Assembly (NCBI GenBank): GCA_041891055.1
Contig: CP169075.1
Location: forward strand, 52,001-116,000
Source of the DNA: Halorutilales archaeon Cl-col2-1
Lineage (GTDB): Archaea > Halobacteriota > Halobacteria > Halobacteriales > Afararchaeaceae
Direction of reading: 5' to 3'
Length of the DNA: 64,000 nt
Below the pieces are notes generated by a model. That model was not told the origin of the DNA. It made no database searches and worked only from the letters and a program-made list of their open reading frames with translations. Positions 1 to 64,000 of this stretch are shown here, one piece after another. The position numbers and the translations under genes are program-made. How positions within the stretch are numbered: the stretch's first letter is position 1; each line of letters begins with the position of its first letter.

Positions 1-2708
1 CTATCTGTCTTGTAATCGATTATCTCGACCTCATCGTCTGTTTCGTGGACAAGGTCGACAATGCCCGATATTACTACTTGTTCTTCATCTACTTGTAGTG
101 GTAGAGTGACCGGCTCCTCAACGTGTAATTCGTCCGATAGTCCATCGATTAAGTCTTTGACCCGTCGTTCGTCGGGATTAGATGGATCCACGTCTTCGCC
201 GAGTGCATATGCCTCTGCGAAGTCATGTACTTGAGAGCCAAAGTCCATCCCTCGGTCATTTGACTCGGCATCGATGCCTATCTCAGTCTCCATCTCTATC
301 TCTTCATCAGATTCTTTGAACACTTCATTGTTCATCAGCGAGTGGGGTGAGTGACCGGTCGGTTCATCCGGTGTCTCGACTGTGAATGGCAACTCTTTCT
401 GAACTATCTGTTCTTGACTGACTGGTTCAACATCAGGTTCTATATCCTCGAGGTCGAGGGGTAACTCCTCAAGGAATGTGTTTGGATCCTCCCCACCTGC
501 AAACAAGACGTGGCTCTCTGCACGTGTGATAGCGACATAGAGGAGGCGTCTTTCTTCGTCGTACTCAGGAGGGAGACAACGACGGATCACGTCATATCGC
601 CAGTTGTCATATATATGTGGATGTTCTCGGATTTCAGAGTATATCTTGCGCTGTCGGAGACCAACCGGATCCTGGTACTGAATTACGCTTGAATCACGTG
701 CTGAGGGCGGGAAACGTCCGCTGTTCATATTCGCCATGATTACTATCGGATACTCGAGACCTTTCGCAGCGTGAACTGTCTGGACAGTAACCGAATTATC
801 TCCAGCACTCGTATGCACATCGAGTATGCTACCGTTTTCTATCCCACGTTCGATGAAACGGATCAGATCGCCTCGGGTGAGAGTAGTCGAGTCATGGACT
901 GACTGAACTGTATCGAGTATGACATCGGCGTAGTCTCCTGTGAATCCGTACCGTTCGAAGACACGGCGTGTAACTGCTCCGACAGACTCTAGAGATCGGA
1001 GGGCATCTCGAAACTCGACCATCTCAACAGGATAAGACTCAGTCTCTAAGATGTGTTTTATTTCGTCGAACGTGTAGCCTGTCTTCTCTAACACGACTGC
1101 CCATCCACGGTCGGCATCCCGTTCAAGAATCCGGAGCCATGCAAGGAGAAGCTTTGCAGGGTCGGTTCGGAAGAGTTCGACCCCTCCATCATATGCCATC
1201 GGGAAACTGTATTCATCGGCAACTTCGAGGAGTTCACGACCGTAGTCCCGAGTTCGTGTGAAGACGGCAATGTCTTCGAAGTCAGGAGGTCGTGGCTCTC
1301 CATTCTCGTCTTCAACAGAATACTCCTCGTTACCCACAATCTCCTGTATTAGAGATAGGACGGCTTCGTGTTCGTCCTCGTTTTGGAAACCACTCAGAAC
1401 CGTGTTGTCGAACTCAGCGTTCGAGGATAATCCGACGACGTCCTCGATTTCTGTCTCGTCGACTTCTTCATTACTTGATGCTGGTGTTACGAGTGCTTCT
1501 TCAGAGAAGTCCAGAATAGTCTGGGTGGATCTGTAGTTCTCTTTGAGCGGTATCCGCGTGATTGAGTCAGTGTCAAAGTCGACCCTGTCTGTGTCGCTGT
1601 TGAGGTCGGTGCTGAACTCTTCGAGACGGTTCTTGAACTCCATTATATTCTGTACATCAGCATACTGGAAAGAGTAGATACTCTGTTTCCAGTCTCCGAC
1701 AACACAGAGATTATCAGTACGAGTCAGGAGTAATGCGAGCTTGAACTGAATCTCACTCGTGTCTTGAAACTCATCGACCATTACATACTCGAATCCGGCG
1801 TCTTCACGGAGCCTCGGCTCTTCACAGAGGAGGACGAAGGCGAAAAGCTGGAGGAAACCAAAGTTGAGATAGTTTCGGCTGAGTGCGAACTCTAAGTACT
1901 CGAAGTAGACGTCGTGGACAAACTCTTTGAGGTCATCTCTCTCCTCATTAAATACCTCGTCTGCGACGGTGTCGTCTAACTTCTTCGTTCCTCGACCTCC
2001 TCGTAACTCTTTCTTTGTTGGGGCATCAGGGAGATGGATCTTGTTCTGTTCGAAACGTCTTAGACTATCTCGAAGCTGGGACTGTTTTCGACCGTCGTTA
2101 CGTGGCTCGTTGACCTCGTCGAATTTCTCTTTGAAGGCTTCGAAATCCCCATCGAGATACTTTTCACCGTCACGGTACCAGCCGTCTACTGTTGGAAAGA
2201 CTCCCTTAGAAGCAAGTTCTTTGATCAGATCAAGTAGCTCACTTGGACTCGGTAGTATCCGATAGAACTCCGTATACTCGGGGTGATCCCCGCGGAACTG
2301 CCCGAAGAACTCCCGGAAAAGCTCAGCTTCGATGAGTTCGTCCTCGATGATACGTGTTGATCCCGTGATCCGTCCATCGATACCAAGATGAGTCGGAGCG
2401 GAGTAGCCATGTTCTCTAAGGATATCGTGGCAGTGGGAGTGGAAGGTTCGGATCGGAGCGTCGGCTAACTCACGCATCCGGTAGTCACTGTGTTCGACGA
2501 TCCTCTCTTTCATCTCTGCTGCAGCACTTCGAGTGAATGTCACCAGTAGTATATCCTCAGGATCAACTTCGGACTGGTTTACGATATTCGCATACCGACG
2601 TGTAATCGTGAATGTCTTCCCTGTACCGGGTCCGGCATCGACGAGATAGATCCCCTCGGTCTCGTTAATGAGCTGTTGCTGTCGTTGGTTGGGTGTCGGT
2701 TCAGTCAT
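1..2708 (-). CDS. UvrD/AddA(AdnB)-like SF1 helicase with C-terminal PD-(D/E)XK nuclease; 3' end runs off the window
   Basis: Manual translation from ATG at 2708: MTEPTPNQRQQQLINETEGIYLVDAGPGTGKT (Walker A); VMVDEFQDT, VGDWKQSIYSFQYA, TVHAAKGLEYP, EERRLLYVAITRA; GIVDLV..VEIIDYKT near base 1. Not in the ORF track because it lacks a stop in the window; overlaps the upstream gene stop by 8 bp. Confidence 0.92.
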   Translation of the reverse strand, partial: MTEPTPNQRQQQLINETEGIYLVDAGPGTGKTFTITRRYANIVNQSEVDPEDILLVTFTRSAAAEMKERIVEHSDYRMRELADAPIRTFHSHCHDILREHGYSAPTHLGIDGRITGSTRIIEDELIEAELFREFFGQFRGDHPEYTEFYRILPSPSELLDLIKELASKGVFPTVDGWYRDGEKYLDGDFEAFKEKFDEVNEPRNDGRKQSQLRDSLRRFEQNKIHLPDAPTKKELRGGRGTKKLDDTVADEVFNEERDDLKEFVHDVYFEYLEFALSRNYLNFGFLQLFAFVLLCEEPRLREDAGFEYVMVDEFQDTSEIQFKLALLLTRTDNLCVVGDWKQSIYSFQYADVQNIMEFKNRLEEFSTDLNSDTDRVDFDTDSITRIPLKENYRSTQTILDFSEEALVTPASSNEEVDETEIEDVVGLSSNAEFDNTVLSGFQNEDEHEAVLSLIQEIVGNEEYSVEDENGEPRPPDFEDIAVFTRTRDYGRELLEVADEYSFPMAYDGGVELFRTDPAKLLLAWLRILERDADRGWAVVLEKTGYTFDEIKHILETESYPVEMVEFRDALRSLESVGAVTRRVFERYGFTGDYADVILDTVQSVHDSTTLTRGDLIRFIERGIENGSILDVHTSAGDNSVTVQTVHAAKGLEYPIVIMANMNSGRFPPSARDSSVIQYQDPVGLRQRKIYSEIREHPHIYDNWRYDVIRRCLPPEYDEERRLLYVAITRAESHVLFAGGEDPNTFLEELPLDLEDIEPDVEPVSQEQIVQKELPFTVETPDEPTGHSPHSLMNNEVFKESDEEIEMETEIGIDAESNDRGMDFGSQVHDFAEAYALGEDVDPSNPDERRVKDLIDGLSDELHVEEPVTLPLQVDEEQVVISGIVDLVHETDDEVEIIDYKTD

Positions 2709-5313
2709 CTTTCTCCCCCTCCAGCAGTAGGTCACGGTTATCTATTCGACGGTAGTTCGGCTCTCCAGATAGACCTTCGACTGGAAAGCGTTCATCACCT
2801 GATCGGCGTCGATTGAGCTCTGTGAGACGCTCGTCGACGAAATCCTCGAACGCATCGAGATCTTCACGGAAGAAAGTCCGCTCCCGAATCTTGTTGAGTC
2901 TACGTATCGCCTGGTCACTTCCCTTCTCGGCGTCTACATCCTCAGATGTCCCTACGTCGACAGCCGTCGTGAACTCCTCGGCGAACTCAGACGAGCGGAG
3001 CTCGCTCTTCTCAGTTGTATCAGGGAAAGTTAGCTGGTTCATGATGTCACTGTATGATGGGTATCCAAGATCGTCGAAAGTCTCTTGACAGTCGTTGTAG
3101 CCATTGAGGAGCTCTTCATAGGCGTCACGAGATCCCACGTATTCGTCGAAGGTGAAAGGATAATAGGAGACTGTCGTAACTGCGTCCTCGATATTAGCCT
3201 TGCCTTCTATTACATCATCTATGGTGTCTAAGAAATGGAAGAAGGTGAAATCGAGAGGCTTGTTCGGCTGTATACTTCGGTAGTAGGTGAGATACACTGC
3301 TGCTTGGAAGTTCGGTGTATCTGCTGGGGAATCAACTGCCGCACGTTTGACAACTTGATATTCTGATTTCTTTCTCCCGCTTTTGTAATCGAGGAGGTGG
3401 TCTGGGGACTCAATTAGATCTATTTTGCCTTTGACACCGAGAGAACTATCCTCGAACCACCTCTCAGTAACTGTAGAGTCAATAGGTTGGTCGAAGTAGT
3501 TGGCGAAGAAATTCGATCCCCAACCCGATGTTGAACTGAGAAAACTGTCGGAGTCTGGGGAGTTACTGTCGAGATACTCAATTATATTCTCCAGACCGAT
3601 TTGGTATTTTCGTCGACGAAGAGTCTCATCTGCGGACGAAAAGAAGGGTTCTGCCTCGGTGATCATCACGTCTATGAGTTCATCCATATCGGTATTATCT
3701 ATGGTCTCGGGATGGTTCACGTAGAACTCAGCGAAGTCATGGAACAGGTTACCCTCGACGAACCTTTCTTGATCCGGTAAATCAATAAGCTGGTTGAAGA
3801 AGTAATCGCGCGGACTGTTGACATAGCTGTTTAGACTCGACTGACTTACTGTATCAACCGTTTCTGACTCCACATTGAGGCTATTGCGCTCGAATCCACC
3901 CATAGAGTCGTCTGAACGTTGAATGCGTTGATGCTTAACTGAGTTGAGGTCACTAAACCTCTCGAAGTCGTCTTCGAAGAGATCGCCGAAATAAAGACAC
4001 GGTGTAACCGGCTCACCTCCTGCGGAGTCCTGTACTAGGTAATACTGCTCGCTCCCGCTTTGGAGGAGACGTTGAAACCCACCGATATATCGTCCGAACT
4101 GAGACTGGGTATCAACCCAAGGACGTTGAGGTGCTGAGTGTGTCCAGTTCTGATCCATACCGATGTAGAACACTACAGGACGGTCGACGTAGTTGGACGA
4201 CTTCGCATCGGCTAGAAGGACTCCTTCATTTTCTCTGTCTACTGGAACCTCATATGTCTCTAAGTAGTAGGAAAGTTGATCGACATAATCGTCTGTGATC
4301 TCTTTCTCTGACAGACCGAGTTTATCGAGTTCTTCGCCGAAACGTTCAAGTTCAATACCGGTTTTCTCTGTATATTCATTGAGAGCGTCGTCAAATGTTC
4401 GTCTGTCTATGTTGTCACAGAAGCCGTGTAGCCAGTCGAGAACTGAAGACTCTACGGAAGCAAGACGCTTCTCATAGTCATCGAACGGGACATCGAGTCC
4501 CATCTGTGTAAGAACGGGAGCCACGTCCCCAACGGTCGTCTCAGAGCCTCGGAACGGTATCCTGAGTAACCGTACGAAAGCTCTGTGGTGAGGGTCATCG
4601 ATAAATCCGGGTCCACCATAGAACGGTATCTCAGCGGATTCAAATGCTGATTCGATAAGAGAGGAGTATTTGCTTGCACTATCGACTACGACGGCGACGT
4701 CGTCGGCATTCTGTGGATTAACTGTATCTAATAGTGCATTGACGATTTCAGCTGAAGATTCGAAGATATGGAAGGAAGGGTAGTTGAACTTTTCGTCAGT
4801 GAATAGTTCTATGCGGTCGACGTCCGGTGGCAGTATACTACGTTCGAGGTTCGTGAGCTGATCGTAGCCGACTACAGCTACAGACTGATTGTTTTCGACC
4901 TCGTAGTCGGTAAGCTGTCGGGATGTCGTCCTGAGTGAGGACATAATCTCTACAGCGTCTCGAGTCGCCTCGTTGATGTAGGCATCGTATTCGAAGATGG
5001 AGTCGAGACTGCCTTGGTGTTCCCAACACTGTAACACGTTACCGATAGCATACGAGATGGCTTCCCAGTCGTGTTTGGTCTCGTCGACTACTTCAAGAAA
5101 GGCTATACGGTCTTCTGCTTGTTCCCGTCTGCCAGCTGCGAGACGGCGTGGAGTAGTCGAGAAGGATCCAAACTGTGGACGGTCGAGACGTCGGTTGATC
5201 GCACTCGCAAAAGGGGCATCGGGAGTGATGACGAGGTCATAGTCTTTGACTTCTGAGTAGACTTCGTCGGCGTCTTTCGCTCGGTGAATTGGCACGGGTA
5301 TGTCCAAGCACAC
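2701..5313 (-). CDS. AddB/AdnA-like protein: degenerate helicase scaffold plus PD-(D/E)XK nuclease (exact start uncertain)
   Basis: 870 aa; SQSSLNSYVNSPRDYFF, GNLFHDFAE, GKIDLI..LLDYKSG, FQAAVY; no Walker A; coupled to the UvrD gene. Confidence 0.82.
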   Translation of the reverse strand: MCLDIPVPIHRAKDADEVYSEVKDYDLVITPDAPFASAINRRLDRPQFGSFSTTPRRLAAGRREQAEDRIAFLEVVDETKHDWEAISYAIGNVLQCWEHQGSLDSIFEYDAYINEATRDAVEIMSSLRTTSRQLTDYEVENNQSVAVVGYDQLTNLERSILPPDVDRIELFTDEKFNYPSFHIFESSAEIVNALLDTVNPQNADDVAVVVDSASKYSSLIESAFESAEIPFYGGPGFIDDPHHRAFVRLLRIPFRGSETTVGDVAPVLTQMGLDVPFDDYEKRLASVESSVLDWLHGFCDNIDRRTFDDALNEYTEKTGIELERFGEELDKLGLSEKEITDDYVDQLSYYLETYEVPVDRENEGVLLADAKSSNYVDRPVVFYIGMDQNWTHSAPQRPWVDTQSQFGRYIGGFQRLLQSGSEQYYLVQDSAGGEPVTPCLYFGDLFEDDFERFSDLNSVKHQRIQRSDDSMGGFERNSLNVESETVDTVSQSSLNSYVNSPRDYFFNQLIDLPDQERFVEGNLFHDFAEFYVNHPETIDNTDMDELIDVMITEAEPFFSSADETLRRRKYQIGLENIIEYLDSNSPDSDSFLSSTSGWGSNFFANYFDQPIDSTVTERWFEDSSLGVKGKIDLIESPDHLLDYKSGRKKSEYQVVKRAAVDSPADTPNFQAAVYLTYYRSIQPNKPLDFTFFHFLDTIDDVIEGKANIEDAVTTVSYYPFTFDEYVGSRDAYEELLNGYNDCQETFDDLGYPSYSDIMNQLTFPDTTEKSELRSSEFAEEFTTAVDVGTSEDVDAEKGSDQAIRRLNKIRERTFFREDLDAFEDFVDERLTELNRRRSGDERFPVEGLSGEPNYRRIDNRDLLLEGEKDD

Positions 5314-5436
5314 GACTCAAAAAAAGATACTGGTGCTTGTTGGACTCAGTATCAGCTACAGATCATTTGTCTTCACTTCCGTGTCGGCAGAACTAGAGTC
5401 TACTGACAAGCCCTTCTTTAGGGGTGGGTAGCTGAC

Positions 5437-5778
5437 TTAATCAGCAGCGTTGATAGCACTATTCAACTCGAAGAGCTCCTTGACGACCTCGCTTTCGGTC
5501 AATCGGTATCGTTTCGGAGAGGTGTTAGGAACCTCTTCGAGGATATTTACTTCGAGTAATAGATCTATGTAGTTCCCTACCGTCTGTCGCGTGACCCCGG
5601 CGTGCTCGGCTAACTCAGTCTTATTAAACTCCTTTCTAGGAGGGAGGTCTAAGAGAGCGTCTATAAGTATAGGTATACTCTCGTGTTGAGTCAGGTATAG
5701 CCATCCGCTAGGATGTTCTAAACGTTCCTCCTTTGTATCTACTTCCTGACTTTTGGATCCATCGGAGACTTGACTCAT
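5437..5778 (-). CDS. Winged-HTH DNA-binding protein
   Basis: EFNKTELAEHAGVTRQTVGNYIDLLLEVNILEE HTH; upstream of the helicase-nuclease pair on the same strand. Confidence 0.8.
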   Translation of the reverse strand: MSQVSDGSKSQEVDTKEERLEHPSGWLYLTQHESIPILIDALLDLPPRKEFNKTELAEHAGVTRQTVGNYIDLLLEVNILEEVPNTSPKRYRLTESEVVKELFELNSAINAAD

Positions 5779-5851
5779 GTTTGTTACTATTAACTTTGAG
5801 TGGTATAACTCTTTGCACCGGTGTTAATCAGTATTAACAGTCTTTAATAAT

Positions 5852-5970
5852 AGCTAACCAACATTTTCGAAATATTGTCTAGAGATGTTGGTTAGCTAGG
5901 GAGAGAAATACACTCCAAAGCGGGTGTGGTGGTGTCGGTGTTAAGCTGGGTCAGGTGACTCAGGTTAACA
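5852..5970. repeat. ~120-bp composite repeat, copy 1 (site A 5852-5897, CTCCARAGCGG motif, palindrome B 5939-5970)
   Basis: Near-identical direct repeat of 6741-6860. Confidence 0.9.
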
Positions 5971-5976
5971 GTTAGT

Positions 5977-6251
5977 AAGTCTCCGTCCTCAAGGAGTCGT
6001 TCGCAAATCTTTGATTTGCGACTGTAGCCAATCAGAGATTGGCATACCTACGAGAACGGAGTTCTCGGGACGGGAGCAAATCTGTGATTTGCGAGCCTGC
6101 GAGAGCAAAGCTCTCGGGACGTTGACGAATCGCAGAGCGATTCGTTCGCACACCAGAACGCCTTGCGTTCTGGGGACGTTCGTCAAACTTTGTTTGACGT
6201 GCCAACAAGATCGGAGATCTTGTGACGGGGCTTGACCCCGAGGCGGTTGAC
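5977..6251 (+). mobile_element. Non-autonomous IS200/IS605 derivative filled with a tandem array of twin-hairpin micro-elements
   Basis: Left-end-like CCGTCCTCAAGGAGT (cf. 10030-10042); right end CGGGGCTTGACCCCGAGGCGGTTGAC identical to the end of the tnpB element at 60934; nine triloop hairpins between. Confidence 0.75.
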
Positions 6252-6438
6252 TTTTTCCTACTCCCGTTTTACCGTAAGCAAATATATTCTTGGGAGGGTC
6301 ACAGTTCATCACAGGCTGGAGAATATCAACATACTCAGAGATCTCCTCGTCTCTTTCTTCGATGTCTTCCGGCTCATAGTCTTCTCGAAGTGGGGTCTCA
6401 GTACGGAAAATCGATTCGTCCGGCTCAAAGAGTCCCAT
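6252..6438 (-). pseudogene. orc1: orc1/cdc6 N-terminal fragment truncated at Walker A
   Basis: MGLFEPDESIFRTETPLREDYEPEDIEERDEEI...NIFAYGKTGVGK aligns with the intact Orc1 at 45635, then reads into the IS605 end. Confidence 0.88.
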
Positions 6439-6460
6439 GAAAGATTATCATACATAAAAC

Positions 6461-6724
6461 CACCCCCTTCAAGTGTTTCAAGTGTTTCAAATGTTTTACT
6501 TCTTTAAATACCCCCACACCCCACTGTTTCAAGTGTTCCTAGCTTAAAACAACACTCTCAATAGTTAGTTAGTTATTAAAAACAAAATATTTAATATAAT
6601 ACAATACATCTATTAGGTTTATGGGTAACTGAGACTTATTTTCAGTATTCTAGTATAGTGTCTAAATAGTATACGGATAGAATACCCCTAGTTATCCAGA
6701 ACAGTTGAAACGATGGGGTGGGGG
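6461..6724. promoter_or_regulatory. Replication origin 1 (G-string ORBs flanking an AT-rich DUE)
   Basis: Inverted CCCCCACACCCCACTGTTTCAAGTGTT (6511-6537) and AACAGTTGAAACGATGGGGTGGGGG (6700-6724) around an AT-rich tract; three TTCAARTG units next to the orc1 start. Confidence 0.8.
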
Positions 6725-6740
6725 AGTCTTTGATTTGCTG

Positions 6741-6860
6741 AACTAACCAACATTTTCGGAGAATTGTCTAGAGATGTTGGTTAGCTAGGGAGAAAAATAC
6801 ACTCCAAAGCAGGTGTGGTGGTCGTTGGTGTTAAGCTGGGTCAGGTGACTCAGGTTAACA
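6741..6860. repeat. ~120-bp composite repeat, copy 2 (site A 6741-6786, palindrome B 6829-6860)
   Basis: Direct repeat of 5852-5970. Confidence 0.9.
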
Positions 6861-6869
6861 GGGGCGGCT

Positions 6870-7328
6870 CTACTCGAACAGATCTTCGAGAGCCTCGTCT
6901 ATGAGATCGTCGACGTCTATACCTTTCTTTTTAGCTACGTAGAGAGCTGCGGCTTCGATGTTGACTGCCTGGAGTTCTCGTTTTGCTCGGTTGATTTCGG
7001 CTACTGTCTCCTGTTTTTCGAAACCGTTGGCGATGAGTCTGTTCAGTATCTGGTCGAATAGGTCTTGTTCTCCAGTTATTGTCTCTACGTCGGGAGGCGA
7101 ATAGCCTGTAGTATCTACCTCCTCGACAGAGAACTGTACTTGGACGTCGTCTTCTTCTCCTGTAGGTTCGAGTAAATCTCTTTCTTTTGCGGCTTCGAGG
7201 ATCTTTTCGGCTTCGTCTGGGTTGTACCAGTCTCTATCACGAGATAGAGAGAAGATGAACTCCACTTGGGTTAGAGTGTCTTTGTCTCTTATCTTGAAGG
7301 GAGTGGCTACTACTTTTTTGAGAGTCAT
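6870..7328 (-). CDS. DUF2240-family archaeal protein
   Basis: MTLKKVVATPFK...EFIFSLSRDRDWYNPDEAEKIL signature, 152 aa. Confidence 0.75.
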   Translation of the reverse strand: MTLKKVVATPFKIRDKDTLTQVEFIFSLSRDRDWYNPDEAEKILEAAKERDLLEPTGEEDDVQVQFSVEEVDTTGYSPPDVETITGEQDLFDQILNRLIANGFEKQETVAEINRAKRELQAVNIEAAALYVAKKKGIDVDDLIDEALEDLFE

Positions 7329-7415
7329 CTCTTGAGAGTTAGTTCACCCACGTAGTATGTATATCTTCATCATCCTCAAAAAGGTTAAATAAAAATAGAG
7401 TATTTTGTTATATGA

Positions 7416-9909
7416 ATGTCCGAAGACCTGTCTTCTATTTACGAAGATGTCCGTGACATAGGCTTTTATGCAGGTCAGATAGAATTAGAGAAGACTATTG
7501 AGGGGAATAGTCCCACTTTCGGTGACACTGAAGATGTAGTTAACGAGGTAGGCAAAGAAGTCCTTGACTCCATCGGGATAGACCGCCTGTACAAACATCA
7601 AACAGAAGCGATAGATGCTGTAAACTCAGGGGACAACATAGTAATAGACACACCAACTGCATCGGGTAAGACGATGACCTATGCTATCCCCATGATAGAA
7701 GAAGGTTATCAGGACAACACGAAGTCGATCTACATAGCCCCTCAGAACTCTCTAGTCAATGATCAGACAGAATCAATACGGGAGATGACTTCTTCTATAT
7801 CACCTTCTCCCTTTGATTCTGACTCACAGAATCTTGATAGATTCTCAGATAATAATCTGCCGCCAGGTTCTGTTTCGGTAGCAAGGTATACCGGACAGTT
7901 ATCCCAGACCGAGAAACGGAATGTGAGAAATGAAGAGCCCGAGATCCTGCTGAGTAATCCGGAGATGCTCCACATGTCAGTTCTGCCTTACGCTGAAACA
8001 CACTGGCGGTGGCTTTTTGAGAATCTCAGATACGTGGTTCTCGACGAAGTTCATAGATACCGAGGATACTTTGGGATACATCTATCACTGATACTTCGAC
8101 GTCTAAAGAGAAAAGCCGAGACATTCGGAAGGGATCTGCAGTTTCTATGTGCCTCCGCTACTATACAGAACCCTATAGAACATGCTAGCAGAGTAACTGG
8201 AGAGGATGATGATTCATTTACTCATATCTCCGAGGACTACAGTGCCTCTGGAGACAAACACTGGATGTTCTGGCAACCTCCGGAGAAAGATTCTAAGTAC
8301 ACTAATTTTGACTCTGAATCGGGAGACAGTATTAGTAACAGAAAGTCAAGCCACTCGGAAGCCACCGATATCTTCAGCTACTTTGTGATTGATAGATACC
8401 AGACTCTTGTGTTTACCCGAGCACGTCAAGGTGCAGAATATTATTCTATGGTATCGCAGAGAAGACTACAGGAGATGGGGCATAATGACCTCGCAGAAAA
8501 AGTAACTGCGTACGAAGGAGCGTTAACTGACGACAGACGGGAGGAGATAGAAGAAGGTCTAAAATCTGGTGACACATTAGGTGTCTGGAGTACGAATGCA
8601 CTGGAGCTTGGGGTTGATATAGGCGGTCTAGACGTTGTTATCTTAGACGGATATCCTAAGACCGTCATGTCTACGTTTCAACGAGCTGGTAGAGCTGGAC
8701 GAGGTAAAGACGACAGCGCAGTCGTTTTAGTTGCAGGTAATGACTCTCTCGATCAGTATATCCTCAGAAACCCCGACGATCTCTTCGAGGGCGATCCAGA
8801 GAGAGCTATGGTTAACCCCGCAAACGAGAAGATACTAAAAGACCATCTCGCCTGTGCAGCTTCTGAAAATCCTCTCGAGCTTACTGATAGAACATACTTC
8901 CCCAGTAACTTCATCGATATTGTAGAGGAGATGATCGAAGAAGGACGTCTTGAAGAGAAAGGTACGAAGTCAGAGTCAGAGTCAGGGTCAGGGTCAGGGT
9001 CAGGGTCAGATAGTAGCCACACTAAATTAGAAACCACAGAGGATGGCCCTCACTATTCGATGGCTATCCGAGACATAGACAGTCAGATGATACAGATAGT
9101 CGACAAAACAACGGGGTCGAATATAGCTGAGCTCCAGAGAAGAGACGCTTACCGTGATGCTCATAGAGGCGCCTATTATACCCACCAAGATCAGAATTAC
9201 AAAGTTGAGAACCTCGACTTGAAGGAGAGGCCGTGCCGAAGTAGTCCCTACTAACACTGACCAGATCACACAGACTGTGAGTGAGAAGCAAATAGACATA
9301 CTAAAGAGTAGAAATGGTAAGGTTCTAACTCTTGATACAGGAGATGAAGACGCATATGTCTGGTTCGCTGACGTAAGGGTCAAAGAGTCTTTTCAGAAGT
9401 ATCTCATCCGTGATAGAAGGACTCAGGAGGTATTAGAGGAGTATCCTCTCGATCTGCCGGATATAGAGGTAGAGACTGAAGCTTTCTATATCACTTTACC
9501 CGACAGTCTCAGACGAGATCTGATGGCTGGTATAGAAAGTGGTTCTGAAGATGACGATAAATACCTCGGAGGTCTACACGCTGCTGAACATGGTCTAATA
9601 GCTATGACTCCTAGAGAGGTTCTGTGTGATAGAAATGACCTCGGAGGACTATCTATATCACGTCACGACGGGACTAACGAAGCTACAATATTTGTACACG
9701 AAGGGATAGAAGGTGGTGTAGGTATATGTAAGGAAGCTTTTGAGTCTATCGAGGATCTGATACAGAAGTCTCTTGATATGATAACGACGTGTGGATGTGA
9801 GTCGGGCTGTCCCTCGTGTGTCTACAGTCCTAAGTGTGGTAATAACAACGAGACTATAGATAAAGAAATGTCAGTAGAGATTTTAGAGAAGCTTGCTGGG
9901 AGTCTGTGA
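7416..9909 (+). pseudogene. Hrq1/MrfA(YprA)-type DEAH helicase with DUF1998 Zn domain, split by a +1 frameshift near 9228
   Basis: TPTASGKT, LDEVHRYRG, STNALELGVDIG, QRAGRAGR in 7416-9254; LHAAEHGLI and CGCESGCPSCVYSPKC in 9277-9909; removing one base in GAG-A-GGC joins LKE-GRAEVVPTNTD. Confidence 0.85.
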
Positions 9910-9968
9910 GAGAGATTGTCTCTAGATCTCCAGAGCGGTAGTGTGGCCTCTATTATTTCAACTTGTGC

Positions 9969-10478
9969 AGGCGGAGTCCCCGTTCAGAAATCTCAGATTT
10001 CTGAGCCCGCGAGATCGGAGATCTCGGGACGTCCTCAAGGAGTGTTGCGAATCAGAGATTCGCATACGTATGAAAATCTCCGATTTTCAACACACCGCAG
10101 TCCGCTTACGCGGACAAGAAGCGCAGTAGGGCGGGGAGGAAGCCGTATACTTATTGGACTTCGGATATTACCTATAAGTACGTCCATCCGAGCCAACAGT
10201 TGTTCGGATGGATGGGCACCAGTCAACGTCTCCAGATCTTTGATCTGGATGGCTCGGAAATCGGAGATTTCCGAACGTGCCCCGAAGTCCGGAACAATGA
10301 CCCTGAGTGCGGTTCGACCGCCCACGCAGTACGGAACGGTACTGCGGTCGAGGGAGAGAACACGGACAAGCCCCGTTCGTGAATCGAAGATTCACGAGCA
10401 TGCTGAGGGAACCTCAGCATACGCCCTCCACGAGCGAGTGGGCGCAAGCCCCGAGCGAAGTAGGGCGGGGTTGTTGAC
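9969..10478 (+). mobile_element. Non-autonomous IS200/IS605 element with several inserted twin-hairpin units
   Basis: Left-end hairpin GGCGGAGTCCCCG..TCCTCAAGGAG..AGTAGGGCGGGGAGGAAGCC; right end AGCCCCG..CCCT..AGTAGGGCGGGGTTGTTGAC; no credible ORF. Confidence 0.7.
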
Positions 10479-10608
10479 CCATGCTTGACTACTCGGTCTA
10501 AGTGATTCACTCAATGGTTCTCGTTATGCACTTAGAACTACATATGAGAATAAGATAAGTATTAATTGTATAAAAAAGCTTAATCAGTTTCATTTCTATT
10601 TAGCTAAT

Positions 10609-13600
10609 ATGTCTGATATACAAGGGCAAATTAAGGATGCCCGAGAGGATCTCCTTGATATGTCTTTACGAAATAGATTACTTAATTTTAAGGAGTATAA
10701 AAAGAGCACGGCAAAAATAGTTAATGAGCTTCCTTCTGAAGTTTACCAACACCTAGTTATTGATCGAAATAAGATGTTATTTTTACCTCAGGGAGAAACT
10801 CTAACTTACGAGGAAATATTACCTGATATAGAAGATATTATTCAAGTTATAGAACATGATAAAACTTGTCGTCTTTGTCAAAGTGAGCCCGAAGTAATTG
10901 ATGATAAAACTGGGTTTCTAGAAGATATTAACTCTGTACAGGGTGGGGATCATGGATACGGACTGCCTATAAAAGAAATAAATGAATTATCGGATTTAAC
11001 AGAAACTGATTCAGATAGAAGAGAAGAATATTCAAATAGATACCTCCAAACACCTCATAAAGAATCAAACCTCCAAAACCGTCTATACAGTATAACAAAA
11101 GACTCTGAAGCTCTTATCGAAGATGCTGGATATAATGCTTTATATCTCGCTGTCGGGTTTCTTAAATGGAGAGAAGCAGAAGCACAGGAAGGATCTCACA
11201 AAGCTCCTTTGATTCTAATACCTGTTAAGATGGAGAGAGGTGGAGTTCGTTCTGATTTTAGCCTACAGTGGAATGGTGAAGAAATTACTGGTAATCTATC
11301 ATTAGATCTTAAGCTTTCTGAACAAGGGTTTGATCTTCCCGAGTTTACTAAGCCTGAAGAGAAAATCGAAATAAAAGAGTATTTAGAACTAATCGACGAA
11401 AATATCTCTGATTTTGATGGATGGGAAGTACTACCTGAAATACAGTTGGGCTTCTTTGACTTTACAAAGTTCCTGATGTATCAGGATCTAGATCCAGATA
11501 ATTGGCCTTCTAATCAGAAACCATCTAACCATCCATTATTAAAAGGAATACTCGATAATGAGGAAACTCTATCTAATCCTGAGCGGTTTAATGAAGAAAA
11601 AATAGATGAAAAACTATCCCCAGTAGATGTCCACAACGTTAAGGACGCAGATCCAAGCCAGATATCTGTAATTGAAGACGTAAAAAGAGGTAGAGACCTA
11701 GTGGTTGAAGGCCCACCTGGAACTGGTAAATCTCAGACTATAGTGAATATGATTGCTGAGCTTCTATCTGAAGATAAGAAAATACTTTTTGTCTCTGAAA
11801 AGATGGCTGCACTAAATGTTGTTAAAAATAGGCTTGACTCTGTTGGGATAGGTGACTTTTGCCTTGAACTTCACAGCGAAGAAGCAAATAAGTCAAAGGT
11901 TCTAAACGAATTGGAACGAGTATCTAAACTTAGTATTGAAGATCCCCATATACCTAAAGAGACCTTTCATAAGCTAGAGAGAAAACGTAAGAAGTTAGAT
12001 GAATATTCTGATGCACTTGGGTCTCCATTTGGTGAATTGAATAAAACTCCATATCAGCTATTCGGCGAAAAAGAAGAAGCATATCAGCATTTTGAAGAAA
12101 TTGGGAAAGATTTTCCTAAAATAGATATATCTAATGCAGAATCTCTATCGCCACAGGAACATACTGAATCTTTGAATACTATTAAAGAATTAAATAGCCG
12201 CCTCAAAAAAGTGCATCCTATTGAGGATAATCCTTGGTATGGATGCCATCCCGGCCAAATATTGCCTGATGAAAGAAAAGAAATAGAGGAGCTTTTACGA
12301 AATAGCACAAATTCATTAGATGAAATTAAAAAGATTAATGAGGGACTTGAGGAAGACTTCGGAGTGAAACGAGCCTCAACATTAAATGAGCTTGATAAAA
12401 GTATTGAAACTATTGAAATACTTGCTGAAGATTGGGATGTTGAACAAGAGACCCTACAGAAACCTGTTTGGAGAGATAATCCAGAAAAGGCTATGGAATT
12501 AGTAAATGATGTAGAAGAATTTCAAGATCTTCGAAGTAATCTAAGTGGGAGGGTAACTATTTCTTCAACTGAAAGTCCAGAGGAACGAATATCTAAGTAC
12601 AATAATCTACACTCCTCTTTCAAAGAATGCCTCCGCCCAGCTTGGAATGATCTAGAAATATCAGATAGACCAGAAGATATAGACGCAAAGATTGAGAGTA
12701 TTAGCGAATCAATTGATGATATTCGTAAATGGGAAAAGAGTATAAGAGAAAGTATACATACTCATAAAGCAAATAATCTTGCAGATCTTCATAATCTAAT
12801 TAAAATTACAAAACCAATCTCTGAGAGTATAAATATCCATGAAGAATTAATACGAGATTCTACCTGGAACGAAATGCCTGCTGAGGTAGAATCACTAACA
12901 GAAAAAATTGAGAAGAAAAGAAAAATTCAGAATGATGTTGGTAAAAGAGTAGATACTGAACGAATTGATAGAGATCTACCTGATTTACTCACCCGCTATA
13001 GGGAATTAAGCAGCTCATACACTAGATTTGTTCAACTGGAATGGTACAATATTAAGAGTGAAATTTCGGATCTTTATATGGGGGATGTACCTAGTAAAAG
13101 TAAGAAGATAGAGAAAGATATTGAGGAGTTAATGAAATTAGATAATTTAAAAGAAGAGTTGCAAGACTATGATGGAGAAGGTCAATATTTGTTAGAACCA
13201 GTTTGGAATGGAGTAGATACAACCCCCGAGGAGATTAGAGAGTTTTCAGAGTGGATGCTTGAGATACGTAAGGGAATTAAACGGGATCTTATTACGGAAG
13301 ATACTATTAAAATAATATCTGAAAGTAATACAAAGTATAATTTAGATATAGCTGAAGGAGAGCAAAAAATAGAAAATTTGGAGGGAGGGTTTGAGTATCT
13401 TAGTAGACTAGGTTTAAACTCAAGGAAGATATTTGAAAAAGCATCTGACGATAATGGATTAAACCATGTTTCTTTTGAGTCAATTAATCCTGTGATAAAT
13501 ATATTACAAGATATTTCAGACATTTATGTAGAAAAGGTTCCAAATGTAGTAAATAAGGTTGATAGTGACATTCAGGATTTAATTAAACTCAATGAAAAAA

Positions 13601-16299
13601 GAAAAAATATAAATAAGTCTTCGGGCGGTGACTCCTTTGGGCATATTTGGGAGGGTGAAAATAGTGATATAGAACAATTAAAAGAATTCTATGACTGGAT
13701 GTCAAAATTTGCTCAAAAACTTGATCAAGGAGAATTAACGGAAAAATCTGTAGAAGTATTTTCAAATAATTCGATGGATAGCGAGATTGAAGAGAATAAA
13801 CAAGCAATAAATAAATATAAAGATGATTTTGATGGATCAATTAGGGAACTCGATAAAAAGCTTCAGATATCTTCTGAGGAAGTTTGGGGTAGTGATATAT
13901 ATGAAGTAGAACTCGACTCTATTTCATCTAAATTAAAGACGCTTGAAAAGTCCTCTGAAGATCTAGAAACCTGGTCGAATTTCGATTATACAAGGAAAAG
14001 CACCCGTGACACTATAGCTGAACCAGTAGTTGAACTAGTTAATGAAGGAAAGCTAGCTCCTGAAGATATTGTCCCTTGCTTCAAGGGTAATTTAGCAGAT
14101 AGTCTCCTAACTTCAGTGCTAAAAGAGAGAGAGATATTAGCTCAGTTTGATGAAGAACTCCATGAAGATCGAATTAGAGACTTTCAAGAGCTAGATAGAA
14201 AAAGCATTAAAATTAACCGTAAACGGGTTATCTCTAAGCTGATAGAAAATAAACCACAATTGATGCAAGGAGCATCTAAATCTAGCCCTGTAGGCACACT
14301 ATTACATGAATTTGGAAAAGAAAGACTGCATAAGCCGATACGGGTACTTCTGCAAGAAGCTGGAGATCTAATTCAGGATCTAAAACCTTGTTTCATGATG
14401 AGCCCACTTAGCGTGGCTAAATACTTCGATCCAGGAACAATTGACTTTGATGTTGTTATTTTTGATGAAGCAAGCCAAGTACGTCCAGAAGATGCAATTG
14501 GTACTATACTTCGAGGTGATCAGCTTGTACTTTTTGGAGATACAAAACAACTTCCACCAACTAGTTTCTTTGATAATGTAACAGAGCCTCAAGACTCCGA
14601 TGAGAAATGGGAATTCAAAATGAAAAATGTTGAAAGCATATTGGATCTCTGTCGATCCTCATTACCCTCTAGACGTTTAAAATGGCATTATAGAAGTCGT
14701 CATGAATCACTCATAGCAGTCTCAAACGAGGAATTCTACGACAATGAGCTTGTAGTATATCCATCCCCTATCCAAGACTCTGAAGACCTTGGATTAGAAT
14801 TCAGACATCTCCCCGATACCACGTATGATAGAGGAGGGAGTAGTACAAATAGAGAAGAAGCTAGAAAAGTTGCCGAGGCTGCTATTCAACACTATCAGGA
14901 CAATCCATCAAAGAGTCTAGGAATAGGAACGTTTAGCCAAAAGCAACAAAATGCAGTACTGGAAGAGGTTGAAAGACTAAGAAAGGAAAATCCAGAAATG
15001 GATAAGTACTTCTCTCATGACCAAGAGGAGAATTTCTTTGTTAAGAATCTTGAAAGAATCCAGGGAGATGAAAGAGACGTCATTTTCATAAGTGTTGGTT
15101 ATGGGCGTGACTCAGACGGTAAATTACATAATAACTTCGGGCCGCTAAACCAAGACGGTGGATGGAGACGCCTAAATGTATTGATCACACGAGCTAGAGA
15201 GCGTTGTGTTGTGTTTTCAAATTTTACTGCAGACGAATTAGATGTGAAGTCATCTAGCTCAAGAGGCGTTAAAAGCTTTAAAACATTCTTAGACTATGCT
15301 GAGAATGGAAATCTTAGGTCAATTACCGAAGCTGGTAAAGACCCTGAATCACCTTTTGAAAGAAGTGTAATAAAATTCCTTCAAGAGGAAGGATATGAAG
15401 TACATCCTCAAGTAGGAAGTGCGGGTTTTAGAATAGACCTAGCTATTGCAGATCCAGAAAATCCTGGAAGATATGTTTTAGGAATAGAATGTGATGGGGC
15501 ATCTTATCACTCATCACCTGTAGCACGTGAACGTGATAGACAAAGGCAAGAGATATTGGAAGACAGAGGATGGGATATATATCGAATTTGGTCAACAGAC
15601 TGGTATAGAAATCGTGATAGAGCGAAGGAAAGCCTTGTTGAAGAAGTTGAGAAAGCACTCAACAGAGGCGCATTAACAGTGTCTTCAGATATGAACTCAA
15701 AAATAGAAGAAGATTCTGAAATAACCGAATTAGAAGATACTGAGGGATCGGATACATTCTCTTTAGAGGAATTGTCGACAAAATACGAAAAAACTCAGAA
15801 TATAGGCAAAATAAACCTGAGTAATCATAATCCTGGAGAATTATATTCACCTATTGAAGAAATAATTAAAACAGAATCGCCAATTCATACAGATCTTCTT
15901 ATTCATAGACTCGTATCCAACTCAGATGTTAGTCGGGCAGGAACGAAGATCCAAGAAACAATAAAAAAAGCAGCGGATCGGCTATCAAGGAATGATAAGA
16001 TAGAGAAGAATGGAGAGTTTTTGTACTATAAGGACAAAGAAATTGAAGTCCGAGAGCGCAAGAGTAAAAGGCTAAAAGATATAGAATGGATATCGGAGGA
16101 AGAAATTGAAAAAGGGATAAGAAAGATACTTCAGAATGAGATTGAGACGTCTAAAGACGATTTAATCAAAGAAACTTCTAGGTTATTCGGGTTTGGAAGA
16201 ACTAGTCAAGCCGTCTCAGATAGAATATCAGAGATAGTTGACAGTCTTCATTCATCAAAAAAGATAGAAGAAGAAAATGGCAAGTTACGCTTAAAGTGA
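10609..16299 (+). CDS. Hhe-type defence protein: DUF4011 - SF1 helicase - Vsr/DUF559-like nuclease - DUF3320
   Basis: LLDMSLRNRLLNF, GPPGTGKSQTI, FDEASQV, GDTKQLPPTSFF, WHYRSRHESLI, RRLNVLITRAR, RIDLAI..GIECDGASYH..RIWSTDW; visibly AT-rich. Confidence 0.9.
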   Translation: MSDIQGQIKDAREDLLDMSLRNRLLNFKEYKKSTAKIVNELPSEVYQHLVIDRNKMLFLPQGETLTYEEILPDIEDIIQVIEHDKTCRLCQSEPEVIDDKTGFLEDINSVQGGDHGYGLPIKEINELSDLTETDSDRREEYSNRYLQTPHKESNLQNRLYSITKDSEALIEDAGYNALYLAVGFLKWREAEAQEGSHKAPLILIPVKMERGGVRSDFSLQWNGEEITGNLSLDLKLSEQGFDLPEFTKPEEKIEIKEYLELIDENISDFDGWEVLPEIQLGFFDFTKFLMYQDLDPDNWPSNQKPSNHPLLKGILDNEETLSNPERFNEEKIDEKLSPVDVHNVKDADPSQISVIEDVKRGRDLVVEGPPGTGKSQTIVNMIAELLSEDKKILFVSEKMAALNVVKNRLDSVGIGDFCLELHSEEANKSKVLNELERVSKLSIEDPHIPKETFHKLERKRKKLDEYSDALGSPFGELNKTPYQLFGEKEEAYQHFEEIGKDFPKIDISNAESLSPQEHTESLNTIKELNSRLKKVHPIEDNPWYGCHPGQILPDERKEIEELLRNSTNSLDEIKKINEGLEEDFGVKRASTLNELDKSIETIEILAEDWDVEQETLQKPVWRDNPEKAMELVNDVEEFQDLRSNLSGRVTISSTESPEERISKYNNLHSSFKECLRPAWNDLEISDRPEDIDAKIESISESIDDIRKWEKSIRESIHTHKANNLADLHNLIKITKPISESINIHEELIRDSTWNEMPAEVESLTEKIEKKRKIQNDVGKRVDTERIDRDLPDLLTRYRELSSSYTRFVQLEWYNIKSEISDLYMGDVPSKSKKIEKDIEELMKLDNLKEELQDYDGEGQYLLEPVWNGVDTTPEEIREFSEWMLEIRKGIKRDLITEDTIKIISESNTKYNLDIAEGEQKIENLEGGFEYLSRLGLNSRKIFEKASDDNGLNHVSFESINPVINILQDISDIYVEKVPNVVNKVDSDIQDLIKLNEKRKNINKSSGGDSFGHIWEGENSDIEQLKEFYDWMSKFAQKLDQGELTEKSVEVFSNNSMDSEIEENKQAINKYKDDFDGSIRELDKKLQISSEEVWGSDIYEVELDSISSKLKTLEKSSEDLETWSNFDYTRKSTRDTIAEPVVELVNEGKLAPEDIVPCFKGNLADSLLTSVLKEREILAQFDEELHEDRIRDFQELDRKSIKINRKRVISKLIENKPQLMQGASKSSPVGTLLHEFGKERLHKPIRVLLQEAGDLIQDLKPCFMMSPLSVAKYFDPGTIDFDVVIFDEASQVRPEDAIGTILRGDQLVLFGDTKQLPPTSFFDNVTEPQDSDEKWEFKMKNVESILDLCRSSLPSRRLKWHYRSRHESLIAVSNEEFYDNELVVYPSPIQDSEDLGLEFRHLPDTTYDRGGSSTNREEARKVAEAAIQHYQDNPSKSLGIGTFSQKQQNAVLEEVERLRKENPEMDKYFSHDQEENFFVKNLERIQGDERDVIFISVGYGRDSDGKLHNNFGPLNQDGGWRRLNVLITRARERCVVFSNFTADELDVKSSSSRGVKSFKTFLDYAENGNLRSITEAGKDPESPFERSVIKFLQEEGYEVHPQVGSAGFRIDLAIADPENPGRYVLGIECDGASYHSSPVARERDRQRQEILEDRGWDIYRIWSTDWYRNRDRAKESLVEEVEKALNRGALTVSSDMNSKIEEDSEITELEDTEGSDTFSLEELSTKYEKTQNIGKINLSNHNPGELYSPIEEIIKTESPIHTDLLIHRLVSNSDVSRAGTKIQETIKKAADRLSRNDKIEKNGEFLYYKDKEIEVRERKSKRLKDIEWISEEEIEKGIRKILQNEIETSKDDLIKETSRLFGFGRTSQAVSDRISEIVDSLHSSKKIEEENGKLRLK

Positions 16300-16485
16300 A
16301 ATAAGCGTATGTCATGGATAGGATAAGAAAGGTGGAGTAAAAACACGCTTCATGGGGTTAGTACCAATCTTCGCCCATCTGTGGTAGTGAATATTCAACG
16401 CTAATTCTAGCTATACTTGGCTATTCAGTCTGGTGAATCTACTGGGATGACTAAATAGTACTGTAGAGAACGTGTCATAGAATAG

Positions 16486-16768
16486 GGCTCTGGTGAATCA
16501 CTAGACTGCGTTGGATCAAGCCACTAATTCAAAGGAGATGAAGCGGGAAGTCTCCAATGTCATGTCCAAAATTTCCCGTTTTGGAACGCTTGCGTTCCAA
16601 CATATGTGAATCGAAGATTTTCAGCTGACGAAGCTATGCTTCGTGAAGCCGTGCGTGCGCGTGCCTGGTACAGAGAATTTCGTGAACTCGTCCTGATCTG
16701 CTCTGTCTATAATATCAAACATGTCGTAAAACAGTAAATCAAGCTACGTATGGCGATTCACCAAAGCC
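16486..16768 (+). mobile_element. Internally deleted IS5-family derivative (MITE) of the element at 19430-20508
   Basis: TIRs GGCTCTGGTGAATC / GATTCACCAAAGCC; both arms align to the longer copy. Confidence 0.85.
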
Positions 16769-16890
16769 ATCAGAACCATTCTGAAGAGTTCTGGGTCATA
16801 GTAGATTAAGAGCCAGAAAGTGAGTAAAGTGCGGGTCGGTTCTATTAGAAATAACGAGAGCTATATAAGGAGTCATGATAACTACGCAAT

Positions 16891-17850
16891 ATGCCAATTC
16901 TAAAAGAATATGCTGACTCCAACGAAAAGAATGGGTACTACGTCCATGCACATATTTCTGACCGAAACCATCCATTACCTCTACAAACTCCAAAAGTTAC
17001 CAGAAAGATCTACAGTGAACTTGGATACGAACCAACCAAACAAGGGCCAAATGGGGGTGTACAAGTACCCCATGATCTGACTTGGACCCTCTATAATGTT
17101 GGACTACACTGGACCGAAAATTCTGCATCTCAAGGAGATCCTTCAGAACTTGATTCTGATAACCTTCGCAAAGCAGCACAACCAGATTTGACAGAAGAGG
17201 ATATCGAATCAATACTTGAATTCGGAGAAGACTACACGGGTCAATATCAGTCCCAAGTTAGAGATCTTTTGGATGAGTTCTCTAGAGAAGGGCCTACAGA
17301 AACCGACCGTTACTTTGTAACGGAGCTATATGAAGCATCAAAGTCGTTCGGATACCTGATTAGACAGGTATTAGACAGCGACAAGATGGATACAAATGCA
17401 AAGACAAGGGAGTGGGAGTCACGCGTGAGCGAGTTCACCAGTAAAACTGGTGAACTTCAACTCGAAACGCCGGTAGCAGTCTCGGATTACCGTGAAAAGC
17501 ACGGTAAGAACGAAGTAGCGAACGTTCTATCTAACTACGAAGCGATAGATGTGGAACATCTATCCGAAGAGGAACGTGAACTACTCACTAATCACGAAGT
17601 GATTAGTGAGGACTCGGAGTTCTACATCCCCGTTTCACCAGAAACGGGTGAACGACTTCCGGTGTCACCGAGGACTCAAGAAGACCTCGAAGACGCGACC
17701 AAACTCCTAAAGGAGTTTGATCTTGAGGTTCCTGAGTCCGAGTCTACTGACTCAGAGATTAACGGGGATATCGAAGACCTCGCAAAGCACATAGCACTTC
17801 ATACAAGTGCTAATCTCGAAGAAGCCGAAGAAATCCTCGAAAGCTTCTGA
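16891..17850 (+). CDS. Hypothetical acidic protein (319 aa)
   Basis: Long ORF with halophilic composition; TATA-like CTATATAAG ~25 bp upstream. Confidence 0.7.
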   Translation: MPILKEYADSNEKNGYYVHAHISDRNHPLPLQTPKVTRKIYSELGYEPTKQGPNGGVQVPHDLTWTLYNVGLHWTENSASQGDPSELDSDNLRKAAQPDLTEEDIESILEFGEDYTGQYQSQVRDLLDEFSREGPTETDRYFVTELYEASKSFGYLIRQVLDSDKMDTNAKTREWESRVSEFTSKTGELQLETPVAVSDYREKHGKNEVANVLSNYEAIDVEHLSEEERELLTNHEVISEDSEFYIPVSPETGERLPVSPRTQEDLEDATKLLKEFDLEVPESESTDSEINGDIEDLAKHIALHTSANLEEAEEILESF

Positions 17851-17942
17851 AAACGTCTGAGTAGCCGCCCTCCTGCTTTTTAATCATGCCCTGTTAGGGT
17901 TATGCCTGATAATATCAGCGAGCTATTATCTAAAGGATAGAC

Positions 17943-18381
17943 AGCGCGAGTTCCCCGCCCTTCCGAAAACCGCAGGTTTTCGGCTTTCGCAAATCTTTGA
18001 TTTGCGTCAACACCGTGGGCGGGGGTGAAGCGCGTGCGCTTGGCCACGTCCCTGCTTTTAAGTATCGGGACGCCCTACTATGATTTGGAACCCCACGTTA
18101 TCGGCCTCGCAAAACCCGCGCACCTGACGGGTAAGACGCGGTGCGCCGGGCCTGTGTCGCGCCCACGTGAAGGGGCGGACGCCCACGGACACACCCGCCA
18201 CGGCAGCAACAGACGACCTCTGTTGCGGTGGCATTCCCGGTGTGTTCGGGTGTTACCGGTTCCACGCGAGTCCCCGCTGGGGACGAGCGCGGGCGGAATT
18301 AAATTCGCCACCGGTCGTTTCGCTGGGCTCGTGCCAGAGACCACAGCGAAGCCACGGGCCACCGCGCCCGTGGTACTTCAC
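17943..18381 (+). mobile_element. Non-autonomous IS605-type element enclosing a TATA box and ~300 nt of GC-rich structured sequence (possible stand-alone omegaRNA)
   Basis: Left hairpin GCGAGTTCCCCGCCC..GGGCGGGGGTGAAGCGCG, TTTTAAGTA at ~18055, right end GAAGCCACGGGC..GCCCGTGGTACTTCAC. Confidence 0.55.
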
Positions 18382-18616
18382 GTGTGCGGAAGTTATTACG
18401 TGGTAGAAAATGACCGATATACTGTAGGGCGGAACTTTTGATACCCTTGATTAACTGTTACCACAATTGCAGACGTAGAAAACGAAAACGACCGGTTCAG
18501 ATATCTATACAATCTATCATCCAGAGTGTATCACTATCCCAGTCTCTGAGTATAAATTAATACCGCCCCCGACAACCACCTATACTTTATATGTTAAAAG
18601 AACAACTTACTCGTGA

Positions 18617-19351
18617 ATGTTCGAGGCTAGCATCAACGCTGGAGTGCTCCAGTCCGGATTAGATACGGTAGAGAACCTCGTCGACGAGTGTAAGGTTCGT
18701 CTCAAAGAGGATGAACTCTCGATACAAGCTGTGGATCCAGCGAACGTCGGTATGGTCGATCTCTCTATACCTGCTGAGTCTTTCGAGTCCTACAACGGAG
18801 ACAACGAAGTGATCGGTCTCAACATAGAACGTTTCATGGATATCATCGGGATGGCGAACAAAGACGACACGATAGATCTTGAACTCGATCCCGAAACTCA
18901 CAAACTCAAGATACACGTCGAGGGACTGCATTATACTCTTAGTCTTATAGATGCTGACGCTGTTCGACAGGAGCCCGATGTCCCGGATCTAGATCTATCA
19001 AGTGAAGTTGTTGTGGCTGGTAGACAGATAGACCGTGGTGTAAAAGCATCAGGTATGGTGAGTGACCATCTGGAGTTAGGTGTCAACGGTAACTTCTACA
19101 TGCACGCTGAAGGAGACACAGACGACGTGCGTATCGATCTAGATGAGGAGGAGGTTGTTGATCTAGAGGGTGATGACGCACGTTCTATGTTCTCTCTTGA
19201 CTACTTAGAGGACATGTCGAAGGCTATACCCAAAGACGCTCAAGTCAGGATGGAGTTAGGTATCGATCATCCGACTAAGATGCATTTTGATGTCGGGGAT
19301 GGTTCGGCTGATGTTACGTATCTACTAGCTCCTAGGATTGAGAATGAATAG
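18617..19351 (+). CDS. pcn: DNA polymerase sliding clamp (PCNA)
   Basis: 244 aa; QAVDPANVGMVDL, SMFSLDYLEDM, TYLLAPRIE. Confidence 0.95.
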   Translation: MFEASINAGVLQSGLDTVENLVDECKVRLKEDELSIQAVDPANVGMVDLSIPAESFESYNGDNEVIGLNIERFMDIIGMANKDDTIDLELDPETHKLKIHVEGLHYTLSLIDADAVRQEPDVPDLDLSSEVVVAGRQIDRGVKASGMVSDHLELGVNGNFYMHAEGDTDDVRIDLDEEEVVDLEGDDARSMFSLDYLEDMSKAIPKDAQVRMELGIDHPTKMHFDVGDGSADVTYLLAPRIENE

Positions 19352-19380
19352 AACTCTCCAGAGCGGGGGTGGATTGTTGG

Positions 19381-19412
19381 TGTTAAGCTGAGTCAGGTGA
19401 CTCAGGTTAACA
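19381..19412. repeat. Palindrome B (32 bp)
   Basis: TGTTAAGCTGAGTCA-GG-TGACTCAGGTTAACA, preceded by CTCCAGAGCGGGGG, ~30 bp after the pcn stop. Confidence 0.9.
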
Positions 19413-19429
19413 GTGATTTACAATCCAAG

Positions 19430-20508
19430 GGCTTTGGTGAATCGCCATACGTAACTTGATTTACTGTTTTACGGCATGTTTGATGTTGTAGACAGAGCAG
19501 ATCAGGACGAGTTCACGAAACTCTCTGTACCAGGCACGCGCACGCACGGCTTCACGAAGCATAGCTTCGTTAGCTGAAAATCTTCGATTTTAAGCAGTGC
19601 CGAGCGTGCGCTTGATGTTTGAGAAGACGGTTTCAGACATGGATCTTTGACCATAGAGAGACCCATCGACCCTGGTGTCGCAAATCTGAGATTTGCGTAC
19701 ATCCAAAAATCAGAGATTTTTGAATATGCTGTGTACCTGATCGATGGGTCGGAACTCACGGTGTTTGGTGAGTTGTCTTACGTCTTCTTCTCGTAATTTT
19801 TCACGTAGTTTCATCCAGTCATAGCCTTTGTCGGCAGCGAGGGTATGCAGGTCACCTGCGTTCCGCAGTGCGACCTGCAAGCCGAGCTGAGTATCATGGC
19901 GTTTCTCAGTCGTGCAGTGAAGGTCAAGGACTGCTTGAGTTTCTGTGTCGACGAGGGCTGTAGCTTTGAGTGTCTGGACACGGTAATCCGTCCTACGGCA
20001 GTAGTGTTTGCTAGCGTTTTCTCGGTCGAAGTAAGTAGAGTCCATAGCAGTGTGACCGGTGTTGTCATGTAGTTCCGAGGAGAGACGGAGAAGTACTCTC
20101 CATACACCCATCTCTATCCTATCGAATGCTTTGACTAGGGTTGAATGGTGAGGGAGATCGTCCTCTTCGAGGCCGATCTCCTCAAGGATTCTTGGCATCT
20201 CGCTCAACAGATCGAGTGCTTCTCGGTAGGATTTCTCCAAGTAAATCCGTAGACAGTGGAGAGAAACGATGGCGTAATCCGCGAAGCCGCCACCCTGCTC
20301 TGGGGCGGCGGCTTCGCTCCGACCACCAACAGCGTTTTTAGCTAATGTCACGACTCTATCAGTGAAGTGCTGTGAATCGAAGATTCACATGCGTTGGAAC
20401 GCTTGCGTTCCAAAACGGGAGATTTTGGACATGTCACCGAAAACTTCCCGCTTCATCTCCTTTGCATTAGTGGCTTAATCCAACGCAGTCTAGTGATTCA
20501 CTAGAGCC
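19430..20508 (-). mobile_element. IS5-family element; transposase pseudogene (19461-20432) interrupted by three 45-51 bp twin-hairpin insertions
   Basis: TIRs; MSKISR|FTDRVVTLAKNA, AMDSTYFDR, LAADKGYDW, ETVFSNIKRTLG; insertions at ~19551-19595, ~19678-19728, ~20367-20415. Confidence 0.9.
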
Positions 20509-20510
20509 TA

Positions 20511-20696
20511 ACAGCGGGAATCGGGCTCTCATTGGTTCCTCCAACGGTACCGATTTTCGGATCAGCTTCTCAAATCTCCTCTGTACTCTACGTATCTGGT
20601 GGTGGTATACTCGTGACGGTGGGCTGTGTAGGAATATACTCGATATTCCGGGATTCACTCGGAGGCTCGCGTGGAAGAGGAGAATTCAACCGATAA
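20511..20696 (+). pseudogene. 3' remnant of a membrane-protein gene truncated by the IS5 element
   Basis: Open frame TAGIGLSLVPPTV...VLYVSGGGILVTVGCVGIYSIF...* beginning at the TIR with no start codon. Confidence 0.45.
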
Positions 20697-20824
20697 TTTG
20701 TCCGGTCGACAGTCTATTCCACTTCAACGAAATCTGCTGTTCCAGCCAACCCCAGAATTGCTACAACCTCTACTTTCACCCTGGTTAGCGTGCCTTTTTG
20801 AAACTACAACCAAGTGTTAGATAT

Positions 20825-21355
20825 ATGGACGACAAGAGTAAGAATCAGCTCGGTGGTGGGGCGATCGGCGGTGCCCTTGGGGCAGCAGCAGGCGGCCCGG
20901 CCGGTGCAGTCGTCGGTGCAACACTTGGCGGGTGGCTGTTGGGTCGAGAGAGCGATCACAACGACACTCTCCGCAAGACGTATTCGGCAGTCAAAGAAGC
21001 GACGAGTGACGAAGCGCATCTTTACGTCTCCCATATCGACCCAGACGGAGCCGCATCGACGAGTCCTCAGGGGGTAATCGACGGGGTCAACGGGGAACCC
21101 GATATCATTTCGATTGATTCCACGAGCGCGAACTTGATCGTCGAGGTAGAGACGATGGAGGCTATCGCCGAAAACGGGAGTCACGCACTGAACCAGCTTC
21201 AGGACTACCGGACGTCGGGATTCAAACGAGTTCTTGTTGTCCCTGAAGAGGGGATAGACACTGCAATCGAGTGGGTAGAAGCACACGAAGACCAAGGTGC
21301 CTTGGAGGGGTCACTCACCGTCGCGTCTCCCGAGCGGATCGCAAATGTCCTCTAA
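20825..21355 (+). CDS. Glycine-zipper membrane segment plus PD-(D/E)XK-like nuclease domain
   Basis: GGGAIGGALGAAAGGPAGAVVGATLGG; EPDII..LIVEVET..ALNQLQDY; ATG at 20825 preferred. Confidence 0.65.
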   Translation: MDDKSKNQLGGGAIGGALGAAAGGPAGAVVGATLGGWLLGRESDHNDTLRKTYSAVKEATSDEAHLYVSHIDPDGAASTSPQGVIDGVNGEPDIISIDSTSANLIVEVETMEAIAENGSHALNQLQDYRTSGFKRVLVVPEEGIDTAIEWVEAHEDQGALEGSLTVASPERIANVL

Positions 21356-21364
21356 TCACCCGAG

Positions 21365-24300
21365 CTACGACGACCTGGTGCGGTTCTCAATGAATTCCTG
21401 CGCCCATTGATTGAGGAACTCCACTGTCTCTGACCAGTCCTCAACTGAGCCACCGTCCGTAAGCTGGACGAGCGACGTGTCCGCAGCGTCTTCTTCGGTC
21501 CACCCGGTCACAACCCACGGCTTCTCAGCGGTTCCGACTATTTCTCCGTCAGAATTCGCAGTACAGGCGGATTGGGTGAGATTCAACCGATCCGACGTTT
21601 CGACGAGCGTCGCTGCTAACCAGTTGAACAACGGACTCCCTGGAGCGAGGAATCGGAGTGAGGGGTACTCGTCAGCCGTATCGGGGTCGAAGGTTACCCC
21701 TATTCCTTGGTGCTGATTTGCGACGCTCGCTGCGAGGGTATCCTCACTTTCCTCCGCTGTGATGGGAGCGTCCCCCGGATGCTGAAGGCAGTAGATGAAT
21801 TCTGCATCTTCCGGTTCAGTGAGGTCGAATTCGAAATCCAGGTGCGACAGTAGATCAAACTGAATCCCCGCCTCGGTGAGCGTTTCGTTCTCCAAAAAGA
21901 CTCCCATGGCGGCGTCTACGGTAAAGATGGGGTCTCGGTTTTCACTCGGGTTCCCGACCTTTCCGAGATCAGGATGGGAATAGGTTTCCCAAGCGTCCAG
22001 ACGCGCTTCTTGGATAACCTGTTCACGTAGTGGTCGGTCGCTGTCGACCTCTGCGAGTGAATCCTTGAGCTCTACTGGGTCGTCCTCACCTTGCTGTTCC
22101 TCGATATCTTGGTCGATATCTCGTTCGAGTTCTTCATACTCCTCGCTGTCCGCCTTCGCCCCTTCTACCATCGTCGCCTCTCGAATCTTCGACCCGACAC
22201 TGGATAGAATCGGCTGCATATCGCCAACGACGTACTCAAACAGACCGATCCGGTCGTCTAGTCGGTCATAGATATCTGATTCGACGGTGTCTTCGTAGCT
22301 GTAGTTGAGGATGTAGACGTCGTCGTATTCCTGACCGATGCGGTCGATACGTCCGATCCGCTGCTCCACTCGCATCGGATTCCACGGGAGGTCATAGTTG
22401 ATCATCGCACCGCATTCCTGCAGGTTCAGCCCCTCACTTGCAGAGTCCGTACATACGAGAATATCGACCTCTCCGTCGTTGTCGGAGAATTCTCGCTTGA
22501 CACGTTCCTTCCCCACGTTTCGCCAGGCGTCTGCTTCTTCGTCGTACATCTCGCCGCCGTCGCCCGAGTAACAGGCGATATTCTCGCCGTACTTCCACCG
22601 GAGTTGCTGGCGGACGAAGTGCATCGTGTCTTTGTACTGCGTGAAGACGATGATTCGACTCCGTCCCTTCCGATCGAGCATGTCGAGGTCCTCGTACAGC
22701 TGATCCATCTTCGGGTCGTCATCGACCTGCTTGACCTCCTGGATGAACGACTCCAGTTCCTCGATCTCCTCCTTGAGAAGATTGATCCCCTCGTCAGTAA
22801 GACTCGGTGCGAGTTCGGTGAGATCGACGTTCAGCACGTCCTCGCCGGCATCCTCCAACTCGGCGATCTCGTCTTCACTGTATTCGCTAAGTGCGTCTAG
22901 GGCCGCCTGTCGATCCTCATCCTGGTCGTCCCGAATTCGTTTTCGCCGTTCGAGTACCCTCCGCTGCGTTCGAAGTTTCTCCAACCGCGTAGAGAGACTC
23001 TGTGAAATCGCGTATACACTGCTAGTAAGCCGCTGGCGATACGTCGTCATCACGAACCCAATGGCGCGGGCTTCCGTCTCTGTTGACTGCTGTGCCTTCT
23101 TGTAGAAGGTTCGGGTGTATTCGTCGATTCGATCATACACCCGACGGGTTTGCTCGTTGAGTTCGATACGTCGCCGCTCGGGTTTTCTGGTCGGGACTGT
23201 TTCTTCGAGCAGCCCTGCTTTGCGATATTTCCTAAGGGTATCCCGGGTATTGCGGTGGATACAGGCATCGACTGGGGTTGCCCACGAAAGTACGTCTTGG
23301 AGTACCTTCCAGCCGTCCTCGCTGAGTTCGTCGAGGGCGTCGAGACGGTCGCTTCGTGAGGAAATAACCATCTCCTCATTCAGGACTGATTCCGGATACA
23401 GCAGCCGTTTGAGCTTGGTATCTTCATCCGCTCCGAACGGATCGATTTGCTCCTCAATCGCGGCGTCTACCTTCCGTCGGTAGTCGTCGTACTCTTGGCC
23501 ATACCCTCGTGCCAAATTACACGCTTGGAGAAGCCGCTGTTTCGCGACGCCTCGACCTTGGTCCTCCAGCCCGAGTTCGTCGACGATCCCCTCGAGGACA
23601 ACGTCTGCGTACTCTATCGAGGAGTTGAACCGATCCTGAAATGTCCCATTGAGAGTCGCCTGTGACGGATCACTCGATGTCCGGGATGAGAGATCGGCTC
23701 CGCCTTCGATAACGGTCGACAGCGCCTGGCGGGTCTCGAAGAATTCGACAAATAGGTCGCGATCATCCCACGCCTCGGGAATATCGAGGAGGGTCAGGAG
23801 ATCGTAGAGTTCGCGATGGTGGAGCTGCATCGGGGTCGCAGTGAGCAGGTAGTAGCAGTGAGTGTGATCGCGGAGCCGTTCGAGGAGATTGTAGAAGTTA
23901 CTCCCACGACGTGCGTTGTGTGACTCGTCGACGACGACTGCGTCCCAGACGCCTTCACGGCCGTCCGGGTTGCGTCCGCGACAGCTTGCCGGGATGTCGT
24001 CCCTCGTCCGGGCGGTTCCGTCGTCAGCGGGCGCGACCTGGTCCCACCGGCCCGTGAGTCGCGCTGTGTGCCAGGACATGATGATGACAGTCGGCGTCGG
24101 GTCATCCTTCCGAGTGTGTGCGAACCGCCACAGCGGGCTGTTCGTCCATGCCTCGTTCCGCCGATCCGCATCGATGTCCAGGTCACCCGTCCCCGGGACT
24201 GGATGCTCTTGGCCGAAGGAATCGATGAAGGCATAATCGTAGTCACTCCCTCGATCGTACCGATAGGCGTTGATGTTGAACTTCTCCCAGAGTTCTTCTT

Positions 24301-25294
24301 GCCACTGGACGGCGAGACTCGCTGGTGTGAGAACGAGTGAGTTCTCGAGTTCGCCAGTCAGTCCGAGGCGAGAGAGTGTGAGGCCGACCTCGATAGTTTT
24401 CCCGAGACCTACCTCGTCGCAAAGGAGATAGGAGTTCGGATACGTGTTGACTGCCGTATCGGAGACGACTCGCTGGTGTGGCCACGGATCGATCGTGCTC
24501 GCTTCCTCGGCGAGTTGGAGGCCACCGGGGGCTTGTGCCCCGTCAGCGAGGATCCACCCTTTGTCGCCGTCAGTCGGGGCCTTTGGTTCGCGGAGTTTCT
24601 CGACGATTTGGGAGACTTCGATGTCGTTGTCGGGGGCCTTCCAGTCGATGAGCTCCTCTTTCAGGGCCTCCGGAAGATCGTAGACGTCGACGTAGGCGTG
24701 CTCGTCTTGCCACAGCTGCTTAAACGACTCTCGGTCGCCTTCGACGTAGGGGGCTTGACCGTCGTCCCACGAGCGGTGGACTTTGAACCGCTCGTAGTTC
24801 CGCGTCCAGCCGCCGGCCGTCTCGTTGATGCTCCCTTCGAACGAGATCCAGTTCCCGTCCTCATCTCGGAAGATGCCTACTTTGGGGTGGAAGATACCCC
24901 ACTCCCCGCGGCTGGGAACCGCGATCTTGAGCTCGAGTCGATCCTCCCGAAGGAGCCAGGCGAGCAGCTGGAGCTGCTGATCGAGCGTTTCGTCATCCAA
25001 CCCCGTCAGGTTCTCGTCGAGGTCGTCGGCGAGTGCTTCCAGCACAGGCCGATCCTTCGGCTGAAGCTGTGCGCCGACGATGAGTCGCATTCGGCCGTCG
25101 TTTTCGACGAGTGCCTCGATTCCGTTCCCAGCAGCAGCGAGAGAACCGCTATCGAAGTAGCCTGCAATCCGGTCGTACTGGATGCTCCGTTCGAGCGCCG
25201 GGACGTAGAACTCCTTGATTAGATGAGCTGCGTCGTTGCTGGGCTGGCTTTCGTAGATAGACTGCCAGTCGTAGTCACGGAGGGACCTAGCCAT
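21365..25294 (-). CDS. PLD-nuclease - SNF2 helicase subunit of a DUF499/DUF1156 restriction-like system
   Basis: FHPKVGIF..GSINET (HKD-like), CDEVGLGKT, VDESHNAR, TATPMQ, SEGLNLQ, PWNPMRVEQRIGRIDRIGQ; start MARSLRDYDW at 25294. Confidence 0.9.
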   Translation of the reverse strand: MARSLRDYDWQSIYESQPSNDAAHLIKEFYVPALERSIQYDRIAGYFDSGSLAAAGNGIEALVENDGRMRLIVGAQLQPKDRPVLEALADDLDENLTGLDDETLDQQLQLLAWLLREDRLELKIAVPSRGEWGIFHPKVGIFRDEDGNWISFEGSINETAGGWTRNYERFKVHRSWDDGQAPYVEGDRESFKQLWQDEHAYVDVYDLPEALKEELIDWKAPDNDIEVSQIVEKLREPKAPTDGDKGWILADGAQAPGGLQLAEEASTIDPWPHQRVVSDTAVNTYPNSYLLCDEVGLGKTIEVGLTLSRLGLTGELENSLVLTPASLAVQWQEELWEKFNINAYRYDRGSDYDYAFIDSFGQEHPVPGTGDLDIDADRRNEAWTNSPLWRFAHTRKDDPTPTVIIMSWHTARLTGRWDQVAPADDGTARTRDDIPASCRGRNPDGREGVWDAVVVDESHNARRGSNFYNLLERLRDHTHCYYLLTATPMQLHHRELYDLLTLLDIPEAWDDRDLFVEFFETRQALSTVIEGGADLSSRTSSDPSQATLNGTFQDRFNSSIEYADVVLEGIVDELGLEDQGRGVAKQRLLQACNLARGYGQEYDDYRRKVDAAIEEQIDPFGADEDTKLKRLLYPESVLNEEMVISSRSDRLDALDELSEDGWKVLQDVLSWATPVDACIHRNTRDTLRKYRKAGLLEETVPTRKPERRRIELNEQTRRVYDRIDEYTRTFYKKAQQSTETEARAIGFVMTTYRQRLTSSVYAISQSLSTRLEKLRTQRRVLERRKRIRDDQDEDRQAALDALSEYSEDEIAELEDAGEDVLNVDLTELAPSLTDEGINLLKEEIEELESFIQEVKQVDDDPKMDQLYEDLDMLDRKGRSRIIVFTQYKDTMHFVRQQLRWKYGENIACYSGDGGEMYDEEADAWRNVGKERVKREFSDNDGEVDILVCTDSASEGLNLQECGAMINYDLPWNPMRVEQRIGRIDRIGQEYDDVYILNYSYEDTVESDIYDRLDDRIGLFEYVVGDMQPILSSVGSKIREATMVEGAKADSEEYEELERDIDQDIEEQQGEDDPVELKDSLAEVDSDRPLREQVIQEARLDAWETYSHPDLGKVGNPSENRDPIFTVDAAMGVFLENETLTEAGIQFDLLSHLDFEFDLTEPEDAEFIYCLQHPGDAPITAEESEDTLAASVANQHQGIGVTFDPDTADEYPSLRFLAPGSPLFNWLAATLVETSDRLNLTQSACTANSDGEIVGTAEKPWVVTGWTEEDAADTSLVQLTDGGSVEDWSETVEFLNQWAQEFIENRTRSS

Positions 25295-25391
25295 CTGATA
25301 TTGACGTATGCCTGCTCCACAACAATAAAGAGTGGGTACATTTTGATAAAGCAGCACAGAATTTTTGCGGTGCCGCTTGGAAGTGTGTTTC

Positions 25392-27320
25392 ATGCAAACT
25401 GGGAAGAAGCCCTTCAAAAACCTCGTTCCTGGTCGTGACTTGTTCTACGTGCCGAAATACCAGCGCAACTACTCGTGGGATGAGAAGCAACGCCGCGAGC
25501 TCTGGGAGGACCTCCTCGAATCTCTCGACAAGACGCACTACATCGGAACGTTCCTGATCGAGGATTCGGACGAATCAGATGACGGGCTCTACGATGAAGT
25601 CGGAATCATCGACGGACAGCAACGGCTCACAACACTCCTGATTTTACTCTTCGAGCTACAGGAACAGCTCCACGCTCACGGAAGAGAGGAGTACGCGGTC
25701 GACATCCTGGATAACTACCTCGTTGCTTCTGACCAGCAGCGACTTCGTCTCCAGGAGGACGACGATGCGAAATTCTTCAAGAAATACATCCTCGAGGATG
25801 TCATCGACACGGAAAAATCGACACAGAGCTCGAACCCCGAGGCAGAGTACACGCTCGACACACCCTCGAAACGCCGGCTAGCGAATACGAAGTCGTTCTT
25901 CCGTGAGAAACTAGAGGACGCCCCGCCGGAAAACACCGATTACGAGGATCCGGTGGAGTTCTACACCGACCTCTATTCGACGATTCAGAACCTTGACCTA
26001 CTCGCGTACGTCGTCAAATCGCGGGCCGAAGCCGCGCGGATCTTCCAGACCGTCAACGACCGGGGGAAGGGTCTTACTGACCTCGAAATCACAAAGAGCT
26101 ATTTGATGCACCGGCTGGCGCTGGTCACCGATGACGGACCTCGTGACGGGGTGGACGACGAGGAACAGCGGACTGAGGGCCTCATCAACATCGTCCAAGA
26201 GAACTTCGGCGAGATATACTCGAACATCGAGCAGATCACCGACACCGATGTCGGGAGCGGCCTCGACGAAGACCAAATCCAGCGGTATCACTTCATCCTC
26301 TGGGATGCGAACTGGACGACGAGTTACGATAAACGGTACTACCAGAATCACCTCGAGCACGTCAAGAAGGCGTTTGCCACGGACAACGGCGACCTCGCCG
26401 AGGAGATTATCGACTATACGAACGATCTGAAGCGATCCTTCCAGCGGCTTCGGGAACTAGTTACGTTGGACGGGATCGACAGTACCCGTATTGAGACTCG
26501 GCTGGAGAACCTCTACGCCGTAGGTCGTCTCGGGAATTTCTACCCCCTTCTCATCACCGCCTACGACCAGTACACCCGCGACCTCATTTCGGAATCAGAC
26601 TTCGTCCGTCTCCTCAAGAAGATCGAGACGTTCATCGTTCGAACGTATCTGATCGAGCAGAAAGCCGCAGATACGGGGCGAACAAGAGCCTATCCCTTGG
26701 CCCGGCAGATCTACTACAACGAACCGGGCAAGCAAGCAGATGACATCAGTCCGAGTTCCGTCGACGACGTCATCGACAAGCTCGCTGACCACGTCCACAA
26801 CTACTGCGACGATGAAACCCTGATGGACACGCTCCACAACGCCGACGTCTATTCCTACTACAGCGACTCCAACCGGAAGAACGAGCTTCGATACCTGCTC
26901 TATGCGTACGAACTCTCGCTAGAACGCGAACGGGAGAACATCCCCTTCGAGGTGCAGAAGGTCGTCGACAACGAGGACGACCGTTTCACGATTGAGCACG
27001 TCTGGCCTCAGACCGTTTCAGACGAGTTCCCTGAACACCTCCACGAGACCATCAACGAGAACAGCGACCGGCTGGGCAATTTGGCGCTGATGACTATCGA
27101 GGATAACGCCGGGAATCAGAACGACCCCTTCGAGAAGAAGAAAGCTGCCTTCGATGAGTCCAAGTTCCGGATGCTCAACGAGATCTTCGAAAATGGTGAT
27201 TGGTCTGTTGAACGTATAGAGCAACGAGAAAAACGAATGTTGGATGTAATCAGGACACGGTGGCCAGACACTATCGGTGAAATGACTGAATCAGCCACCC
27301 CCGCTGCTGAAGACGATTAA
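25392..27320 (+). CDS. GmrSD-type (DUF262 + DUF1524/HNH) type IV restriction endonuclease
   Basis: VPKYQRNYSW, IIDGQQRLTT, FQTVNDRGKGL, TIEHVWPQ..LGNLAL..N; ATG at 25392. Confidence 0.9.
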   Translation: MQTGKKPFKNLVPGRDLFYVPKYQRNYSWDEKQRRELWEDLLESLDKTHYIGTFLIEDSDESDDGLYDEVGIIDGQQRLTTLLILLFELQEQLHAHGREEYAVDILDNYLVASDQQRLRLQEDDDAKFFKKYILEDVIDTEKSTQSSNPEAEYTLDTPSKRRLANTKSFFREKLEDAPPENTDYEDPVEFYTDLYSTIQNLDLLAYVVKSRAEAARIFQTVNDRGKGLTDLEITKSYLMHRLALVTDDGPRDGVDDEEQRTEGLINIVQENFGEIYSNIEQITDTDVGSGLDEDQIQRYHFILWDANWTTSYDKRYYQNHLEHVKKAFATDNGDLAEEIIDYTNDLKRSFQRLRELVTLDGIDSTRIETRLENLYAVGRLGNFYPLLITAYDQYTRDLISESDFVRLLKKIETFIVRTYLIEQKAADTGRTRAYPLARQIYYNEPGKQADDISPSSVDDVIDKLADHVHNYCDDETLMDTLHNADVYSYYSDSNRKNELRYLLYAYELSLERERENIPFEVQKVVDNEDDRFTIEHVWPQTVSDEFPEHLHETINENSDRLGNLALMTIEDNAGNQNDPFEKKKAAFDESKFRMLNEIFENGDWSVERIEQREKRMLDVIRTRWPDTIGEMTESATPAAEDD

Positions 27321-27321
27321 T

Positions 27322-30249
27322 TCAGAAGTCCTTGAGGCTACCCTGTACCTTCTCCTCGTCTTCCTCGATGAAGATATCGGCATCGAGGTCGAGATCGAGC
27401 AGTTCTCCAGTTTCGCCAGCTGCGATGTCTCTAGCTATCTCCCAATCGTCGTGGTCATGCGGCAAGACACGCAGGAGTGCCTCTAATGTAGCTTTGAATG
27501 CTGGATCGGAGCCGCAGTTTCTCTCATTCATCCAATTCCACGTTTCGGTTGCCCCTTGAACATCATAGATATGCATGGCTGCGTGAACCTTGTCGAGCGC
27601 AGTCCCGAATGAGAGGGCATCGGGGTCTACGGGTTTACGACCCGATCGATTATCCCGATCCTTGTTCACATCTTGGACCCGGTCTCCATGGGGACGAAGA
27701 AGTACATCTCCACTCTTCTTTCGCCACATTCGGTGGGTTTTCTTCAGCGAATCCAGATCCTCTCCAACTCCAATCGCGAGACGTCGGGCTTCATCGTAAG
27801 GGAATCGTTGCGCCTCGAAAACCAACCAGGACAGTATGTACCACTCAGATTTCGGATCAATCTCCCTCACTCCTTCATTGAGATGTTTGTCGATGAAGTA
27901 GTCTCTAACTGCCCCTCGAGCTTCGTCAAGAGCAATCTGAGGGTGTACTTCGTTTCCTTCATCGTCAACGACGGGATAATTTTCAGTAAATACCTCCAGA
28001 GTCGGCCCGAATGCGGCCAACATAATGTCTACCTTCGAGAATTCGACTTCATCCTGATACATCTCTTCGGCTTGGGAACGTGCAACTTCACGAGTGCGAT
28101 TCTTTACTTCTCCCCAGAGGGTAAACTCGTCTTCACGCTCGTCACGCTTCTCAGCTGAGAGCAATATAGTGCTCTCAGCCGAATTTTTCCCCCGCTGATG
28201 TAGACTCTCTGGTCGTTCCGTACTGATCGGATGCGTTGATTTCACCACAAATCCAGAATTGATCAGAGCCTTTGTCAGGGTATCCCAGGCCTCTGTCTTC
28301 TTGTGCGTGAACATGAGGGTAAAGACACCTTCGTCATCGAGCACCCGGGAGAGCTCTCCGAAGATCTCAGACATTTTACTCTCATAATCATTCTTGGCCA
28401 GCTCAGATTTCGATTTATCCCCCGCAATATCATCGAACTTAGAGGCGTTAGCCACAGCTTCCTCATTCTTCTCGGTGAGCTCTTGCTGGAAGAAGTCTGG
28501 ATATACGTCACCAAGATATCTACGGAGCCATACATAGAAGTAATCTGAAAGCTCTGCGTACATTACATTGTCATAATAGGGCGGGTCAAGAACGATTACT
28601 TCGACCTCACCGTCATCTAGCGGCAGATCCGCAGCGTCCTCCTGAAAAACCTCGATAGGAGCAGAAGCATGACCTGCAAGTTCTTTCAGCTCCTCATAGA
28701 CTTCCACCATCGAATCGAGGACCCAGTCATATCCTAGACCTTCCGCTGGAAGCCGACTTTCAGCAAACCTCCATTTGAACCCGAAGTCATGCTGACCGAA
28801 AGCGTGGCCGATCTTTCCTTCACTGTGGACCCAGGTACACATCCGCGAATTGTAGTCAACGGCTTTGTCAGCACCAAGAGCTAGGAAAGTCAGTATTACT
28901 TCGGCTTCTTTATCGCCGTAATCTGGTGCCGGTTCTTCATTTTCCAAAACTGAGGCAGAAGAATCACCGTCACGAATCGCCTTTTTCACTTCCTCAAATG
29001 CCTGCCAATACGTGTAGTGAGTAAGCAGCTGGCGTGGAGCAAACATATCCCGCCACATCTCCATCCCGTATCTCCGTGGTTCGCTGGTTTTAGCCCCAGA
29101 TTCGATTTTCTCCGTTAGGAAGGTCGCTAAGTCTGGGTCATTGTTTACTTTCTTATTGGCGCGGTTTACTGCCCTGAGGTCCTCCTCTGTGGCTGCCCGA
29201 TATCGCTTTCCTTCTCCTTTGTGAAGTGACTCATAGTGAACGGCCGTTAGCCGAAGCTCCATATCACCGTTATTGGCCTGTTCTTTCACCTCATCCCCAT
29301 CTACGGTAACATTACAAGTCGGACACTCTGCCTTTCCTCTCGTTACCGTTCCTGATGCAGGGTTGAATTCGGACTTTTTGACATCTTTCCCCACCTCCAC
29401 TACAGGGAGTTTTACTTCAGCTGAGCCTTCGACGGGTTGCGGCTGAAGCGCAGTCCCACTCGTCGACGAATCACGCTCAAGCCACCAATTCAAAGTCAGG
29501 GGTATCTCTGACCCACAGTCAGGACAGGTAATCTGATGCATCCATACATATTCCAGATCACGTTGTCCCTCAACATCTGGATAGTACTCCTTCAGCTGCT
29601 CACGGGCACGCTTGTTGATACGGTCCCCCCATTTTTGGATATCATCAGACAGATCACCATCGACCTGGGGTTGTTCAAGTACTGCTTTCAGAATAACAGA
29701 CGGAACCGGGTTAAGTTCGTTCGCAATCGTTGGAAGCTGATAACGACGACTTTCGAAGGGGATTGATCCCCCACCGGCAGTGGCGTCTAGAACAGTTGGG
29801 AGGTCTCCTCCCCATGTCTCCCGTACCTGTTCATGGAAATTACCCATCTCTTCTTCATCGGGGAGATTTTTGTAGGATTTGCGATATCCATAGTGATCGT
29901 AGACGCGACCGCTTCTTTGATCCAGAGTGTCCGATTTGTATCGAATATGCTCTGCGATGCTCATTCCGTCTTCGAGATTATTCGGATTCATCCCCATCCA
30001 CCGCAGGAGCGTATCATCATCTACGGTATCTGGCAAAACAGATGAGAGTACCCCCAAACGCGTTGCTGGAGTAGGTCTACGAGCAAACCAAACGTGAATG
30101 TAGTTCTGAGGTGGCTTATCAGAGAAATTCTTTTGTTCACGTTTTGTTTCGAGTCCTACTGATCTAATCGGTAGGTTGCTATGTACCTTCAGCGGCTTTC
30201 TCTCGCTTTTCTTGTTGTCCATCTCTGTGGTAGGGGATTCTTCACTCAT
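27322..30249 (-). CDS. DUF1156 adenine-specific DNA methyltransferase
   Basis: HVWFARRP, DATAGGGSIPFE (SAM-binding), two CxxC pairs, LDPPYYDN. Confidence 0.9.
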   Translation of the reverse strand: MSEESPTTEMDNKKSERKPLKVHSNLPIRSVGLETKREQKNFSDKPPQNYIHVWFARRPTPATRLGVLSSVLPDTVDDDTLLRWMGMNPNNLEDGMSIAEHIRYKSDTLDQRSGRVYDHYGYRKSYKNLPDEEEMGNFHEQVRETWGGDLPTVLDATAGGGSIPFESRRYQLPTIANELNPVPSVILKAVLEQPQVDGDLSDDIQKWGDRINKRAREQLKEYYPDVEGQRDLEYVWMHQITCPDCGSEIPLTLNWWLERDSSTSGTALQPQPVEGSAEVKLPVVEVGKDVKKSEFNPASGTVTRGKAECPTCNVTVDGDEVKEQANNGDMELRLTAVHYESLHKGEGKRYRAATEEDLRAVNRANKKVNNDPDLATFLTEKIESGAKTSEPRRYGMEMWRDMFAPRQLLTHYTYWQAFEEVKKAIRDGDSSASVLENEEPAPDYGDKEAEVILTFLALGADKAVDYNSRMCTWVHSEGKIGHAFGQHDFGFKWRFAESRLPAEGLGYDWVLDSMVEVYEELKELAGHASAPIEVFQEDAADLPLDDGEVEVIVLDPPYYDNVMYAELSDYFYVWLRRYLGDVYPDFFQQELTEKNEEAVANASKFDDIAGDKSKSELAKNDYESKMSEIFGELSRVLDDEGVFTLMFTHKKTEAWDTLTKALINSGFVVKSTHPISTERPESLHQRGKNSAESTILLSAEKRDEREDEFTLWGEVKNRTREVARSQAEEMYQDEVEFSKVDIMLAAFGPTLEVFTENYPVVDDEGNEVHPQIALDEARGAVRDYFIDKHLNEGVREIDPKSEWYILSWLVFEAQRFPYDEARRLAIGVGEDLDSLKKTHRMWRKKSGDVLLRPHGDRVQDVNKDRDNRSGRKPVDPDALSFGTALDKVHAAMHIYDVQGATETWNWMNERNCGSDPAFKATLEALLRVLPHDHDDWEIARDIAAGETGELLDLDLDADIFIEEDEEKVQGSLKDF

Positions 30250-30251
30250 GT

Positions 30252-30854
30252 TTACGAAATATGGTTGGTCAATAATACTCGGAGTGACTTCTCTCCACTT
30301 GGGCTATTCGGCGAACGACATTTAGCGTGCCAATAATAGCACTCTTCTAAACTCATCTGTGCAACGCCACGGGTGAGTGCTCGCATCCGATCGACTCGCT
30401 GTAACGGTTTGATCCCGATGAACCCGAGCGAGAGCCGAACTCCTGGCTCTTCGGGAATGAGGACGGTTGCTGAACCGGTCCCGGTAATCAGTGACGGATC
30501 AATATCCGTGTCTCTGAGAGCTTCATCGAAGAGCTGGAGGAGACACCGAAGGCGGGAACCGGAGAGTCGCCGTACCTTCATAGCGACCCAGTCGTCCCAC
30601 GTCCAGTCCTCTGCTCCCTCTACGTTTTCCCCAATCACTTCGTGAAACGGATGAGTTTTCGACGACTGTTGCCGGCGCCGTTCCAGCCGACGCTGGCGTG
30701 CGTCAGCCTGCTCAGTCGGAAGGAATTCGTAGAGCGTGATCGTCGCTTCGTTCCCTGTCTCGTCGCGAACGAGGGCGAACGTGGGACGTCCACCGTAGAC
30801 GCTGCTTCCAAGGGCGAAGGTCTCTGCCCGTTCCTCGTCTCGTTGGATGCTCAT
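30252..30854 (-). CDS. Small accessory subunit of the DUF499 system (occupies the DUF3780 position)
   Basis: 200 aa between ATPase and methylase, 4-bp overlap with the ATPase; MSLEECYYWHAK motif. Confidence 0.65.
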   Translation of the reverse strand: MSIQRDEERAETFALGSSVYGGRPTFALVRDETGNEATITLYEFLPTEQADARQRRLERRRQQSSKTHPFHEVIGENVEGAEDWTWDDWVAMKVRRLSGSRLRCLLQLFDEALRDTDIDPSLITGTGSATVLIPEEPGVRLSLGFIGIKPLQRVDRMRALTRGVAQMSLEECYYWHAKCRSPNSPSGEKSLRVLLTNHIS

Positions 30855-33800
30855 GAGTCGTCACCTTCGATGTTCGTCGGTCCGCCGGCCTGCGCTCTGA
30901 CTGTGATGTTTGTCCCGTCGAGTTCGTCACCGAGCTGGGCGAGTACGTCGTCTTCGTCGCTGTCGATGGTCTCCGGTTCGTCCATTTGGAACTTAAAGCT
31001 CAGCTTGACCTTCTGATTACCACCTGCCCGGTCGCTAAAGCCTTCGGGACTCTGATTCAGCGTCGTGAAGGCATCGAGCGGCCCGGTGAAATTAGCGTTG
31101 AAGGTTGCCTCGCCGTTGCCCATCTCCGCCCGGCTCTTGTAGTCGAGATCCACAGTGATGGACTCACTCCGGGACTTCACGGGCGACCGTTGCGCGACGA
31201 AGGACCCGTGCTTGAACGGCTGATCGCCTTCGATCTGGACGATGAGTGAGTCGATTCCCGGCGTCGCATCACTACCGGCTTGGGAGACGGCGTGCCCCCG
31301 GATTTCGCTGAAAGCCCGCTTCGCGCTCATCGACCCGGTGGATTTGTTCCACGTCCCACCGGGACCCGTTTTGCAGTCCTCGCAGAGGACGGGCTCGTCG
31401 GCTTTCGTCTTGCCTTCGACCTCTTCTCCACAGTCGTCACACTCGGCGGGTTTGTTCCGACATTCCTCACAGAGCTTGTGGGTGCTCTGGGGTGGGAGGT
31501 CCTTACCGCAGTTCGCACATTCCGTCAGCTCTGGCGGACGAATCTCGTCGGCGTGCTGATCGAGGAGGTCCTCGATACTACCGAAGAGTTCGTACTCGTC
31601 GCCGATCTTGACCTGCGAATCCGTAATCGAGGTCGTGACGTCCGGCGACTCCGGGAGCGGCGCGTCGTGTTGCCAATTGTCTGGCTGGGACTGGGCGTTC
31701 CAGTAGGCCGTCGCCGTCTCGCTATCCCAGTAGGCGTACTCGTGGTCTGAGACCATTCGGGCGATGGTCTTTCGCAGCGGTTTCGTACTTAAGAGGAAGG
31801 GCAGCCCCGGCTTCCGGGCGAACTGTGCTTCCAGGTCCGCTGTCGTCATCCGGCGCTTCTGGCTCTGCCACAGCTTCTGCTCGAACCAGACCTTTCCTTT
31901 GGGTTGGTCGTCGTCCCGGATGATCCGGTTCATGTCCTCGAGCGTGGTTCGGACCGCGTCGACGAGCTTTGTCCCGCCACCGGCGTCGACGGACGTGATG
32001 GTCACGTGCGTTAGCCCGTCGTCCTCGACATAGAACAGGTGTCGATAGACGTTCCGAACGCTCTCACCGAGGAGCCCGCGTGCTTCGTCCTCCCTGTCCC
32101 GTAGTTCTTGAAGCTGTTCGTCGGAGAGGTCTGCAGTCTGCTGAGAGTCGTCTCGGAGGTCCTCGATAGCTTCGAGCCGCGTCGCCTGGTTGACCGCATT
32201 CTCGAGAAGTTCCGCATCCGGGGCGAGGAACAAGACGTAGTTCTTGTGCGAACGACTCTGGATGGTTCCTCCGTGTTTTGCGGCGGTTTTCTCGTACAAC
32301 TCCTGGATTTTGTCGGGGACCTCGGTTTCCTGACCACGCTCCGTTTGTACTGGCGCGGTGAGCATGTGCATAATCGAGAGCGTAGGTGTGGAGCCGTCAT
32401 CTGCCACGTCCGCTGGCTCCTCGGGGAACATCTCGACGTTGAATCCCCCACTCCCGACCTCGCGATCCAGTCGAGCTTCGAACCGGCTTCGAGCCTGCTC
32501 TTCGGAGGTGTTCTGGATCCGCTGGTCGATGATTCGAATCAGGTTTGGCTCGGCTTTGAACCGGATCTGATCCTCATCGTAGAGGTAGTAGCAGGCGACG
32601 TTCATGTCGTCGCCGCCGAGGTTCTTCAGCGCGTTATCGTAGTGGTCGAAGGAGACGCCAGGATGGGCGACAGCCTCGTTGAGCCCTCGTCGAGCGATTC
32701 CTGACGCCTGCTCACCGAACGCGAGACTATTCCAGAGCACCGTCGTCGTGATGTGGGATCCGAGCGCGGGGATGCCCTTCTCCGTCCACTTCTGGTCCTC
32801 GAGTTGGGCGTGTGCGGTCCCGTCACGAGTGTAGATGTCCGCAGTCACCGCCGCACTCAGATTGACGAACTCGAACAGGGATTCGTTGAGTGTTGCTCGA
32901 ATACTCCCGTCCGGAGCATCGTCTGCCGGCGTGAGATCGTAGAGACGGAGGAAGTGACGGTCATACTCCTCGGGCTGGTGATTCCACAGGTAGTGAATCG
33001 CTCGACCGAGCAGTTTCAGTGCTCCACGAGTCCGCTGGAAGTCCGGGATCGTGTCGATCTTCTCGGTTAGCGTTTCGAGAACAGTGGGGTGGAATGGGTA
33101 TTCCCGTTCGAGTTTCGAGCGGTAACTGTCCTCGCTAACCTCCTGCGGGAACTGACGGGGGGCTTCGTCGTAGAAGTGGAAGTACTGCTCGGCCACCGTA
33201 GCCGCCACATCTGTATCGATTTCGTCGAACAGTCGATGCTGGAGAACAGCCCCGACTTCCGTCTCGCCGGTCGGAGTGATAACCTTCTGTTGGCGTTGGA
33301 CGACAGCGTCCAGTTCATCGACCAGGCCACGAACCTCTTCGGCCTCCTCCTTGAACGCCGAGTCCGCGATACTGTAAATGACGGTGAGTGAGTCAGCTTG
33401 GGCGGCTGTCTCCAGTAGCGACTTCATGAAGGAGACGGTCTGGCTGGCTAGGGTAGCCCCACCGACCTCGAGCGTCGACGCGTCCTCGAGATACTCCGCG
33501 ATCTCGTCAATAAGGACCACGGAGGGCTGGTCACTCTGTTCCAGGAGATCCTTCAGCGTGTTCTGACCAGGGGCCTGCCTATCCCGGTCGTAGTCCTCGA
33601 TCTCCCGATAGCCGTCCAGCCCGAACAGCTGGTAGGCAATCTCGCCCCACATCGTGTTCGTATCTGGGGCGTCCGGGTCAGTCCGACTACTTCGGGCGCT
33701 GCGGGCGTCGACGTGCCCGCCGACGAAGACAGCTGAATTCGCTTCGAGCCCATCGGAAACAGCGTCCAGATACTCGGTCGCCAGCTCGTCCTTCTCGACG

Positions 33801-34174
33801 AACTTTGAGAGATTTCCAATCTCGGTCGGGTTGTTTGCGAGATGATACGAGGCTATGAGGTCGTGAGTTTTCCCGCCGCCAAAGGTCGTATCGAGACAGA
33901 GAATACTGCTCTTGTAGCCGTGCGTCTCCCGGTCTGCGGCAGCCAGGAACCGACCAGATAGGTTGCTCAACAGTGTGGTCAACCCCTCTGTCGGATATGT
34001 GGTATCGAAAAATTCCGCAGCGTCACGATACACAGGGGCGGCTTCATCGGGCTCGTGGGCGACGGTCGCGAGGTTAGCAGCGAATTGCTCCTCCTCCAAC
34101 GTCCCGTCGATAACGTCGGAGCGAGGCTGGCAGGCCTCGAAGAGCGAAGTCACCTCCTCCTTTTGTGTACTCAT
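30851..34174 (-). CDS. DUF499 AAA+ ATPase with a double Zn-ribbon insertion
   Basis: TTFGGGKTHDLI, VLIDEIAEY, YPFHP, FQRTRGALKLL; four CxxC near the C-terminus; start MSTQKEEV at 34174. Confidence 0.9.
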   Translation of the reverse strand: MSTQKEEVTSLFEACQPRSDVIDGTLEEEQFAANLATVAHEPDEAAPVYRDAAEFFDTTYPTEGLTTLLSNLSGRFLAAADRETHGYKSSILCLDTTFGGGKTHDLIASYHLANNPTEIGNLSKFVEKDELATEYLDAVSDGLEANSAVFVGGHVDARSARSSRTDPDAPDTNTMWGEIAYQLFGLDGYREIEDYDRDRQAPGQNTLKDLLEQSDQPSVVLIDEIAEYLEDASTLEVGGATLASQTVSFMKSLLETAAQADSLTVIYSIADSAFKEEAEEVRGLVDELDAVVQRQQKVITPTGETEVGAVLQHRLFDEIDTDVAATVAEQYFHFYDEAPRQFPQEVSEDSYRSKLEREYPFHPTVLETLTEKIDTIPDFQRTRGALKLLGRAIHYLWNHQPEEYDRHFLRLYDLTPADDAPDGSIRATLNESLFEFVNLSAAVTADIYTRDGTAHAQLEDQKWTEKGIPALGSHITTTVLWNSLAFGEQASGIARRGLNEAVAHPGVSFDHYDNALKNLGGDDMNVACYYLYDEDQIRFKAEPNLIRIIDQRIQNTSEEQARSRFEARLDREVGSGGFNVEMFPEEPADVADDGSTPTLSIMHMLTAPVQTERGQETEVPDKIQELYEKTAAKHGGTIQSRSHKNYVLFLAPDAELLENAVNQATRLEAIEDLRDDSQQTADLSDEQLQELRDREDEARGLLGESVRNVYRHLFYVEDDGLTHVTITSVDAGGGTKLVDAVRTTLEDMNRIIRDDDQPKGKVWFEQKLWQSQKRRMTTADLEAQFARKPGLPFLLSTKPLRKTIARMVSDHEYAYWDSETATAYWNAQSQPDNWQHDAPLPESPDVTTSITDSQVKIGDEYELFGSIEDLLDQHADEIRPPELTECANCGKDLPPQSTHKLCEECRNKPAECDDCGEEVEGKTKADEPVLCEDCKTGPGGTWNKSTGSMSAKRAFSEIRGHAVSQAGSDATPGIDSLIVQIEGDQPFKHGSFVAQRSPVKSRSESITVDLDYKSRAEMGNGEATFNANFTGPLDAFTTLNQSPEGFSDRAGGNQKVKLSFKFQMDEPETIDSDEDDVLAQLGDELDGTNITVRAQAGGPTNIEGDDS

Positions 34175-34277
34175 CGTATGACAAAACGTGATTTTCACAC
34201 TACTTAAAAGTTCGAACTGTGTTCCTCGATTCCGGTAGCAATCAATTACTGCCTGATCCCTCGATGAGCAAACCTCC

Positions 34278-34628
34278 TTATTTAAATTCAGATATGATTC
34301 TGTTCTGGGATTCTCTCCGCTGCCGCCCGATTTGGAGTATCTCGAACTGAGACAGGTCGATATCTTCATCCTCAGTGATCGAAGCGCGAACTGACTCGGG
34401 GAGGGATTCGACCTCGATTGCTGTCAATGGATGTTGGGTGAGGAAATAGCTGCTTGCGAGGCTCGTCGGTGATACAGCAACAACCTCCTCGCTCTTCACC
34501 TCCTGCAGTTTGAGTTCAGCATTTCTATACTGGTGTAATTCCGCGGATAGCGCCTTAACGGGAATGCGGTCGGAGATATCCCCGTGGTCAACATATCCGC
34601 CAGCGTCGTAGAAATGCCCAACACTCAT
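34278..34628 (-). CDS. Hypothetical protein (116 aa)
   Basis: ORF co-oriented and directly upstream of DUF499; acidic composition. Confidence 0.55.
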   Translation of the reverse strand: MSVGHFYDAGGYVDHGDISDRIPVKALSAELHQYRNAELKLQEVKSEEVVAVSPTSLASSYFLTQHPLTAIEVESLPESVRASITEDEDIDLSQFEILQIGRQRRESQNRIISEFK

Positions 34629-34709
34629 CTATCTACACGAAATAATGCTTGATACTTATTTCTTGCGGGGGTACTATAACCTGGGCTCGATTCACACCAA
34701 TCTGTTACG

Positions 34710-35513
34710 ATGGCCAGAGACCTCTATCAGTGTACGGCAGGTGATCTTGCTACACAAGCAGTCGATACCGTTCCTGCTGATTGGTCGGTAGCAGAGGTCC
34801 ATGAGTGGCTTTCAGAGAACGGCTACGATGTCTCCCCAGTCCTTGACGGGGAACAGCCCGTCGGATTCGTCGAGATCGACGAACTGTCCAGGGCTCCCGA
34901 CGGTGCTCCAGTCTCTGAACACCGACAAGATATCACACTCGAGGAAATCATTTCTACTGATGCGGATTTCGGGAGCGTTCTTTCTGCTCTCTACGACTCA
35001 GGCTTCTACCTTCTCGGTGGCCGCAATCAGGTCACGGGTATCCTTACTCGAGCAGATTTGAACACGTCACCAGCATACATTCACCTCTACGATCGACTTT
35101 CACTTCTCGAAGAGGGTCTTCGTGACTTGATTCAAGACAAGGCTCCTAATTGGAAGACGAATGACGCGGTTGACCTCTACCCCGACGAAAAACAGGATAT
35201 TGAGCGACGATATCAGAAGGCCGAGTCAGCGAATATCGCCTTGGAAGAGATCCATTATGCTCAATTTTCCACCCTCAAGAAGATCGTCGCAGCAATTGAC
35301 CCGTGTTGGGAGGCGTGTGGGTTCTCGAGTGGTGATGCTGCAGAACGCGACCTCTCAGACGTCACCGACGTTCGGAATGCAGTTGCCCACTCGAACCTCC
35401 TAATCGAAAATACTGGTCAAGGGCTGATGGAAGGCAGAACCCTCACTACCGTTTTGGATGCGTATGAAACGATAGAGGCGTGTATTGAGGAGTTGGACCT
35501 CGAGTCAGACTGA
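34710..35513 (+). CDS. Tandem CBS domains fused to a HEPN (RxxxxH) RNase domain
   Basis: YDVSPV..PVGFV and VTGILTRADL (CBS); LEEGLRDLI, QFSTLKKIV, VRNAVAH (HEPN). Confidence 0.8.
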   Translation: MARDLYQCTAGDLATQAVDTVPADWSVAEVHEWLSENGYDVSPVLDGEQPVGFVEIDELSRAPDGAPVSEHRQDITLEEIISTDADFGSVLSALYDSGFYLLGGRNQVTGILTRADLNTSPAYIHLYDRLSLLEEGLRDLIQDKAPNWKTNDAVDLYPDEKQDIERRYQKAESANIALEEIHYAQFSTLKKIVAAIDPCWEACGFSSGDAAERDLSDVTDVRNAVAHSNLLIENTGQGLMEGRTLTTVLDAYETIEACIEELDLESD

Positions 35514-35772
35514 AGGCCTGTCTCCGGCTGGGACAGAATTATGTCACGGGAATTAGTTTGCTTGTTGCATGGCTAATGGCTGTGATTTTCTCACCAGTCC
35601 CTCCTTCGACGCGCTTCAATCTGAGGTGTTTGAACGGGTTGCTGAACAGGCCAGCGACGACCCCGGCAGCACCTCTATATCGAAAACAACGACCATCGCA
35701 CGGATGAGGTTGCCGACGCATGGGCCGAGAATCACGAACCGCTCCGGCTTCGAGTAACCGATTTCAATACTG

Positions 35773-37281
35773 TCGCTAGTTGTCCACTCTGGCTTAGTGG
35801 CCCAGCCGCTGACACGTAGTACTGAGTGAAGCGGGTGAATCAGGAATCTGATTCATCCGCTGTCCGGATATATCCGTTGTGAACCTACCAAAGCTCAAAC
35901 GGGTTCTTACAGATCCGGACGACTTCATTACGAACGGCCAGTTGAAATCTCTTGCTCTGGAGGTACTGGAGTTAGTGCCGATGGAAGGAATCGAGGGCTC
36001 CGGCCTCGATTCCGAGGAAATCATGGAAGTGGTGCTCCGGGCTGCCGTTGACACGACATCAGCCAACGGCGTGACGACAAATACGAGCAACACACCGAAC
36101 AGGAAAACGGTCATGGACTGGCTTCACAAACTGGAGAAAGACGCCATGCTGGACGCTGTCAACGACATCCTCGCGTTGCTGGCAATGACGGTTCTCGACC
36201 GCGACCGGTCGAGAACCATCTGTCTCGACTTCATGGACAATCCGTTCCACGGGCATCCCGAGGACGAAACCGAGTTCAGAAGGATGCAAGCACGCGACGG
36301 GACGACGAAGTGTCACCGCTACTGCACAGCGTTCGTCATCTCTCAAGGAAAGCCACTAACGTGGCGGTTGAACCGGTTGATGGCGAGGACAGCAAGGCCG
36401 ACGCGGTCGAGCGCGTGCTCGCCCGCGTCAAGACGTATCCATTCGAGATCGAGCAGATTCTCATGGATAGAGCTGCCTTCATAGGGGAGTTGATCGGTGT
36501 ACTTCGGGAAACAGCGCCGCCAGTCTTTCCGGTCAAGACCGGGAAAGACTCGCTCCGGAAGAAACTCTCCAACACCGCGTCACACATGACCGAAGAGACG
36601 ATCTGCGAAGGGAAGAAACACGAACAGACGTATCCACTGGCAGTGAACGTCACCTACCAGAATGGTGACCGCGGGAAGTCTGGTGTGAAAGCAACAGGAT
36701 ACGCGGCGTACGGTCTAAAAGACCGCACGCCCGCGCAAGTCGCTGCGATCTACGACAAGTGTTCACGGATAGAGAAGAGCTACGAGAAGTTCCGAGAAGC
36801 GCGTGCCCTGACAACAGCACCATCAACGACAATCCGGTTGTTCTACGTGGGCGTGGGATTTCTGTTAGAGCAATTGTGGCTCGTGTTGCAGTGGGCCGTG
36901 CTCGCCCGACCACGGCGTGGCGGGCGAGCACTTCCGGTGGCGTTCACGTTCAGTGATGTGTTTCTCCATGGGATCGAACAGGTGTTAGACGACGAACTCG
37001 GCTGGAAGGAGAAGCATCGGACGAACGGAGAAGGACTACCTCCAGGATACGACCACGGACTCGGTTGAGCCGCCTCGATTCAGGCGAAGCGAGGCTGGCG
37101 AACAGCGACATCTGTCTTTGGAGACCGATCTGAGCGACGACTACAGCCGAAACCAACTAGATTTGTGACCTTTCTTGACTCTCCGTGGCGTCAGAAGTGT
37201 ACTTCGTCTCGTATCGGCGTTTTTACCGTGTCAGACCGGACTCTTGATGCCACCGCGATCAAGAGAGTGGACAACTAGCGA
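35773..37281 (+). mobile_element. ISH3-family element with frameshifted transposase (35879-37068, shift ~36360)
   Basis: 18-bp TIR TCGCTAGTTGTCCACTCT / AGAGTGGACAACTAGCGA; CLDFMDNPFHG, ILMDRAAF, SRIEKSYEK; KPLT|AVEPV split across frames. Confidence 0.9.
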
Positions 37282-37441
37282 AAGTATACAGAGTCCTCTA
37301 AACCGTCTATTTGAACCTTGGCTTGGATTATCAGCTAAGATACGGTAGTTTCAGACTAGTTTAGCTCACGAGTCCGTATCTAATCACCCTCTCAATCCGA
37401 CGCATACTAGCGATTCACCAGAGCCAATAAGATTTGATGGC

Positions 37442-37669
37442 TCAGTCCTCACAAACGACATCCCTAAGCTCTTCAAGTAGCTTAGGATGATACTCCTCTA
37501 GAGCTTCTACGTCCTTAACAAGCTCATCTTGTATTCTATTTCTAACTTCTGAGATGGCTTGATAGCGTTTTCTCTCATCTACATCCTCTTTTTCTGCTAT
37601 TCTTTGCCTTTCCGTCTCAGTCATTAGTGCCCGTGTCCTTGCCATTCTGGTTTGGTTGTTCGTCTCCAT
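37442..37669 (-). CDS. Small regulator-like protein of haloarchaeal mobile elements
   Basis: RALMTETERQRIA..RYQAISEVRNRIQDEL..HPKLLEELRDVVCE; divergent from the ParB operon. Confidence 0.65.
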   Translation of the reverse strand: METNNQTRMARTRALMTETERQRIAEKEDVDERKRYQAISEVRNRIQDELVKDVEALEEYHPKLLEELRDVVCED

Positions 37670-37862
37670 ATACCTATATCATTGGTTACTCAGTTAAAAC
37701 ATATGCAAATATACGTAGTATGCAAATATGCGTATGTTTAAGTGGCTAGAGATACAAGTCATTGTGTAAGAAGCACGATGCTCCGGACTACGGGATTTAG
37801 TTCTCGTAGAAGGAGGCGGGTGTAGGAGCACCCGCCGAGTGCTTCTCCAAGGTGAAGAAGCA

Positions 37863-38270
37863 ATGCAATCTACGAATACGACCCAGAAAGATGTATCGCT
37901 ATTAGAGCAACTGCTAGATGGACTACGCGTCGGCATAGGAGAGTCACATGACGAGTTTGTGGTCTGCGACAGATGCGGTACCTACCTACGTGAAGGCTCG
38001 GACGTAACCGCTTACGCTTACTCGCAAGACAAAGACGCCAGTTGGGACGTAAGAGGCGTCTACTGCAGTCACTGCTCTAAAACAGAGATATCCACAGAGA
38101 CGAAAGGCACAGAGGAAGCCGTCGTCCAGGCACATCTCGCCCTCCTCGAAGACGCAAAATACCAGACAGCGTCACTAGTACTCGCAGATCCCGAGGCACT
38201 CGATTACAGTCCAACTGAAGAAGGCACAGAACCCCAGACAGTCGCCGTCACAAAGAAGGAGGGTCACTAA
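37863..38270 (+). CDS. Zn-finger (CxxC..CxxC) protein
   Basis: CDRCG and YCSHC; ATG at 37863. Confidence 0.65.
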   Translation: MQSTNTTQKDVSLLEQLLDGLRVGIGESHDEFVVCDRCGTYLREGSDVTAYAYSQDKDASWDVRGVYCSHCSKTEISTETKGTEEAVVQAHLALLEDAKYQTASLVLADPEALDYSPTEEGTEPQTVAVTKKEGH

Positions 38271-38271
38271 G

Positions 38272-38448
38272 ATGCAAGAGAGCACAGACCTCCAGAGGAT
38301 CCACTGTAAACACTGCGGCGAGTCACCTCGTCTCCATAGAGACGCCGATGACAGAGACTGTCTTGTAGCAAGATGTGACTGTGACTCTCCGAGGAGACTA
38401 CAGATCTACGATGCCGGAGTGCCACCTAAGTCATGGAGGGTCGAGTAA
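38272..38448 (+). CDS. Small Cys-rich protein (58 aa, below the ORF cutoff)
   Basis: MQESTDLQRIHCKHCGES..ARCDCD..SWRVE*; its stop overlaps the next ATG (TAATG). Confidence 0.6.
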   Translation: MQESTDLQRIHCKHCGESPRLHRDADDRDCLVARCDCDSPRRLQIYDAGVPPKSWRVE

Positions 38449-40010
38449 TGATCGATGTCGACGAGCTCGCCCTCGATAAGTACCAGGTCATGCCCGACCT
38501 CTCCAACGAAGAGTACGCCGCTCTAAAACGTGATATCAGAGAAAACGGAGTCAGAACCGACATCGATGTCGACGAAAACAATAACGTAATCGATGGGCAC
38601 CACAGAGTCCGAGCTTGCAGAGAGCTGAGCATAGAGAAGATCGAAGCCCGTGTCCATGTCGGACTATCCTCCAAAGAGAAACAAGATCTAGCGTGGCGTC
38701 TCAACATGCAGAGACGTCATCTCGAACAGGGACAGAAACGCGAGCTAGCGAAGGAGTATCTAATCGATAGCTGGGACGGCGAGACTACCGAGCGTGAGAT
38801 AGCTGATCTCCTCGGGATCGGAAAGAAGACGGTAAATAGAGCCAAAAAAGATCTCAGAGAAGCTGGTAAGCTGAGTCACCTGACTCAACTTACCACCAGC
38901 GAGAAAAAAGAGATCGTCAGAGAGTACATAGAAGATCATCCCGACGCATCAAACAGAGAAATAGCAGATAGCATCGACTGTGACGTCTCCCATGTAACTG
39001 TAGGTAGATGGCGTAAAGACAAAGATGACAGTGACTCAGACTGTGAAGACGTATCTGACTCTGACTCAAACTCGGACGAAGATGATAGTAACAGAGATGA
39101 TGAAGACAACCAGAACCAGAACACCGAGGACAGCGACGACGAAGACGAGAAATCCTCGCTAACTCTCCGTAATGCCACCGACAAAGAGCTAGAGAAGCTC
39201 CAGGAGATAAGGGAGAAAGCCGATGAAGGCAACGAGGTAGCGCAAAAACAACTAGAGAAACTACAGAGCAACAGCACCTCCATCCACACGGCTCATAAAC
39301 ACCTAGAGAAGCACGAAGCCGAAAAAGAAGTTGAGAAACAACGTCAGACCGACGGCGGAGCCCAGGAGTATCAACCCAAGATCACCCAGTCCCCCGCTCT
39401 GGAGTTCATACAGAAATACGAAGACAAGAGCGTCGACCTACTCCTAACGGATCCTCCCTATAGCACAGACGTCGAGGACATCGAGGAGTTCGCCGAAGAC
39501 TGGCTACCTGAAGCACTATCCAAAGTCAAAGATGACGGCTACGCCTATGTCTTCGTCGGTAGCTACACAGAAGAGATCCATGCCTACCTGTCTGTACTCA
39601 CGGACATAGACAGGTTCGAGAGTCAGATCTTGATCTGGACATACAAGAACACCCTCGGCAAAGTACCGAAGAATCGCTACTCACGCAACTACCAAGCAGT
39701 CCTCTACCTACGTGGATCCGAAACCCAAGAACTCAACGCCCCCAAGACCTCCGAGCAATGGGCAGTACAAGATATCAACGCACCTGACGGCAGGCACCAG
39801 CAAAAACACCACCGCTGGCAGAAGCCCGAAAAACTCATCGAACGCTTCGTGAGACACACAACCGAAGAAGGCGACCTAGTCGTCGATCCCTTCGCTGGCT
39901 CGGGCACTACTCTACTGACAGCCGCCGAACTTGCACGTGAAACGGAGGGGTGTGACAAAGACTCACAAGCCATAGAGACCGCCAGAGAGAGGGGGTGTGT
40001 CGTAGAATGA
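38448..40010 (+). CDS. ParB/Srx - HTH - HTH - acidic linker - beta-class N4C/N6A DNA methyltransferase fusion
   Basis: VIDGHHRVRAC, LNMQRRHL, TEREIADLLGIGKKTVNR, SNREIAD..VSHVTVGRWR, LTDPPY, QKPEKLIER, VDPFAGSGTT. Confidence 0.88.
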   Translation: MIDVDELALDKYQVMPDLSNEEYAALKRDIRENGVRTDIDVDENNNVIDGHHRVRACRELSIEKIEARVHVGLSSKEKQDLAWRLNMQRRHLEQGQKRELAKEYLIDSWDGETTEREIADLLGIGKKTVNRAKKDLREAGKLSHLTQLTTSEKKEIVREYIEDHPDASNREIADSIDCDVSHVTVGRWRKDKDDSDSDCEDVSDSDSNSDEDDSNRDDEDNQNQNTEDSDDEDEKSSLTLRNATDKELEKLQEIREKADEGNEVAQKQLEKLQSNSTSIHTAHKHLEKHEAEKEVEKQRQTDGGAQEYQPKITQSPALEFIQKYEDKSVDLLLTDPPYSTDVEDIEEFAEDWLPEALSKVKDDGYAYVFVGSYTEEIHAYLSVLTDIDRFESQILIWTYKNTLGKVPKNRYSRNYQAVLYLRGSETQELNAPKTSEQWAVQDINAPDGRHQQKHHRWQKPEKLIERFVRHTTEEGDLVVDPFAGSGTTLLTAAELARETEGCDKDSQAIETARERGCVVE

Positions 40011-40570
40011 GCTTTAGCGATGACCTAAAAAGTAGTGCCAACGCATTTGAGAAGGTAGTCTATCCCGAAATCGAGGGAGAGATAGACGGCAACGAAATCA
40101 TCCCCGTAGAAAACGTCCACACAGAATCCGATGTCCAGAAGCTCCTTGATACGAGAGCAGGGATAGATGCTCTCGTTCGGGACGAAAAAGGCAGACTGTA
40201 TGGAGTCGCAAGCCGCGTGCAGTATGGTGCTGACTGGGGGTCGTTTACAGTCCGAGGTTTTCGCTCTTCGGGATCCAAGACGGAGTACCGTAAACGGATA
40301 GAGGAGATAGAAGGCGACAAACACGCCATATATCCCTACTACACCTGCCAAGCATACGTAAAAGAGGGGCGTCTACTCAACGCGGCTGTCTGTAAAACCC
40401 AAGATCTCATAGAGTACATCGATCAAGGAGATTATCAGCAGGACTACGACGTCAAAATCTGTAATAAAGACGGAGACAGCCTACAGACTCTCTTTGTCGT
40501 GTTTTGGGGAGACTTCGTCGAAGAGCACGATCTGTATGTACACGATGCGAGTAACCTGAATTCGCTGTAA
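40007..40570 (+). CDS. Putative PD-(D/E)XK-fold nuclease coupled to the ParB-MTase
   Basis: ATGA overlap; LDTRAGIDALV..GVASRVQ; KTEYRKR. Confidence 0.55.
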   Translation: MSFSDDLKSSANAFEKVVYPEIEGEIDGNEIIPVENVHTESDVQKLLDTRAGIDALVRDEKGRLYGVASRVQYGADWGSFTVRGFRSSGSKTEYRKRIEEIEGDKHAIYPYYTCQAYVKEGRLLNAAVCKTQDLIEYIDQGDYQQDYDVKICNKDGDSLQTLFVVFWGDFVEEHDLYVHDASNLNSL

Positions 40571-40602
40571 AAAGTCAGGTTCAGCTGTTTTTTGATAATC
40601 CA

Positions 40603-41631
40603 ATGTCTAACAGACCAAAGATAAGCCTAAGTCTCTCCGAGCTAACACGCAGAGAGTTTCACACCGAGTTCTGGAGTCAGAACTTCGAGTTGCTCGGTCA
40701 AGCAGTCCAAAGAATAGTCAAAGAGAAAGAACTCACGACCTGGAGTCAACTGCCGTCGTACCTGTGGCGTAACGGCGTAACCGAGATGAATAGAGAGTAC
40801 GCCCTCGACATGGTAGCCTTCGAGTTCGAGAAAGAGACCTCGGTAGAGAGACTCAAAAACCTCACTCTTCTACTCGGTTCGGGTAAGAGGATCAGCCCCG
40901 TCGACGAAGAGCTATATGGCACATACAACACCACCAAAGACGACGTCTTCGCACCCTTCAAGATCCTCGATATAGCCGGCATACAGCCCGAAATCGAGAT
41001 AGATATACCCTCCAGAGCGGTGGGTGGGATCGATAGAAAGTTCTTCGACGAATTGGGCGAATACGTCGACTTAGAGATAGAGGTCAGCCTTGGAGATATA
41101 GACGAACCTAGACAACTACCGGAGTATGTTTGCCTGAAAGTCAAGACAGATCCATCGAAGAAGGACAAGTACGGATACTGGCATAAAAGACAAGACCTCC
41201 ACAAAGCCGTAGAGACTCCGGACAGAGCGCTGAGAGTACTCGAGGACATAGCCGATGATCTACAGACCAAGAGCAACGACTACGAGTACAACTATGAGCA
41301 ACTACAGAAACTAACCCACCTCGACAGGAGTACTCTGATAACCTATACGAGGCTCTTAGAGGCGAATAATCTGATAGATAGGTCTCGGGACGAAAGACGT
41401 GTAAAGATCTCTCTGACCGACGTAGGTGTAGCTTTCACGAGTCTAGTGATGAACATCGACGTAAAGAACAGAGAGTATCTCAGAATAGCTCTCAGAGCAT
41501 TCTCTGTAGATGTTTTTCTTACCTCGTCTTCGAAACTGGATACTCTAGAAAGAGAAGATTTTGACACGGATACCAGCAGAAGAAGACAGAGTAAGCCTCC
41601 TCCAAAGACAAAGAAAAGTAAGGTAATCTAG
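40603..41631 (+). CDS. Hypothetical protein with C-terminal winged HTH (possibly a reduced RepH-like plasmid protein)
   Basis: YNYEQLQKLTHLDRSTLITYTRLLEANNLIDR..ISLTDVG wHTH; the RepH resemblance is only an impression. Confidence 0.5.
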   Translation: MSNRPKISLSLSELTRREFHTEFWSQNFELLGQAVQRIVKEKELTTWSQLPSYLWRNGVTEMNREYALDMVAFEFEKETSVERLKNLTLLLGSGKRISPVDEELYGTYNTTKDDVFAPFKILDIAGIQPEIEIDIPSRAVGGIDRKFFDELGEYVDLEIEVSLGDIDEPRQLPEYVCLKVKTDPSKKDKYGYWHKRQDLHKAVETPDRALRVLEDIADDLQTKSNDYEYNYEQLQKLTHLDRSTLITYTRLLEANNLIDRSRDERRVKISLTDVGVAFTSLVMNIDVKNREYLRIALRAFSVDVFLTSSSKLDTLEREDFDTDTSRRRQSKPPPKTKKSKVI

Positions 41632-42070
41632 CTTTACACCGACGCCTTACGGCAGTTTGTTAGCTTTCGTCTCATTAGAGCCATCTCCGAGAAACTCTCC
41701 GCTCACTCACCCACGGAGTCTTCGTGTTCTTGCGATTCTAGTGAAAATAACCTAGACCGACCTTTTCTGAGAACAACGTCGAGAACCATACCAAAAATCC
41801 ATCCTCAGCTCATTCTACGGATCCTCTGAGAAAGTCTTCTATAGAGTCTCTACCTAACTCCATTTGTCTGTTCTCAAGAAAAATCAAAGACAGCGTATAC
41901 ATAGTGCTATATGTAGTTCTATTCTCCTCTCCACGAGACCTACAGATAGAATTCTATCTCTTCTCTAGAGGTCGTTACCCCCGTAGGCAGTCTATACCGT
42001 CCAAGGTTTGTTCTGTCCAATTAGCTAACGCTATTCAGGTAACAAGTCGTCTGAAAGGTGCTGAGAACAG

Positions 42071-42187
42071 TCAACCGGGATTGCTTCCCACGCTGCTTGA
42101 ACTGCTTTTGCGTATTTCGATCCCACAAGACCGAAGGTCTTGTGAACGCCGTAAACGGCGGGATTCTCTCCTCGCAGAAAGATAGCT
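42071..42187 (-). mobile_element. Small IS200/IS605 end remnant with a hairpin insertion
   Basis: GTCAACC end; ATCC..CGCCGTAAACGGCGGGATT hairpin interrupted by CACAAGACC-GAA-GGTCTTGTG. Confidence 0.5.
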
Positions 42188-42233
42188 CATGTGAACCACT
42201 AGTCTATATACCACGCTGGTTTGATTTAGGATT

Positions 42234-43220
42234 ATGTCCAACTCAGAAGTGTTGGAGAGGTTGCAGGAAATGACTCCTCGAGAGTTCGAGCACTTCGTAG
42301 CCGATCTCTGGGAGCGTCGAGGTTGGGATACAGCTGAAGTTAGCGATAAAGGTGCTGACGCAGGTGTTGATGTCGTCGCTAGAAAAGACGGTGTCTTCGA
42401 AGAGAAGCAGGTTATACAAGCTAAGCGATATTCTCGGAAGAAGAATAACAAAGTGGAGGGGCCCGAGGTTCAGCAGTATGCTTCTCTCCCAGACCAGACA
42501 GGTGCAGATAGTGTCGTGATAGTTACTACAGGGAGATTTACAGATCCTGCTAAAGAACGTGCCAATGATCTTAATGTCAAGACAGTAGATGGAGACGATA
42601 TCCTCGAGATGATAGAGAAACACAACTCCGGGGATCTCGTCGAAGAATATGCTCCTACGATGGAAGAGATCAAGGCGTCCGAAAGTCCAACATCGGGATC
42701 GAGGTCGAGTCCAGCTACAGCGGGAGGTGATAGTAGCGACTCAGATTCCAATGTTGGAGGAGTAGTAGTACTACTGGTTATCTTGCTGGGTGCTGCCTTC
42801 GTCTTCGGAGGTGGGGGTGGGGGAGGAACTACAGGATCTCCATCTACGGACGGTGGCTCTCCGGTAGCGAGTGGATCTATGGACAGTTTAGATGTCACTG
42901 TTGAAAACGCTAAGTCCGTAGAAGGCTACGCTCTTGTGAAACTGAGTATCGAGAACACAGGTAGTAGTCCCCAGTCCTTTCCGAGTGGTACGAGCATGAA
43001 TTTGGTACACAACGGCTCGACTGAGTTCTCTACTACGTATGACAATATGAGTATAGGCGGGCGCGAGTACGTGAATTACCAGTCGTTGAGTGGATCTTTA
43101 GAGTCGGGGCAGTCTACCTCAGGATGGATGATCTATGACATCGGTGAAGAGGTCTCATGGGAGAATGCTAAGATAGAATACGATGGTGAGATGGGTAGCT
43201 TTGAGTTGAAAATGGGTTAG
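42234..43220 (+). CDS. Mrr-family restriction endonuclease - TM helix - C-terminal DUF4352-like beta domain
   Basis: PREFEHFVADL, DAGVDVVA, VIQAKRY; VGGVVVLLVILLGAAFVF; SLESGQSTSGWMIYDI. Confidence 0.82.
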   Translation: MSNSEVLERLQEMTPREFEHFVADLWERRGWDTAEVSDKGADAGVDVVARKDGVFEEKQVIQAKRYSRKKNNKVEGPEVQQYASLPDQTGADSVVIVTTGRFTDPAKERANDLNVKTVDGDDILEMIEKHNSGDLVEEYAPTMEEIKASESPTSGSRSSPATAGGDSSDSDSNVGGVVVLLVILLGAAFVFGGGGGGGTTGSPSTDGGSPVASGSMDSLDVTVENAKSVEGYALVKLSIENTGSSPQSFPSGTSMNLVHNGSTEFSTTYDNMSIGGREYVNYQSLSGSLESGQSTSGWMIYDIGEEVSWENAKIEYDGEMGSFELKMG

Positions 43221-43282
43221 AGAAGAAGCTAACGAACGTTTGTTTCTAGAGAATTCACCGAAGATGTTGGTTAGCTCAAGAG

Positions 43283-44044
43283 TCAATCTAGTTCTAATTC
43301 AGCCCAATTCCAGAATTCCTCAGGTGTACTGTAAATCACCTCACCGTGACCTCCTGTGTCGTGTACTTCAGAATGGCAACTAGGACAAAGGGGAACAACA
43401 TTCTCCTCTTCAGCAGCCCCTTTGTCATCAACTGGCTGCACATGATGGATTTTACATTGTGAAAGACGGTTTCTGAATTCACCACATCCAACACATGCCC
43501 CATAATCATCTAATATTTCCTTCCGACGAACCATATCCACCTGTTCAACTCTCCGTTTCGCAGCATTATTTTGTAGTTTCACTTGACCTTCTTTTTCATC
43601 CCAAACAAATCTTCGAACATATACTTTATGTGCATCTGTTGCCTTCGCAATTCGGTAAACACCAGGGTCTCTTCCAAATACATGGATTAGAACGGCTATC
43701 TTTTCTTGCTTCTTGCCACTTGGACAGACATCATTTATTACTCTATCTAACAATGATAGAATCTCTTCATCAGATTCTTTTTTAATAAGTTCCTTTTGTA
43801 GAGATCCAATATCAAGGTCATCAGGGATCGAGTATTCAACTTTCTCTGGGTCTTTGGTTTCTCCATTTGCGATTCTTATTGCGAGTTTCTCACCCACTCC
43901 GTCAATCTGCGTTATTTCTTCGACATCTGCCCTCTCGAGTCTTTCAACCGATCTGAAAACATGCAAAAGATCTTCAGCTTTAGAGTGTCCACAACCCTCG
44001 TAATGATTCTTCAAATACGAAATCGAATTGGATTCAGAACCCAT
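43283..44044 (-). CDS. HhH + HNH endonuclease
   Basis: IDGVGEKLA (HhH); CVGCG..HHVQP..ENVVPLCPSCHSEVH. Confidence 0.85.
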   Translation of the reverse strand: MGSESNSISYLKNHYEGCGHSKAEDLLHVFRSVERLERADVEEITQIDGVGEKLAIRIANGETKDPEKVEYSIPDDLDIGSLQKELIKKESDEEILSLLDRVINDVCPSGKKQEKIAVLIHVFGRDPGVYRIAKATDAHKVYVRRFVWDEKEGQVKLQNNAAKRRVEQVDMVRRKEILDDYGACVGCGEFRNRLSQCKIHHVQPVDDKGAAEEENVVPLCPSCHSEVHDTGGHGEVIYSTPEEFWNWAELELD

Positions 44045-44142
44045 ACACTCAGAATATAAGATAAGTCATATTATAATCTATTGAAATCGTCAATAACTGA
44101 AAGTTATCTGAGAGGGTCTCAAAGAGTCATAGTATCTCTGAG

Positions 44143-44223
44143 TACTAACCAACGAATCTAAAATTTGTCTATAGATGTTGGTTAGCCCAAGTGTTAATCT
44201 GAGTCACCTGACTCAGCTTAACA
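44143..44223. repeat. Site A (44143-44187) directly adjoining palindrome B (44192-44223)
   Basis: TACTAACCAACG-N21-TGTTGGTTAGCC; TGTTAATCTGAGTCA-CC-TGACTCAGCTTAACA. Confidence 0.85.
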
Positions 44224-44380
44224 TATATCCATCTACTCCGAATACTCAAGTAATATTTGCCCATAATATTCAAAACGAGGAGTTATCTTGAGATAGCTGG
44301 GTGATGAAGACATATCTGTCAAATATTGCCTTGTCTTTTTCAAAGAGTTTAAACACTTATATCTGTAAATTTTACTCAAG

Positions 44381-44836
44381 ATGACATACGAGAACCTTGA
44401 TCTCAAAATCATAAACCTACTCGAGGACGATGCACGTAGAAGTCTTAGGAGCCTAGCCGAAGAGCTCGATGTCTCGGTCACAACTGTAAGCAACCATCTT
44501 GAGAACATGCAAGAGGAGGGTATAGTAAAAGGCTTCAAACCAGTCGTCAACTACGACGAACTCGGTTACGGCGTCACAGCCACAGTGATGATAAAAGCCG
44601 AGGGTAACAGCATCCTCGATCTCACAGAAGACCTCAAAGACATAGACTCGTTCTTGAGTGTCTATGAGGTCACAGGAGAGTTCGACATAATCGCTATAGG
44701 CAAGTTCGAGAGCACGGAGGCAATGAACAACGTAATCAAGAACCTCTTAGAGAATCCCAACATAGCTGAGACCAACACCAACGTCGTCTTAGAAACTCAC
44801 AAAGAAAACGAAGACATCGAGTTCGAAGTGAACTAG
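44381..44836 (+). CDS. lrp: Lrp/AsnC transcriptional regulator
   Basis: DARRSLRSLAEELDVSVTTVSNHL; VYEVTGEFDII. Confidence 0.92.
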   Translation: MTYENLDLKIINLLEDDARRSLRSLAEELDVSVTTVSNHLENMQEEGIVKGFKPVVNYDELGYGVTATVMIKAEGNSILDLTEDLKDIDSFLSVYEVTGEFDIIAIGKFESTEAMNNVIKNLLENPNIAETNTNVVLETHKENEDIEFEVN

Positions 44837-45114
44837 GTTTCTGTAGTTTCTTCTCACAGAGTATCGTCATACGCACGTCTTATTTTTTACAGATATAGAC
44901 AGAAAGTATTTAACACATCTAAGTATACTCATGTTTGGGGGTTGTTGAGGACTAGATTCAGGGATTATTCCAATCCCCGCCCTCCTTCCAATAACCATTT
45001 TTAGGATGCTCCTTTCCAGAGCGGGGTGATTGTACTAGCTAACCAACACTCCTAGAGAATCTTCGAAAATGTTGGTTAGCTCAAGGACTAATCCATCCAA
45101 GGAGTGTTTCCACT

Positions 45115-45596
45115 AACACCACCGTGTCAAGTATTTCAAGTCAAAGATTTTTTTAAGTACACACACACCCCACTATGTCAAGTATTAGAGAAGAAAACTA
45201 GCTAACTCAATTAAGCTGTCGTTAAACTCTTATCAGACTCTTCTTCACTTTCTATCTGACCTTATACTAACTAACTAACATGTCAGTAATATTATACTAC
45301 TCTAGAAATAGTATTATATATATAGAACCCAGATGATCCAGACGAAACCAAGCCTATCATAGGGAAATATTCTTCCTTATTTTTCTATTTCTTTTAATCA
45401 GATCAAAGATCTTTTTATCTATTCAACGACCTTTAGCACTCATTCCTACGTCTTCTTGCGTTTATACTTGACATGGTGGGGTGTGTGGAGTGAATATTCC
45501 TGCAGAGCGTTTCTCCAAGTTATACTTGACATGGTGGGGTGGGGGTCATTTATAAAGAACCCCATTTACTTGACATACTTGACATACTTGACACTA
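45115..45596. promoter_or_regulatory. Replication origin 2 (G-string ORBs, AT-rich DUE)
   Basis: CACACCCCACTATGTCAAGTA inverted against two ATACTTGACATGGTGGGGTG; (TACTTGACA)x3 before orc1. Confidence 0.85.
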
Positions 45597-45634
45597 CGGT
45601 TTTATATACTGTTAGTCATAATACCATTCCTAAG

Positions 45635-46882
45635 ATGGGAGTCTTCGAGAAGAAAAATACAATCTTTGAGAACGAGGATGTATTCAGAGACGATTATCAG
45701 CCCGACAAGATCTATGAGAGAGACGAAGAACTAGATGACTACATCGCCGCTTTACAGCCTGTCGTAAATGGAGCAATCCCTCGTAACATCTTCCTCTACG
45801 GAAAAACCGGTGTCGGCAAAACGGTAGCTACGAGATTCCTAATGGATCAGCTCAAGCAAGATATCGACGATGGCATAGATCTAAGCATCGTTAACATGAA
45901 CTGCACTAATCTCAACTCCACCTATCAGGTTGCCATCAACCTCGTTAATAAGCTGAAAGAAAAACAGGGCAAATCAGAGATAAAGACTAGCGGCTATCCA
46001 CAGCAGGATGTCTTCAATATGCTCTATGATGAACTCGATGAGTTAGGAGGCACTATTCTAATTGTCCTCGACGAGATCGACAACATCGGTAGTGATGATA
46101 CACTTCTCTACGAGCTTCCTAGAGCACGTGCTAATGGATACGTCGACGATGCAAAGCCCGGAGTTATTGGGATAAGTAATAAACTCTCGTTTAAGAGAAA
46201 TCTTTCCTCTAAGGTCAAAGACTCCCTCTGTGACGAGGAGATAAACTTCTCTCCGTATGATGCTAATCAACTACGTGAGATCCTCTCGAGAAGGGCCGAA
46301 AAAGGATTCAAGGATGGTGTGTTAGGAGAGAGCGTTATACAGCTCGCTAGTGCCCTCGCTGCTCAGGATAGGGGGAGTGCGAGACAGGCTCTTGATCTTC
46401 TGTATAAAGCCGGTGATATAGCACGTAGATCTGATTCTGATACAGTCGAGGAAAAGCATCTCAAGAAGGCTGATAGGGAGCTTGAGAAGGATCAGATAAA
46501 GGAGGGCATCGATACTCTAACCACCCAAGGTAGACTTACTCTTCTTACTGTAGTTAAACTGAGTCTGAAAGATGATCCTCCTTTCAGAACCCGCGATATC
46601 TATCCAGAATACAGAGATCTTGCACGGAGAGGATTTGATATTGATCCTCTCGTGAGGAGAAGAATGCATGACCATCTCAAGGATCTCGGCATGCTGGGTA
46701 TACTCGAGATATACGAGAGATACGAGGGTAAACAAGGTGGGAGTTACTACGAGTACGAGCTTGATATCCCTCTCAACAGTGCTGTAGAAGCCTTCGGGGA
46801 ACAAGTAGGTACAGATCAAAGACACAGGATAAATCTGACTGATGACATCAAGAGCCTCATAAAACGTAATGGGTTGATGTAG
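45635..46882 (+). CDS. orc1: Orc1/Cdc6 replication initiator
   Basis: YGKTGVGKT, VLDEID, LLYELPRA, PYDANQLREIL, C-terminal wHTH; start MGVFEKKN at 45635. Confidence 0.95.
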   Translation: MGVFEKKNTIFENEDVFRDDYQPDKIYERDEELDDYIAALQPVVNGAIPRNIFLYGKTGVGKTVATRFLMDQLKQDIDDGIDLSIVNMNCTNLNSTYQVAINLVNKLKEKQGKSEIKTSGYPQQDVFNMLYDELDELGGTILIVLDEIDNIGSDDTLLYELPRARANGYVDDAKPGVIGISNKLSFKRNLSSKVKDSLCDEEINFSPYDANQLREILSRRAEKGFKDGVLGESVIQLASALAAQDRGSARQALDLLYKAGDIARRSDSDTVEEKHLKKADRELEKDQIKEGIDTLTTQGRLTLLTVVKLSLKDDPPFRTRDIYPEYRDLARRGFDIDPLVRRRMHDHLKDLGMLGILEIYERYEGKQGGSYYEYELDIPLNSAVEAFGEQVGTDQRHRINLTDDIKSLIKRNGLM

Positions 46883-47026
46883 TTAGTTGGGTTCGAGTAG
46901 CTAACCAACACCTCTAGAGAGCTTTCGAAAATGTTGGTTAGCTCCCCCAAGGTAACCACGGTGATATATCTGAGTCTTCCCTTAACCTCTCGACCTCGAC
47001 GCCCACGATCCCGTTGAAGCTGTCCA

Positions 47027-47380
47027 CTACCACCTGTCGGGGTTAGAGGCATTCATCTCAATCGCGTCGAGATGAAATACCTGCAACCGTCCGTCCTCAT
47101 TTCTCTCGTTGAGAAGATAGATTCGAACATCTGAGTCTTCGAGTATCTCGGAGATTCCGCCGTCGACGAACTGAGCCTCGTCGACAGCTCCGTTCCGGTG
47201 CATGACACGGAAGATGTCGGTGGTCTCGTTAACCTCTAGTACTCTTACTCGCTCGGCGTTGGGTATCTCTCCCTCTGCCTCGTCGTTGCTCGTCACCGTC
47301 TCCAGTAGGAAAGACCCGCCTACGAGGGCGAATAGAGCCAAGAAAGTCAGTCCGACAGTAAGTGCCTTCCTATTCATCAA
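47027..47380 (-). CDS. Secreted or membrane-anchored hypothetical protein
   Basis: N-terminal RK plus hydrophobic helix. Confidence 0.55.
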   Translation of the reverse strand: MMNRKALTVGLTFLALFALVGGSFLLETVTSNDEAEGEIPNAERVRVLEVNETTDIFRVMHRNGAVDEAQFVDGGISEILEDSDVRIYLLNERNEDGRLQVFHLDAIEMNASNPDRW

Positions 47381-47458
47381 GACTCAACCTCGACTGACGT
47401 CTTTCGAGATTGTATAAGCGTCGGAGTGGGGTGAACAATGCTTTCTAGCACTTGCTAG

Positions 47459-49624
47459 ACTTCAGTCCCTACAAGGGTTCATCTGTAACATTGTTAATTT
47501 CTGATTGTAGCCACTTCAAAAACTTGCTTCAACCCCACAAGGGTTCATCTGTAACGGAGATACAATAAGAGTGATCTGGACTTCATCTAACGGCTTCAAC
47601 CCCACAAGGGTTCATCTGTAACGTCACCTTCTTGGTCTTGGCTTTCTCCTGAGGATGAAGCTTCAACCCCACAAGGGTTCATCTGTAACGGATACCGATG
47701 AGTACGATCTGCCCCCAGCGGATGAGGCTTCAACCCCACAAGGGTTCATCTGTAACCCCGAGTGCGGATTCGTGGACGACGGTCGCCTCACTGCTTCAAC
47801 CCCACAAGGGTTCATCTGTAACTTTTCTCTACGTACTCTTTAGTATCCTCTTTAGGGAAGCTTCAACCCCACAAGGGTTCATCTGTAACGGGGACATCAC
47901 GCACTATGACGGGAGAGGACATCTACAGCTTCAACCCCACAAGGGTTCATCTGTAACAACTACGATGCAGCAAATGAAAACGTTTCGATAGCAGCTTCAA
48001 CCCCACAAGGGTTCATCTGTAACGATCTCATAGGAGCCGATCTCAGAGGAGCCGATCTCGCTTCAACCCCACAAGGGTTCATCTGTAACTCATCGTACAC
48101 GTTTAATGCAAACTCCATGTCCTCAGGCTTCAACCCCACAAGGGTTCATCTGTAACCGAAAACGGCTATGTTGAATGGTACCTAGTTGATGGCTTCAACC
48201 CCACAAGGGTTCATCTGTAACGATCTAATATGAGCAAACAAGAACGCCGAGAACGAGCGGCTTCAACCCCACAAGGGTTCATCTGTAACTTTGCGAAGCC
48301 CGTACGATTCGAGGTACGCCCATTTTCCCATGCTTCAACCCCACAAGGGTTCATCTGTAACGAGGCACGCAACTCCTACGAAATCCGACCACAGGGGCTT
48401 CAACCCCACAAGGGTTCATCTGTAACTCACACCGAGGCTTGTGGCGACCGCGCAGTCCGCACACGCTTCAACCCCACAAGGGTTCATCTGTAACGTTAGG
48501 CTCAGATTGTAGGTCTTGATGTATGTTCTTTGCTTCAACCCCACAAGGGTTCATCTGTAACGCACCAACATTCTCAGCGGCGTCGGGATCGCCTGACTGC
48601 TTCAACCCCACAAGGGTTCATCTGTAACCAGCGACGGACTCGGCGTATTTGCGCGAATGGACGCTTCAACCCCACAAGGGTTCATCTGTAACGAAAAAGA
48701 CGTCGAAGGCATGACGGAGACGGGGTGGCTTCAACCCCACAAGGGTTCATCTGTAACTGAGTGTAACGGGGTGTCTGTCGGCTTCCTGGTACTTGCTTCA
48801 ACCCCACAAGGGTTCATCTGTAACGACGCGTGGCTACTCGCGTATTATGCGTGCGCGTGAGCTTCAACCCCACAAGGGTTCATCTGTAACTTTTTGTTTT
48901 ATTATCGTTATTTATCTAACTATATAAGGCTTCAACCCCACAAGGGTTCATCTGTAACTGCTCCTCAACTGTTCTTCTATGTCTTCGAGTCCGTAGCTTC
49001 AACCCCACAAGGGTTCATCTGTAACGGAGCAATCGGGAGTGTCACGGAACCCTCCCTGAAAGCTTCAACCCCACAAGGGTTCATCTGTAACCGCTCGACA
49101 ATGTCGCCTCGAAAGCCAAAGTGGTGTGGCTTCAACCCCACAAGGGTTCATCTGTAACTCGGGAATAATCTCGGTGGACTGGGTGAGTTAGTCGGGCTTC
49201 AACCCCACAAGGGTTCATCTGTAACGACGTCGACGCTGAGGCATCCGATGACGACATCCGCGCTTCAACCCCACAAGGGTTCATCTGTAACAGGGGGGCG
49301 AGGGCGGTCACTCCCTCAACCCGCCTCGGCTTCAACCCCACAAGGGTTCATCTGTAACGTGCAAGATCTCATAAATGTCGGCGCGAGAATTCCCGCTTCA
49401 ACCCCACAAGGGTTCATCTGTAACTCAAGATAGTACCGAAGATATTGACGAGTTTAAAGCTTCAACCCCACAAGGGTTCATCTGTAACCGGGGGACTCTT
49501 CGGCGGCTCGAACTCAGACGAAGACGCTTCAACCCCACAAGGGTTCATCTGTAACAAGCACATGGTAGACTCAACTCACGAAAAGGCTCTGATAGCTTCA
49601 ACCCCACAAGGGTTCATCTGTAAC
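47459..49624 (-). CRISPR. Type I-B-type CRISPR array: 33 repeats, 32 spacers (~34-42 bp)
   Basis: 30-bp repeat GTTACAGATGAACCCTTGTGGGGTTGAAGC (minus strand); degenerate terminal repeat at 47459-47489; counted by hand. Confidence 0.98.
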
Positions 49625-49735
49625 CATGCGCTCTAACCCGTCTATAGCGCTGGATTATAGACTGTGTTCATCCACTATATAACCATCGACCCCCAATAAC
49701 GTTCAAACCCCCCGGGGTCGATGGAAATAGAAACA
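49625..49735 (-). promoter_or_regulatory. CRISPR leader
   Basis: TTCCATCGACCCCGGGGGG..TATTGGGGGTCGATGG haloarchaeal leader motif followed by a TTATATAG TATA-like box. Confidence 0.8.
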
Positions 49736-49736
49736 G

Positions 49737-49992
49737 TCACTCTTTCCTCAGACCCAGTCCGCTCTCGATAGAATACAGATCACTCCCTCTAGAGTCGACC
49801 ACGTCAAACTCATCTATATCGTATCCATCGGCTTCGGGAAGGTCTTCAAGCTCTTCGGGTGGTATAGAAGCAAACAGGTACTTGAGTTCATCAAACGCTT
49901 CTTTCGCGTCCTCGTATTCATACTCCCCTTCCCGCTTCTCAAGGTACTCGTTTAACCTCCGCTCGTCTTCATCCGAGGTTAGTACAAGGCAG
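49737..49992 (-). pseudogene. 3' gene remnant cut by the IS4 element, probably the cas3 C-terminus
   Basis: Open frame CLVLTSDEDERRLNEYL..AFDELKYLFASIP..LYSIESGLGLRKE*, no start, abuts the leader. Confidence 0.5.
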
Positions 49993-51395
49993 CATTCGTC
50001 TTCACTTAACGGCGTAATCGAAGGATAGCAGTCGCTTATCGTGGCTCCTTTCCGAGAAGAATGAGGAGGCGAGTCTGTGCAAGACGATACCTCCTCACGA
50101 CGAATTGAACGTCGGCTTACTACTCTCTTTCCGTCCGAGATGCTGGACGACCACGCCGAGGAGGTCGGCGTGGTCGAACGTGACCGGGATCTCCAGATGC
50201 CTCCGCTGGTCTGGTCGCTTGTTCTCGGCTTTACTGCTGGTGAAAGCCGGTCGCTCGCTGATTTTCGACGCAGTTACAACGCAACCGCCGATGACCCACT
50301 CTGTCCGAGTGGCTTCTATCAACGGCTGACGCCGACACTGGCGGAGTACCTGCGCGACCTCGTCGAGCGCGGTCTCGACGAGGTCGCTGTCCCTCACACT
50401 GTCAGCGACGAGTTCAACCGATTTCGGGACATTATGAGTGCTGACGGCACTGTGCTTCGGTTACATGAGTTCCTTGCCGATGCGTACGAAGGCCGCAAGG
50501 AGGAGCAGGCTGGAGCACGGCTCCACCTGCTCCACAACATCACTGAGCAAACCATCGACGATTACACGATCACCGACGAGAAAGACCACGACAGCACACA
50601 GTTTGACACCGGCCCGTGGCTCGAAGATCGGTTGGTGCTGTTCGATCAGGCTTACTTTAAGTACCGCCGATTTGCGCTGATCGATGAGAACGACGGCTAC
50701 TTCGTGAGTCGGCTGAAACCCGACGCAAACCCGGAGATCGTCGAGGAATTACGAGAATGGCGTGGCGACGCCATTCCCTTGGACGGCAAGCAGATTCACG
50801 ATGTGGTCGATGATCTGTACCGCCAGCACATCGACATAACGGTCGAAGCGGAGTTCAAACGCGGGCCGTACAACGGGACACGGTCGCTGGATACGAAGCG
50901 GTTCCGCGTCGTCGGCGTCCGCAACGAGGACGCCGACGACTACCACCTATATATCACGAATCTGCCTCAAGAAGAGTTCACTCCTGAGGATGTAGCAACG
51001 GTATATCGGTGTCGGTGGGAAGCTGAGTTGCTGTTTCGGGAGTTAAAGACGCAGTACGAGCTGGATGAGTTCAACACGAGCAAAGAGCACGTGGTAGAGA
51101 TTCTGGTGTACGCGGCACTGTTGTCGTTGCTGGTGAGCCGTGTGTTGCTTGATCTGGTCACGGAACACGCCGATAAGGATATCGTGTTTCCGCCAGAGCG
51201 CTGGGCGGCGACCTTCCGGTCGCACGCCCAGCTTCTCCTGCATCGACTTGGTGAGTACCTCGGCTACTCACCACCGCCGCTGCTTGATCGGCTCATCGCT
51301 GAAGGACAGAAAATCCATCAGGAACGCCAAATCCTACAGGAAAAGCTCGCTACTGTCACGCAACCGACGGTGGAGGCCTAAACTGAAGACGAATG
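49993..51395 (+). mobile_element. ISH8-type IS4-family element; transposase 50077-51381 appears intact
   Basis: TIRs CATTCGTCTTCACTTA / TAAACTGAAGACGAATG; ADGT, FDQAYF, YRCRWEAELLFRELK; no flanking TSD. Confidence 0.93.
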
Positions 51396-51693
51396 ATGAC
51401 TGGCAGAAGCTACGGGACGACCTCCACGAAAGCGGAGTCCGTCCCTTGATTAAGCATCGTGAATTTACACACCTAGACAAGGCTCACAACGCTAGGATGA
51501 AAGATAAAGATTACAATCAACGCTGGATGTGTGAAACTGTCTTCTCAACCATCAAGCGCACGCTCGGCACAGCCGTGCGTGCGCGCCTCTGGAACCGTGA
51601 GTTCAGAGAAATGATCCTAAAATCTGCTATCTACAACATCGACAAAACTGTCAAATCATGAAATCCTACGCCTTATAGCGATCCTACAAAGCA
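51396..51693 (+). mobile_element. 3' half of an IS5-family element
   Basis: DWQKLRDDL..IKHREF..YNQRWMCETVFSTIKRTLG; degenerate TIR GATCCTACAAAGC. Confidence 0.8.
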
Positions 51694-51738
51694 GAGAACT
51701 CCAAAAGTATCTTCAATTGTGATCGGAATACTTCCGGT

Positions 51739-52830
51739 GTGACCGACAGGGAGGGGAGTCGCCCGAGCGACACGATGCGGGAGCGCGTGCCGGAGAACAG
51801 TCGGAAGTTCTGGCTCCTGTTGAACGCGAACCGGTGGCTGGTCGCCGCCGGGATCTCGGGCGGCGTGTTCCTCGCGCTCGCCATCATCGGGCACCTCCAC
51901 CCGACCGGGGCGCCGGCGCTGTTCAGCCAGGGGGATCCCATCGAGACGCTGTTTCAGGGGCTCCTCACGTCCATCATCACGGGCGTCACGCTCGTGCTCA
52001 CGCTCAGCCAGCTCGTTCTTTCCCAGGAACAGGGGCCGGTCGGGGACCAGCGCGAACGTATGGAGGGCGCGATGGCGTTCCGGAAGGACGTCGAGGATGT
52101 CATCGAGGAGCCCGTGAGTCCCGCCCAGCCCTCGGCGTTCCTCCGGTCGCTCGTGAAACTCACAAAGCGACGCGCCGAAGCCGTCTCGGATGCCATCCAG
52201 GACATTGACAACGAGACCCTCACCGATCAGGTGGCCGCGTTCACAGAGAACGTGAAGGGGAACGCCGACGCCGTCGAGAACGGTCTCAAGGACGCCCAGT
52301 TCGGGGAGTTCGACGTGGTGTTCTCCGCGCTGAACTACAACTACTCGTGGAAGTTGTATGCGGCGCGCCGCATTCGCGCAGAGAACGAGGACGTGCTCAC
52401 CGAGGAAGCGCACCATGCGTTCGACGAACTCATCAACGCGCTCGAACTGTTCGGGCCGGCACGCGAGCACTTCAAGACGCTGTACTTCCAGTGGGCGCTC
52501 ATCGACCTTTCCCGGACGATGCTGTACGCGTCCATACCCGCGCTCCTCACGGCGGTCGCGGGCATCGTCTACCTCGAATCGGCGCTGTTCCCGGAGACCG
52601 TGTTCGGCGTGCGCCCGCTCGTCGTTGTGGTGAGCGCGGGCGTGGCCGTCTCCCTGCTGCCGTTCGCGTTCCTGTTGTCCTACATCCTCCGCATCGTCAC
52701 CGTGACGAAGCGCACACTCTCCATCGGGCCGTTCATCCTCCGGGAGACCGACCGGTCCCGCGACCTCGACTGGGGCGAGACCGAAGTGAAGAGCGGGGGG
52801 AAAGCAGGCGTCGACGACAAGGGTGAGTAG
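51739..52830 (+). CDS. Multi-pass membrane protein (GC-rich passenger gene)
   Basis: Four hydrophobic segments; ITGVTLVLTLSQLVLSQE, FGPAREHFKTLYFQW; GC clearly higher than flanks. Confidence 0.8.
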   Translation: MTDREGSRPSDTMRERVPENSRKFWLLLNANRWLVAAGISGGVFLALAIIGHLHPTGAPALFSQGDPIETLFQGLLTSIITGVTLVLTLSQLVLSQEQGPVGDQRERMEGAMAFRKDVEDVIEEPVSPAQPSAFLRSLVKLTKRRAEAVSDAIQDIDNETLTDQVAAFTENVKGNADAVENGLKDAQFGEFDVVFSALNYNYSWKLYAARRIRAENEDVLTEEAHHAFDELINALELFGPAREHFKTLYFQWALIDLSRTMLYASIPALLTAVAGIVYLESALFPETVFGVRPLVVVVSAGVAVSLLPFAFLLSYILRIVTVTKRTLSIGPFILRETDRSRDLDWGETEVKSGGKAGVDDKGE

Positions 52831-53094
52831 CGCGGCCGTCGACCGTTCGATATCCCACCGATGGCTATTGAATCCTCCACGGTGGGATGTCCCTTCACAC
52901 GTTGCTCTCAAGTCCACAATTCTCGACGGTGAACAGGAGCTGGTCGAAATAGTCACCGAAACCAGCGCCGCTGACGGGTTCGACCGCTTCGATGGGAATG
53001 ATCTCTACTGCCACGCTCGAAGGCGCGGGCGGTCTCTCAGTCATAGCTAACCAACATTTTGGACAGATAATATAAAATCTGTTGGTTAGCTCAA

Positions 53095-53367
53095 TCAGTA
53101 GAGGTACTCTACGAGCTTGTCGACTCCTTCATCCACTTTGCCTTGTCTGACTTCACAGACATAGTCCGTAATCATCTCAGGCTGTACTGACAGTACGGAA
53201 TGGGGAACGATAGAGCTGTCTTTCGGTGCCTTCCTGTCGACGTAATCTTCCTCTGTCAGTGGGATTCTCTCTTCGTACCACGTCCTCGTTGTTAGTCCCA
53301 TCTTGAACGGGTCTGAAGCGAGTACGACATCACCGCGTGAAAGGTTAGAGAAGTCCTTATCCTTCAT
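53095..53367 (-). pseudogene. PemK/MazF-like toxin with an apparent in-frame deletion
   Basis: RGDVVLASDPFK joined directly to MGLTTRTW; the RPxxV(I/L)S catalytic strand is absent. Confidence 0.6.
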
Positions 53368-53686
53368 TTTCTCCTGCGTCTAACCACTCGCTACGGTCTT
53401 CTTCTCCTAGCTTTTCGTCGAGGAAAGACGAGGCTTGGTGATACTGGTAGGCGTCTCTTACCTTCTGTATGTCGCCTATCGTCCAGTAGGGTGGCTTGTG
53501 CTCGACTAGTCCCCGATCTCTGAGTCTCTTGAGTACTGGATGTATTGAATTAGAGTCTATACCCGTCTCTTCGACTATCTCCTTGGCTTTGTAGGCTTTG
53601 TCTCTGTTCTCTACGAGAAACTCGACGACTAGCTCCGAGTTAGTCTTAGGCTCCCGTTCCTCGAACTCACTCTTCTCTATCGGCAT
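53357..53686 (-). CDS. wHTH antitoxin-like protein
   Basis: AYKAKEIVEETGIDSNSIHPVLKRLRDRGLVEHKPPYW; overlaps the toxin start. Confidence 0.75.
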   Translation of the reverse strand: MPIEKSEFEEREPKTNSELVVEFLVENRDKAYKAKEIVEETGIDSNSIHPVLKRLRDRGLVEHKPPYWTIGDIQKVRDAYQYHQASSFLDEKLGEEDRSEWLDAGENEG

Positions 53687-54299
53687 TAGTTATGAATACG
53701 CCTTCGGGACTCTTGTATCTTTGTATCATTGTATTTACACGGATGGTCTTTTAGTCTGACCACCCAGCAAAGACGACTCCCCCACAGACGAGAATTCACT
53801 GTGGTCAACCTTGGGATAAGTGTGTTCTCCGTCAGAGCTAACCAACAGATCTAGAGATTCGCCAGAAATGTTGGTTAGCTGTTCAGACCTCACTTCTAGG
53901 GGTACCTCCTCCTATATTAGACGTTAGCCCCGGAATACAGGCTATTTTACCCGTCAGACTCGCATCACCCCTACAAAACCTGGGGGTGTTGACCACGGGG
54001 TAGATCTCGACCCATGAGGAATCCTCAGAGGATGTTCTATCGGTCACGGTTCCCAATCTAAGCCTGTCGTAGCGAGCTACACGTGTAGCACACATGTAAT
54101 CTCACACGTATGCGGGCTATTTCAGACATGTACGTCTGACGTAGTTTTATCAAGCCACAGAATACTACTCAGTAATAGCAGATCAACACCACCGAATACC
54201 CGCTTAGTACACAGTATCAAGTAGAGAATAGAGAGTCACACCCGTACCATACACACGAACACCGAGGTATGAGAACGTCACAAGCAGGTATTACAAAGT

Positions 54300-54662
54300 A
54301 TGTCTAACGACAAGAGAAAGATCAGCATATCGCTTGACACAGACCTGATAGACCGTGTCGAAGAAGAGTACGACAACCGAAGCCAGGGTATTAGAGAACT
54401 CGTGAAGCAGGGTTTGGAGTACGATGAGCTTGAGGAGAAGCTCGCGGAGATGGAGGACGAGCTCAACCGCGTCAGAGCCGAGCGTGACGAGGCGAGAAAC
54501 CAGCTTGAAGATCTCCGTAATAGAGAAGACCGAGAGATAGTCGAGTATCGTGAGGACGTCCTCGACGCGATCTCGGACGAGAAGCGTGAGCTCAGGGATA
54601 GGATCAATGACCTCGAGGAGAAGCTCGAAGAAGAGGATGACTCAGGGTGGTTGCCTTTTTAG
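54300..54662 (+). CDS. RHH (CopG-like) plus coiled-coil protein
   Basis: KISISLDTDL..NRSQGIRELV then heptad-rich helix. Confidence 0.75.
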   Translation: MSNDKRKISISLDTDLIDRVEEEYDNRSQGIRELVKQGLEYDELEEKLAEMEDELNRVRAERDEARNQLEDLRNREDREIVEYREDVLDAISDEKRELRDRINDLEEKLEEEDDSGWLPF

Positions 54663-54919
54663 CCTTCACCACTGAAGTATGGGTTAACGAGAGTGGCGGA
54701 CTGTCCTTCTCGCCACCAGTCGACATCAAGGTCTTCTTTGAGTATTCGCCGAGGTAAGGTCATATAGTAGCCGCCTTTCTCGGTTTGGTGTTCTTCTCGG
54801 AGTACGGTCTTTCGTATGTATCTGAGTGTGAGATGTTTCTTATCGGATTCTTGACGTAGGAGGTCGTCTATGCGTTCTCGGTACTCACGGCGCACATCTT
54901 GTATGTTTTCGGCTGACAT
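54659..54919 (-). CDS. Hypothetical protein (86 aa)
   Basis: ORF with TTTAAATA box upstream; convergent 4-bp overlap. Confidence 0.5.
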   Translation of the reverse strand: MSAENIQDVRREYRERIDDLLRQESDKKHLTLRYIRKTVLREEHQTEKGGYYMTLPRRILKEDLDVDWWREGQSATLVNPYFSGEG

Positions 54920-55031
54920 GGTGAAAAATTATACTTCCTGTTATTTAAAGCTAATCAGGAGCATAGTTGGATTACATATTCGACATGGATAACCAACATT
55001 TTCGAAGACTCACTAGAAGCGTTGGTTAGCT

Positions 55032-55150
55032 CTCACGTCGAGGCGACACGTCAAACGCGCCGATCCACGCCCCAGCGCGTCTCACCTCGGGGTTTAGAGC
55101 CGTTGAGACAGCGAAGATTCGCGACTGACGGGTATGAGTCTGATATTAGA
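55032..55150. repeat. ~120-bp structured repeat following site A; second copy 59526-59645, diverged partial copy 58608-58668
   Basis: CTCACGTCGAGGCGACACG...CTGACGGGTATGAGTCTRATATTAGAG nearly identical in both full copies. Confidence 0.9.
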
Positions 55151-55480
55151 GTTAAGAGAAAACGAGGGGTGTACTCAAGACGAGCTTGTCGAAAAAGTCG
55201 ACGTAGAGGACGAACAAGCCGAGACAGCCGTCGAGAACTTGCTCACAAACGGGGTGATAATGGAGACCTCAGACGGGATGAGGGTGGTATAAACTCACTC
55301 GAACTCCTCAAGCTCCTCTATATCTGGTTTTTCCATCTCTTTTACATCCTCTATGTCTTCCTCAGACATATCTGTCTCTTCGAGGAGTTCATCTTGAAGC
55401 TTGGTGTGTTTTTCTGTCTTAGACATAACCAGTCACCTCTAACAGGTATTCTTCTCTCGTTCTGAGATAGTCTTCAGCAT

Positions 55481-57090
55481 TTGACATCCTCACCCGCCTG
55501 AAGGCGGTACGAATTCTTCGAATTCGTTAGCCATCCAGATCAAAGATCTGGAGACGTATGCTGAGGTTCCCTCAGCATGCTCGTGAATCAAAGATTCACG
55601 AACGGGGTGAATCCCAGTTGGGATATTAAGGTTTGAAGTCTACCCAACGGCTTCTTGTGGTTCGAATCCGCAAGACCGATCATACAGGTAGACCCCGGGT
55701 TGTGCCAAACAACCGATACTCCTATCTTCTTGCTCAAAGCAAGAAGACTCAGAGTTACCTTCGGACTTCTGTCTTATATTTTCAGCTCCGTTAACATCCG
55801 AGTTAGCTACCGTATCACAGTCATCACAAACATATAGTCCACGTTCAACTCTCTGGTTACCATCGAGCTTACCACAGACACAACACGTCTTTGACGTGTT
55901 CTCTTCGTCTATCCTCTCTAGCTCAATACCACTCATCCTCGCCTTGTACTCTAGCATCCCGGTAAAGCGGTCGAACGCCCACTTGTGCAGATTCAGGTTA
56001 CCTGAGTCCCCCCAGTTTCTGGCTTCTCCATCCTCGTCCTGACGAATATCCCCAAGATCGCCTACGGCGATCTTTCCAACGTCTCTCTTCTTACATTCGT
56101 CTACCATGTGTTTAGACAGTGAATGGAGGAAGTGTCTACGTCTCTCTGACTGTAAGTGGTCTAGACGAGTACGCTTGTTACCGTCCGACTTATCGAGTTT
56201 AGCTTTCTCTTTCTCGAAGTAGTAGTTGTTCTGGCTGAGTTCGTTACCGGGGTAGAGAACGGTATCGCCGTTCTCGAACGAGAGAGCAGCGAAGTTACTG
56301 ATACCTAGATCGATTCCTACAGTCTCTTCTCCCGAGTCTTCTACTTCTATCTCTTTCTGTACGACTAGGTGTAACTCCCACTTTTCTTCCTTTTCGTCGT
56401 ATACAGCACGAACCTGCTGTATACTTCCGTCTATCTCGTTGTCTGGTCTGTGTAAGTCGTACTCTATGAGGATGAAGTCGCTACGTTCTTCTACTTGTTT
56501 GTGATTCTTGCCTTTAGAGAGACGTAGTCTGTTATTGTCAGAATCGTGTTTTATACCACGATTCTTCCATGTGACCGTACTCCTAGGATGTTCTTCGTGG
56601 ACTAGATTACCAAGGTCATCGTAGTACCAACGTTTGCGGTAGCCAGGAGGATTATCCCTGCCGTCGTCGGAGCCGTACCAAGACTGGTAGGCTTCAGAAA
56701 GCTCTTCTAGAACTTTCTGACTGGACTGTGAATGTAAGTCCTCGTATCTTTCGTGTTCTTTCAACTCGGTCTTCAACGTATCTTCTTCAGGGATCTCTCC
56801 TGTCTTTTGCCAGACTTCTCTAGTGTAGTATCTGGCGACATTCCATAGTTTCGAGGCAGACCAACCATGCCTGTCTAAATCACTCTCTACTTGAGAGTGA
56901 TTTAGTATCTCGGCTGTTACTGTTAGGTTGGTCTCCATGACTACACGTAGTTATTGTATTCGTATATTATTAAATCTTACTTGAATATGAGTTTCGTTGA
57001 ATATCCAGTTATGTCTATTAGAATGGTTTGGTGAGTAGTTTAACGGATTCATCATGACCCTGAAGGGTCAGGTATTCTCCTGTACTACGT
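55481..57090 (-). mobile_element. tnpB: IS1341-type (tnpB-only) element; TnpB 55640-56938
   Basis: GIDLG, AVGDL, DEENTSKTCCVCG..CDDC, SDVNGAENI; left end ACGTAGTACAGGAGAATACCTGACCC after TTAT; right end GAGGATGTCAA with hairpin insertions. Confidence 0.9.
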
Positions 57091-57220
57091 ATAAGTGTTT
57101 GAGATAATGCTCAGGAAAGTCCTCGACGTCGTGTAGCTTCTTCCGGATCCTCTTACTCGTCTCTGTTTCGGCTTCTCGTAGCCAGTCGGCAGCACGCGCC
57201 GACACGACAACGTCGGTCAT
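57091..57220 (-). pseudogene. RelE/ParE-like toxin truncated by the tnpB element
   Basis: MTDVVVSARAADWLREAETETSKRIRKKLHDVEDFPEHYLKHL, then the IS left end. Confidence 0.7.
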
Positions 57221-57223
57221 CTT

Positions 57224-57559
57224 CTACTCTTCGAGCTCCTCGTCGAGTTCCTCTAAGGGTATGGCGTTTTCTCTGTCGACTTCCTCGACGCGTTTCTTAG
57301 CTTCTTCCGAGAGACGAGGTGCTACTTTAGCCCACCACACGACAGCGTTCGCACCTGCTTTCTTCTTTCCGACAAGGTCTTCCTCGTGCATATCCCTAAG
57401 TCGGCGGTAGACAGCGTCGCGACCGATAGGTAGTGCGTCAGCTAAGTCAGACGCAGTTAGAACGGGCTCATCGGCGCGGTCGAACAGTTTTAGTATATCC
57501 TGCTCGGTGACCTTCTCCTCGAATTTACCACCCTCGTCGCGAGTCCTTTCAGTCGACAT
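57224..57559 (-). CDS. HTH antitoxin
   Basis: LTASDLADALPIGRDAVYRRL..VVWW; C-terminal IPLEELDEEL; 3 bp before the toxin start. Confidence 0.75.
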   Translation of the reverse strand: MSTERTRDEGGKFEEKVTEQDILKLFDRADEPVLTASDLADALPIGRDAVYRRLRDMHEEDLVGKKKAGANAVVWWAKVAPRLSEEAKKRVEEVDRENAIPLEELDEELEE

Positions 57560-57919
57560 ACACGTTGTTATGCTCTTCTCCCACTTAACCGTTCATGTCG
57601 TAGTGAGTCGTTAACTTTAATACCATTCACTACGTAGTGAGTGGTAAGAGACGCAGGATGCCCTAGACGAGAACAACGACTGAGAGTATCAGGTATCTCT
57701 TTGTCTTCTTCACGCTTCTTTCGGGATACGCAGGTCAGTCCCAAGTAGCTTTCCCGTCTGAGCTAACCAACATTTTGGACAAATAGTATAAGATCTGTTG
57801 ATTAGCTAAGAGAAACACATCACCCGAGGTCAACTATAAGCTTACATCTGACCTCGAAGGCGTGGTCTTCGCCGTTAGAGTGGGAAAAGCTATAACAACC
57901 CACACTCCAAATTATAACT

Positions 57920-58060
57920 ATGTCCTTAGAAGAAGACGTCGACCATAACGGGGAAAAACTTGCCAACGGAGACACAGTATCAGAACGTGTTGAAAAGGTC
58001 GACATCGACGAAGAAGACACCTGTTCTACTGACGAAATGCGTGAGCTTCTCGGGCTTTGA
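57920..58060 (+). CDS. Small acidic antitoxin-like peptide (46 aa)
   Basis: MSLEEDVDHNGEK..CSTDEMRELLGL*, upstream of a RelE-like gene. Confidence 0.5.
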   Translation: MSLEEDVDHNGEKLANGDTVSERVEKVDIDEEDTCSTDEMRELLGL

Positions 58061-58075
58061 TTCTATTCTGTGTAA

Positions 58076-58421
58076 ATGAGTGGAGAAGATATTACTTCAG
58101 TTGAGCTCGTTGAGAAATGGGTATACAAGGATCTCCAGTCTGGTTTTACGGCTAGAGAACAAGAAGAAATTCTTGATGACCTAGATGACTTGGAGGATCA
58201 ACTGACAGTCTGGAGTAGATCTCTTCCAAACGCTGTTGAACGACGTTGCCGGCAAAACAGTTTATCGACGCAGGCAAGGAGGTTTTCGCAGCTACCTCAT
58301 ACGCCAAGGAGACACATTATATTGTATCGGTATAGGTAAACGAGATACAACATACGAGCGTGACCTGAAACAGATAGAAAAAAGAGCAGATTCGTACGAT
58401 CCTGAAAATAAAGATAAGTAA
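58076..58421 (+). pseudogene. RelE-like toxin split by a frameshift near 58237
   Basis: VYRRRQGGFRSYLIR..CIGIGKRDTTY lies in a different frame from the N-terminal half. Confidence 0.65.
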
Positions 58422-58728
58422 CTCCATACGACATCAAGGTCAGCGGCGTCTAATCCCAGGGGTCTATCCAAACTCTTCATTCGACTGAGACACCGAGTTC
58501 AGCGACCTATCGGAGAGTATCGATCTGCTCCGGATCAGAGAAGATCCTGCCTAGGGATCTAAGAGCTAACCAATATTTTCGAAGACTACTAGAAGTGTTG
58601 GTTAGCTCCCACGTCGGGGCGACACGCCGCTCTCAGGATCCACGTCCCAGGGCGTCTCACCTTGGGAGTCAGGCAGATTTTCATTACGCTAAGGGTTTAG
58701 TAGTACCAGATTTTATTGTAATACAAGA

Positions 58729-59016
58729 ATGTCAAGTAATACAGACAGTGGAGATGTCATCCACGTCTCTAAGAAAGGGCAGGCTACTATCCCGAAGGAT
58801 CTCCGCGAGAAATTCGGTATCGAAACACCAGGGAAAGTCCTAATCCACGAGGAGGACGGTAAGATAGTAGTCGAACCCCTTCCTTCGGTCAAGGATATGC
58901 AGGGAGTACATGGCGAAGAGTACGAGGAGGGCGAAGTTCTCGAACATCTTACTGAGATGAAAGAGGAGGACAAGAATCTCGAACGGGAGCAAGACGAGAA
59001 ACTAGGACGACACTGA
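58729..59016 (+). CDS. AbrB/MazE-type antitoxin (VapB)
   Basis: VSKKGQATIPKDLREKFGI. Confidence 0.9.
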   Translation: MSSNTDSGDVIHVSKKGQATIPKDLREKFGIETPGKVLIHEEDGKIVVEPLPSVKDMQGVHGEEYEEGEVLEHLTEMKEEDKNLEREQDEKLGRH

Positions 59017-59471
59017 TGACTGACTACGACTATGACTATGTCTTCGACACCGAGCCTCTTATCGCATACCTCTACGACGAGCCCGGGGCTTCGACTGTGA
59101 CTCGATGTCTCCAGAAGATCGAAAGCGACGAAGATGCGGGGACAATCTCTCATGCCACTGCGACCGAAATTGTCTACAAGATCGCCCGTCTCGAAACAGG
59201 CGACCCGAACCACACCTCACCCAACGAAACTGAGTACAAAGCCGGTGAACGCGATCTGCGTGTCCTACGTGGCTTTGGATTAACTGTCGAAAACCCATCG
59301 TGGAGTACTGTCGCACGTATCAAAGGCGAGGGTGGTATCTCCCTCGGGGACTCGTATGCCGCCTCTCTCGCAGTAGAAGAGGATGCTACTCTCGTAGTTG
59401 GGGCAGACCCCGAGTTCGGCGATCTATCCCAGAGTATCGACCTACTCCGAATCAGAGAAGATCCTGCATAG
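59016..59471 (+). CDS. vapC: PIN-domain toxin (VapC)
   Basis: VFDTEP, TATEIVY, SLGDSY, GADPEF; TGATG overlap. Confidence 0.9.
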   Translation: MTDYDYDYVFDTEPLIAYLYDEPGASTVTRCLQKIESDEDAGTISHATATEIVYKIARLETGDPNHTSPNETEYKAGERDLRVLRGFGLTVENPSWSTVARIKGEGGISLGDSYAASLAVEEDATLVVGADPEFGDLSQSIDLLRIREDPA

Positions 59472-59769
59472 GAGTCTAAGAGCTAACCAACAGATCTAGA
59501 GAAATATTAGAAATGTTGGTTAGCTCTCACGTCGAGGCGACACGTCAAACGCGCCGATCCACGCCCCAGCGCGTCTCACCTCGGGGTTTAGAGCCGTTGA
59601 GACAGCGAAGATTCGCGACTGACGGGTATGAGTCTAATATTAGAGCGTCGTAGTACTGTGGTTAGATATTAGTACTTAATATAGTAAGTACTGGCATACT
59701 ACAAATCTAACATTAGAACGAACCAAACACCACCAAATCCCGCTAATCTATATAGCAAAATAGAATTTA

Positions 59770-59953
59770 TACGTAACACAGTAGAATACCTGACCCTTTA
59801 GGGTCAGGATGAATCCGTTCTCGAAGTTACCACTTCGAGGGCTGTTGAGCTTTACTCAACAACGTCGAACTACTCATGTGAACTACCCTACCCTACCTAC
59901 TCGCCGCCGTTGGCGGCTCCTTGAGGAAGGGGGCTTACCGCCTGTATACAGCT
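59770..59953. mobile_element. IS200/IS605 end remnants
   Basis: TTAT-ACGTAACACAGTAGAATACCTGACCCTTTAGGGTCAGGATGAATCCG (same left end as 57090), hairpins, then an inverted right end (GTGAACTACCC..). Confidence 0.65.
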
Positions 59954-60062
59954 AAAATAGCCGAGAGTATTCACTGCTACACAAGAGAGCACCGAGTCAA
60001 TGACACTCTCAAATATATAAACTACACCAAATTATTTGTGTAAAGAGTATGTCTAGAAGAAT

Positions 60063-60608
60063 ATGTCAGAGACAGACCGAGAGTCATGGAAAGACGAAAA
60101 CAGCGGACGGGAGAGAGTCCGTTATGTCGTCGAAATCCTTGAGAGTCCTGCGACGGTACAAGAGATAGCAGATAGAGCAGAGGTCTCTTGGTCTACAGCC
60201 AACGACGAGCTTGAACGCCTTGAAAACGACGACTGGGTGGAAGAGACTACAGTCAAAGACAAGAAGGCATATAAACTCAATCCAGTTCGGATACTCTTCG
60301 ACGAAATCTCTAATCTTATATCAGAAAATAGCCGTACAGAACTAGAGACTAAGCTAACAGAGCTAAAAGAAAGGCAGGAGAGCTTAGTCAAAGAGTACGA
60401 CGCCGACACACTCTCAGAATTTCGACAACAGCTTTCCGAAAAGGATCTATCCTCTGATGAACTACGTGAGAGACAGAATATTATAGAGACATGGGAAACA
60501 ATCAATTCCGAAATCAGACTCGTCAAACACGCCCTGCATATGTATGGTGACGTGTCTAATCTCTCGTCTCCCACGACAGATACTGAAACGGGTATTTCAG
60601 AAGCCTAG
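60063..60608 (+). CDS. ArsR-like wHTH protein with helical C-terminus (antitoxin-like)
   Basis: ATVQEIADRAEVSWSTANDELERL. Confidence 0.75.
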   Translation: MSETDRESWKDENSGRERVRYVVEILESPATVQEIADRAEVSWSTANDELERLENDDWVEETTVKDKKAYKLNPVRILFDEISNLISENSRTELETKLTELKERQESLVKEYDADTLSEFRQQLSEKDLSSDELRERQNIIETWETINSEIRLVKHALHMYGDVSNLSSPTTDTETGISEA

Positions 60609-60623
60609 ATAGGATAGAATAAT

Positions 60624-62536
60624 ATGGTCTTCTTTCTCGCCGATAGAACTAATCTTCAGACTAAACGCCTTCACGAACGTATCAAACAAAAAATACAGTC
60701 CCGGTTCGACAATATAACTAGAAGAATAGCTGAGCCACGCGAACCCGGATCATACCGAGTGATCGGTGAAGCTAATCCTCAGCTGCTCCTCGACGACGCG
60801 AAGTATCCTGAAGATACAGGACGGATAGAGATCGGATTCAGACTTCGCCATCAAAAACCGAGAGAAGATTACTGGATTAACTGGATAGAACTGGAAAGAA
60901 ACTTCTTAGTTGGATGGCACCAAGACGACACTCGTCAACCGCCTCGGGGTCAAGCCCCGAGGCTTGTCAGTGGACTCCCGCTCTACCCGCGTAACGCGGA
61001 AGGCCGGAATTGGCCGTTCGCATTCAACGTCCCTGACTTGAGGGCCAGTTGACTGGTGGCCCGTCCAGCATCAGACTTGAGCCAGTGCTGGACAAGACGC
61101 CACCCGATATTCCGAGCGGCGTTATAGTCGGCGTGCAGTTCTTTTCCACACTTCAGGCACTCGAACTCGTCACCATCACGGTTGTCCTCGTGCGTGAAGC
61201 CACACTCGCCGTGACTACACCGCTGGGACGTGTAAGCAGGGGCAACGTCGTCCACGTCGATGCCGTATTCTTCGGCCTTGTATTCGACGTGGCGTTGGAG
61301 TTCACGGAACGCCCACTGCTGGAACTTACTGGCGTTCGAGATGCGCTCACGAATGTGTTTCAAATTCTCGAACGCAATCGCCGTACAATCGTTCTCCACG
61401 ACCTCCTGCACAATCGCTTTCGACACTCGGTGGAGGTAATCTGCACTCCACCGGGCGAACCGTGAGCCGATGTTCTTAATGGTGAGGTGCGCGGAGCGAG
61501 TGCCTGTCTGTTGGAGGTTGCCGCGCCGACGCTCGTACTCGTCGCGGCGGTGGTTGAGGTAGTCTGCGTTACCAAGGAACGCTCCCGTGCTGGTGACGGC
61601 GAGGTATCCATCCACATTCAGGTCAACGCCGAGAACCACTCCGTTCTCGGTCGAATCGTCGCTAGAACCAGCGGGTTCGACTTCTTTCTCGACTGCGACG
61701 TGGAGGTAGTACGTGCCGTCACGCTTGTGGAGCGTGGCTTCCTTGCGTTCCCAGTCGTCCGTCCAATACTCCGCAAACGGTGTCCCTGTCTCGTCTTCGG
61801 GTGTGACGAACTCGGCGGTCACGCGGTCGCCAACCGTGGCGAGGGTAACGTGGTCGTCGTTGTACGTGATGGTGCGGCCGTTGTACACGACAACGCTTCC
61901 TCGGAACTCGGGCTTGCTAGCCTTTTTGCCGTCGTCGAGGATGCGGTCTTTGCAGTTGCCGAGTGCGTCAGCGGCGAGATTGCGGGCGGATTGGACGAGG
62001 CTGGCTTGCAGACTGGTCTGCTCCCGAACCTCTGTGTAGGTTTGTTCGTGGAGCGTGTTTTTGGTGTCCTCGATTTCTGTGGGGTCGTCGCTCCATCCAG
62101 CGTCAGCGACGTGTTGGGCCGCCTGTTGGAATTGCTCGAACGTCTCATCGAGAACGCTGTGTGCGTCCTCGGGAACGTCGAGCTTTAGCTGGATGTTTCG
62201 GACGACCTCCATACTTCATTAGTACCGTTGGAGATACCTGAAAGTATTTATTTAGGCGTGGGGGAGTCGGCCTTGCCATCGTGTGTGGTTTGCGTCATCG
62301 AGTGTCGGCTTCCTCCCCGACCTCAAGGGTCGGGGTATCCGCCTCGCAATCTCTATGAAGAGCTAGGGAGAATACATCTACAGATCAACTACGAGTCTAC
62401 CCTAGTAGATAGGCAACCGACGGAGTTTATCAACTCACACCCTCTCGACGTAGTTGAACGGAGATTGAATTCCCTTCTAAACGTAGTTCAATCTGTTAGA
62501 TGGGAAGATGAAGAACCAACAGGCTTCGGTGACTAA
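60624..62536 (+). pseudogene. Partner (toxin-like) gene interrupted by a tnpB element (60624-60933 + 62355-62536)
   Basis: Removing 60934-62354 restores GWHQDDT-H-EELGRIHLQ in frame. Confidence 0.8.
60934..62354 (-). mobile_element. tnpB: IS1341-type element with apparently intact TnpB (60983-62212)
   Basis: GVDLN, AFENL, Zn finger, ADYNAARNI; terminal hairpins; clean insertion without TSD. Confidence 0.93.
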
Positions 62537-62564
62537 CTATAGCAAAAGGAAGTCAATCAGATAC

Positions 62565-63929
62565 TTATACCAAATCCGATAGACCAAACAAAGAGACGTC
62601 GTCTCTCGACTCGGCACACCGGAGGAGGTCATCTGTATATCCAGACCGGCTGAAAAGAACATACTGTGTCGAGGCGTCGGCTGGCTCTTCCGACCAACGA
62701 ACCTCCTCGGCAGTATTTTCTAACCCGAATAGAACACCCTCACTCACCGGTGAGGAAGTGAACTTACATTCTCCGGCGACGAGACCCTCTTTAGTGAGAC
62801 CAAGGACATCTATTTCATGTTCTTTGAACCACCACTGACCAACGTCGAGGAAACGTCTATCGAGAAGATCTGGGATCGCATTCTGACAGAGACGCTCGAA
62901 CAAGGGACTAACGTAGTCCGAGAACTCAGGTGCTACGATCTCCTTGAAGACATCGTCTTCCAACAGCTGTAGACGATCCTGGTTACCGTAGACAAAACGG
63001 AACCAGAACTTAAACAGAGGTGCTGAAAGACGGTATCTGCCTCTTTTCGATGAAGTCGGCGAAGCCGTCACAGGTATGTGACGTTCGACAAGTCGGAGAC
63101 GACGGAGCTTCTGTAAGTATGTACTCAGAGACGAAGAGTCAATACCAGCCATACCGGCTATTTCGTTGGGAGTACGTCGTCCGTGTGCGAGAGCCCTCAG
63201 TATGCTGAAGTACTTGTTCGGCTGGCGTAACTCGGTACGAAGCAGGAACTCCGGCTCTGAGTGCAACAGCCCTTGTTCTGAGAGGATAGTATCCTGGATG
63301 TTCTCCGACAGGTTCTTCTCCGGATCGACTGTCTGTAGATAATACGGAGTTCCTCCATAGACTGACCAAGTCTTCACCGTGTCCTCATCGTCGTAGTCTG
63401 GGAAAAAAGCCCGTGCTTTGTCGACAGCGAGAGGTTTGAGATCGGTGGTTGCCGTACGTCGACCGTACAGAGGACTGTTACCTGCCAAAACCTCGTCTTC
63501 CATGACACTGATAGACGACCCAACTAAGACGAGTGTCATCTCTGTATCCTGTAGCTGAGTGTCCCATACACGCTGGATACGAGAGGGTAATGAGCTGTCT
63601 TCCTCAAGTAGGAACGGGAACTCATCGATGATGACAACTGCGTCTTTCTGCCCGAGTGCTCCGAGAATAGCTTCCCAGTCGCGACGGACGTTCTCTATTT
63701 CCGGAAAGGTTCTTGTCGCTACGTCGACAAAGCTCTCAAGCTGGTTCTGCGCAGTGGACTCCACAGCTTGGTAGTAGACAGCGTCGTCTCTCTCAGAGAC
63801 GGACTGACGTACAAGTTCACTCTTTCCGAGACGTCTACGTCCGTATAGAACCATGAACTCAGAGTCTTCAGACTCATATAGGTCAACGAGAGTTCTGAGT
63901 TCCTCCTCTCGGTCGACGAATCCGTCCAT
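62565..63929 (-). CDS. Archaeal AAA ATPase with wHTH, DUF234 and C-terminal PD-(D/E)XK domain
   Basis: FVDREEEL, YGRRRLGKS, IIDEFP, GGTPYYL, FWFRFV, EIDVL..GECKF. Confidence 0.9.
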   Translation of the reverse strand: MDGFVDREEELRTLVDLYESEDSEFMVLYGRRRLGKSELVRQSVSERDDAVYYQAVESTAQNQLESFVDVATRTFPEIENVRRDWEAILGALGQKDAVVIIDEFPFLLEEDSSLPSRIQRVWDTQLQDTEMTLVLVGSSISVMEDEVLAGNSPLYGRRTATTDLKPLAVDKARAFFPDYDDEDTVKTWSVYGGTPYYLQTVDPEKNLSENIQDTILSEQGLLHSEPEFLLRTELRQPNKYFSILRALAHGRRTPNEIAGMAGIDSSSLSTYLQKLRRLRLVERHIPVTASPTSSKRGRYRLSAPLFKFWFRFVYGNQDRLQLLEDDVFKEIVAPEFSDYVSPLFERLCQNAIPDLLDRRFLDVGQWWFKEHEIDVLGLTKEGLVAGECKFTSSPVSEGVLFGLENTAEEVRWSEEPADASTQYVLFSRSGYTDDLLRCAESRDDVSLFGLSDLV

Positions 63930-64000
63930 ACTTGATGATACTCTTACGACTTATTATCTCTTCGGATTTAGAAATTAGGATTTCTGAAATGTAGATTTCT

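What the first reader, a model, noticed from the sequence alone, without database searches (positions are those of the whole stretch)
5852..59525. Twelve oriented ~45-bp inverted-repeat sites at the borders of gene modules (candidate archaeal pdif/attC-like cassette system)
Seen: AGCTAACCAACA-N20-26-TGTTGGTTAGCT at 5852, 6741, 43227, 44143, 45037, 46899, 53045, 53836, 54987, 57761, 58564 and 59481, all intergenic. The spacer is polar (TTTTCGAA-like at one side, TCTAGA-like at the other), so each site has an orientation. Several lie 3-16 bp after stop codons (mrr/HNH, orc1, pemK, vapC). Consecutive sites bracket self-contained cargo: ori+orc1 (twice), HNH, lrp, TA pairs, RHH. They are absent from the 10-42 kb defence block. 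Established: CTAAC...GTTAG ends resemble integron attC R boxes, and TA-rich modules between recombinase sites resemble Acinetobacter pdif modules. Inference: a site-specific recombination system that shuffles TA, nuclease and origin modules. No recombinase is in the window; a MITE (AGCT target) or protein-binding site remains possible.
Basis: partly seen in the sequence, partly recalled or inferred. Interest (0 to 1): 0.88.

Follow-up and report, generated by a model that had tools for sequence, protein, structure and literature searches.

The report
Haloarchaeal plasmid palindrome at module borders
The twelve repeats are real copies of a short palindromic DNA site found on plasmids across salt-loving archaea; it most likely serves as the docking site of a small plasmid-encoded regulator, and gene blocks have been swapped at it.

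Summary
All 12 sites are at the stated coordinates, none was seen in 100 shuffles, and the genome has 32, of which 20 lie on the window's 116-kb low-GC contig. A 13th, truncated copy sits at 42023-42029.

The arms are not private to this organism. YTAACCAACA-N20-22-TGTTGGTTAR occurs in 53 of 401 sampled genomes of the class, against 2 for the reversed control. Most hits are on Haloarcula plasmids, and the spacers vary.

One context is fixed. The site lies 3 bp before the ATG of a ~120-aa gene with a possible DUF6788-like C-terminal domain, and an AT-rich box sits at -22 to -29. The same arms precede a homologue in a Synergistaceae bacterium.

My best reading (0.5) is an operator-plus-promoter element for this predicted dimeric protein, multiplied here at module borders.

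The recombination reading is partly supported. Homology between paralogues, the sister genome and metagenome contigs stops inside the sites. However, no dedicated recombinase co-occurs, and the attC, pdif, hpaS3 and MITE criteria fail.

I found no description of the motif in four literature searches.

The parts
5852..5897 (.). Full site, exact arms. Spacer TTTTCGAAATATTGTCTAGAGA. An ORB-like flank and an orc1 fragment lie on the TCTAGA side.
6741..6786 (.). Full site, 1 mismatch in the left arm. Its right flank is the same as that of 5852.
42023..42029 (.). Truncated 13th site. Only AGCTAAC of one arm is left, preceded by the flank that accompanies four chromosomal sites. Metagenome contigs carry the full arm here.
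43227..43276 (.). Full site of 50 bp with 2 mismatches in the left arm. It lies between the convergent stop codons of mrr and HNH, 6-7 bp from each.
44143..44187 (.). Degenerate site (left arm TACTAACCAACG) between the divergent HNH and lrp genes. Its right arm is one end of the opposite-strand joint seen in metagenome contigs.
45037..45081 (.). Full site, exact arms, between lrp and the origin/orc1 module. Its left arm is the other end of the opposite-strand joint.
46899..46943 (.). Full site, exact arms, 16-17 bp after the orc1 stop codon. A CRISPR array follows.
53013..53044 (-). Remnant of the 5' end of the ~120-aa (possibly DUF6788-like) gene. Its ATG abuts site 53045.
53045..53091 (.). 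Type-B site with exact arms. On the minus strand the spacer reads GATTTTATATTATC, a TATA-like box. The stop codon of a 90-aa ORF is 3 bp away on the other side.
53836..53880 (.). Full site, exact arms, 2-3 bp after the stop of a 70-aa ORF and 150 bp before the start of an HTH gene.
54987..55031 (.). Site with 2 and 1 arm mismatches. The repeated flank 'Y', which holds the ACCCCGAGGTGAGA motif, lies on its right, followed by a TnpB element.
57761..57807 (.). Type-B site, 17 bp before the start of a 58-aa ORF and 12-13 bp after the stop of a 66-aa ORF. Relative to the shared flank, its spacer is inverted compared with the copy at contig C2:34082.
58564..58607 (.). Site of 44 bp before the MazE-type antitoxin plus PIN toxin pair. 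It shares both flanks with site 59481 but has a different spacer.
59481..59525 (.). Full site, exact arms, 10 bp after the stop of the PIN (vapC) gene, with flank Y on its right.

Best explanation
Each site is a protein-binding palindrome: two invariant 10-12-bp half-sites (YTAACCAACA / TGTTGGTTAR), with centres about 31 bp apart, roughly three helical turns, so on one face of the DNA. The half-sites enclose a short, promoter-like spacer.

Its most likely partner is a small plasmid-encoded protein of ~120 aa. The protein has N-terminal helices predicted to form an antiparallel dimer and a C-terminal three-stranded beta domain that may be DUF6788-like. Its own leaderless promoter lies inside such a site. 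The site would then be the operator of an autoregulated plasmid regulator that also touches many other plasmid genes, much as KorB does through its OB operators on IncP plasmids.

In this genus one spacer variant (TTTTCGAA...TCTAGA) has multiplied to about 32 copies. These sit at the head or tail of nearly every small gene module of a 116-kb low-GC replicon or island. Every module carries the same perfect arms at its border, so exchanges between modules (inversion, replacement, spacer flipping) have their joints in the arms.

Shown: the sites, their conservation, their fixed position at the gene's start, and the breakpoints.
Inferred: which protein binds, that it regulates, and how the exchanges are made.
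For: 1. Class-wide conservation of arms and spacing with free spacers. 53 of 401 genomes have a match with up to 1 mismatch, against 2 of 401 for the reversed control pattern. Named hits are mostly Haloarcula plasmids or contigs, plus Halorientalis, Halonotius, Halorubrum, Natronocalculus, Halorhabdus, Salinibaculum and Haloquadratum. In the 107 fetched foreign loci most spacers are 20-22 nt.

2. Fixed context.
- The site ends 3 bp before the ATG of the ~120-aa gene in 6 of the 11 family members in those loci, and 6 bp before it in one more. No other neighbouring family has a fixed distance.
- When loci were fetched through the protein instead, by my reading of the coordinates about 26 of 29 have a site at or near the gene start.
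- 4 of 5 annotated plasmids inspected also have it: pNG500, Halobacterium PHS1, and Natrinema and Halorussus plasmids. It is degenerate in pHV1.

3. Promoter geometry. In 20 spacers oriented toward the gene, the AT fraction is 0.6-0.85 at -22 to -27 from the ATG and 0.1-0.35 at -18 to -21.

4. Co-occurrence. 21 of the 23 genomes with a full-length family member (E <= 1e-30) have sites, against 31 of the 377 others. The remaining 2 have 2-mismatch sites upstream of the gene.

5. Cross-domain pair. A Synergistaceae MAG contig has two sites 20-85 bp upstream of a homologue (hhalign 94.8%, E 5e-8). One spacer contains TATAAT.

6. Protein model.
- AlphaFold mean pLDDT is 75, with helices 13-52 and 66-75 and three strands at 83-113.
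- Homodimer prediction scores 0.58 against 0.11 for the best of 3 controls. That mark was reached by 20 of 30 proteins solved as pairs of one chain and by 1 of 23 solved as single chains. The runs agree in at least 98% of contacts, and the partner's pLDDT is at least 82. The interface uses residues 2-44 in antiparallel. The model supports binding; it does not show it.
- One family member is fused to an HNH nuclease.

7. Same layout where no shuffling is evident. Of the five Halobacterium PHS1 sites inspected, three lie between a 2-bp overlap and 11 bp after the stop of the upstream gene, and all five lie 14-95 bp before the next start.
Against: No binding experiment exists, and the partner protein is inferred from position alone.

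- Pfam does not recognise the protein and Foldseek finds no fold match better than E 0.47. 'DUF6788-like' therefore rests only on an Atlas feature match, and DNA binding by the domain is a guess.
- The sister genome has 11-12 sites but no match to the gene. Its assembly, in about 120 contigs, breaks at these repeats.
- 7 genomes with 3 or more sites lack the full-length form of the gene.
- In the window, about half of the sites cannot drive a gene. 43227 lies between two stop codons, and 45037, 46899 and 59481 point into the 3' ends of genes.
- Sites lie closer to stop codons than to starts: about 12 of 32 are within 40 bp of a stop, against 3-4 within 40 bp of a start.
- An operator model does not by itself explain three things: joints that fall exactly in the arms, spacers inverted relative to the same flank, and the spread of one whole 45-bp variant within this genus.
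Confidence: 0.5

Rival explanations
1. A dedicated site-specific recombination (cassette) system. The sites are crossover sites read as 19-7-19 in this genus. A recombinase moves, inverts and swaps the modules between them, as with pdif modules or integron cassettes. The candidate enzyme is a small catalytic-domain-only tyrosine recombinase, perhaps aimed by the ~120-aa protein.
For: - Arrays with 0.8-1.1 kb spacing and one or two genes per interval.
- One-sided homology that ends in sites. Four origin-type flanks each have an unrelated left flank. Flank Y is 97.8% identical over 138 bp starting inside the site. The recombinase gene, its upstream region, the site and flank X are circularly permuted between contigs C2 and C3.
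- In the sister genome, 4 of 12 sites have homology on one side only, and one site combines the left flank and spacer of one copy with the right flank of another at 99% identity.
- Metagenome contigs from two runs of one study carry an opposite-strand joint 44176/44187 <-> 45049/45038, with 162-173 letters on the shorter side and 11 shared arm letters.
- 7 of the 15 printed joints touch a site; 46 more joints were not shown.
- In other genera, homology around the 83-aa gene stops at the site: 27 of 28 gene pairs, 8 of 28 upstream pairs and 0 of 28 beyond-site pairs share 200 bp or more or any similarity as stated. For close pairs of the ~120-aa gene, 0 of 4 share the far side of the site and 4 of 4 share the downstream side.
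- A 197-aa tyrosine recombinase lies beside sites at C2:27418 and C3:8145, and a fragment lies beside C2:33203. An ACCCCGAGGTGAGA motif sits 40-55 bp from five sites. In one other genome the stop codon of the orthologue lies inside the arm.
Against: - No recombinase tracks the sites. The small recombinase family is in 240 of 401 genomes. Of 8 fetched loci of its closest relatives, 1 has a site and 1 has a relic. Only 1 weak match to it lies within the 107 foreign site loci.
- Arms 20-22 bp apart do not fit the 6-8 bp crossover region of tyrosine recombinases. The inner 7-nt 'arms' are conserved only in this genus.
- Site orientation follows no rule: 5 of 9 neighbouring pairs are inverted and 4 are direct.
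- Spacers are flipped or exchanged independently of both flanks (sites 58564 and 59481; C2:34082 and 57761). That puts the exchange points in the arms rather than at a central crossover.
- The metagenome support comes from assembled contigs of one study, and four of the seven site joints are better read as site variants or completions.
- Not every breakpoint between the two genomes of the genus lies at a site.
Confidence: 0.28
2. Centromere-like sites of a plasmid partition system, playing the role of parS or hpaS. The site is bound by the adaptor protein of a ParA ATPase and is dispersed over the replicon.
For: - The site lies 41-187 bp upstream of parA in 5 of 8 parA genes in the foreign loci.
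- On pNG500 it follows parA and its small partner gene. On PHS1 one site lies 63 bp upstream of parA.
- Dispersed centromere sites upstream of unrelated genes are established for HpaB/hpaS3 on Haloferax pHV3 (PMC13722703; abstract, section 12 and found passages read).
Against: - pHV3, which carries the six hpaS3 sites, has 0 matches to the arms even with 2 mismatches.
- The described adaptor is a ribbon-helix-helix protein encoded directly after hpaA, not the ~120-aa protein.
- Most sites are not near parA.
- No parA was identified among the window ORFs scanned with Pfam.
- The hpaS3 consensus is printed only in a figure I could not see.
Confidence: 0.08
3. A miniature transposable element (MITE or REP-like) of about 45 bp that has inserted repeatedly into intergenic DNA.
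For: - Within this genus the whole 45-bp unit, spacer included, is similar in about 27 of 32 copies.
- The spacer is found in both orientations relative to the same flank.
- The genome holds 24 TnpB matches and one Y1 transposase.
Against: - There is no target-site duplication: the flanking AG...CT is part of the palindrome.
- No empty site was found among paralogues, in the sister genome, or among the printed indels of the metagenome contigs, of which 12 were printed and 16 not shown.
- The arms are conserved across families of a class and in one bacterium, always at the same promoter. Mobile-element ends do not behave this way.
- The single Y1 transposase lies far from any site.
Confidence: 0.05
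4. An RNA-level element: a bidirectional hairpin just after stop codons that ends or stabilises transcripts.
For: - Many sites lie 0-17 bp after stop codons, both here and on Halobacterium PHS1.
- Each strand folds into a 12-13-bp stem, at -10 to -13 kcal/mol, with z-scores of -5 to -8 against shuffles.
Against: - The arm sequence itself is invariant across the class, where a structural element would show compensatory changes.
- The best-conserved context is upstream of a start codon, where the site would not be transcribed if the mRNA is leaderless.
- No Rfam family matches at gathering threshold.
- No RNA data could be laid on the region.
Confidence: 0.07

Closest known systems
KorB operators (OB) of IncP plasmids, and similar global plasmid regulators (recalled knowledge, not from a call)
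   Same: - A short palindrome repeated about a dozen times over one replicon.
- It lies in or upstream of promoters of unrelated backbone modules (replication, partition, maintenance).
- One copy lies at the promoter region of the regulator's own operon.
   Different: - Here the half-sites are about 31 bp apart and enclose the promoter.
- The presumed binder is a small protein with no recognised fold, not a ParB-family protein.
- Many copies lie after stop codons or between convergent genes.
- Rearrangement joints fall in the arms.
- Binding is untested.
pdif modules (XerC/XerD sites flanking modules on Acinetobacter plasmids) (recalled knowledge)
   Same: Many copies of one short inverted-repeat site bracket small modules, including toxin-antitoxin pairs, on a plasmid-like replicon. 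Related replicons differ by module content at these sites.
   Different: - The architecture is 10-12 bp arms with a 20-22 bp spacer, not 11-6-11.
- Site orientation does not alternate.
- No Xer link is shown.
- The arms also form a conserved promoter-operator.
Integron attC sites (recalled knowledge)
   Same: - The ends resemble CTAAC...GTTAG.
- The site lies just after the stop codon of a cassette-sized gene.
- Arrays have about 1 kb spacing.
   Different: - The stems are perfect, without extrahelical bases.
- Length is 40-50 bp rather than 57-141 bp.
- Orientation is mixed.
- There is no integron integrase (best 24.8 bits against a cut-off of 265).
- The arm sequence is conserved beyond the R boxes.
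hpaS3 / HpaB centromere sites of Haloferax volcanii pHV3 (PMC13722703)
   Same: Dispersed cis sites on a haloarchaeal secondary replicon, upstream of unrelated genes, linked to a parA neighbourhood.
   Different: - pHV3 has none of these arms.
- hpaS3 is described as AT-rich.
- Its binder is a ribbon-helix-helix protein.

Membership tests
integron attC | R'' = RYYYAAC and R' = GTTRRRY boxes at the two ends (definition recalled) | tested here: not met
   AGCTAAC and GTTAGCT each match 6 of 7 positions, with G in place of Y and C in place of R. In other genera the outer bases vary.
integron attC | Imperfect stem with extrahelical bases, and a length of 57-141 bp (recalled) | tested here: not met
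   Stems are perfect over 10-13 bp and total length is 40-50 bp.
integron attC | An integron integrase (IntI) and an array in one orientation | tested here: not met
   The best TIGR02249 match in the genome is 24.8 bits against a cut-off of 265. Site polarity is mixed: 5 of 9 neighbouring pairs are inverted and 4 are direct.
Xer/dif-type (pdif) site | Two ~11-bp recombinase-binding arms around a 6-8-bp central region (recalled) | tested here: not met
   The conserved arms are separated by 17-25 nt, mostly 20-22. A 19-7-19 reading works only in this genus.
Xer/dif-type (pdif) site | Binding and cleavage by the host Xer recombinase | not testable with these tools
   The best XerA-family match in the genome is 151 bits against a cut-off of 220 and contains a TGA.
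hpaS3 centromere of HpaB | Present at the six HpaB peaks on pHV3 | tested here: not met
   0 matches in all 437,906 bp of pHV3 with up to 2 mismatches. The same search finds 1 on pHV1, 4 on pNG500 and 6 on PHS1.
MITE / transposon remnant | Target-site duplication and empty sites in relatives | tested here: not met
   No direct repeats flank the sites. No clean presence/absence was seen in paralogues, the sister genome or the printed metagenome indels.
MITE / transposon remnant | A full-length element with the same ends and a transposase | not tested
   No systematic search was made for long elements ending in these arms. The TnpB elements nearby have other ends.
operator of an autoregulated plasmid regulator | The site overlaps the regulator's own promoter | tested here: met
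   The site is 3 bp before the ATG in 6 of 11 family members and 6 bp in one more. By my reading about 26 of 29 loci fetched through the protein have a site at or near the start. An AT-rich box lies at -22 to -29. The same pairing occurs in a bacterium.
operator of an autoregulated plasmid regulator | Further copies lie near unrelated genes of the same replicon | tested here: met
   20 sites on the 116-kb contig; 6 on PHS1 and 4 on pNG500.
operator of an autoregulated plasmid regulator | The protein binds the site and changes transcription | not testable with these tools
   Only indirect support is available: a predicted antiparallel dimer and an HNH fusion of the C-terminal domain.

The most novel reading that the evidence does not exclude
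The palindrome is the border element of a previously unrecognised modular exchange system of haloarchaeal plasmids. The ~120-aa dimer marks and pairs the sites. A nuclease or one of the small catalytic-domain-only tyrosine recombinases then cuts in the arms. As a result, single-gene modules (origins with orc1, toxin-antitoxin pairs, nucleases, regulators, even the recombinase gene itself), each with its own built-in promoter, are inverted, swapped and collected. This would be an archaeal counterpart of integron or pdif cassettes with a different site architecture.
Probability: 0.25. Interest if true: 0.85.

Novelty: new variant of a known kind. Interest (0 to 1): 0.62.

Why it matters
Haloarchaeal megaplasmids are mosaics, and the rules by which they are assembled and regulated are largely unknown. 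This site offers three things.

- **A recognisable landmark.** It is highly conserved and easy to search for. It appears in about one genome in eight of those sampled, up to 21 times per genome, and in classic model plasmids such as pNG500 of Haloarcula marismortui and PHS1 of Halobacterium salinarum. It marks promoters and module borders.
- **A directly testable protein-DNA pair.** The ~120-aa family has no assigned function and also occurs in bacteria.
- **A place to look for module exchange.** Origins, toxin-antitoxin pairs and defence genes sit between sites.

If the arms prove to be crossover points, this would be a new kind of cassette system in Archaea. If not, it is still a plasmid-wide regulatory site that has gone unnoticed.

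Tried and rejected
**Tools and data that gave nothing.**
- No RNA holder was listed for the stretch, so expression could not be examined.
- The one metagenome-contig scan, using a genus-type pattern, gave 2 unrelated hits.
- Rfam at gathering threshold found only the 32 CRISPR repeats.
- Pfam gives no family for the ~120-aa protein. Foldseek against PDB has no hit better than E 0.47, so my first guess of an integrase arm-type fold is unsupported. 'DUF6788' comes only from an Atlas feature match of 0.94, with 32-74% of cluster members carrying the family.

**Hypotheses dropped.**
- The small recombinase as the dedicated enzyme. I followed it after finding it beside three sites, then dropped it.
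- The ACCCCGAGGTGAGA motif as arm-type sites of an attP. It fits five sites only and I could not build a consistent integration model from the C2/C3 permutation.
- A common cut point after CTAAC, suggested by the truncated arms at 42029 and in locus L133. It is too weak, because in L132-L134 the shared TAA is the recombinase gene's stop codon.
- Identity with hpaS3.

**Joints reinterpreted.**
- 54999->58576 is an alignment ambiguity between two near-identical spacers.
- 53080/53093 <-> 59493/59480 means that another site variant sits at 53045 in those strains, not a 6-kb inversion.
- 42029->45052 and 42029->46912 are completions of the truncated arm.
- 47489->49522 and 47489->49586 are CRISPR spacer differences.

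**Other checks.**
- The spacer as a rightward promoter (CGAAA followed by TATT, motifs recalled from memory) would drive a gene at only 5-6 of the 12 window sites.
- Literature searches for the literal arms, for haloarchaea + tyrosine recombinase + inverted repeat + plasmid, for DUF6788, and for haloarchaea + plasmid + palindromic + intergenic + conserved motif found no description of the motif. Searches were aimed at partition systems.
- Supplements are closed. Supplementary Table 1 and the hpaS3 logo of PMC13722703 could bear on the centromere rival.

Full report
**The observation**

The pattern AGCTAACCAACA-N15-35-TGTTGGTTAGCT occurs exactly at 6 of the 12 stated places and in none of 100 dinucleotide-preserving shuffles. 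The other six are there with 1-3 changes per arm. The site is 44-50 bp long.

Read inward, one arm is followed by TTTYNRR and the other by a CTAG-containing heptamer, around about 7 variable bases. Two sites (53045, 57761) carry a different spacer, which I call type B. A 13th, truncated copy (AGCTAAC only, with a typical flank) lies at 42023-42029.

**Where the window sits**

The window is part of a 116-kb contig of 49.6% GC, in a 2.06-Mb genome whose main contig has 55.4% GC. Genome-wide I find 32 sites:
- 20 on this contig;
- 1 on a 10-kb contig;
- 11 on the 1.9-Mb contig, nine of them clustered in three short regions.

By an ORF heuristic, 31 of 32 lie outside ORFs. About 12 lie within 40 bp of a stop codon, against 3-4 within 40 bp of a start.

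**Gene content between sites**

| Feature | Coordinates or note |
|---|---|
| mrr, HNH-HhH nuclease, lrp | confirmed |
| full orc1 | 45539-46882 |
| orc1 N-terminal fragment | 5989-6438 |
| several winged-helix genes | confirmed |
| MazE-type antitoxin + PIN toxin pair | 58729-59471 |
| TnpB, not orc1 | 55640-56938 |
| 'pemK' | could not be verified |

**The site is not private to this organism**

Only one other genome shares the family and genus. It has 11-12 sites with the same spacer type, several of them at contig ends.

The 10-nt arms with 18-28 nt between them, allowing up to 1 mismatch, occur in 53 of 401 genomes sampled from the class. The reversed control pattern occurs in 2 of 401. 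In one genus 20 of 22 genomes have it, with up to 21 copies per genome.

The public collection names the carriers. Most are Haloarcula species, often on plasmids. Others are Halorientalis, Halonotius, Halorubrum tibetense, a Natronocalculus plasmid, Halorhabdus, Salinibaculum, a Candidatus Halobonum MAG and Haloquadratum.

Outside the genus the spacers are unrelated in sequence, but most are 20-22 nt long. A variant with TTAACC...GGTTAA arms occurs in Halobacterium and Natrinema. One coded genome has a family member at exactly the coordinates of the pNG500 gene, so the class is Halobacteria.

**The one fixed context**

I clustered the ORFs next to sites in the 107 foreign loci. Only one family has a fixed position. 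It is a protein of ~120 aa ending in ...TKTIDGRxYYYLQWREGxKVKSQYVGPV. Its ATG follows the site by 3 bp in 6 of 11 members and by 6 bp in one more. parA lies 41-187 bp from a site in 5 of 8 cases. orc1, PadR, ArdC-like and integrase genes show no fixed distance.

Approached from the protein instead, the family's C-terminal domain is found in 282 of 401 genomes. By my reading of the coordinates, about 26 of the 29 foreign loci returned have a site at or near the gene start. So do 4 of 5 annotated plasmids inspected; the site is degenerate on pHV1.

In 20 spacers oriented toward the gene, an AT-rich box lies at -22 to -27/-29 from the ATG and a GC-rich stretch lies next to the proximal arm. That is the geometry of a leaderless archaeal promoter; the geometry itself is recalled knowledge.

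Full-length family members (E <= 1e-30) occur in 23 sampled genomes. Of these, 21 have sites at up to 1 mismatch and the other 2 have 2-mismatch sites. Among the remaining 377 genomes, 31 have sites. These genomes are related to one another, so the counts are not independent.

The most telling case is a Synergistaceae MAG contig. Two sites with the same arms, one with TATAAT in its spacer, lie 20-85 bp upstream of a homologue (hhalign probability 94.8%). That homologue overlaps a nucleotidyltransferase gene.

**The protein**

- Pfam and NCBI-type searches do not name it.
- The Atlas places it next to clusters that partly carry DUF6788, which is a lead only.
- The AlphaFold model (mean pLDDT 75) has a long helical N-terminal part, an acidic linker and a three-stranded sheet. 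Nothing in PDB matches it.
- A homodimer prediction passes. The score is 0.58 against 0.11 for the best control. That mark was reached by 20 of 30 proteins solved as pairs of one chain and by 1 of 23 solved as single chains. The runs agree in at least 98% of contacts, and the pLDDT is at least 82. The N-terminal helices pack antiparallel. This would place the two C-terminal domains far apart, as half-sites three helical turns apart would need. That last step is inference.
- One member is fused to an HNH nuclease.

**Evidence that modules have been exchanged at the sites**

*Within the genome.*
- Four sites share a 75-120-bp origin-type right flank, but their left flanks are unrelated.
- Four chromosomal sites share another flank.
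- Flank Y is 97.8% identical over 138 bp starting inside the site.
- Sites 58564 and 59481 share both flanks but carry different spacers.
- The type-B spacer at 57761 is inverted relative to the flank it shares with C2:34082.
- The unit made of site, flank X, recombinase gene and upstream region is circularly permuted between two contigs.

*Against the sister genome.* Of 12 sites, 5 are orthologous on both sides, and one of those has a 580-bp indel abutting the site. In 4, homology is on one side only and ends at the site. The other 3 have no homology.

*Against metagenome contigs.* Contigs of close strains (95-99% identical; two runs of one study carry the signal) give 15 printed joints, with 46 more not shown. 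Seven of the 15 touch a site. The robust one is an opposite-strand joint between the right arm of 44143 and the left arm of 45037, with 162-173 letters on the shorter side and 11 ambiguous arm letters. This means the lrp module is inverted relative to the orc1 module. I read the other six as site variants, completions of the truncated arm, or alignment ambiguity.

*In other genera.*
- For an 83-aa gene that always has a site 5-14 bp after its stop, 27 of 28 locus pairs are similar in the gene. 12 of 28 are similar upstream (8 over 200 bp or more). Only 4 of 28 are similar beyond the site, and none over 200 bp or more.
- For close pairs of the ~120-aa gene, 0 of 4 share the far side of the site and 4 of 4 share the downstream side. 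A fifth pair was the same record and was dropped.

**What does not fit a dedicated recombination system**

A 197-aa tyrosine recombinase with a catalytic domain only lies beside sites on two contigs, with a fragment beside a third. However:
- its family is in 240 of 401 genomes;
- of 8 loci of its nearest relatives, one has a site (the stop codon lies inside the arm) and one has a relic;
- the 107 foreign site loci contain one weak match to it.

There is no integron integrase and no XerA match above cut-off. Arms 20-22 bp apart do not suit a 6-8-bp crossover region, and site orientation follows no rule. The exchange points map to the arms, because spacers move independently of both flanks.

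On Halobacterium PHS1 the same layout is seen in an ordinary co-directional gene cluster. Three of the five sites inspected lie between a 2-bp overlap and 11 bp after the upstream stop, and all five lie 14-95 bp before the next start.

**Other rivals**

- *hpaS3.* The site is not the hpaS3 centromere of HpaB, because pHV3 has no copy.
- *MITE.* There is no target duplication and no empty site, and class-wide conservation at one promoter argues against it.
- *RNA hairpin.* The hairpins fold, but it is the sequence that is conserved, not merely the pairing.

**Verdict**

The best-supported account (0.5) is a palindromic operator enclosing a promoter, belonging to a small dimeric plasmid protein. 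It is old and widespread in haloarchaeal plasmids and has been amplified in this genus at module borders.

That modules have been exchanged with joints in the arms is shown for a handful of cases. Whether an enzyme does this on purpose (0.25-0.3), or the joints come from rare events at identical palindromes kept by selection, cannot be decided with these data.

I found no description of the motif in four literature searches.

Noticed in passing
window 47526-49624: A CRISPR array of 32 repeats (Rfam CRISPR-DR24) lies about 580 bp after site 46899. Metagenome contigs differ from the window in its spacers.
   Followed up: partly
window 55640-56938 and 60983-62212 (minus strand): Two TnpB (IS200/IS605-type) genes. 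In metagenome contigs the left end of the first element (about 57095-57098) is joined to 44191 and 53907, which are 4 and 27 bp from sites. Copies of this element therefore sit right beside sites in related strains.
   Followed up: partly
G000 contig C2:27363, 27502, 28158, 33295, 107080, 111574; contig C3:8230: The motif ACCCCGAGGTGAGA lies 40-55 bp from five sites, on both sides of the site next to the small recombinase gene. It may be an accessory binding site.
   Followed up: partly
loci L132-L135 (about 1975-2003), and contig C2 near 28080-28110: Genes of the small tyrosine recombinase family have their own conserved palindrome (ACACGG...CCGTGT) ending at the start codon.
   Followed up: no
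window 50077-51381: An IS4-type DDE transposase gene. Its summed contig depth in the metagenome runs (about 800-3800) is far above that of its neighbours, so it is multi-copy or shared by many organisms.
   Followed up: no
window 7416-16299: A DEAD-box helicase with a winged-helix domain is followed by an MrfA zinc-binding-domain protein. After another ORF comes a 1896-aa protein with DUF4011, AAA_11/12, REase_MTES_1575 and DUF3320 domains.
   Followed up: no
whole genome (G000): CTAG is strongly depleted on the main contig (observed/expected 0.26), yet 23 of 32 sites contain it. TCTAGA is over-represented on the window's contig (47 observed against 28.8 expected).
   Followed up: partly
G000 contig C2:114533-116000 and contig C1:1933563-1935030; C2:1-423 and C1:231-650: The ends of the window's contig repeat the ends of the main contig, at 99.8% and 90% identity. 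Whether the 116-kb contig is a plasmid or an island of the chromosome is therefore open.
   Followed up: no
locus L044 3144-4153 (Synergistaceae MAG): The bacterial homologue of the ~120-aa protein overlaps by 4 bp a nucleotidyltransferase gene (Pfam NTP_transf_8). The pair looks like a two-gene toxin-antitoxin-style operon next to an McrBC gene.
   Followed up: partly
window 47489 (table 5c): One CRISPR spacer variant in the metagenome contigs begins with TGGTTAGC, the outer end of a site arm. This may be chance or a spacer against a site-bearing element.
   Followed up: no

Follow-up and report, generated by a model that had tools for sequence, protein, structure and literature searches.

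A hairpin array inside the right end of a TnpB element remnant in a halobacterial genome is very probably built from small, separable insertion units

In the genome of Halorutilales archaeon Cl-col2-1 (G000), a short stretch of DNA carries hairpin after hairpin in close succession, which raises the question of what these structures are and how they came to be stacked there. The stretch belongs to a window of 64,000 nucleotides, which is part of contig C2 (window position 60934 is C2:112934); a further contig of the same genome is called C1, and coordinates given without a contig refer to the window. Within 6001-6223 lie nine inverted repeats, all perfect and with arms exactly 3 nt apart (6001-6021, 6027-6043, 6051-6067, 6076-6092, 6100-6116, 6125-6145, 6153-6173, 6181-6199, and 6205-6223). 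Their stems measure 7-9 bp, and a C-G pair closes all nine loops. A sequence-only reading of the window had proposed nine triloop hairpins at 5998-6227, all of which were recovered, as were the further hairpins it had listed (9984-10089, 10231-10274, 10377-10420, 16628-16644, 17963-18006, 19554-19722, 20371-20389, 42124-42144, and 55509-55601). Few of the loops are of the cGNAg type to which it referred; the nine loops read GGA (twice), TTT, AGA, TGT, AAA, AGA, CTT, and TTT, with GNA in a minority of two (both GGA). The whole window contains 38 hairpins with a stem of at least 7 bp and a loop of 3 nt. For the same class, 59 hairpins in C2 stand against 9.3 on average in first-order-preserving shuffles, and 454 in C1 against 208. 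Folded as single-stranded DNA, positions 5976-6251 reach -80.6 kcal/mol, compared to -41.6 ± 3.8 kcal/mol for 200 shuffles (z = -10.3), none of which folded equally well. The hairpin array as an observation is confirmed.

The array can be parsed into four head-to-tail units on the forward strand (6000-6072, 6073-6121, 6122-6178, and 6179-6227), which supports the earlier division into twin-hairpin units of about 50 nt with CG at either border, and it lies within the right-end hairpin of a remnant of an IS200/IS605-family (TnpB/IS1341-type) element. The 5′ arm of this long IS605-type hairpin (...GTCCTCAAGGAGTCG; 5976-5999, forward strand) terminates in CG (5998-5999), right behind which unit 1 begins. 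The flank ctcaaggagtcg also stands directly ahead of units at C1:840210 and C1:1930222, in both cases downstream of a tnpB remnant, and BLAST matched 5976-6016 to C1:1930254-1930294 and C1:1827246-1827273. Unit 1 is a 73-nt variant with three hairpins (TCGCAAATC, GCCAATC, and CGAGAAC), a TT start and a GGACG end; this type is also present on contig C2 of a same-genus genome (G001), and 5987-6070, mostly unit 1, is 91.7% identical to C1:683912-683994. A covariance model of the units (R1) matched it at 6025-6072 with 42.5 bits. Unit 2 (49 nt, GCAAATC and CGAGAGC hairpins, GGACG end) has a degenerate 5′ end, GGAG in place of TTCG; its positions 6076-6121 matched R1 with 42.1 bits and are 93.5% identical to a lone unit in the right end of a tnpB element (C1:682501-682546). 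Unit 3 represents a 57-nt type (ACGAATCGC and CCAGAACGC hairpins, TTG to GGGGACG) with 89.8% identity to C1:1804877-1804935 and homologs in 32 haloarchaeal plasmid records; in Haloferax volcanii pHV3 the 57-nt type lies inside the right-end hairpin of ISHvo18. Unit 4 (49 nt, CGTCAAAC and ACAAGATC hairpins, TTCG to GACG, R1 score 69.6 bits) has copies identical over 49 nt at C1:35553 and C1:1208166, where the preceding unit is a different one.

Behind unit 4, the 3′ part of the host right-end hairpin (GGGCTTGACCCCGAGGCGGTTGAC; 6228-6251, forward strand) forms the terminus of the element. Positions 6224-6251 are identical to C1:682477-682504 (28/28) and C2:112934-112959 (26/26), both located directly downstream of intact tnpB genes, so that the units indeed stand before a genuine IS605-type right end, as had been proposed. 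The end at 6251 cuts off the 5′ fragment of an orc1/cdc6 paralog (6252-6438, reverse strand), the rest of which was not found in G000. The ortholog on contig C77 of G001 is uninterrupted (a 411-aa ORF with Cdc6_lid, Cdc6_C, and AAA domains), and homology to it begins at the host terminus (6228-6251); the host right end reads ...TTGAC, and the insertion lies behind ...TTCAC of the G001 orc1 gene. A reading of the array as replication-origin repeats, as the adjacent orc1 fragment might imply, was rejected since the array is on the truncated side of this gene and belongs to the IS end. A CRISPR array was likewise discarded, as neighboring units differ from each other and have no spacers; Rfam, run over the whole window at gathering thresholds, matched just 32 CRISPR-DR24 repeats at 47526-49624 and nothing in the array. 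Neither do the units resemble an integron attC array, since adjoining units differ in sequence and have no cassettes. Comparison of C2 with plasmid records yielded no identity with a known plasmid, the best match covering 17%.

The same units recur throughout the genome. G000 contains about 100 copies (120 R1 matches at the census threshold of E ≤ 0.01), and 47 non-redundant units defined by their grammar have lengths of 49 nt (26), 48 nt (12), 57 nt (4), 56 nt (2), or other values (3). Unit size ranges from 46 to 57 nt, mostly 48-49, with a 56-57-nt type and the 73-nt three-hairpin variant. A unit sits behind CG, starts with TT, contains two perfect triloop hairpins on either side of a GC(C)-type linker, and finishes with (G)ACG; among R1 matches, the start is TT in 78 of 94 and the end ACG in 67 of 94. 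The 5′ end is followed after 1-2 nt by hairpin 1, and 3-5 nt remain between hairpin 2 and the 3′ end. Terminal inverted repeats are absent, the ends TT(C)... and ...(G)ACG being noncomplementary past the first base, and with at most an ambiguous CG duplication the units were not classified as MITEs, for which inverted repeats at the termini, related to a DDE transposon, and a target site duplication are expected. Across 37 distinct units of G000 and G001, 13 of 50 alignment columns are invariant (TTC.., A7, C10, G14, T17, G21, the GC linker, and the ACG end), and 96.6% of the pairs are formed, with double, compensatory changes at 10 of 17 pairs, a statistic that is partly circular because units were chosen for perfect hairpins. 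The earlier statement that structure and not sequence is conserved therefore stands insofar as the sequences differ while the fold is kept, and fails with regard to the invariant columns. Given the sequence conservation of hairpin 1 and of the termini, recognition need not be by structure alone. First and second hairpins assort in many combinations. The unit hairpins (triloop, AATC/GATT core, perfect stems of 7-10 bp) are unlike the end hairpins of the host elements, which have GC-rich 8-bp stems and loops of 4-5 nt (CCTCGGGG-CTTGA-CCCCGAGG, CCCGCG.CTTTAGGCGCGGG).

Regarding the sites occupied, CG precedes 52 of 76 array-first or solitary R1 matches, against a CG dinucleotide frequency of 0.10; some junctions are noncanonical, with CAT ahead of the leading unit at C1:259771, ATA at C1:1205611, and no CG at C1:1509449. 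In 10 of 29 tnpB elements, units occupy the interval from the stop codon to the right-end terminus, and on this right-end side 13 of 15 units are co-oriented with tnpB. A right-end motif search allowing one mismatch (CTGACAAGCC) gave 96 matches, mostly chance occurrences in genes, of which just the few genuine right ends were retained. The units are inserted in stems and in loops, in right-end and left-end hairpins alike. Within the window, a gene-less, PATE-like IS605-type derivative (about 9960-10478) carries a 49-nt unit in its left part (9983-10031, forward strand, 72.2 bits with R1), a second one at 10227-10275 (reverse strand, 71.7 bits), and a 48-nt unit (10376-10423, forward strand) behind CCCCG in its right-end long hairpin, whose terminus (...GGGGTTGTTGAC) is reached at 10478. 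In the RNA fold around the latter unit the outer stem of the host is kept and a four-way junction results; in the fold of a right end with one unit, the outer stem is likewise intact and the unit hairpins form two extra branches. Two abutting units of opposite orientation occupy the right end of another tnpB element (55508-55602, reverse strand; ORF end at 55640). Stems and loops of IS605-type end hairpins are thus the preferred sites, where the units fold on themselves and the outer stem of the host can still pair. An identical 49-nt unit is present at C1:78755 and C1:915038, with both flanks differing.

Whether the units are separable from their hosts was decided by filled and empty sites, which the sequence-only reading had itself named as the refutation test and which exist both among paralogs and in the same-genus genome. 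The right-end hairpin CCTCG^GGGCTTGACCCCGAGG (^ marks the insertion point) contains no unit at C2:112934-112970, one at C1:682501-682549, two at C1:1208166-1208263 and at C1:35553-35650, and four in the array of the window. The empty site (window 60934-60970, reverse strand) belongs to a complete tnpB element whose right-end hairpin, GACAAGCCTCG^GGGCTTGACCCCGAGGCGGTTGAC, is intact and whose tnpB is an ORF of 409 aa (60983-62212, reverse strand). A second right-end type (...caacgagcg^aacccgtc...) occurs with no unit (tnpB at C2:39649), with one (C1:1161310), and with two (C1:1018376 and C1:1843763). G001, which has about 92-96% nucleotide identity to G000, lacks at orthologous positions the four-unit array of C1:259771-259965, the two units at C1:1509358-1509449, the tnpB right-end unit at C1:1843459-1843506, and the two-unit block at C1:1634084-1634179, and has three extra units at AAGCG^TTCG, where G000 (C1:1509880) is empty. 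All filled/empty pairs are compatible with two readings, a CG brought by the unit and no duplication, or a target CG duplicated over 2 bp. For most of them gain and loss are indistinguishable, since the borders repeat CG/TT and 2-5 nt of microhomology could equally drive deletion. At C1:1205611-1205661, a type I phosphodiesterase gene contains a 51-nt unit that both G001 and the outgroup genome G011 lack, from which it follows that this unit was inserted. The units are therefore separable modules that have been gained, with polarity established once, by the outgroup. They are also lost in whole-unit steps through recombination between adjacent hairpins, as seen in two clear unit-sized deletions that left chimeric hairpins behind. 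In metagenome contigs from two runs of one study, 6117 is joined to 6224 and units 3 and 4 are skipped, a joint that perhaps stems from a paralogous right end because the contigs are short and one side comprises just 26 nt, and which is taken here as evidence of no more than the existence of such a form; loose contig ends cluster at unit borders (6120/6122, 6178/6179, and 6251).

Units are also present in ordinary genes, and the earlier observation that such hairpins occur only inside IS or MITE DNA does not hold genome-wide. In-frame units were found in G000 genes for MetRS, an M24 peptidase, ThiN, and GT4, where the insert of 48-51 nt corresponds to 16-17 residues (e.g., HQSxIDxPVNQRLTD). 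The MetRS unit is shared with G001 and absent from G011, the ThiN unit is common to G000 and G001, and the solitary 48-nt unit of the M24 peptidase gene (C1:1621354-1621401) is missing in G001; the GT4 gene region (L083) had no match in G001 or G011. In a PDB alignment of the M24 peptidase, query residues 165-209 are skipped and the 16-residue insert is not placed. Hairpins are perfect in IS ends and decayed in genes. Ordinary genes are thus entered as well, and the surviving copies are in-frame ones only.

It is very probable that the array represents separable insertion units nested within an IS end, a judgment that covers no particular enzyme. In this reading, the array would consist of four units arranged head-to-tail, all members of a non-coding family of twin-hairpin insertions, and their host site would be the subterminal right-end hairpin of a TnpB (IS1341-type, IS200/IS605 family) element remnant. 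A unit would land directly behind CG, its final (G)ACG would re-create the CG context, and the following unit would land behind the re-created CG. The earlier idea that the terminal CG remakes its own target context agrees with the array, where the unit-final ACG yields the CG behind which the next unit sits; since each unit re-creates CG and the next can land behind it, head-to-tail arrays would result. Three features suggest a spread on single-stranded DNA, namely palindromes without mismatch, a bias in strand at right ends, and a preference for targets that form hairpins, and an activity supplied in trans would presumably move the units. The earlier designation as a structure-recognized micro-transposon is to be read as a hypothesis.

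With respect to such an activity, a Y1 HUH transposase (TnpA) acting in trans is the first candidate, albeit a tentative one that we consider rather doubtful. By the canonical rule for IS608-type TnpA, the hairpin foot is set apart by some distance from the guide and cleavage tetranucleotides, and the left and right subterminal hairpins are alike and served by one TnpA, with guide bases 5′ of each hairpin. The units depart from this geometry with just 1-2 nt between their end and hairpin 1, and the 1-5 nt between their ends and the hairpin feet leave no space for canonical guide tetranucleotides. Their ends (TT... behind CG, and ...ACG) also differ from the end rule of the host IS (...TTGAC). 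According to the accounts of IS608 and ISDra2 in PMC4615843 and PMC10055086, elements of the IS200/IS605 "peel and paste" type resemble the units in having subterminal hairpins at both ends, no terminal inverted repeats, strand polarity, and a short target sequence, and they are mobilized by Y1 HUH TnpA without target site duplication; the units differ in that only a CG/ACG context is present and their two hairpins are unlike each other. Bacterial REP/BIME/REPIN sequences, as described in PMC2817692 and PMC3116915, are likewise short, palindromic, and arrayed in clusters, are recognized as hairpins, and are presumed to be moved in trans by a Y1 HUH enzyme (RAYT). In these descriptions, REPs within BIMEs alternate in orientation and are extragenic, whereas the units are arranged head-to-tail, reside mostly in IS ends, and can be genic; RAYT is encoded by a stand-alone gene flanked by REPs, while the sole intact Y1_Tnp gene of G000 (C1:979038-979397) is arranged IS605-like beside tnpB, and just one of its two sides carries a hairpin filled by a unit. 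G001 has four Y1_Tnp matches. In 151 sampled genomes, the unit family is patchy across Halobacteriales and multi-copy where present. TnpA presence does not track the units among the 41 genomes searched: the unit pattern is missing from 13 of 16 TnpA-positive genomes, and the pattern-positive ones comprise G000, G001, and G011 with TnpA as well as G020 and G035 without a Y1_Tnp match, both of the latter being about 78% complete. Mobilization by some other activity, neither TnpA nor template switching, comes close to an even prospect.

The strongest rival dispenses with an enzyme and is unlikely, though worth serious consideration. Here a replication fork would stall at the foot of a hairpin, and the nascent ...ACG end would switch template, copy units, and switch back, guided by 2-5 nt of microhomology (CG, ACGTT), a process that would spread units, shuffle hairpin 1 and hairpin 2, and delete units. 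It would account for several features at once, namely the microhomology at every junction given by the CG/TT repeated at the borders, whole-unit deletions with chimeric hairpins, the combinatorial assortment of hairpins 1 and 2, a few extra or altered bases at some junctions, the lack of terminal inverted repeats and of a clear target duplication, and the fact that TnpA does not track the units. On the other hand, about 100 copies with sharp ends (TT 78/94, ACG 67/94) look site-specifically processed, the right-end orientation bias (13/15) also speaks against this rival, and a family that is patchy yet multi-copy is more readily explained by an activity of particular lineages than by a replication error common to all.

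Very unlikely is an origin from PATEs, i.e., that a unit is a "terminal-only" form in which a full IS605-type element nested in the end of another lost its core between near-terminal palindromes and left about 50 bp of fused ends. PATEs are known from Haloquadratum walsbyi and other haloarchaea (Dyall-Smith et al., 2011; PMC3119063), and in the descriptions given there they are, like the units, short and non-coding, have palindromes by both termini and no terminal inverted repeats, are associated with IS200/IS605, can be as short as about 52 bp, and are inserted at some sites in particular strains only, with no evident target duplication reported. The same paper describes terminal-only forms of 52 bp that go back to HqIRS46 and ISHwa23, as well as the nesting of IS605 elements and PATEs (PMC3119063), so that unit size and the location in IS605 ends would match. 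Yet PATE palindromes are described as matching those of IS605-type transposons, a conserved targeting oligonucleotide of 4-5 nt is reported for PATEs as opposed to the CG (52/76) that is the only target context common to the units, and the units, in contrast to PATEs as described, sit inside PATE/IS605 hairpins and stack head-to-tail (PMC3119063). In G000, all 26 hairpin-1 pattern matches lie in compact units, no long element bounded by hairpin 1 and hairpin 2 was found, and the hairpins (triloop, AATC/GATT) and ends of the units are unlike the GC-rich hairpins with 4-5-nt loops and the ...TTGAC ends of the hosts. Core deletion between identical palindromes would moreover leave one palindrome and not two unlike ones, and every in-frame insert of 48-51 nt since the split from G001 would need a full IS insertion followed by precise core loss. 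SMR-A elements (HqIRS42/43/55), also reported from Haloquadratum, are similar to the units in being frequent, in inserting within near-terminal palindromes of PATEs and IS605-type transposons, and in having no reported target duplication, their means of mobilization being stated as unknown (PMC3119063); they are described as about 110 bp long with prominent inverted terminal repeats, as opposed to units of 48-57 nt that lack these, combine two unlike hairpins, stack in tandem, and enter genes. As PATEs and SMR-A, the short palindromic repeats of Haloquadratum that target IS605 ends, have already been described (PMC3119063), the kind of element is not new. By the text descriptions of the HqIRS types, the units are related to, and probably not the same as, PATE/SMR-A. 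The exact hairpin-1 pattern was absent from the Haloquadratum records among the genome contigs searched, and an R1 scan of the Haloquadratum plasmid PL47 gave no match. A search of literature that included few subscription journals revealed no twin or tandem hairpin elements in haloarchaea beyond PATE/SMR.

In studied TnpB systems, the stretch between the tnpB stop codon and the right end encodes the guide-RNA scaffold. That the hairpins are native functional parts of IS ends (TnpA binding sites or stem-loops of the TnpB omega RNA) whose number varies by duplication or recombination would agree with units, mostly co-oriented, in this stretch of 10/29 tnpB elements, with the 57-nt type belonging to the right end of the ISfinder-named ISHvo18 of Haloferax volcanii, and with hairpins that are perfect in IS ends and decayed in genes, but it is extremely improbable and largely refuted by the empty sites, as the same right-end hairpins occur intact without units, solitary units with orthologous empty sites are present in protein-coding genes and non-IS intergenic DNA, and adjacent units are unrelated in stem sequence and thus not tandem duplications.

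The sequence-only reading was hence partly supported. For separable units nested in IS ends, the consequences reach beyond the array. Ends of haloarchaeal IS elements become mosaics, which complicates the annotation of IS boundaries (ISHvo18 carries one unit). Units of 48-49 bp would be some of the smallest DNA modules for which recent insertion is indicated, and their size sets a lower bound for a mobile element at two hairpins plus about five conserved terminal bases. It is possible, though on the unlikely side, that they constitute a new ultra-small mobile class with two self-folding hairpins and its own insertion chemistry at CG by or in hairpin-forming DNA, which parasitizes TnpB ends and occasionally contributes 16-residue peptides to housekeeping proteins. 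If so, a mobilizer of unknown nature, or a Y1 HUH enzyme working with an unconventional geometry, would mean a new mode of transposition. The family would then be an archaeal counterpart both to REP/RAYT and to the RPEs of Rickettsia, which are described as palindromic selfish DNA inserted in frame in unrelated housekeeping genes with a conserved peptide, and, at about 100-150 bp, as longer, bacterial elements (PMC10969869), whereas the units measure 48-51 nt in genes and have their main habitat in IS ends. As they lie in the presumed guide-RNA-encoding stretch, units may disable, tolerate, or modulate RNA-guided TnpB nucleases, and they represent a natural experiment on which insertions a TnpB scaffold accepts, of relevance for the engineering of compact TnpB editors. 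Finally, the in-frame peptides added to essential enzymes such as MetRS make the units a source of protein variation in archaea.

The run of nine triloop hairpins that the sequence-only reading had described at window positions 5998-6227 was recovered as nine perfect inverted repeats between 6001 and 6223, with arms exactly 3 bases apart, stems of 7-9 bp and a C-G pair closing nine of nine loops. These hairpins lie far above chance expectation. Hairpins with a stem of at least 7 bp and a 3-base loop numbered 59 on the contig carrying the window (C2) vs. 9.3 in shuffles, and 454 on the chromosome (C1) vs. 208; 307 of the 454 are C-G closed and 158 contain an ATC-NNN-GAT core. Folding of 5976-6251 as single-stranded DNA gave -80.6 kcal/mol (z = -10.3, 200 shuffles). 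Hairpins reported elsewhere in the window were found as well. The array consists of four units abutting each other on the + strand, namely unit 1 (6000-6072, 73 nt) with three hairpins and units 2 (6073-6121, 49 nt), 3 (6122-6178, 57 nt) and 4 (6179-6227, 49 nt) with two hairpins each. All are preceded by CG, start with TT (degenerate in unit 2) and end with (G)GACG.

The right flank of the array (6228-6251) comprises the 3′ half of a hairpin and the terminus GGCGGTTGAC, and 6224-6251 is identical to the DNA that immediately follows two intact tnpB genes (C1:682477-682504 and C2:112934-112959). In the congeneric genome G001, an intact 411-aa Orc1/Cdc6 gene (contig C77, L096:484-1719, - strand) extends leftwards from the DNA that lies right of 6251. 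The orc1/cdc6 paralog of the source genome G000 (window 6252-6438, - strand) is truncated about 62 codons in, where the IS right end interrupts it, and its remainder is missing from G000. The right-end match and the intact orc1 gene of G001 thus identify 6251 as the outer terminus of an IS200/IS605-type element by which this paralog was disrupted. The IS end ...GGTTGAC abuts TTTTTCC, which in the intact G001 gene comes after ...GACTTCAC; this sequence context suggests a target of the TTCAC type for the host IS. The left flank (5976-5999) represents the 5′ arm of a hairpin of the right-end type, from another subfamily, and no tnpB gene adjoins the array. The array is therefore a right end packed with units, belonging to a TnpB element that has decayed.

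Several other features of the window were recorded. A multi-copy non-coding repeat of about 120 bp has direct copies on either side of the array region (5845-5970 and 6740-6860) and further ones at C2:39181, C2:44484, C2:71379, C2:96192, C1:1302931 and C1:1326744 as well as in G001. It contains a hairpin with a 14-bp stem (TAGCTAACCAACAT...ATGTTGGTTAGCTA) plus another palindrome that is imperfect, and resembles an element of MITE/SMR type rather than the twin-hairpin units. The genes for an 870-aa protein with a PD-(D/E)XK nuclease domain (2701-5313, -), a DEAD/Helicase_C/WHD_HRQ1 helicase (7416-9254, +) and a protein with an MrfA Zn-binding domain (9277-9909, +) resemble a cluster of defence type or one for nucleic-acid processing. 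At 47526-49624 (-) lies a CRISPR array whose 32 identical 30-nt repeats recur about every 67 nt and each score 47.8 bits with Rfam CRISPR-DR24. The 4.2 kb at 20772-25000, encoding a helicase-related and a hypothetical protein, are 98% identical to Haloglomus halophilum plasmid NZ_CP101168.1, which points to horizontal exchange in recent times between distantly related genera of haloarchaea.

The units are separable modules. A right-end hairpin, CCTCGGGG-CTTGA-CCCCGAGG, was found in four states. It is uninterrupted at C2:112934-112970 (window 60934-60970); a single 49-nt unit separates CCTCG from GGG at C1:682501-682549; C1:1208166-1208263 and C1:35553-35650 carry two units apiece; and the window array has four. 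A second right-end type (...caacgagcg^aacccgtc...) contains 0, 1 or 2 units, always at one fixed point (^), and a left-end hairpin, CCCCGACC-CTTGA-GGTCGGGG, is empty upstream of the tnpB gene at C2:113106 and holds two or six hairpins at other sites. A grammar scan of G000 yielded 47 non-redundant units whose lengths cluster tightly (49 nt, n = 26; 48 nt, n = 12). R1, a covariance model built on 24 units of 49 nt, gave 120 matches in G000 at E<=0.01, and all 26 G000 matches to a 20-base pattern of the first hairpin (hairpin-1 pattern) sit in compact units. C1:78755 and C1:915038 share an identical 49-nt unit but neither of its flanks, and first and second hairpins combine in many ways; both observations speak for modular exchange. 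A 211-nt segment, a GC-rich hairpin (CCCCGCCC...GGGCGGGG) with six triloop hairpins occupying its loop, occurs in three copies of 98% identity (C1:979411-979620, directly behind the only tnpA gene of G000, C1:533432-533642 and C2:51514-51724), and a two-hairpin version lies at window 17963-18006.

Among 41 genomes of the order, the hairpin-1 pattern occurred 26 times in G000, 27 times in G001, 4, 3 and 6 times in three others and not at all in the other 36, and the reversed pattern, used as control, was absent from all 41. R1 matched at least 15 of 151 genomes of the order at E<=1e-6, with multi-copy matches in both genomes of the own family, at least six of nine in family f11 and at least three of four in genus g20. 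Across 185,579 species, each represented by one genome, 31 stretches matched the exact pattern, mainly from Halobacteriales, 'Euryarchaeota' MAGs and Halorutilus salinus, and none from Haloquadratum; R1 found nothing on the Haloquadratum plasmid PL47, a weak negative for a replicon of only 47 kb. Single outlying matches in four Vibrio (L056, L077, L078, L081), one Terriglobia and one Vagococcus are probably due to chance; those in Vibrio may alternatively lie in integron attC-type repeats. The 57-nt type of unit 3 is much more widely spread, with matches on 32 haloarchaeal plasmid records. On Haloferax volcanii pHV3 it interrupts the right-end hairpin of ISHvo18, an element encoding tnpA and tnpB, in the arrangement cccgcg|unit|actttaggcgcggg; an ISHvo18-type right-end hairpin in G000, downstream of the tnpB gene at C1:464757, is empty. 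Unit 3 also had by far the highest summed depth in salt-lake metagenome contigs. The points at which such contigs diverge from the window (6120/6122, 6178/6179, 6251) coincide exactly with unit borders, and contigs from two runs of one study have 6117 joined to 6224. In a longer array of at least seven consecutive units in the sister genome (G001:C2:95437-95720, L098), three-hairpin variant and 57-nt type are arranged as they are in the window, but this array lies on a different contig.

Two kinds of Haloquadratum repeats resemble the units. PATEs are described as having no TIR, near-terminal palindromes and no TSD, with sizes down to 52 bp, and SMR-A as repeats of about 110 bp with ITRs that insert into near-terminal palindromes of PATEs and IS605-type transposons, their mobilisation being unknown (Dyall-Smith et al., 2011; PMC3119063). 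The units share the build of PATEs, but their palindromes do not resemble those of IS605, a resemblance that is a defining feature of PATEs; they share the target habit of SMR-A, but have no ITR and half the size. Later papers (PMC4615843, PMC10544981, PMC10055086) present PATEs as fused IS ends encoding RNAs, and their passages on PATEs do not describe twin-triloop units or tandem arrays. Since the units join PATE build and SMR-A habit yet lack one defining feature of each, they are rated as a new variant of an already described kind, a rating based on main-text descriptions of PATE and SMR-A and on literature mostly from outside subscription journals.

About 15 of 94 R1 matches at E<1e-4 lie in stop-free frames of at least 200 aa. 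By Pfam, the unit-bearing genes encode methionyl-tRNA synthetase (MetRS), type I phosphodiesterase, GT4 glycosyltransferase, M24 peptidase and ThiN, and the units add 16-17 residues (HQSKIDEPVNQRLTDG, HQSSIDEPADQRLTDD, AHQSLIDVPVNQRLTDA, IRESEDSRAHENESSRDT). Such in-frame units work like Rickettsia palindromic elements (PMC10969869). Three tnpB ORFs (435, 411 and 455 aa) have a unit-like stretch on the opposite strand (C1:129992-130039, 219450-219497 and 1844293-1844340), about 520 nt from the zinc-ribbon motif, with the in-frame translation TSRSGSFDGSQIEDLRT. Either a tnpB subfamily inherited an old unit insertion here, or one type of hairpin originated from this stretch. The sequence-only reading had confined the hairpins to IS/MITE DNA, which holds within the window and fails for the genome because units sit in genes; its micro-elements, CG borders, IS-end arrays and empty alleles were borne out, so that its interpretation is partly supported, with the mobilising enzyme and recognition by structure alone as proposals.

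Empty alleles were present both in the paralogous right ends and at orthologous sites of G000 and G001, which are syntenic at about 92-96% identity. Absent from G001 are the four-unit array at C1:259771-259965, two units at C1:1509358-1509449, one unit in a tnpB right end (C1:1843459-1843506), a solitary 48-nt unit in the M24 peptidase gene (C1:1621354-1621401) and a two-unit block at C1:1634084-1634179, whereas G001 has three extra units at a site empty in G000 (C1:1509880, AAGCG^TTCG). Polarity is settled at one site, the phosphodiesterase gene: its 51-nt unit (C1:1205611-1205661) is missing from both G001 and the outgroup G011 and was thus inserted in the lineage of G000. The MetRS unit, present in G000 and G001 and lacking in G011 (net alignment gap 39 nt), and the ThiN unit, common to G000 and G001, are older insertions. 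At two places a stretch precisely as long as one unit is missing from G001, leaving a chimeric, imperfect hairpin at the junction, a hallmark of recombination between conserved cores of adjacent hairpins. Insertion thus occurred after the split of the two congeneric species, and whole units come and go at fixed borders.

The units would act on single-stranded, hairpin-forming DNA, and the obvious candidate mobiliser would be a Y1 HUH transposase, of which G000 has a sole gene (C1:979038-979397). A serious rival is spread by template switching at hairpin-stalled forks, using ACG/TT microhomology. Several points argue against the canonical Y1 mode: unit borders are only 1-5 nt off the hairpin feet, the two hairpins within a unit are dissimilar, the end rule of the host IS differs (...TTGAC|, inserted behind TTCAC), and TnpA and unit presence track poorly across 41 genomes. 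That the units are core-deleted nested IS elements is poorly supported, and none of the 26 hairpin-1 pattern matches in G000 revealed a long element bearing unit ends. Equally poorly supported is their being native parts of IS ends, given the empty alleles.

As to the target, R1 leaves the flank out of the model. CG precedes 52 of 76 array-first or solitary matches and TG or CA another 8, at a CG dinucleotide frequency of 0.10 in C1; GACG makes up 19 of these flanks, some of which may be ends of units missed by R1, so that the 76 cases are not all independent. Every filled/empty pair fits a duplicated or a unit-borne CG alike. At least one unit lies on the right-end side in 10 of 29 tnpB elements, and 13 of 15 units on that side of tnpB genes are co-oriented with tnpB. 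Hairpins of IS ends are preferred sites, as is the 3′ end of a unit already in place. In the predicted fold of a one-unit right end, the host outer stem stays closed and both unit hairpins form extra branches; as the outer stem is kept, self-folding insertions would be of a kind that the IS-end hairpin of the host could tolerate.

Follow-up and report, generated by a model that had tools for sequence, protein, structure and literature searches.

A variable palindrome within the coding sequence of an archaeal ParB-like DNA methyltransferase as a candidate binding site for its own product

The methyltransferase gene and its neighbours

The window analysed here is a 64,000-nucleotide stretch of the 116-kb replicon (C2) of Halorutilales archaeon Cl-col2-1, and positions refer to this window unless a contig is named. 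On its plus strand a gene at 38433-40010 encodes a 525-residue protein, P0001, in which ParB_N, a first helix-turn-helix (HTH1), a linker, a second helix-turn-helix (HTH2), an acidic/coiled linker and an N6/N4 (CcrM-like) DNA methyltransferase follow one another. The C-terminal part, which lacks the dimerisation domain found at this end of ParB, matches N6_N4_Mtase (PF01555) over residues 334-518 with 100 bits against a Pfam cut-off of 26.7, and the protein also matches phrog_67 and phrog_498 in PHROG. The score against the CcrM equivalog NF050803 of NCBIfam is 75.6 bits, below the cut-off of 830; judged by sequence, CcrM, the GANTC adenine methyltransferase, is the closest named relative of P0001 and no more than that. 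The ParB_N domain (PF02195) remains below threshold: the cut-off is 26.3 bits, and P0001 scores 18.9 bits, or 22.4 bits when the genome is searched. Alignment with Helicobacter ParB (4umk) gives an E value of 0.0013 and places G-H-H-R of P0001 opposite G-E-R-R of 4umk in Box II, the GxxR nucleotide motif, and residues 1-90 have block-mean pLDDT values of 75-90 in AlphaFold2. Residues 115-145 match HTH_24 and HTH_23 in Pfam, and the AlphaFold2 model places the second HTH at residues 155-200. Residues 115-195 also match IS630, and the pair of HTHs resembles the bipartite DNA-binding region of that family.

The gene belongs to a module of four plus-strand genes that is kept on C2, on the chromosome (C1) and in a second genome of the genus (G001). 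It is preceded by a gene for a Cys-rich protein of 143 residues without a family (37839-38270) and followed by genes encoding proteins of 191 residues (39995-40570) and 342 residues (40603-41631), the latter with a weak MarR-like winged helix; none of these neighbours has a family match. The 191-residue product had been called a nuclease in the earlier note, but matches nothing in Pfam, NCBIfam or PHROG, and ESM Atlas offers only weak PD-(D/E)XK leads, in 13-18% of cluster members. There is no cognate ParA gene next to the methyltransferase gene, and the sole ParA-like gene on this replicon (C2:13859-14374) is 76 kb away.

The palindrome within the gene and its counterparts in homologues

Between the segments encoding HTH1 and HTH2 the coding sequence contains a 32-bp palindrome, termed B (38864-38895), in which two arms of 15 nt, paired at 14 of 15 positions, surround a centre of 2 nt. 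The codon frame reads G-K-L-S-H-L-T-Q-L-T across it, and AlphaFold2 models the encoded residues (~144-154) as a coil that joins helix 131-143 to helix 155-168. This agrees with the earlier note, which had placed such a palindrome between the two HTHs and had matched it at 28 of 32 positions to an intergenic copy at 19381. When the in-gene copy is read as its reverse complement the mismatches fall at positions 3, 8, 25 and 30, and the symmetric compensatory pair that had been described is that of positions 3 and 30, which is G..C versus T..A between the two copies.

Any such palindrome is able to fold in RNA, and regulatory mRNA structure has been reported in Caulobacter parB (PMC13371061). On this basis B might act within the coding region as a hairpin that adjusts translation of the message, its folding or its stability, with the intergenic copies, which lie 9-30 nt past stop codons (of a DUF2240 gene and, in G001, of vapC), acting as 3'-end hairpins behind cassette genes. 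We consider this quite unlikely. In 17 of 18 palindromes only 0-2 nt at the centre are unpaired, too few for a viable loop, and of the 24 arm mismatches on the sense strand only two are compatible with G·U pairing whereas eight are C·A. A dyad that reaches so close to its centre, with mismatches that are not of the G·U type, favours a site in double-stranded DNA. B is moreover found in either orientation relative to neighbouring genes, and its intergenic copies are not followed by a T-tract.

A palindrome also occupies this codon position in homologues encoded by metagenomic sequences, by four phages or phage-plasmids and by one viral contig, and its sequence differs from one homologue to the next. 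For example, the phages vB_MseS-P1, Rivra and Ecliptus, the plasmid pAtCFBP5507b and the viral contig possess palindromes of 21-32 bp directly after HTH1. Homologues L010/L033 and L011, at 30-45% identity, encode unrelated 32-mers with 13 of 15 arm pairs, and L009 retains 11 of 15. In 11 of 36 homologous genes the score at this aligned position is equalled by 6% or fewer of the gene's own 72-nt windows. Codon-level selection for the dyad is evident from synonymous shuffles with the protein held fixed, in which the mean dyad score falls from the observed 6.58 to 4.28 and the observed score is reached in no more than five of 200 shuffles in 13 of the 36 genes; the other 23 lack this signal. An alignment insertion places the L011 palindrome outside the 72-nt test window, and both tests therefore understate it. 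A soil clade with the peptide RKEIAKLKKL, whose domain content was taken from precomputed Pfam annotation, has no palindrome.

The dyad is also maintained by paired changes. Among the window gene, its paralogue on C1 and the G001 orthologue the paired changes that preserve it include two made through synonymous codons, and across six haloarchaeal copies eight of the 15 pairs change on both sides. In these six, 85.6% of the cells are paired, as opposed to 69.4% in shuffles (none of 500 reaches the observed value) and 18-46% in slid controls, the independent haloarchaeal lineages being few (three strong cases and one weak). It is highly improbable that the palindrome arose by chance or simply follows from a conserved peptide motif, with no function at the nucleic acid level. 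The G-K-L-x-H and G-E-I-P peptides are partly conserved and their codons partly self-complementary, but in the 13 genes mentioned above few peptide-preserving shuffles score as high as the natural sequence, and the amino acids encoded by the arms change together (S/T, A/G, R/A and G/T). An in-frame mobile insertion was rejected as the origin of the palindrome, given that distant homologues have it at one and the same position, each with a sequence of its own.

Sequence comparison thus identifies the in-gene palindrome as a hallmark of this gene family, and the position, synonymous-shuffle and covariation tests bear out the expectation in the earlier note that homologues would carry a variable palindrome between the HTHs. 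The accompanying expectation, that it would match dispersed repeats on the same replicon, holds in this genus but not beyond it: in all five of the phage, plasmid and viral records there is no copy besides that in the gene. B is confined to two of 401 genomes of the class, G000 (the present genome) and G001, which are also the two that possess the gene, and because they share one genus this co-occurrence amounts to a single independent case. Scans of genome contigs with two alignments recovered no relative, and a second scan of viral sequences gave matches to the methyltransferase domain alone. The Halobacteria G157, G316, G332 and G357, which have ParB_N matches, were left out as members of a different, single-HTH subfamily of ParB-methyltransferases without the G-K-L linker. 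We found no description in the literature of a palindromic site within genes of ParB-methyltransferases.

Copies outside the gene and the composite repeat

A search of both strands of the window at three or fewer mismatches gave ten matches to B, corresponding to five sites (5939, 6829, 19381, 38864 and 44192); 100 dinucleotide-preserving shuffles of the window gave none, which also argues against chance. The genome contains ten copies, seven on C2 and three on C1. One of the chromosomal copies is located in the paralogous ParB-methyltransferase gene, and the variant found there (B') occurs nowhere else in the genome. The intergenic copies are not free-standing. They form the end of a composite repeat of ~125 bp, in which a palindrome A is followed by a middle part of ~40 nt and then B. 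The possibility that intergenic B is a remnant of the methyltransferase gene was rejected, as the flanks share no similarity. No Rfam family matches the repeats, and no tRNA genes are present in the window.

The first composite copy (5853-5970, plus strand) comprises A (5853-5896), an ORB-like middle part and B (5939-5970). The second (6742-6860, plus strand) has the same order and terminates in B at 6829-6860, 9 nt from the stop codon of a minus-strand DUF2240 gene (6870-7328). These two copies bracket a region (6250-6725) that contains the N-terminal part of a truncated orc1 gene (6250-6438, minus strand) and, as we read the sequence, an origin (~6440-6725) with inverted ORB-like boxes flanking an AT-rich stretch. 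The copy at 19381-19412 retains a partial middle part and lies 30 nt past pcn (18617-19351), ahead of an IS transposase gene. Between genes for an HNH endonuclease and an Lrp/AsnC protein, half of palindrome A is fused directly to B (44165-44223, with B at 44192-44223), 0.9-1.3 kb from a second origin with inverted ORB-like boxes (~45100-45545) and its plus-strand orc1/cdc6 gene (45539-46882; 45100-46882 in all). The location beside replication loci that the earlier note proposed thus applies to the four intergenic copies in the window, two of them around the first origin and its truncated orc1 and one each near pcn and the second origin; it does not extend to the remaining four intergenic copies of the genome, which adjoin NucS/TnpB, an HNH gene, an integrase and a transporter.

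Contigs aligned to the P0001 gene are fragmented, with no listed difference inside 38864-38895, and their breaks around the in-gene palindrome arise because intergenic copies of B map there. Between 29 and 48% of sampled words are present in three DNA metagenome runs from two studies, and no RNA run is among those listed as containing them.

The composite repeats follow cassette-like genes and have small tyrosine recombinases as neighbours. These associations, together with membership of the composite and a difference between G001 and G000, make it possible that such recombinases use intergenic B, at least, as part of a site for crossover or recognition. The unit B-middle-A would then mark the end of a mobile cassette, and the likeness to the in-gene palindrome would reflect shared ancestry or site capture. 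Phage_integrase genes of ~200 codons adjoin the sites: a middle part with B begins 23 nt past the stop codon of the integrase gene C1:1302306-1302857, and A sites lie within ~200 nt of the integrase genes C2:27555-28058 and C3:7468-7971. Single genes are bracketed by A sites at a spacing of 0.8-1.9 kb, B allows a 13-6-13 reading in which the centre is asymmetric, and a ~960-bp insertion comprising vapBC and a composite in G001 is missing from the syntenic place in G000. The boundaries of that insertion, the single one compared, do not however match A or B, and an att site would not be expected to occur as four near-identical composites on a single replicon. In the phage homologues the in-gene palindrome is unique in each genome and the gene is intact, and several of these palindromes are perfectly symmetric around 0-1 nt, and so would give a recombinase no direction. 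We regard a recombination site as rather unlikely to account for B.

Because palindrome A and an ORB-like segment accompany intergenic B, the intergenic copies may have a different protein as their reader. In its strongest form this would make B a binding site for the 342-residue winged-helix protein, the 143-residue Cys-rich protein or Orc1, the methyltransferase gene merely hosting a copy. Conservation of the four-gene module and the resemblance, in our reading, of the middle part to the ORB boxes of both origins are consistent with such a reader. Against it, the palindrome keeps its place in phage ParB-HTH genes that have unrelated neighbours, whereas the 191- and 342-residue proteins are found in G000 and G001 only; in addition, a related module that lacks the methyltransferase gene (C1:1037759-1039250) has A sites nearby but no copy of B. 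We consider it unlikely that B is primarily the site of one of these other proteins.

The putative reader and related systems

We think it on balance probable that the 32-bp palindrome serves as a site in double-stranded DNA, located within the gene of its putative reader. The ParB_N–HTH–linker–HTH module would most likely bind the palindrome as a dimer, in the manner of ParB–parS, KorB–OB or an operator. Conservation, covariation and co-occurrence lend indirect support to specific binding. That the reader is the ParB-methyltransferase itself, that it dimerises, that its loading or spreading is gated by a nucleotide and which DNA it methylates are inferences beyond the sequence patterns shown. 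The below-threshold ParB_N match, the G-H-H-R sequence in Box II and the distance of the ParA-like gene (76 kb) count against binding by its own product, as do the 23 homologues that lack the codon-level signal, the soil clade devoid of the palindrome, the small number of haloarchaeal lineages and the absence of N6N4-methyltransferase fusions from the named NTP binders of PMC12704722. The codons of the site specify the flexible linker between the HTHs, probably the region of the DNA-binding module most tolerant of change, and a site that occupies the linker codons of its own reader would be inseparable from it by recombination. Where the in-gene palindrome is the sole copy, as in the phages and the chromosomal paralogue, binding may nucleate the enzyme on its own replicon, or autoregulate the gene as an intragenic roadblock, or do both. 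On the plasmid considered here, the extra copies in composite repeats, placed close to both origins, to pcn and to other backbone genes, could provide additional docking points, from which the CcrM-like domain, on an acidic/helical tether of ~130 residues, might methylate nearby DNA.

It is conceivable, although distinctly unlikely, that the arrangement is a self-referential code in archaea and phages, in which the same 30 nt serve as docking site and as codons for the linker that lies over the centre of the site, and a nucleotide-gated ParB clamp carries the methyltransferase along its own replicon only, resulting in cis-restricted methylation of 'self'. A change in the site would then alter its reader, and the two would co-evolve as one unit.

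The arrangement resembles the ParB/Spo0J–parS pair, to which Noc–NBS and KorB–OB are akin, in that a ParB_N-type domain precedes an HTH, the site is a dyad with one copy in the gene itself and, in the present plasmid, replication origins have additional copies nearby. It differs in the absence of an adjacent ParA, in the methyltransferase that replaces the C-terminal dimerisation domain of ParB and in the G-H-H-R of Box II; the sites, at 21-32 bp as opposed to 16 bp for parS, are lineage-specific and single in most relatives. DNA methyltransferases of the SsoII type have an N-terminal HTH and repress their own promoter. They likewise combine a methyltransferase with a sequence-specific module that reads a palindrome distinct from the methylation target (as predicted here), but their operators are located in promoters rather than coding sequences and they have no ParB domain. 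Sites inside the gene of the acting protein are represented by attP in SSV-type integrase genes and pac in small-terminase genes, which similarly link a cis site physically to its reader on mobile DNA; the protein families and reactions are other than those considered here, where the host gene stays intact. A precedent within the ParB family is Bacillus subtilis parS-359, which is located within parB (PMC4442127).

Fusions of a ParB-CTPase fold to a DNA methyltransferase have been surveyed and found to be enriched in phages, prophages and archaea (PMC12704722, PNAS 2025). P0001 shares the architecture described there, a ParB fold with an N6_N4 or MT-A70 methyltransferase, and the N6N4-methyltransferase fusions were among 50 proteins screened, although they are not named among the 11 NTP binders in section 8 of that paper. 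Its main text contains no word beginning 'palindrom', while the supplements may bear on the point; the candidate site and its position within the gene, as defined here, go beyond the survey in this respect. Fusions of this kind, widespread among phages, plasmids and archaea, are of unknown function (PMC12704722). The lineage-specific palindrome that recurs at one set position of the gene provides a concrete candidate DNA target for each of them, and its presence on an archaeal plasmid widens the pattern beyond phages. If the predicted binding is correct, it would show how a mobile element holds a cis site and its reader together and could account for the targeting of a methyltransferase to its own replicon, and the covarying sites and linkers would offer natural data from which to derive a recognition code.

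The in-gene palindrome and the segment that it encodes

The C2 replicon of this halophilic archaeon (116 kb, 49.6% G+C; the genome totals 2.06 Mb) carries at 38864-38895 of the window (C2:52001-116000) a palindromic 32-mer (15+2+15, with 14/15 arm pairs) that lies in frame within the ParB-methyltransferase (ParB-MTase) gene, ORF 38433-40010, and encodes G-K-L-S-H-L-T-Q-L-T. A pattern search of the window located intergenic relatives at 5939, 6829, 19381 and 44192, and no match to this family (palindrome B) was obtained in 100 dinucleotide-preserving shuffles of the window. The in-gene copy and the copy at 19381 are indeed identical at 28/32 positions, as claimed in the earlier note, and two of their differences, at positions 3 and 30, are symmetric (G..C / T..A). 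Genome-wide, palindrome B is represented by ten copies, seven on C2 and the others on the chromosome, C1 (two intergenic and one in-gene). The latter in-gene copy, at C1:561161, falls within a ParB-MTase paralogue of 65-67% identity, where the dyad is preserved by paired changes (CTG/AGT to CTC/GGT in one arm and ACT/CAA to ACC/GAA in the other), two of them synonymous relative to the window gene; this variant, B', has no further occurrence in the genome. A second genome of the same genus, G001, encodes an orthologous ParB-MTase with its own in-gene copy and contains three intergenic copies. The palindrome is a real feature and far from chance.

ORF 38433-40010 matches the N6_N4_Mtase family at 100 bits, with an HTH at residues 115-145 and a ParB_N match below threshold. 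At the N-terminus it can be aligned to Helicobacter ParB 4umk, G-H-H-R facing the G-E-R-R box, and residues 115-195 are similar to the bipartite HTH region of IS630 transposases; the nearest named methyltransferase in NCBIfam is CcrM, with a score far under the cut-off. In an AlphaFold2 model with 15 sequences as input (mean pLDDT 58.7; block means of 61 to 90 over residues 1-200 and 75 to 90 over residues 1-90), HTH1 (helices 120-127 and 131-143) is followed by a coil (144-154), HTH2 (helices 155-168, 174-180 and 187-200), a disordered acidic stretch (199-243), further helices and finally the methyltransferase domain. Because the modelled coil falls between HTH1 and HTH2, the palindrome encodes the inter-HTH linker, which is probably the most change-tolerant segment of the DNA-binding module. 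Among close relatives K146 is invariant and G145 nearly so, and hence the outer letters of the palindromic site are fixed.

Palindromes across the gene family

When the N-terminal 200 residues of ParB-MTase were used as query, 69 proteins matched; their module has as its fusion partner an N6_N4, C5, MT-A70 or Dam-type methyltransferase or DUF4326, or has no partner. Across proteins P0004-P0070 one ParB_N–HTH module is joined to these four methyltransferase families and to DUF4326, or occurs alone; different enzymes have repeatedly been joined to this DNA-binding head. Homologous DNA was represented by 29 metagenome loci, one viral contig, three phage genomes and one phage-plasmid. Haloarchaeal-type relatives possess 32-mers at exactly the same codons with unrelated inner sequence (arm pairs 13/15 in loci L010/L033 and L011, and 11/15 in L009), and the outer TGG.AA…TT.CCA is common to all six aligned haloarchaeal copies. 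Relatives from bacterial viruses contain palindromes of 21-32 bp directly following HTH1, arranged as 10+1+10 in the phages vB_MseS-P1 and Rivra, 11+1+11 in Ecliptus, a perfect 12+1+12 in pAtCFBP5507b and 16+16 in the viral contig. Palindromes are also present in metagenome relatives, among them L032, L024, L027 and L029.

In the six haloarchaeal copies both sides have changed at 8/15 pairs, and 85.6% of cells are paired versus 69.4% in shuffles, a value reached by 0/500; sliding the partner column as a control gave pairing of only 18-46%. The mean dyad score of 36 genes was 6.58, compared with 4.28 for synonymous shuffles. In 11 of the 36, at most 6% of the gene's own 72-nt windows reach the score of the one at the aligned palindrome position, and in 13 the observed score was reached by no more than 5 of 200 synonymous-codon shuffles with the protein fixed, although the tested genes are mutually related and these positives do not represent 13 independent events. 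The remaining 23 genes, including a soil clade with the peptide 'RKEIAKLKKL', gave no codon-level signal in the synonymous-shuffle test. The in-gene palindrome is a trait of the ParB-HTH-methyltransferase gene family.

The unpaired centre is only 0-2 nt in 17/18 palindromes, and the 24 arm mismatches on the sense strand comprise 2 that are G·U-compatible, 8 C·A and 14 others. So short a centre with so few G·U-compatible mismatches is the geometry of a double-stranded DNA dyad to which a dimer binds, and not that of a selected mRNA hairpin.

The earlier note had proposed that B is the parS-like site of a ParB-MTase clamp and that homologues should bear a variable inter-HTH palindrome matching dispersed repeats. 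The central prediction is borne out: a variable palindrome is found at these codons in haloarchaeal, phage and plasmid relatives, whereas matching dispersed copies are confined to this genus. No second copy was detected, allowing 3-5 mismatches, in three complete phage/plasmid records, in Ecliptus (50,000 of 55,646 bp covered) or in the 35.7 kb viral record, and consequently a single site inside the gene is the usual state in the family. Dispersed copies are a feature of the genus of the two genomes: B occurs in 2 of 401 genomes of the class, the same two that bear the ParB-MTase gene, and since these belong to one genus the co-occurrence is a single independent case.

The composite repeat and its surroundings

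Intergenic B copies are the terminal part of a composite repeat consisting of palindrome A (12-nt arms, ~20-nt spacer), a middle part of ~40 nt, which in our reading resembles the ORB-like boxes at both origins, and palindrome B. Two full composites in the window lie either side of a truncated orc1 and origin 1, with one B copy behind pcn and one 0.9-1.3 kb from origin 2; copies outside the window adjoin NucS/TnpB, an HNH gene, a Vut_1 transporter gene and a ~200-aa integrase. Within the composite, B lies closest to the preceding gene's stop codon (that of DUF2240 in the window and of vapC in G001). At one mismatch or fewer there are 54 A half-sites (34 on C2, 19 on C1 and 1 on C3). Spaced 0.8-1.9 kb apart (in the window at 43264-46943 and 53046-59525), A sites often bracket single genes such as HNH, Lrp and orc1, a layout reminiscent of a gene-cassette array.

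Tyrosine recombinases of ~200 aa adjoin several A and B sites, so that a role of the composite as a recombination site is a live rival explanation, but one that does not account for the palindromes inside the genes of phage relatives. In G001 (locus L055, C7, 730-1690) a ~960-bp insertion comprises an AbrB-type antitoxin, a PIN (VapC-like) toxin and a B-middle-A composite; it is missing from the syntenic place in the genome under study (C1:542549-542568), and its ends are not at A or B.

The ParB-MTase gene is part of a module, preceded by a gene for a 143-aa protein and followed by genes for 191-aa and 342-aa proteins, that is kept in C2, C1 and G001. At C1:1037759-1039250 the module recurs without the methyltransferase, close to an A site but with no B. 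The 191-aa protein, the nuclease of the earlier note, has no family in Pfam, NCBIfam or PHROG and matches viral hypothetical proteins in the ESM Atlas; PD-(D/E)XK families are assigned to just 13-18% of members in the more distant clusters there, and this identity is a lead only.

Just upstream of the module is an ISH3-family transposase in two overlapping ORFs (35879-37068), and a DDE transposase (19710-20351) adjoins the B copy behind pcn. The plasmid's own PCNA gene (18617-19351) and a NucS endonuclease gene (C2:38204-39004) each have a B copy nearby. Beside origin 1, directly behind the truncated orc1 N-terminus (6250-6438, minus strand), lie nine perfect hairpins in tandem (6001-6223, period ~24-28 nt) with stems of 7-9 bp, all different in sequence, and loops of exactly 3 nt. 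A 32-repeat CRISPR array (Rfam CRISPR-DR24) occupies 47526-49624 on the minus strand. Defence and repair genes are dense at 3-34369 and 42234-44044, and include an AddAB-like UvrD and PD-(D/E)XK pair, a DEAD helicase with MZB/DUF1998, an SNF2 helicase, a 1896-aa DUF4011 / MTES_1575 helicase-nuclease, GmrSD, DUF1156, DUF7680, DUF499, Mrr and HNH.

Relationship to known ParB systems

Fusions of the ParB fold to methyltransferases are a known architecture, enriched in phages and archaea (PMC12704722); N6N4 fusions are among the 50 proteins chosen in that study and not among the 11 nucleotide binders named in its section 8. Its main text contains no word beginning 'palindrom', and its supplements may bear on this. 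In B. subtilis, parS is located inside parB (PMC4442127). Full-text literature searches, parS-within-parB included, found no account of a palindrome conserved inside ParB-methyltransferase genes. The clamp, cis-methylation and nuclease of the earlier note are putative activities of this system. Members of the partition ParB family have an adjacent ParA and a C-terminal dimerisation domain, whereas no ParA gene lies beside ParB-MTase and the protein is without this domain. For this reason we place it outside the partition ParB family, as what would be a variation on the theme of ParB and its site.
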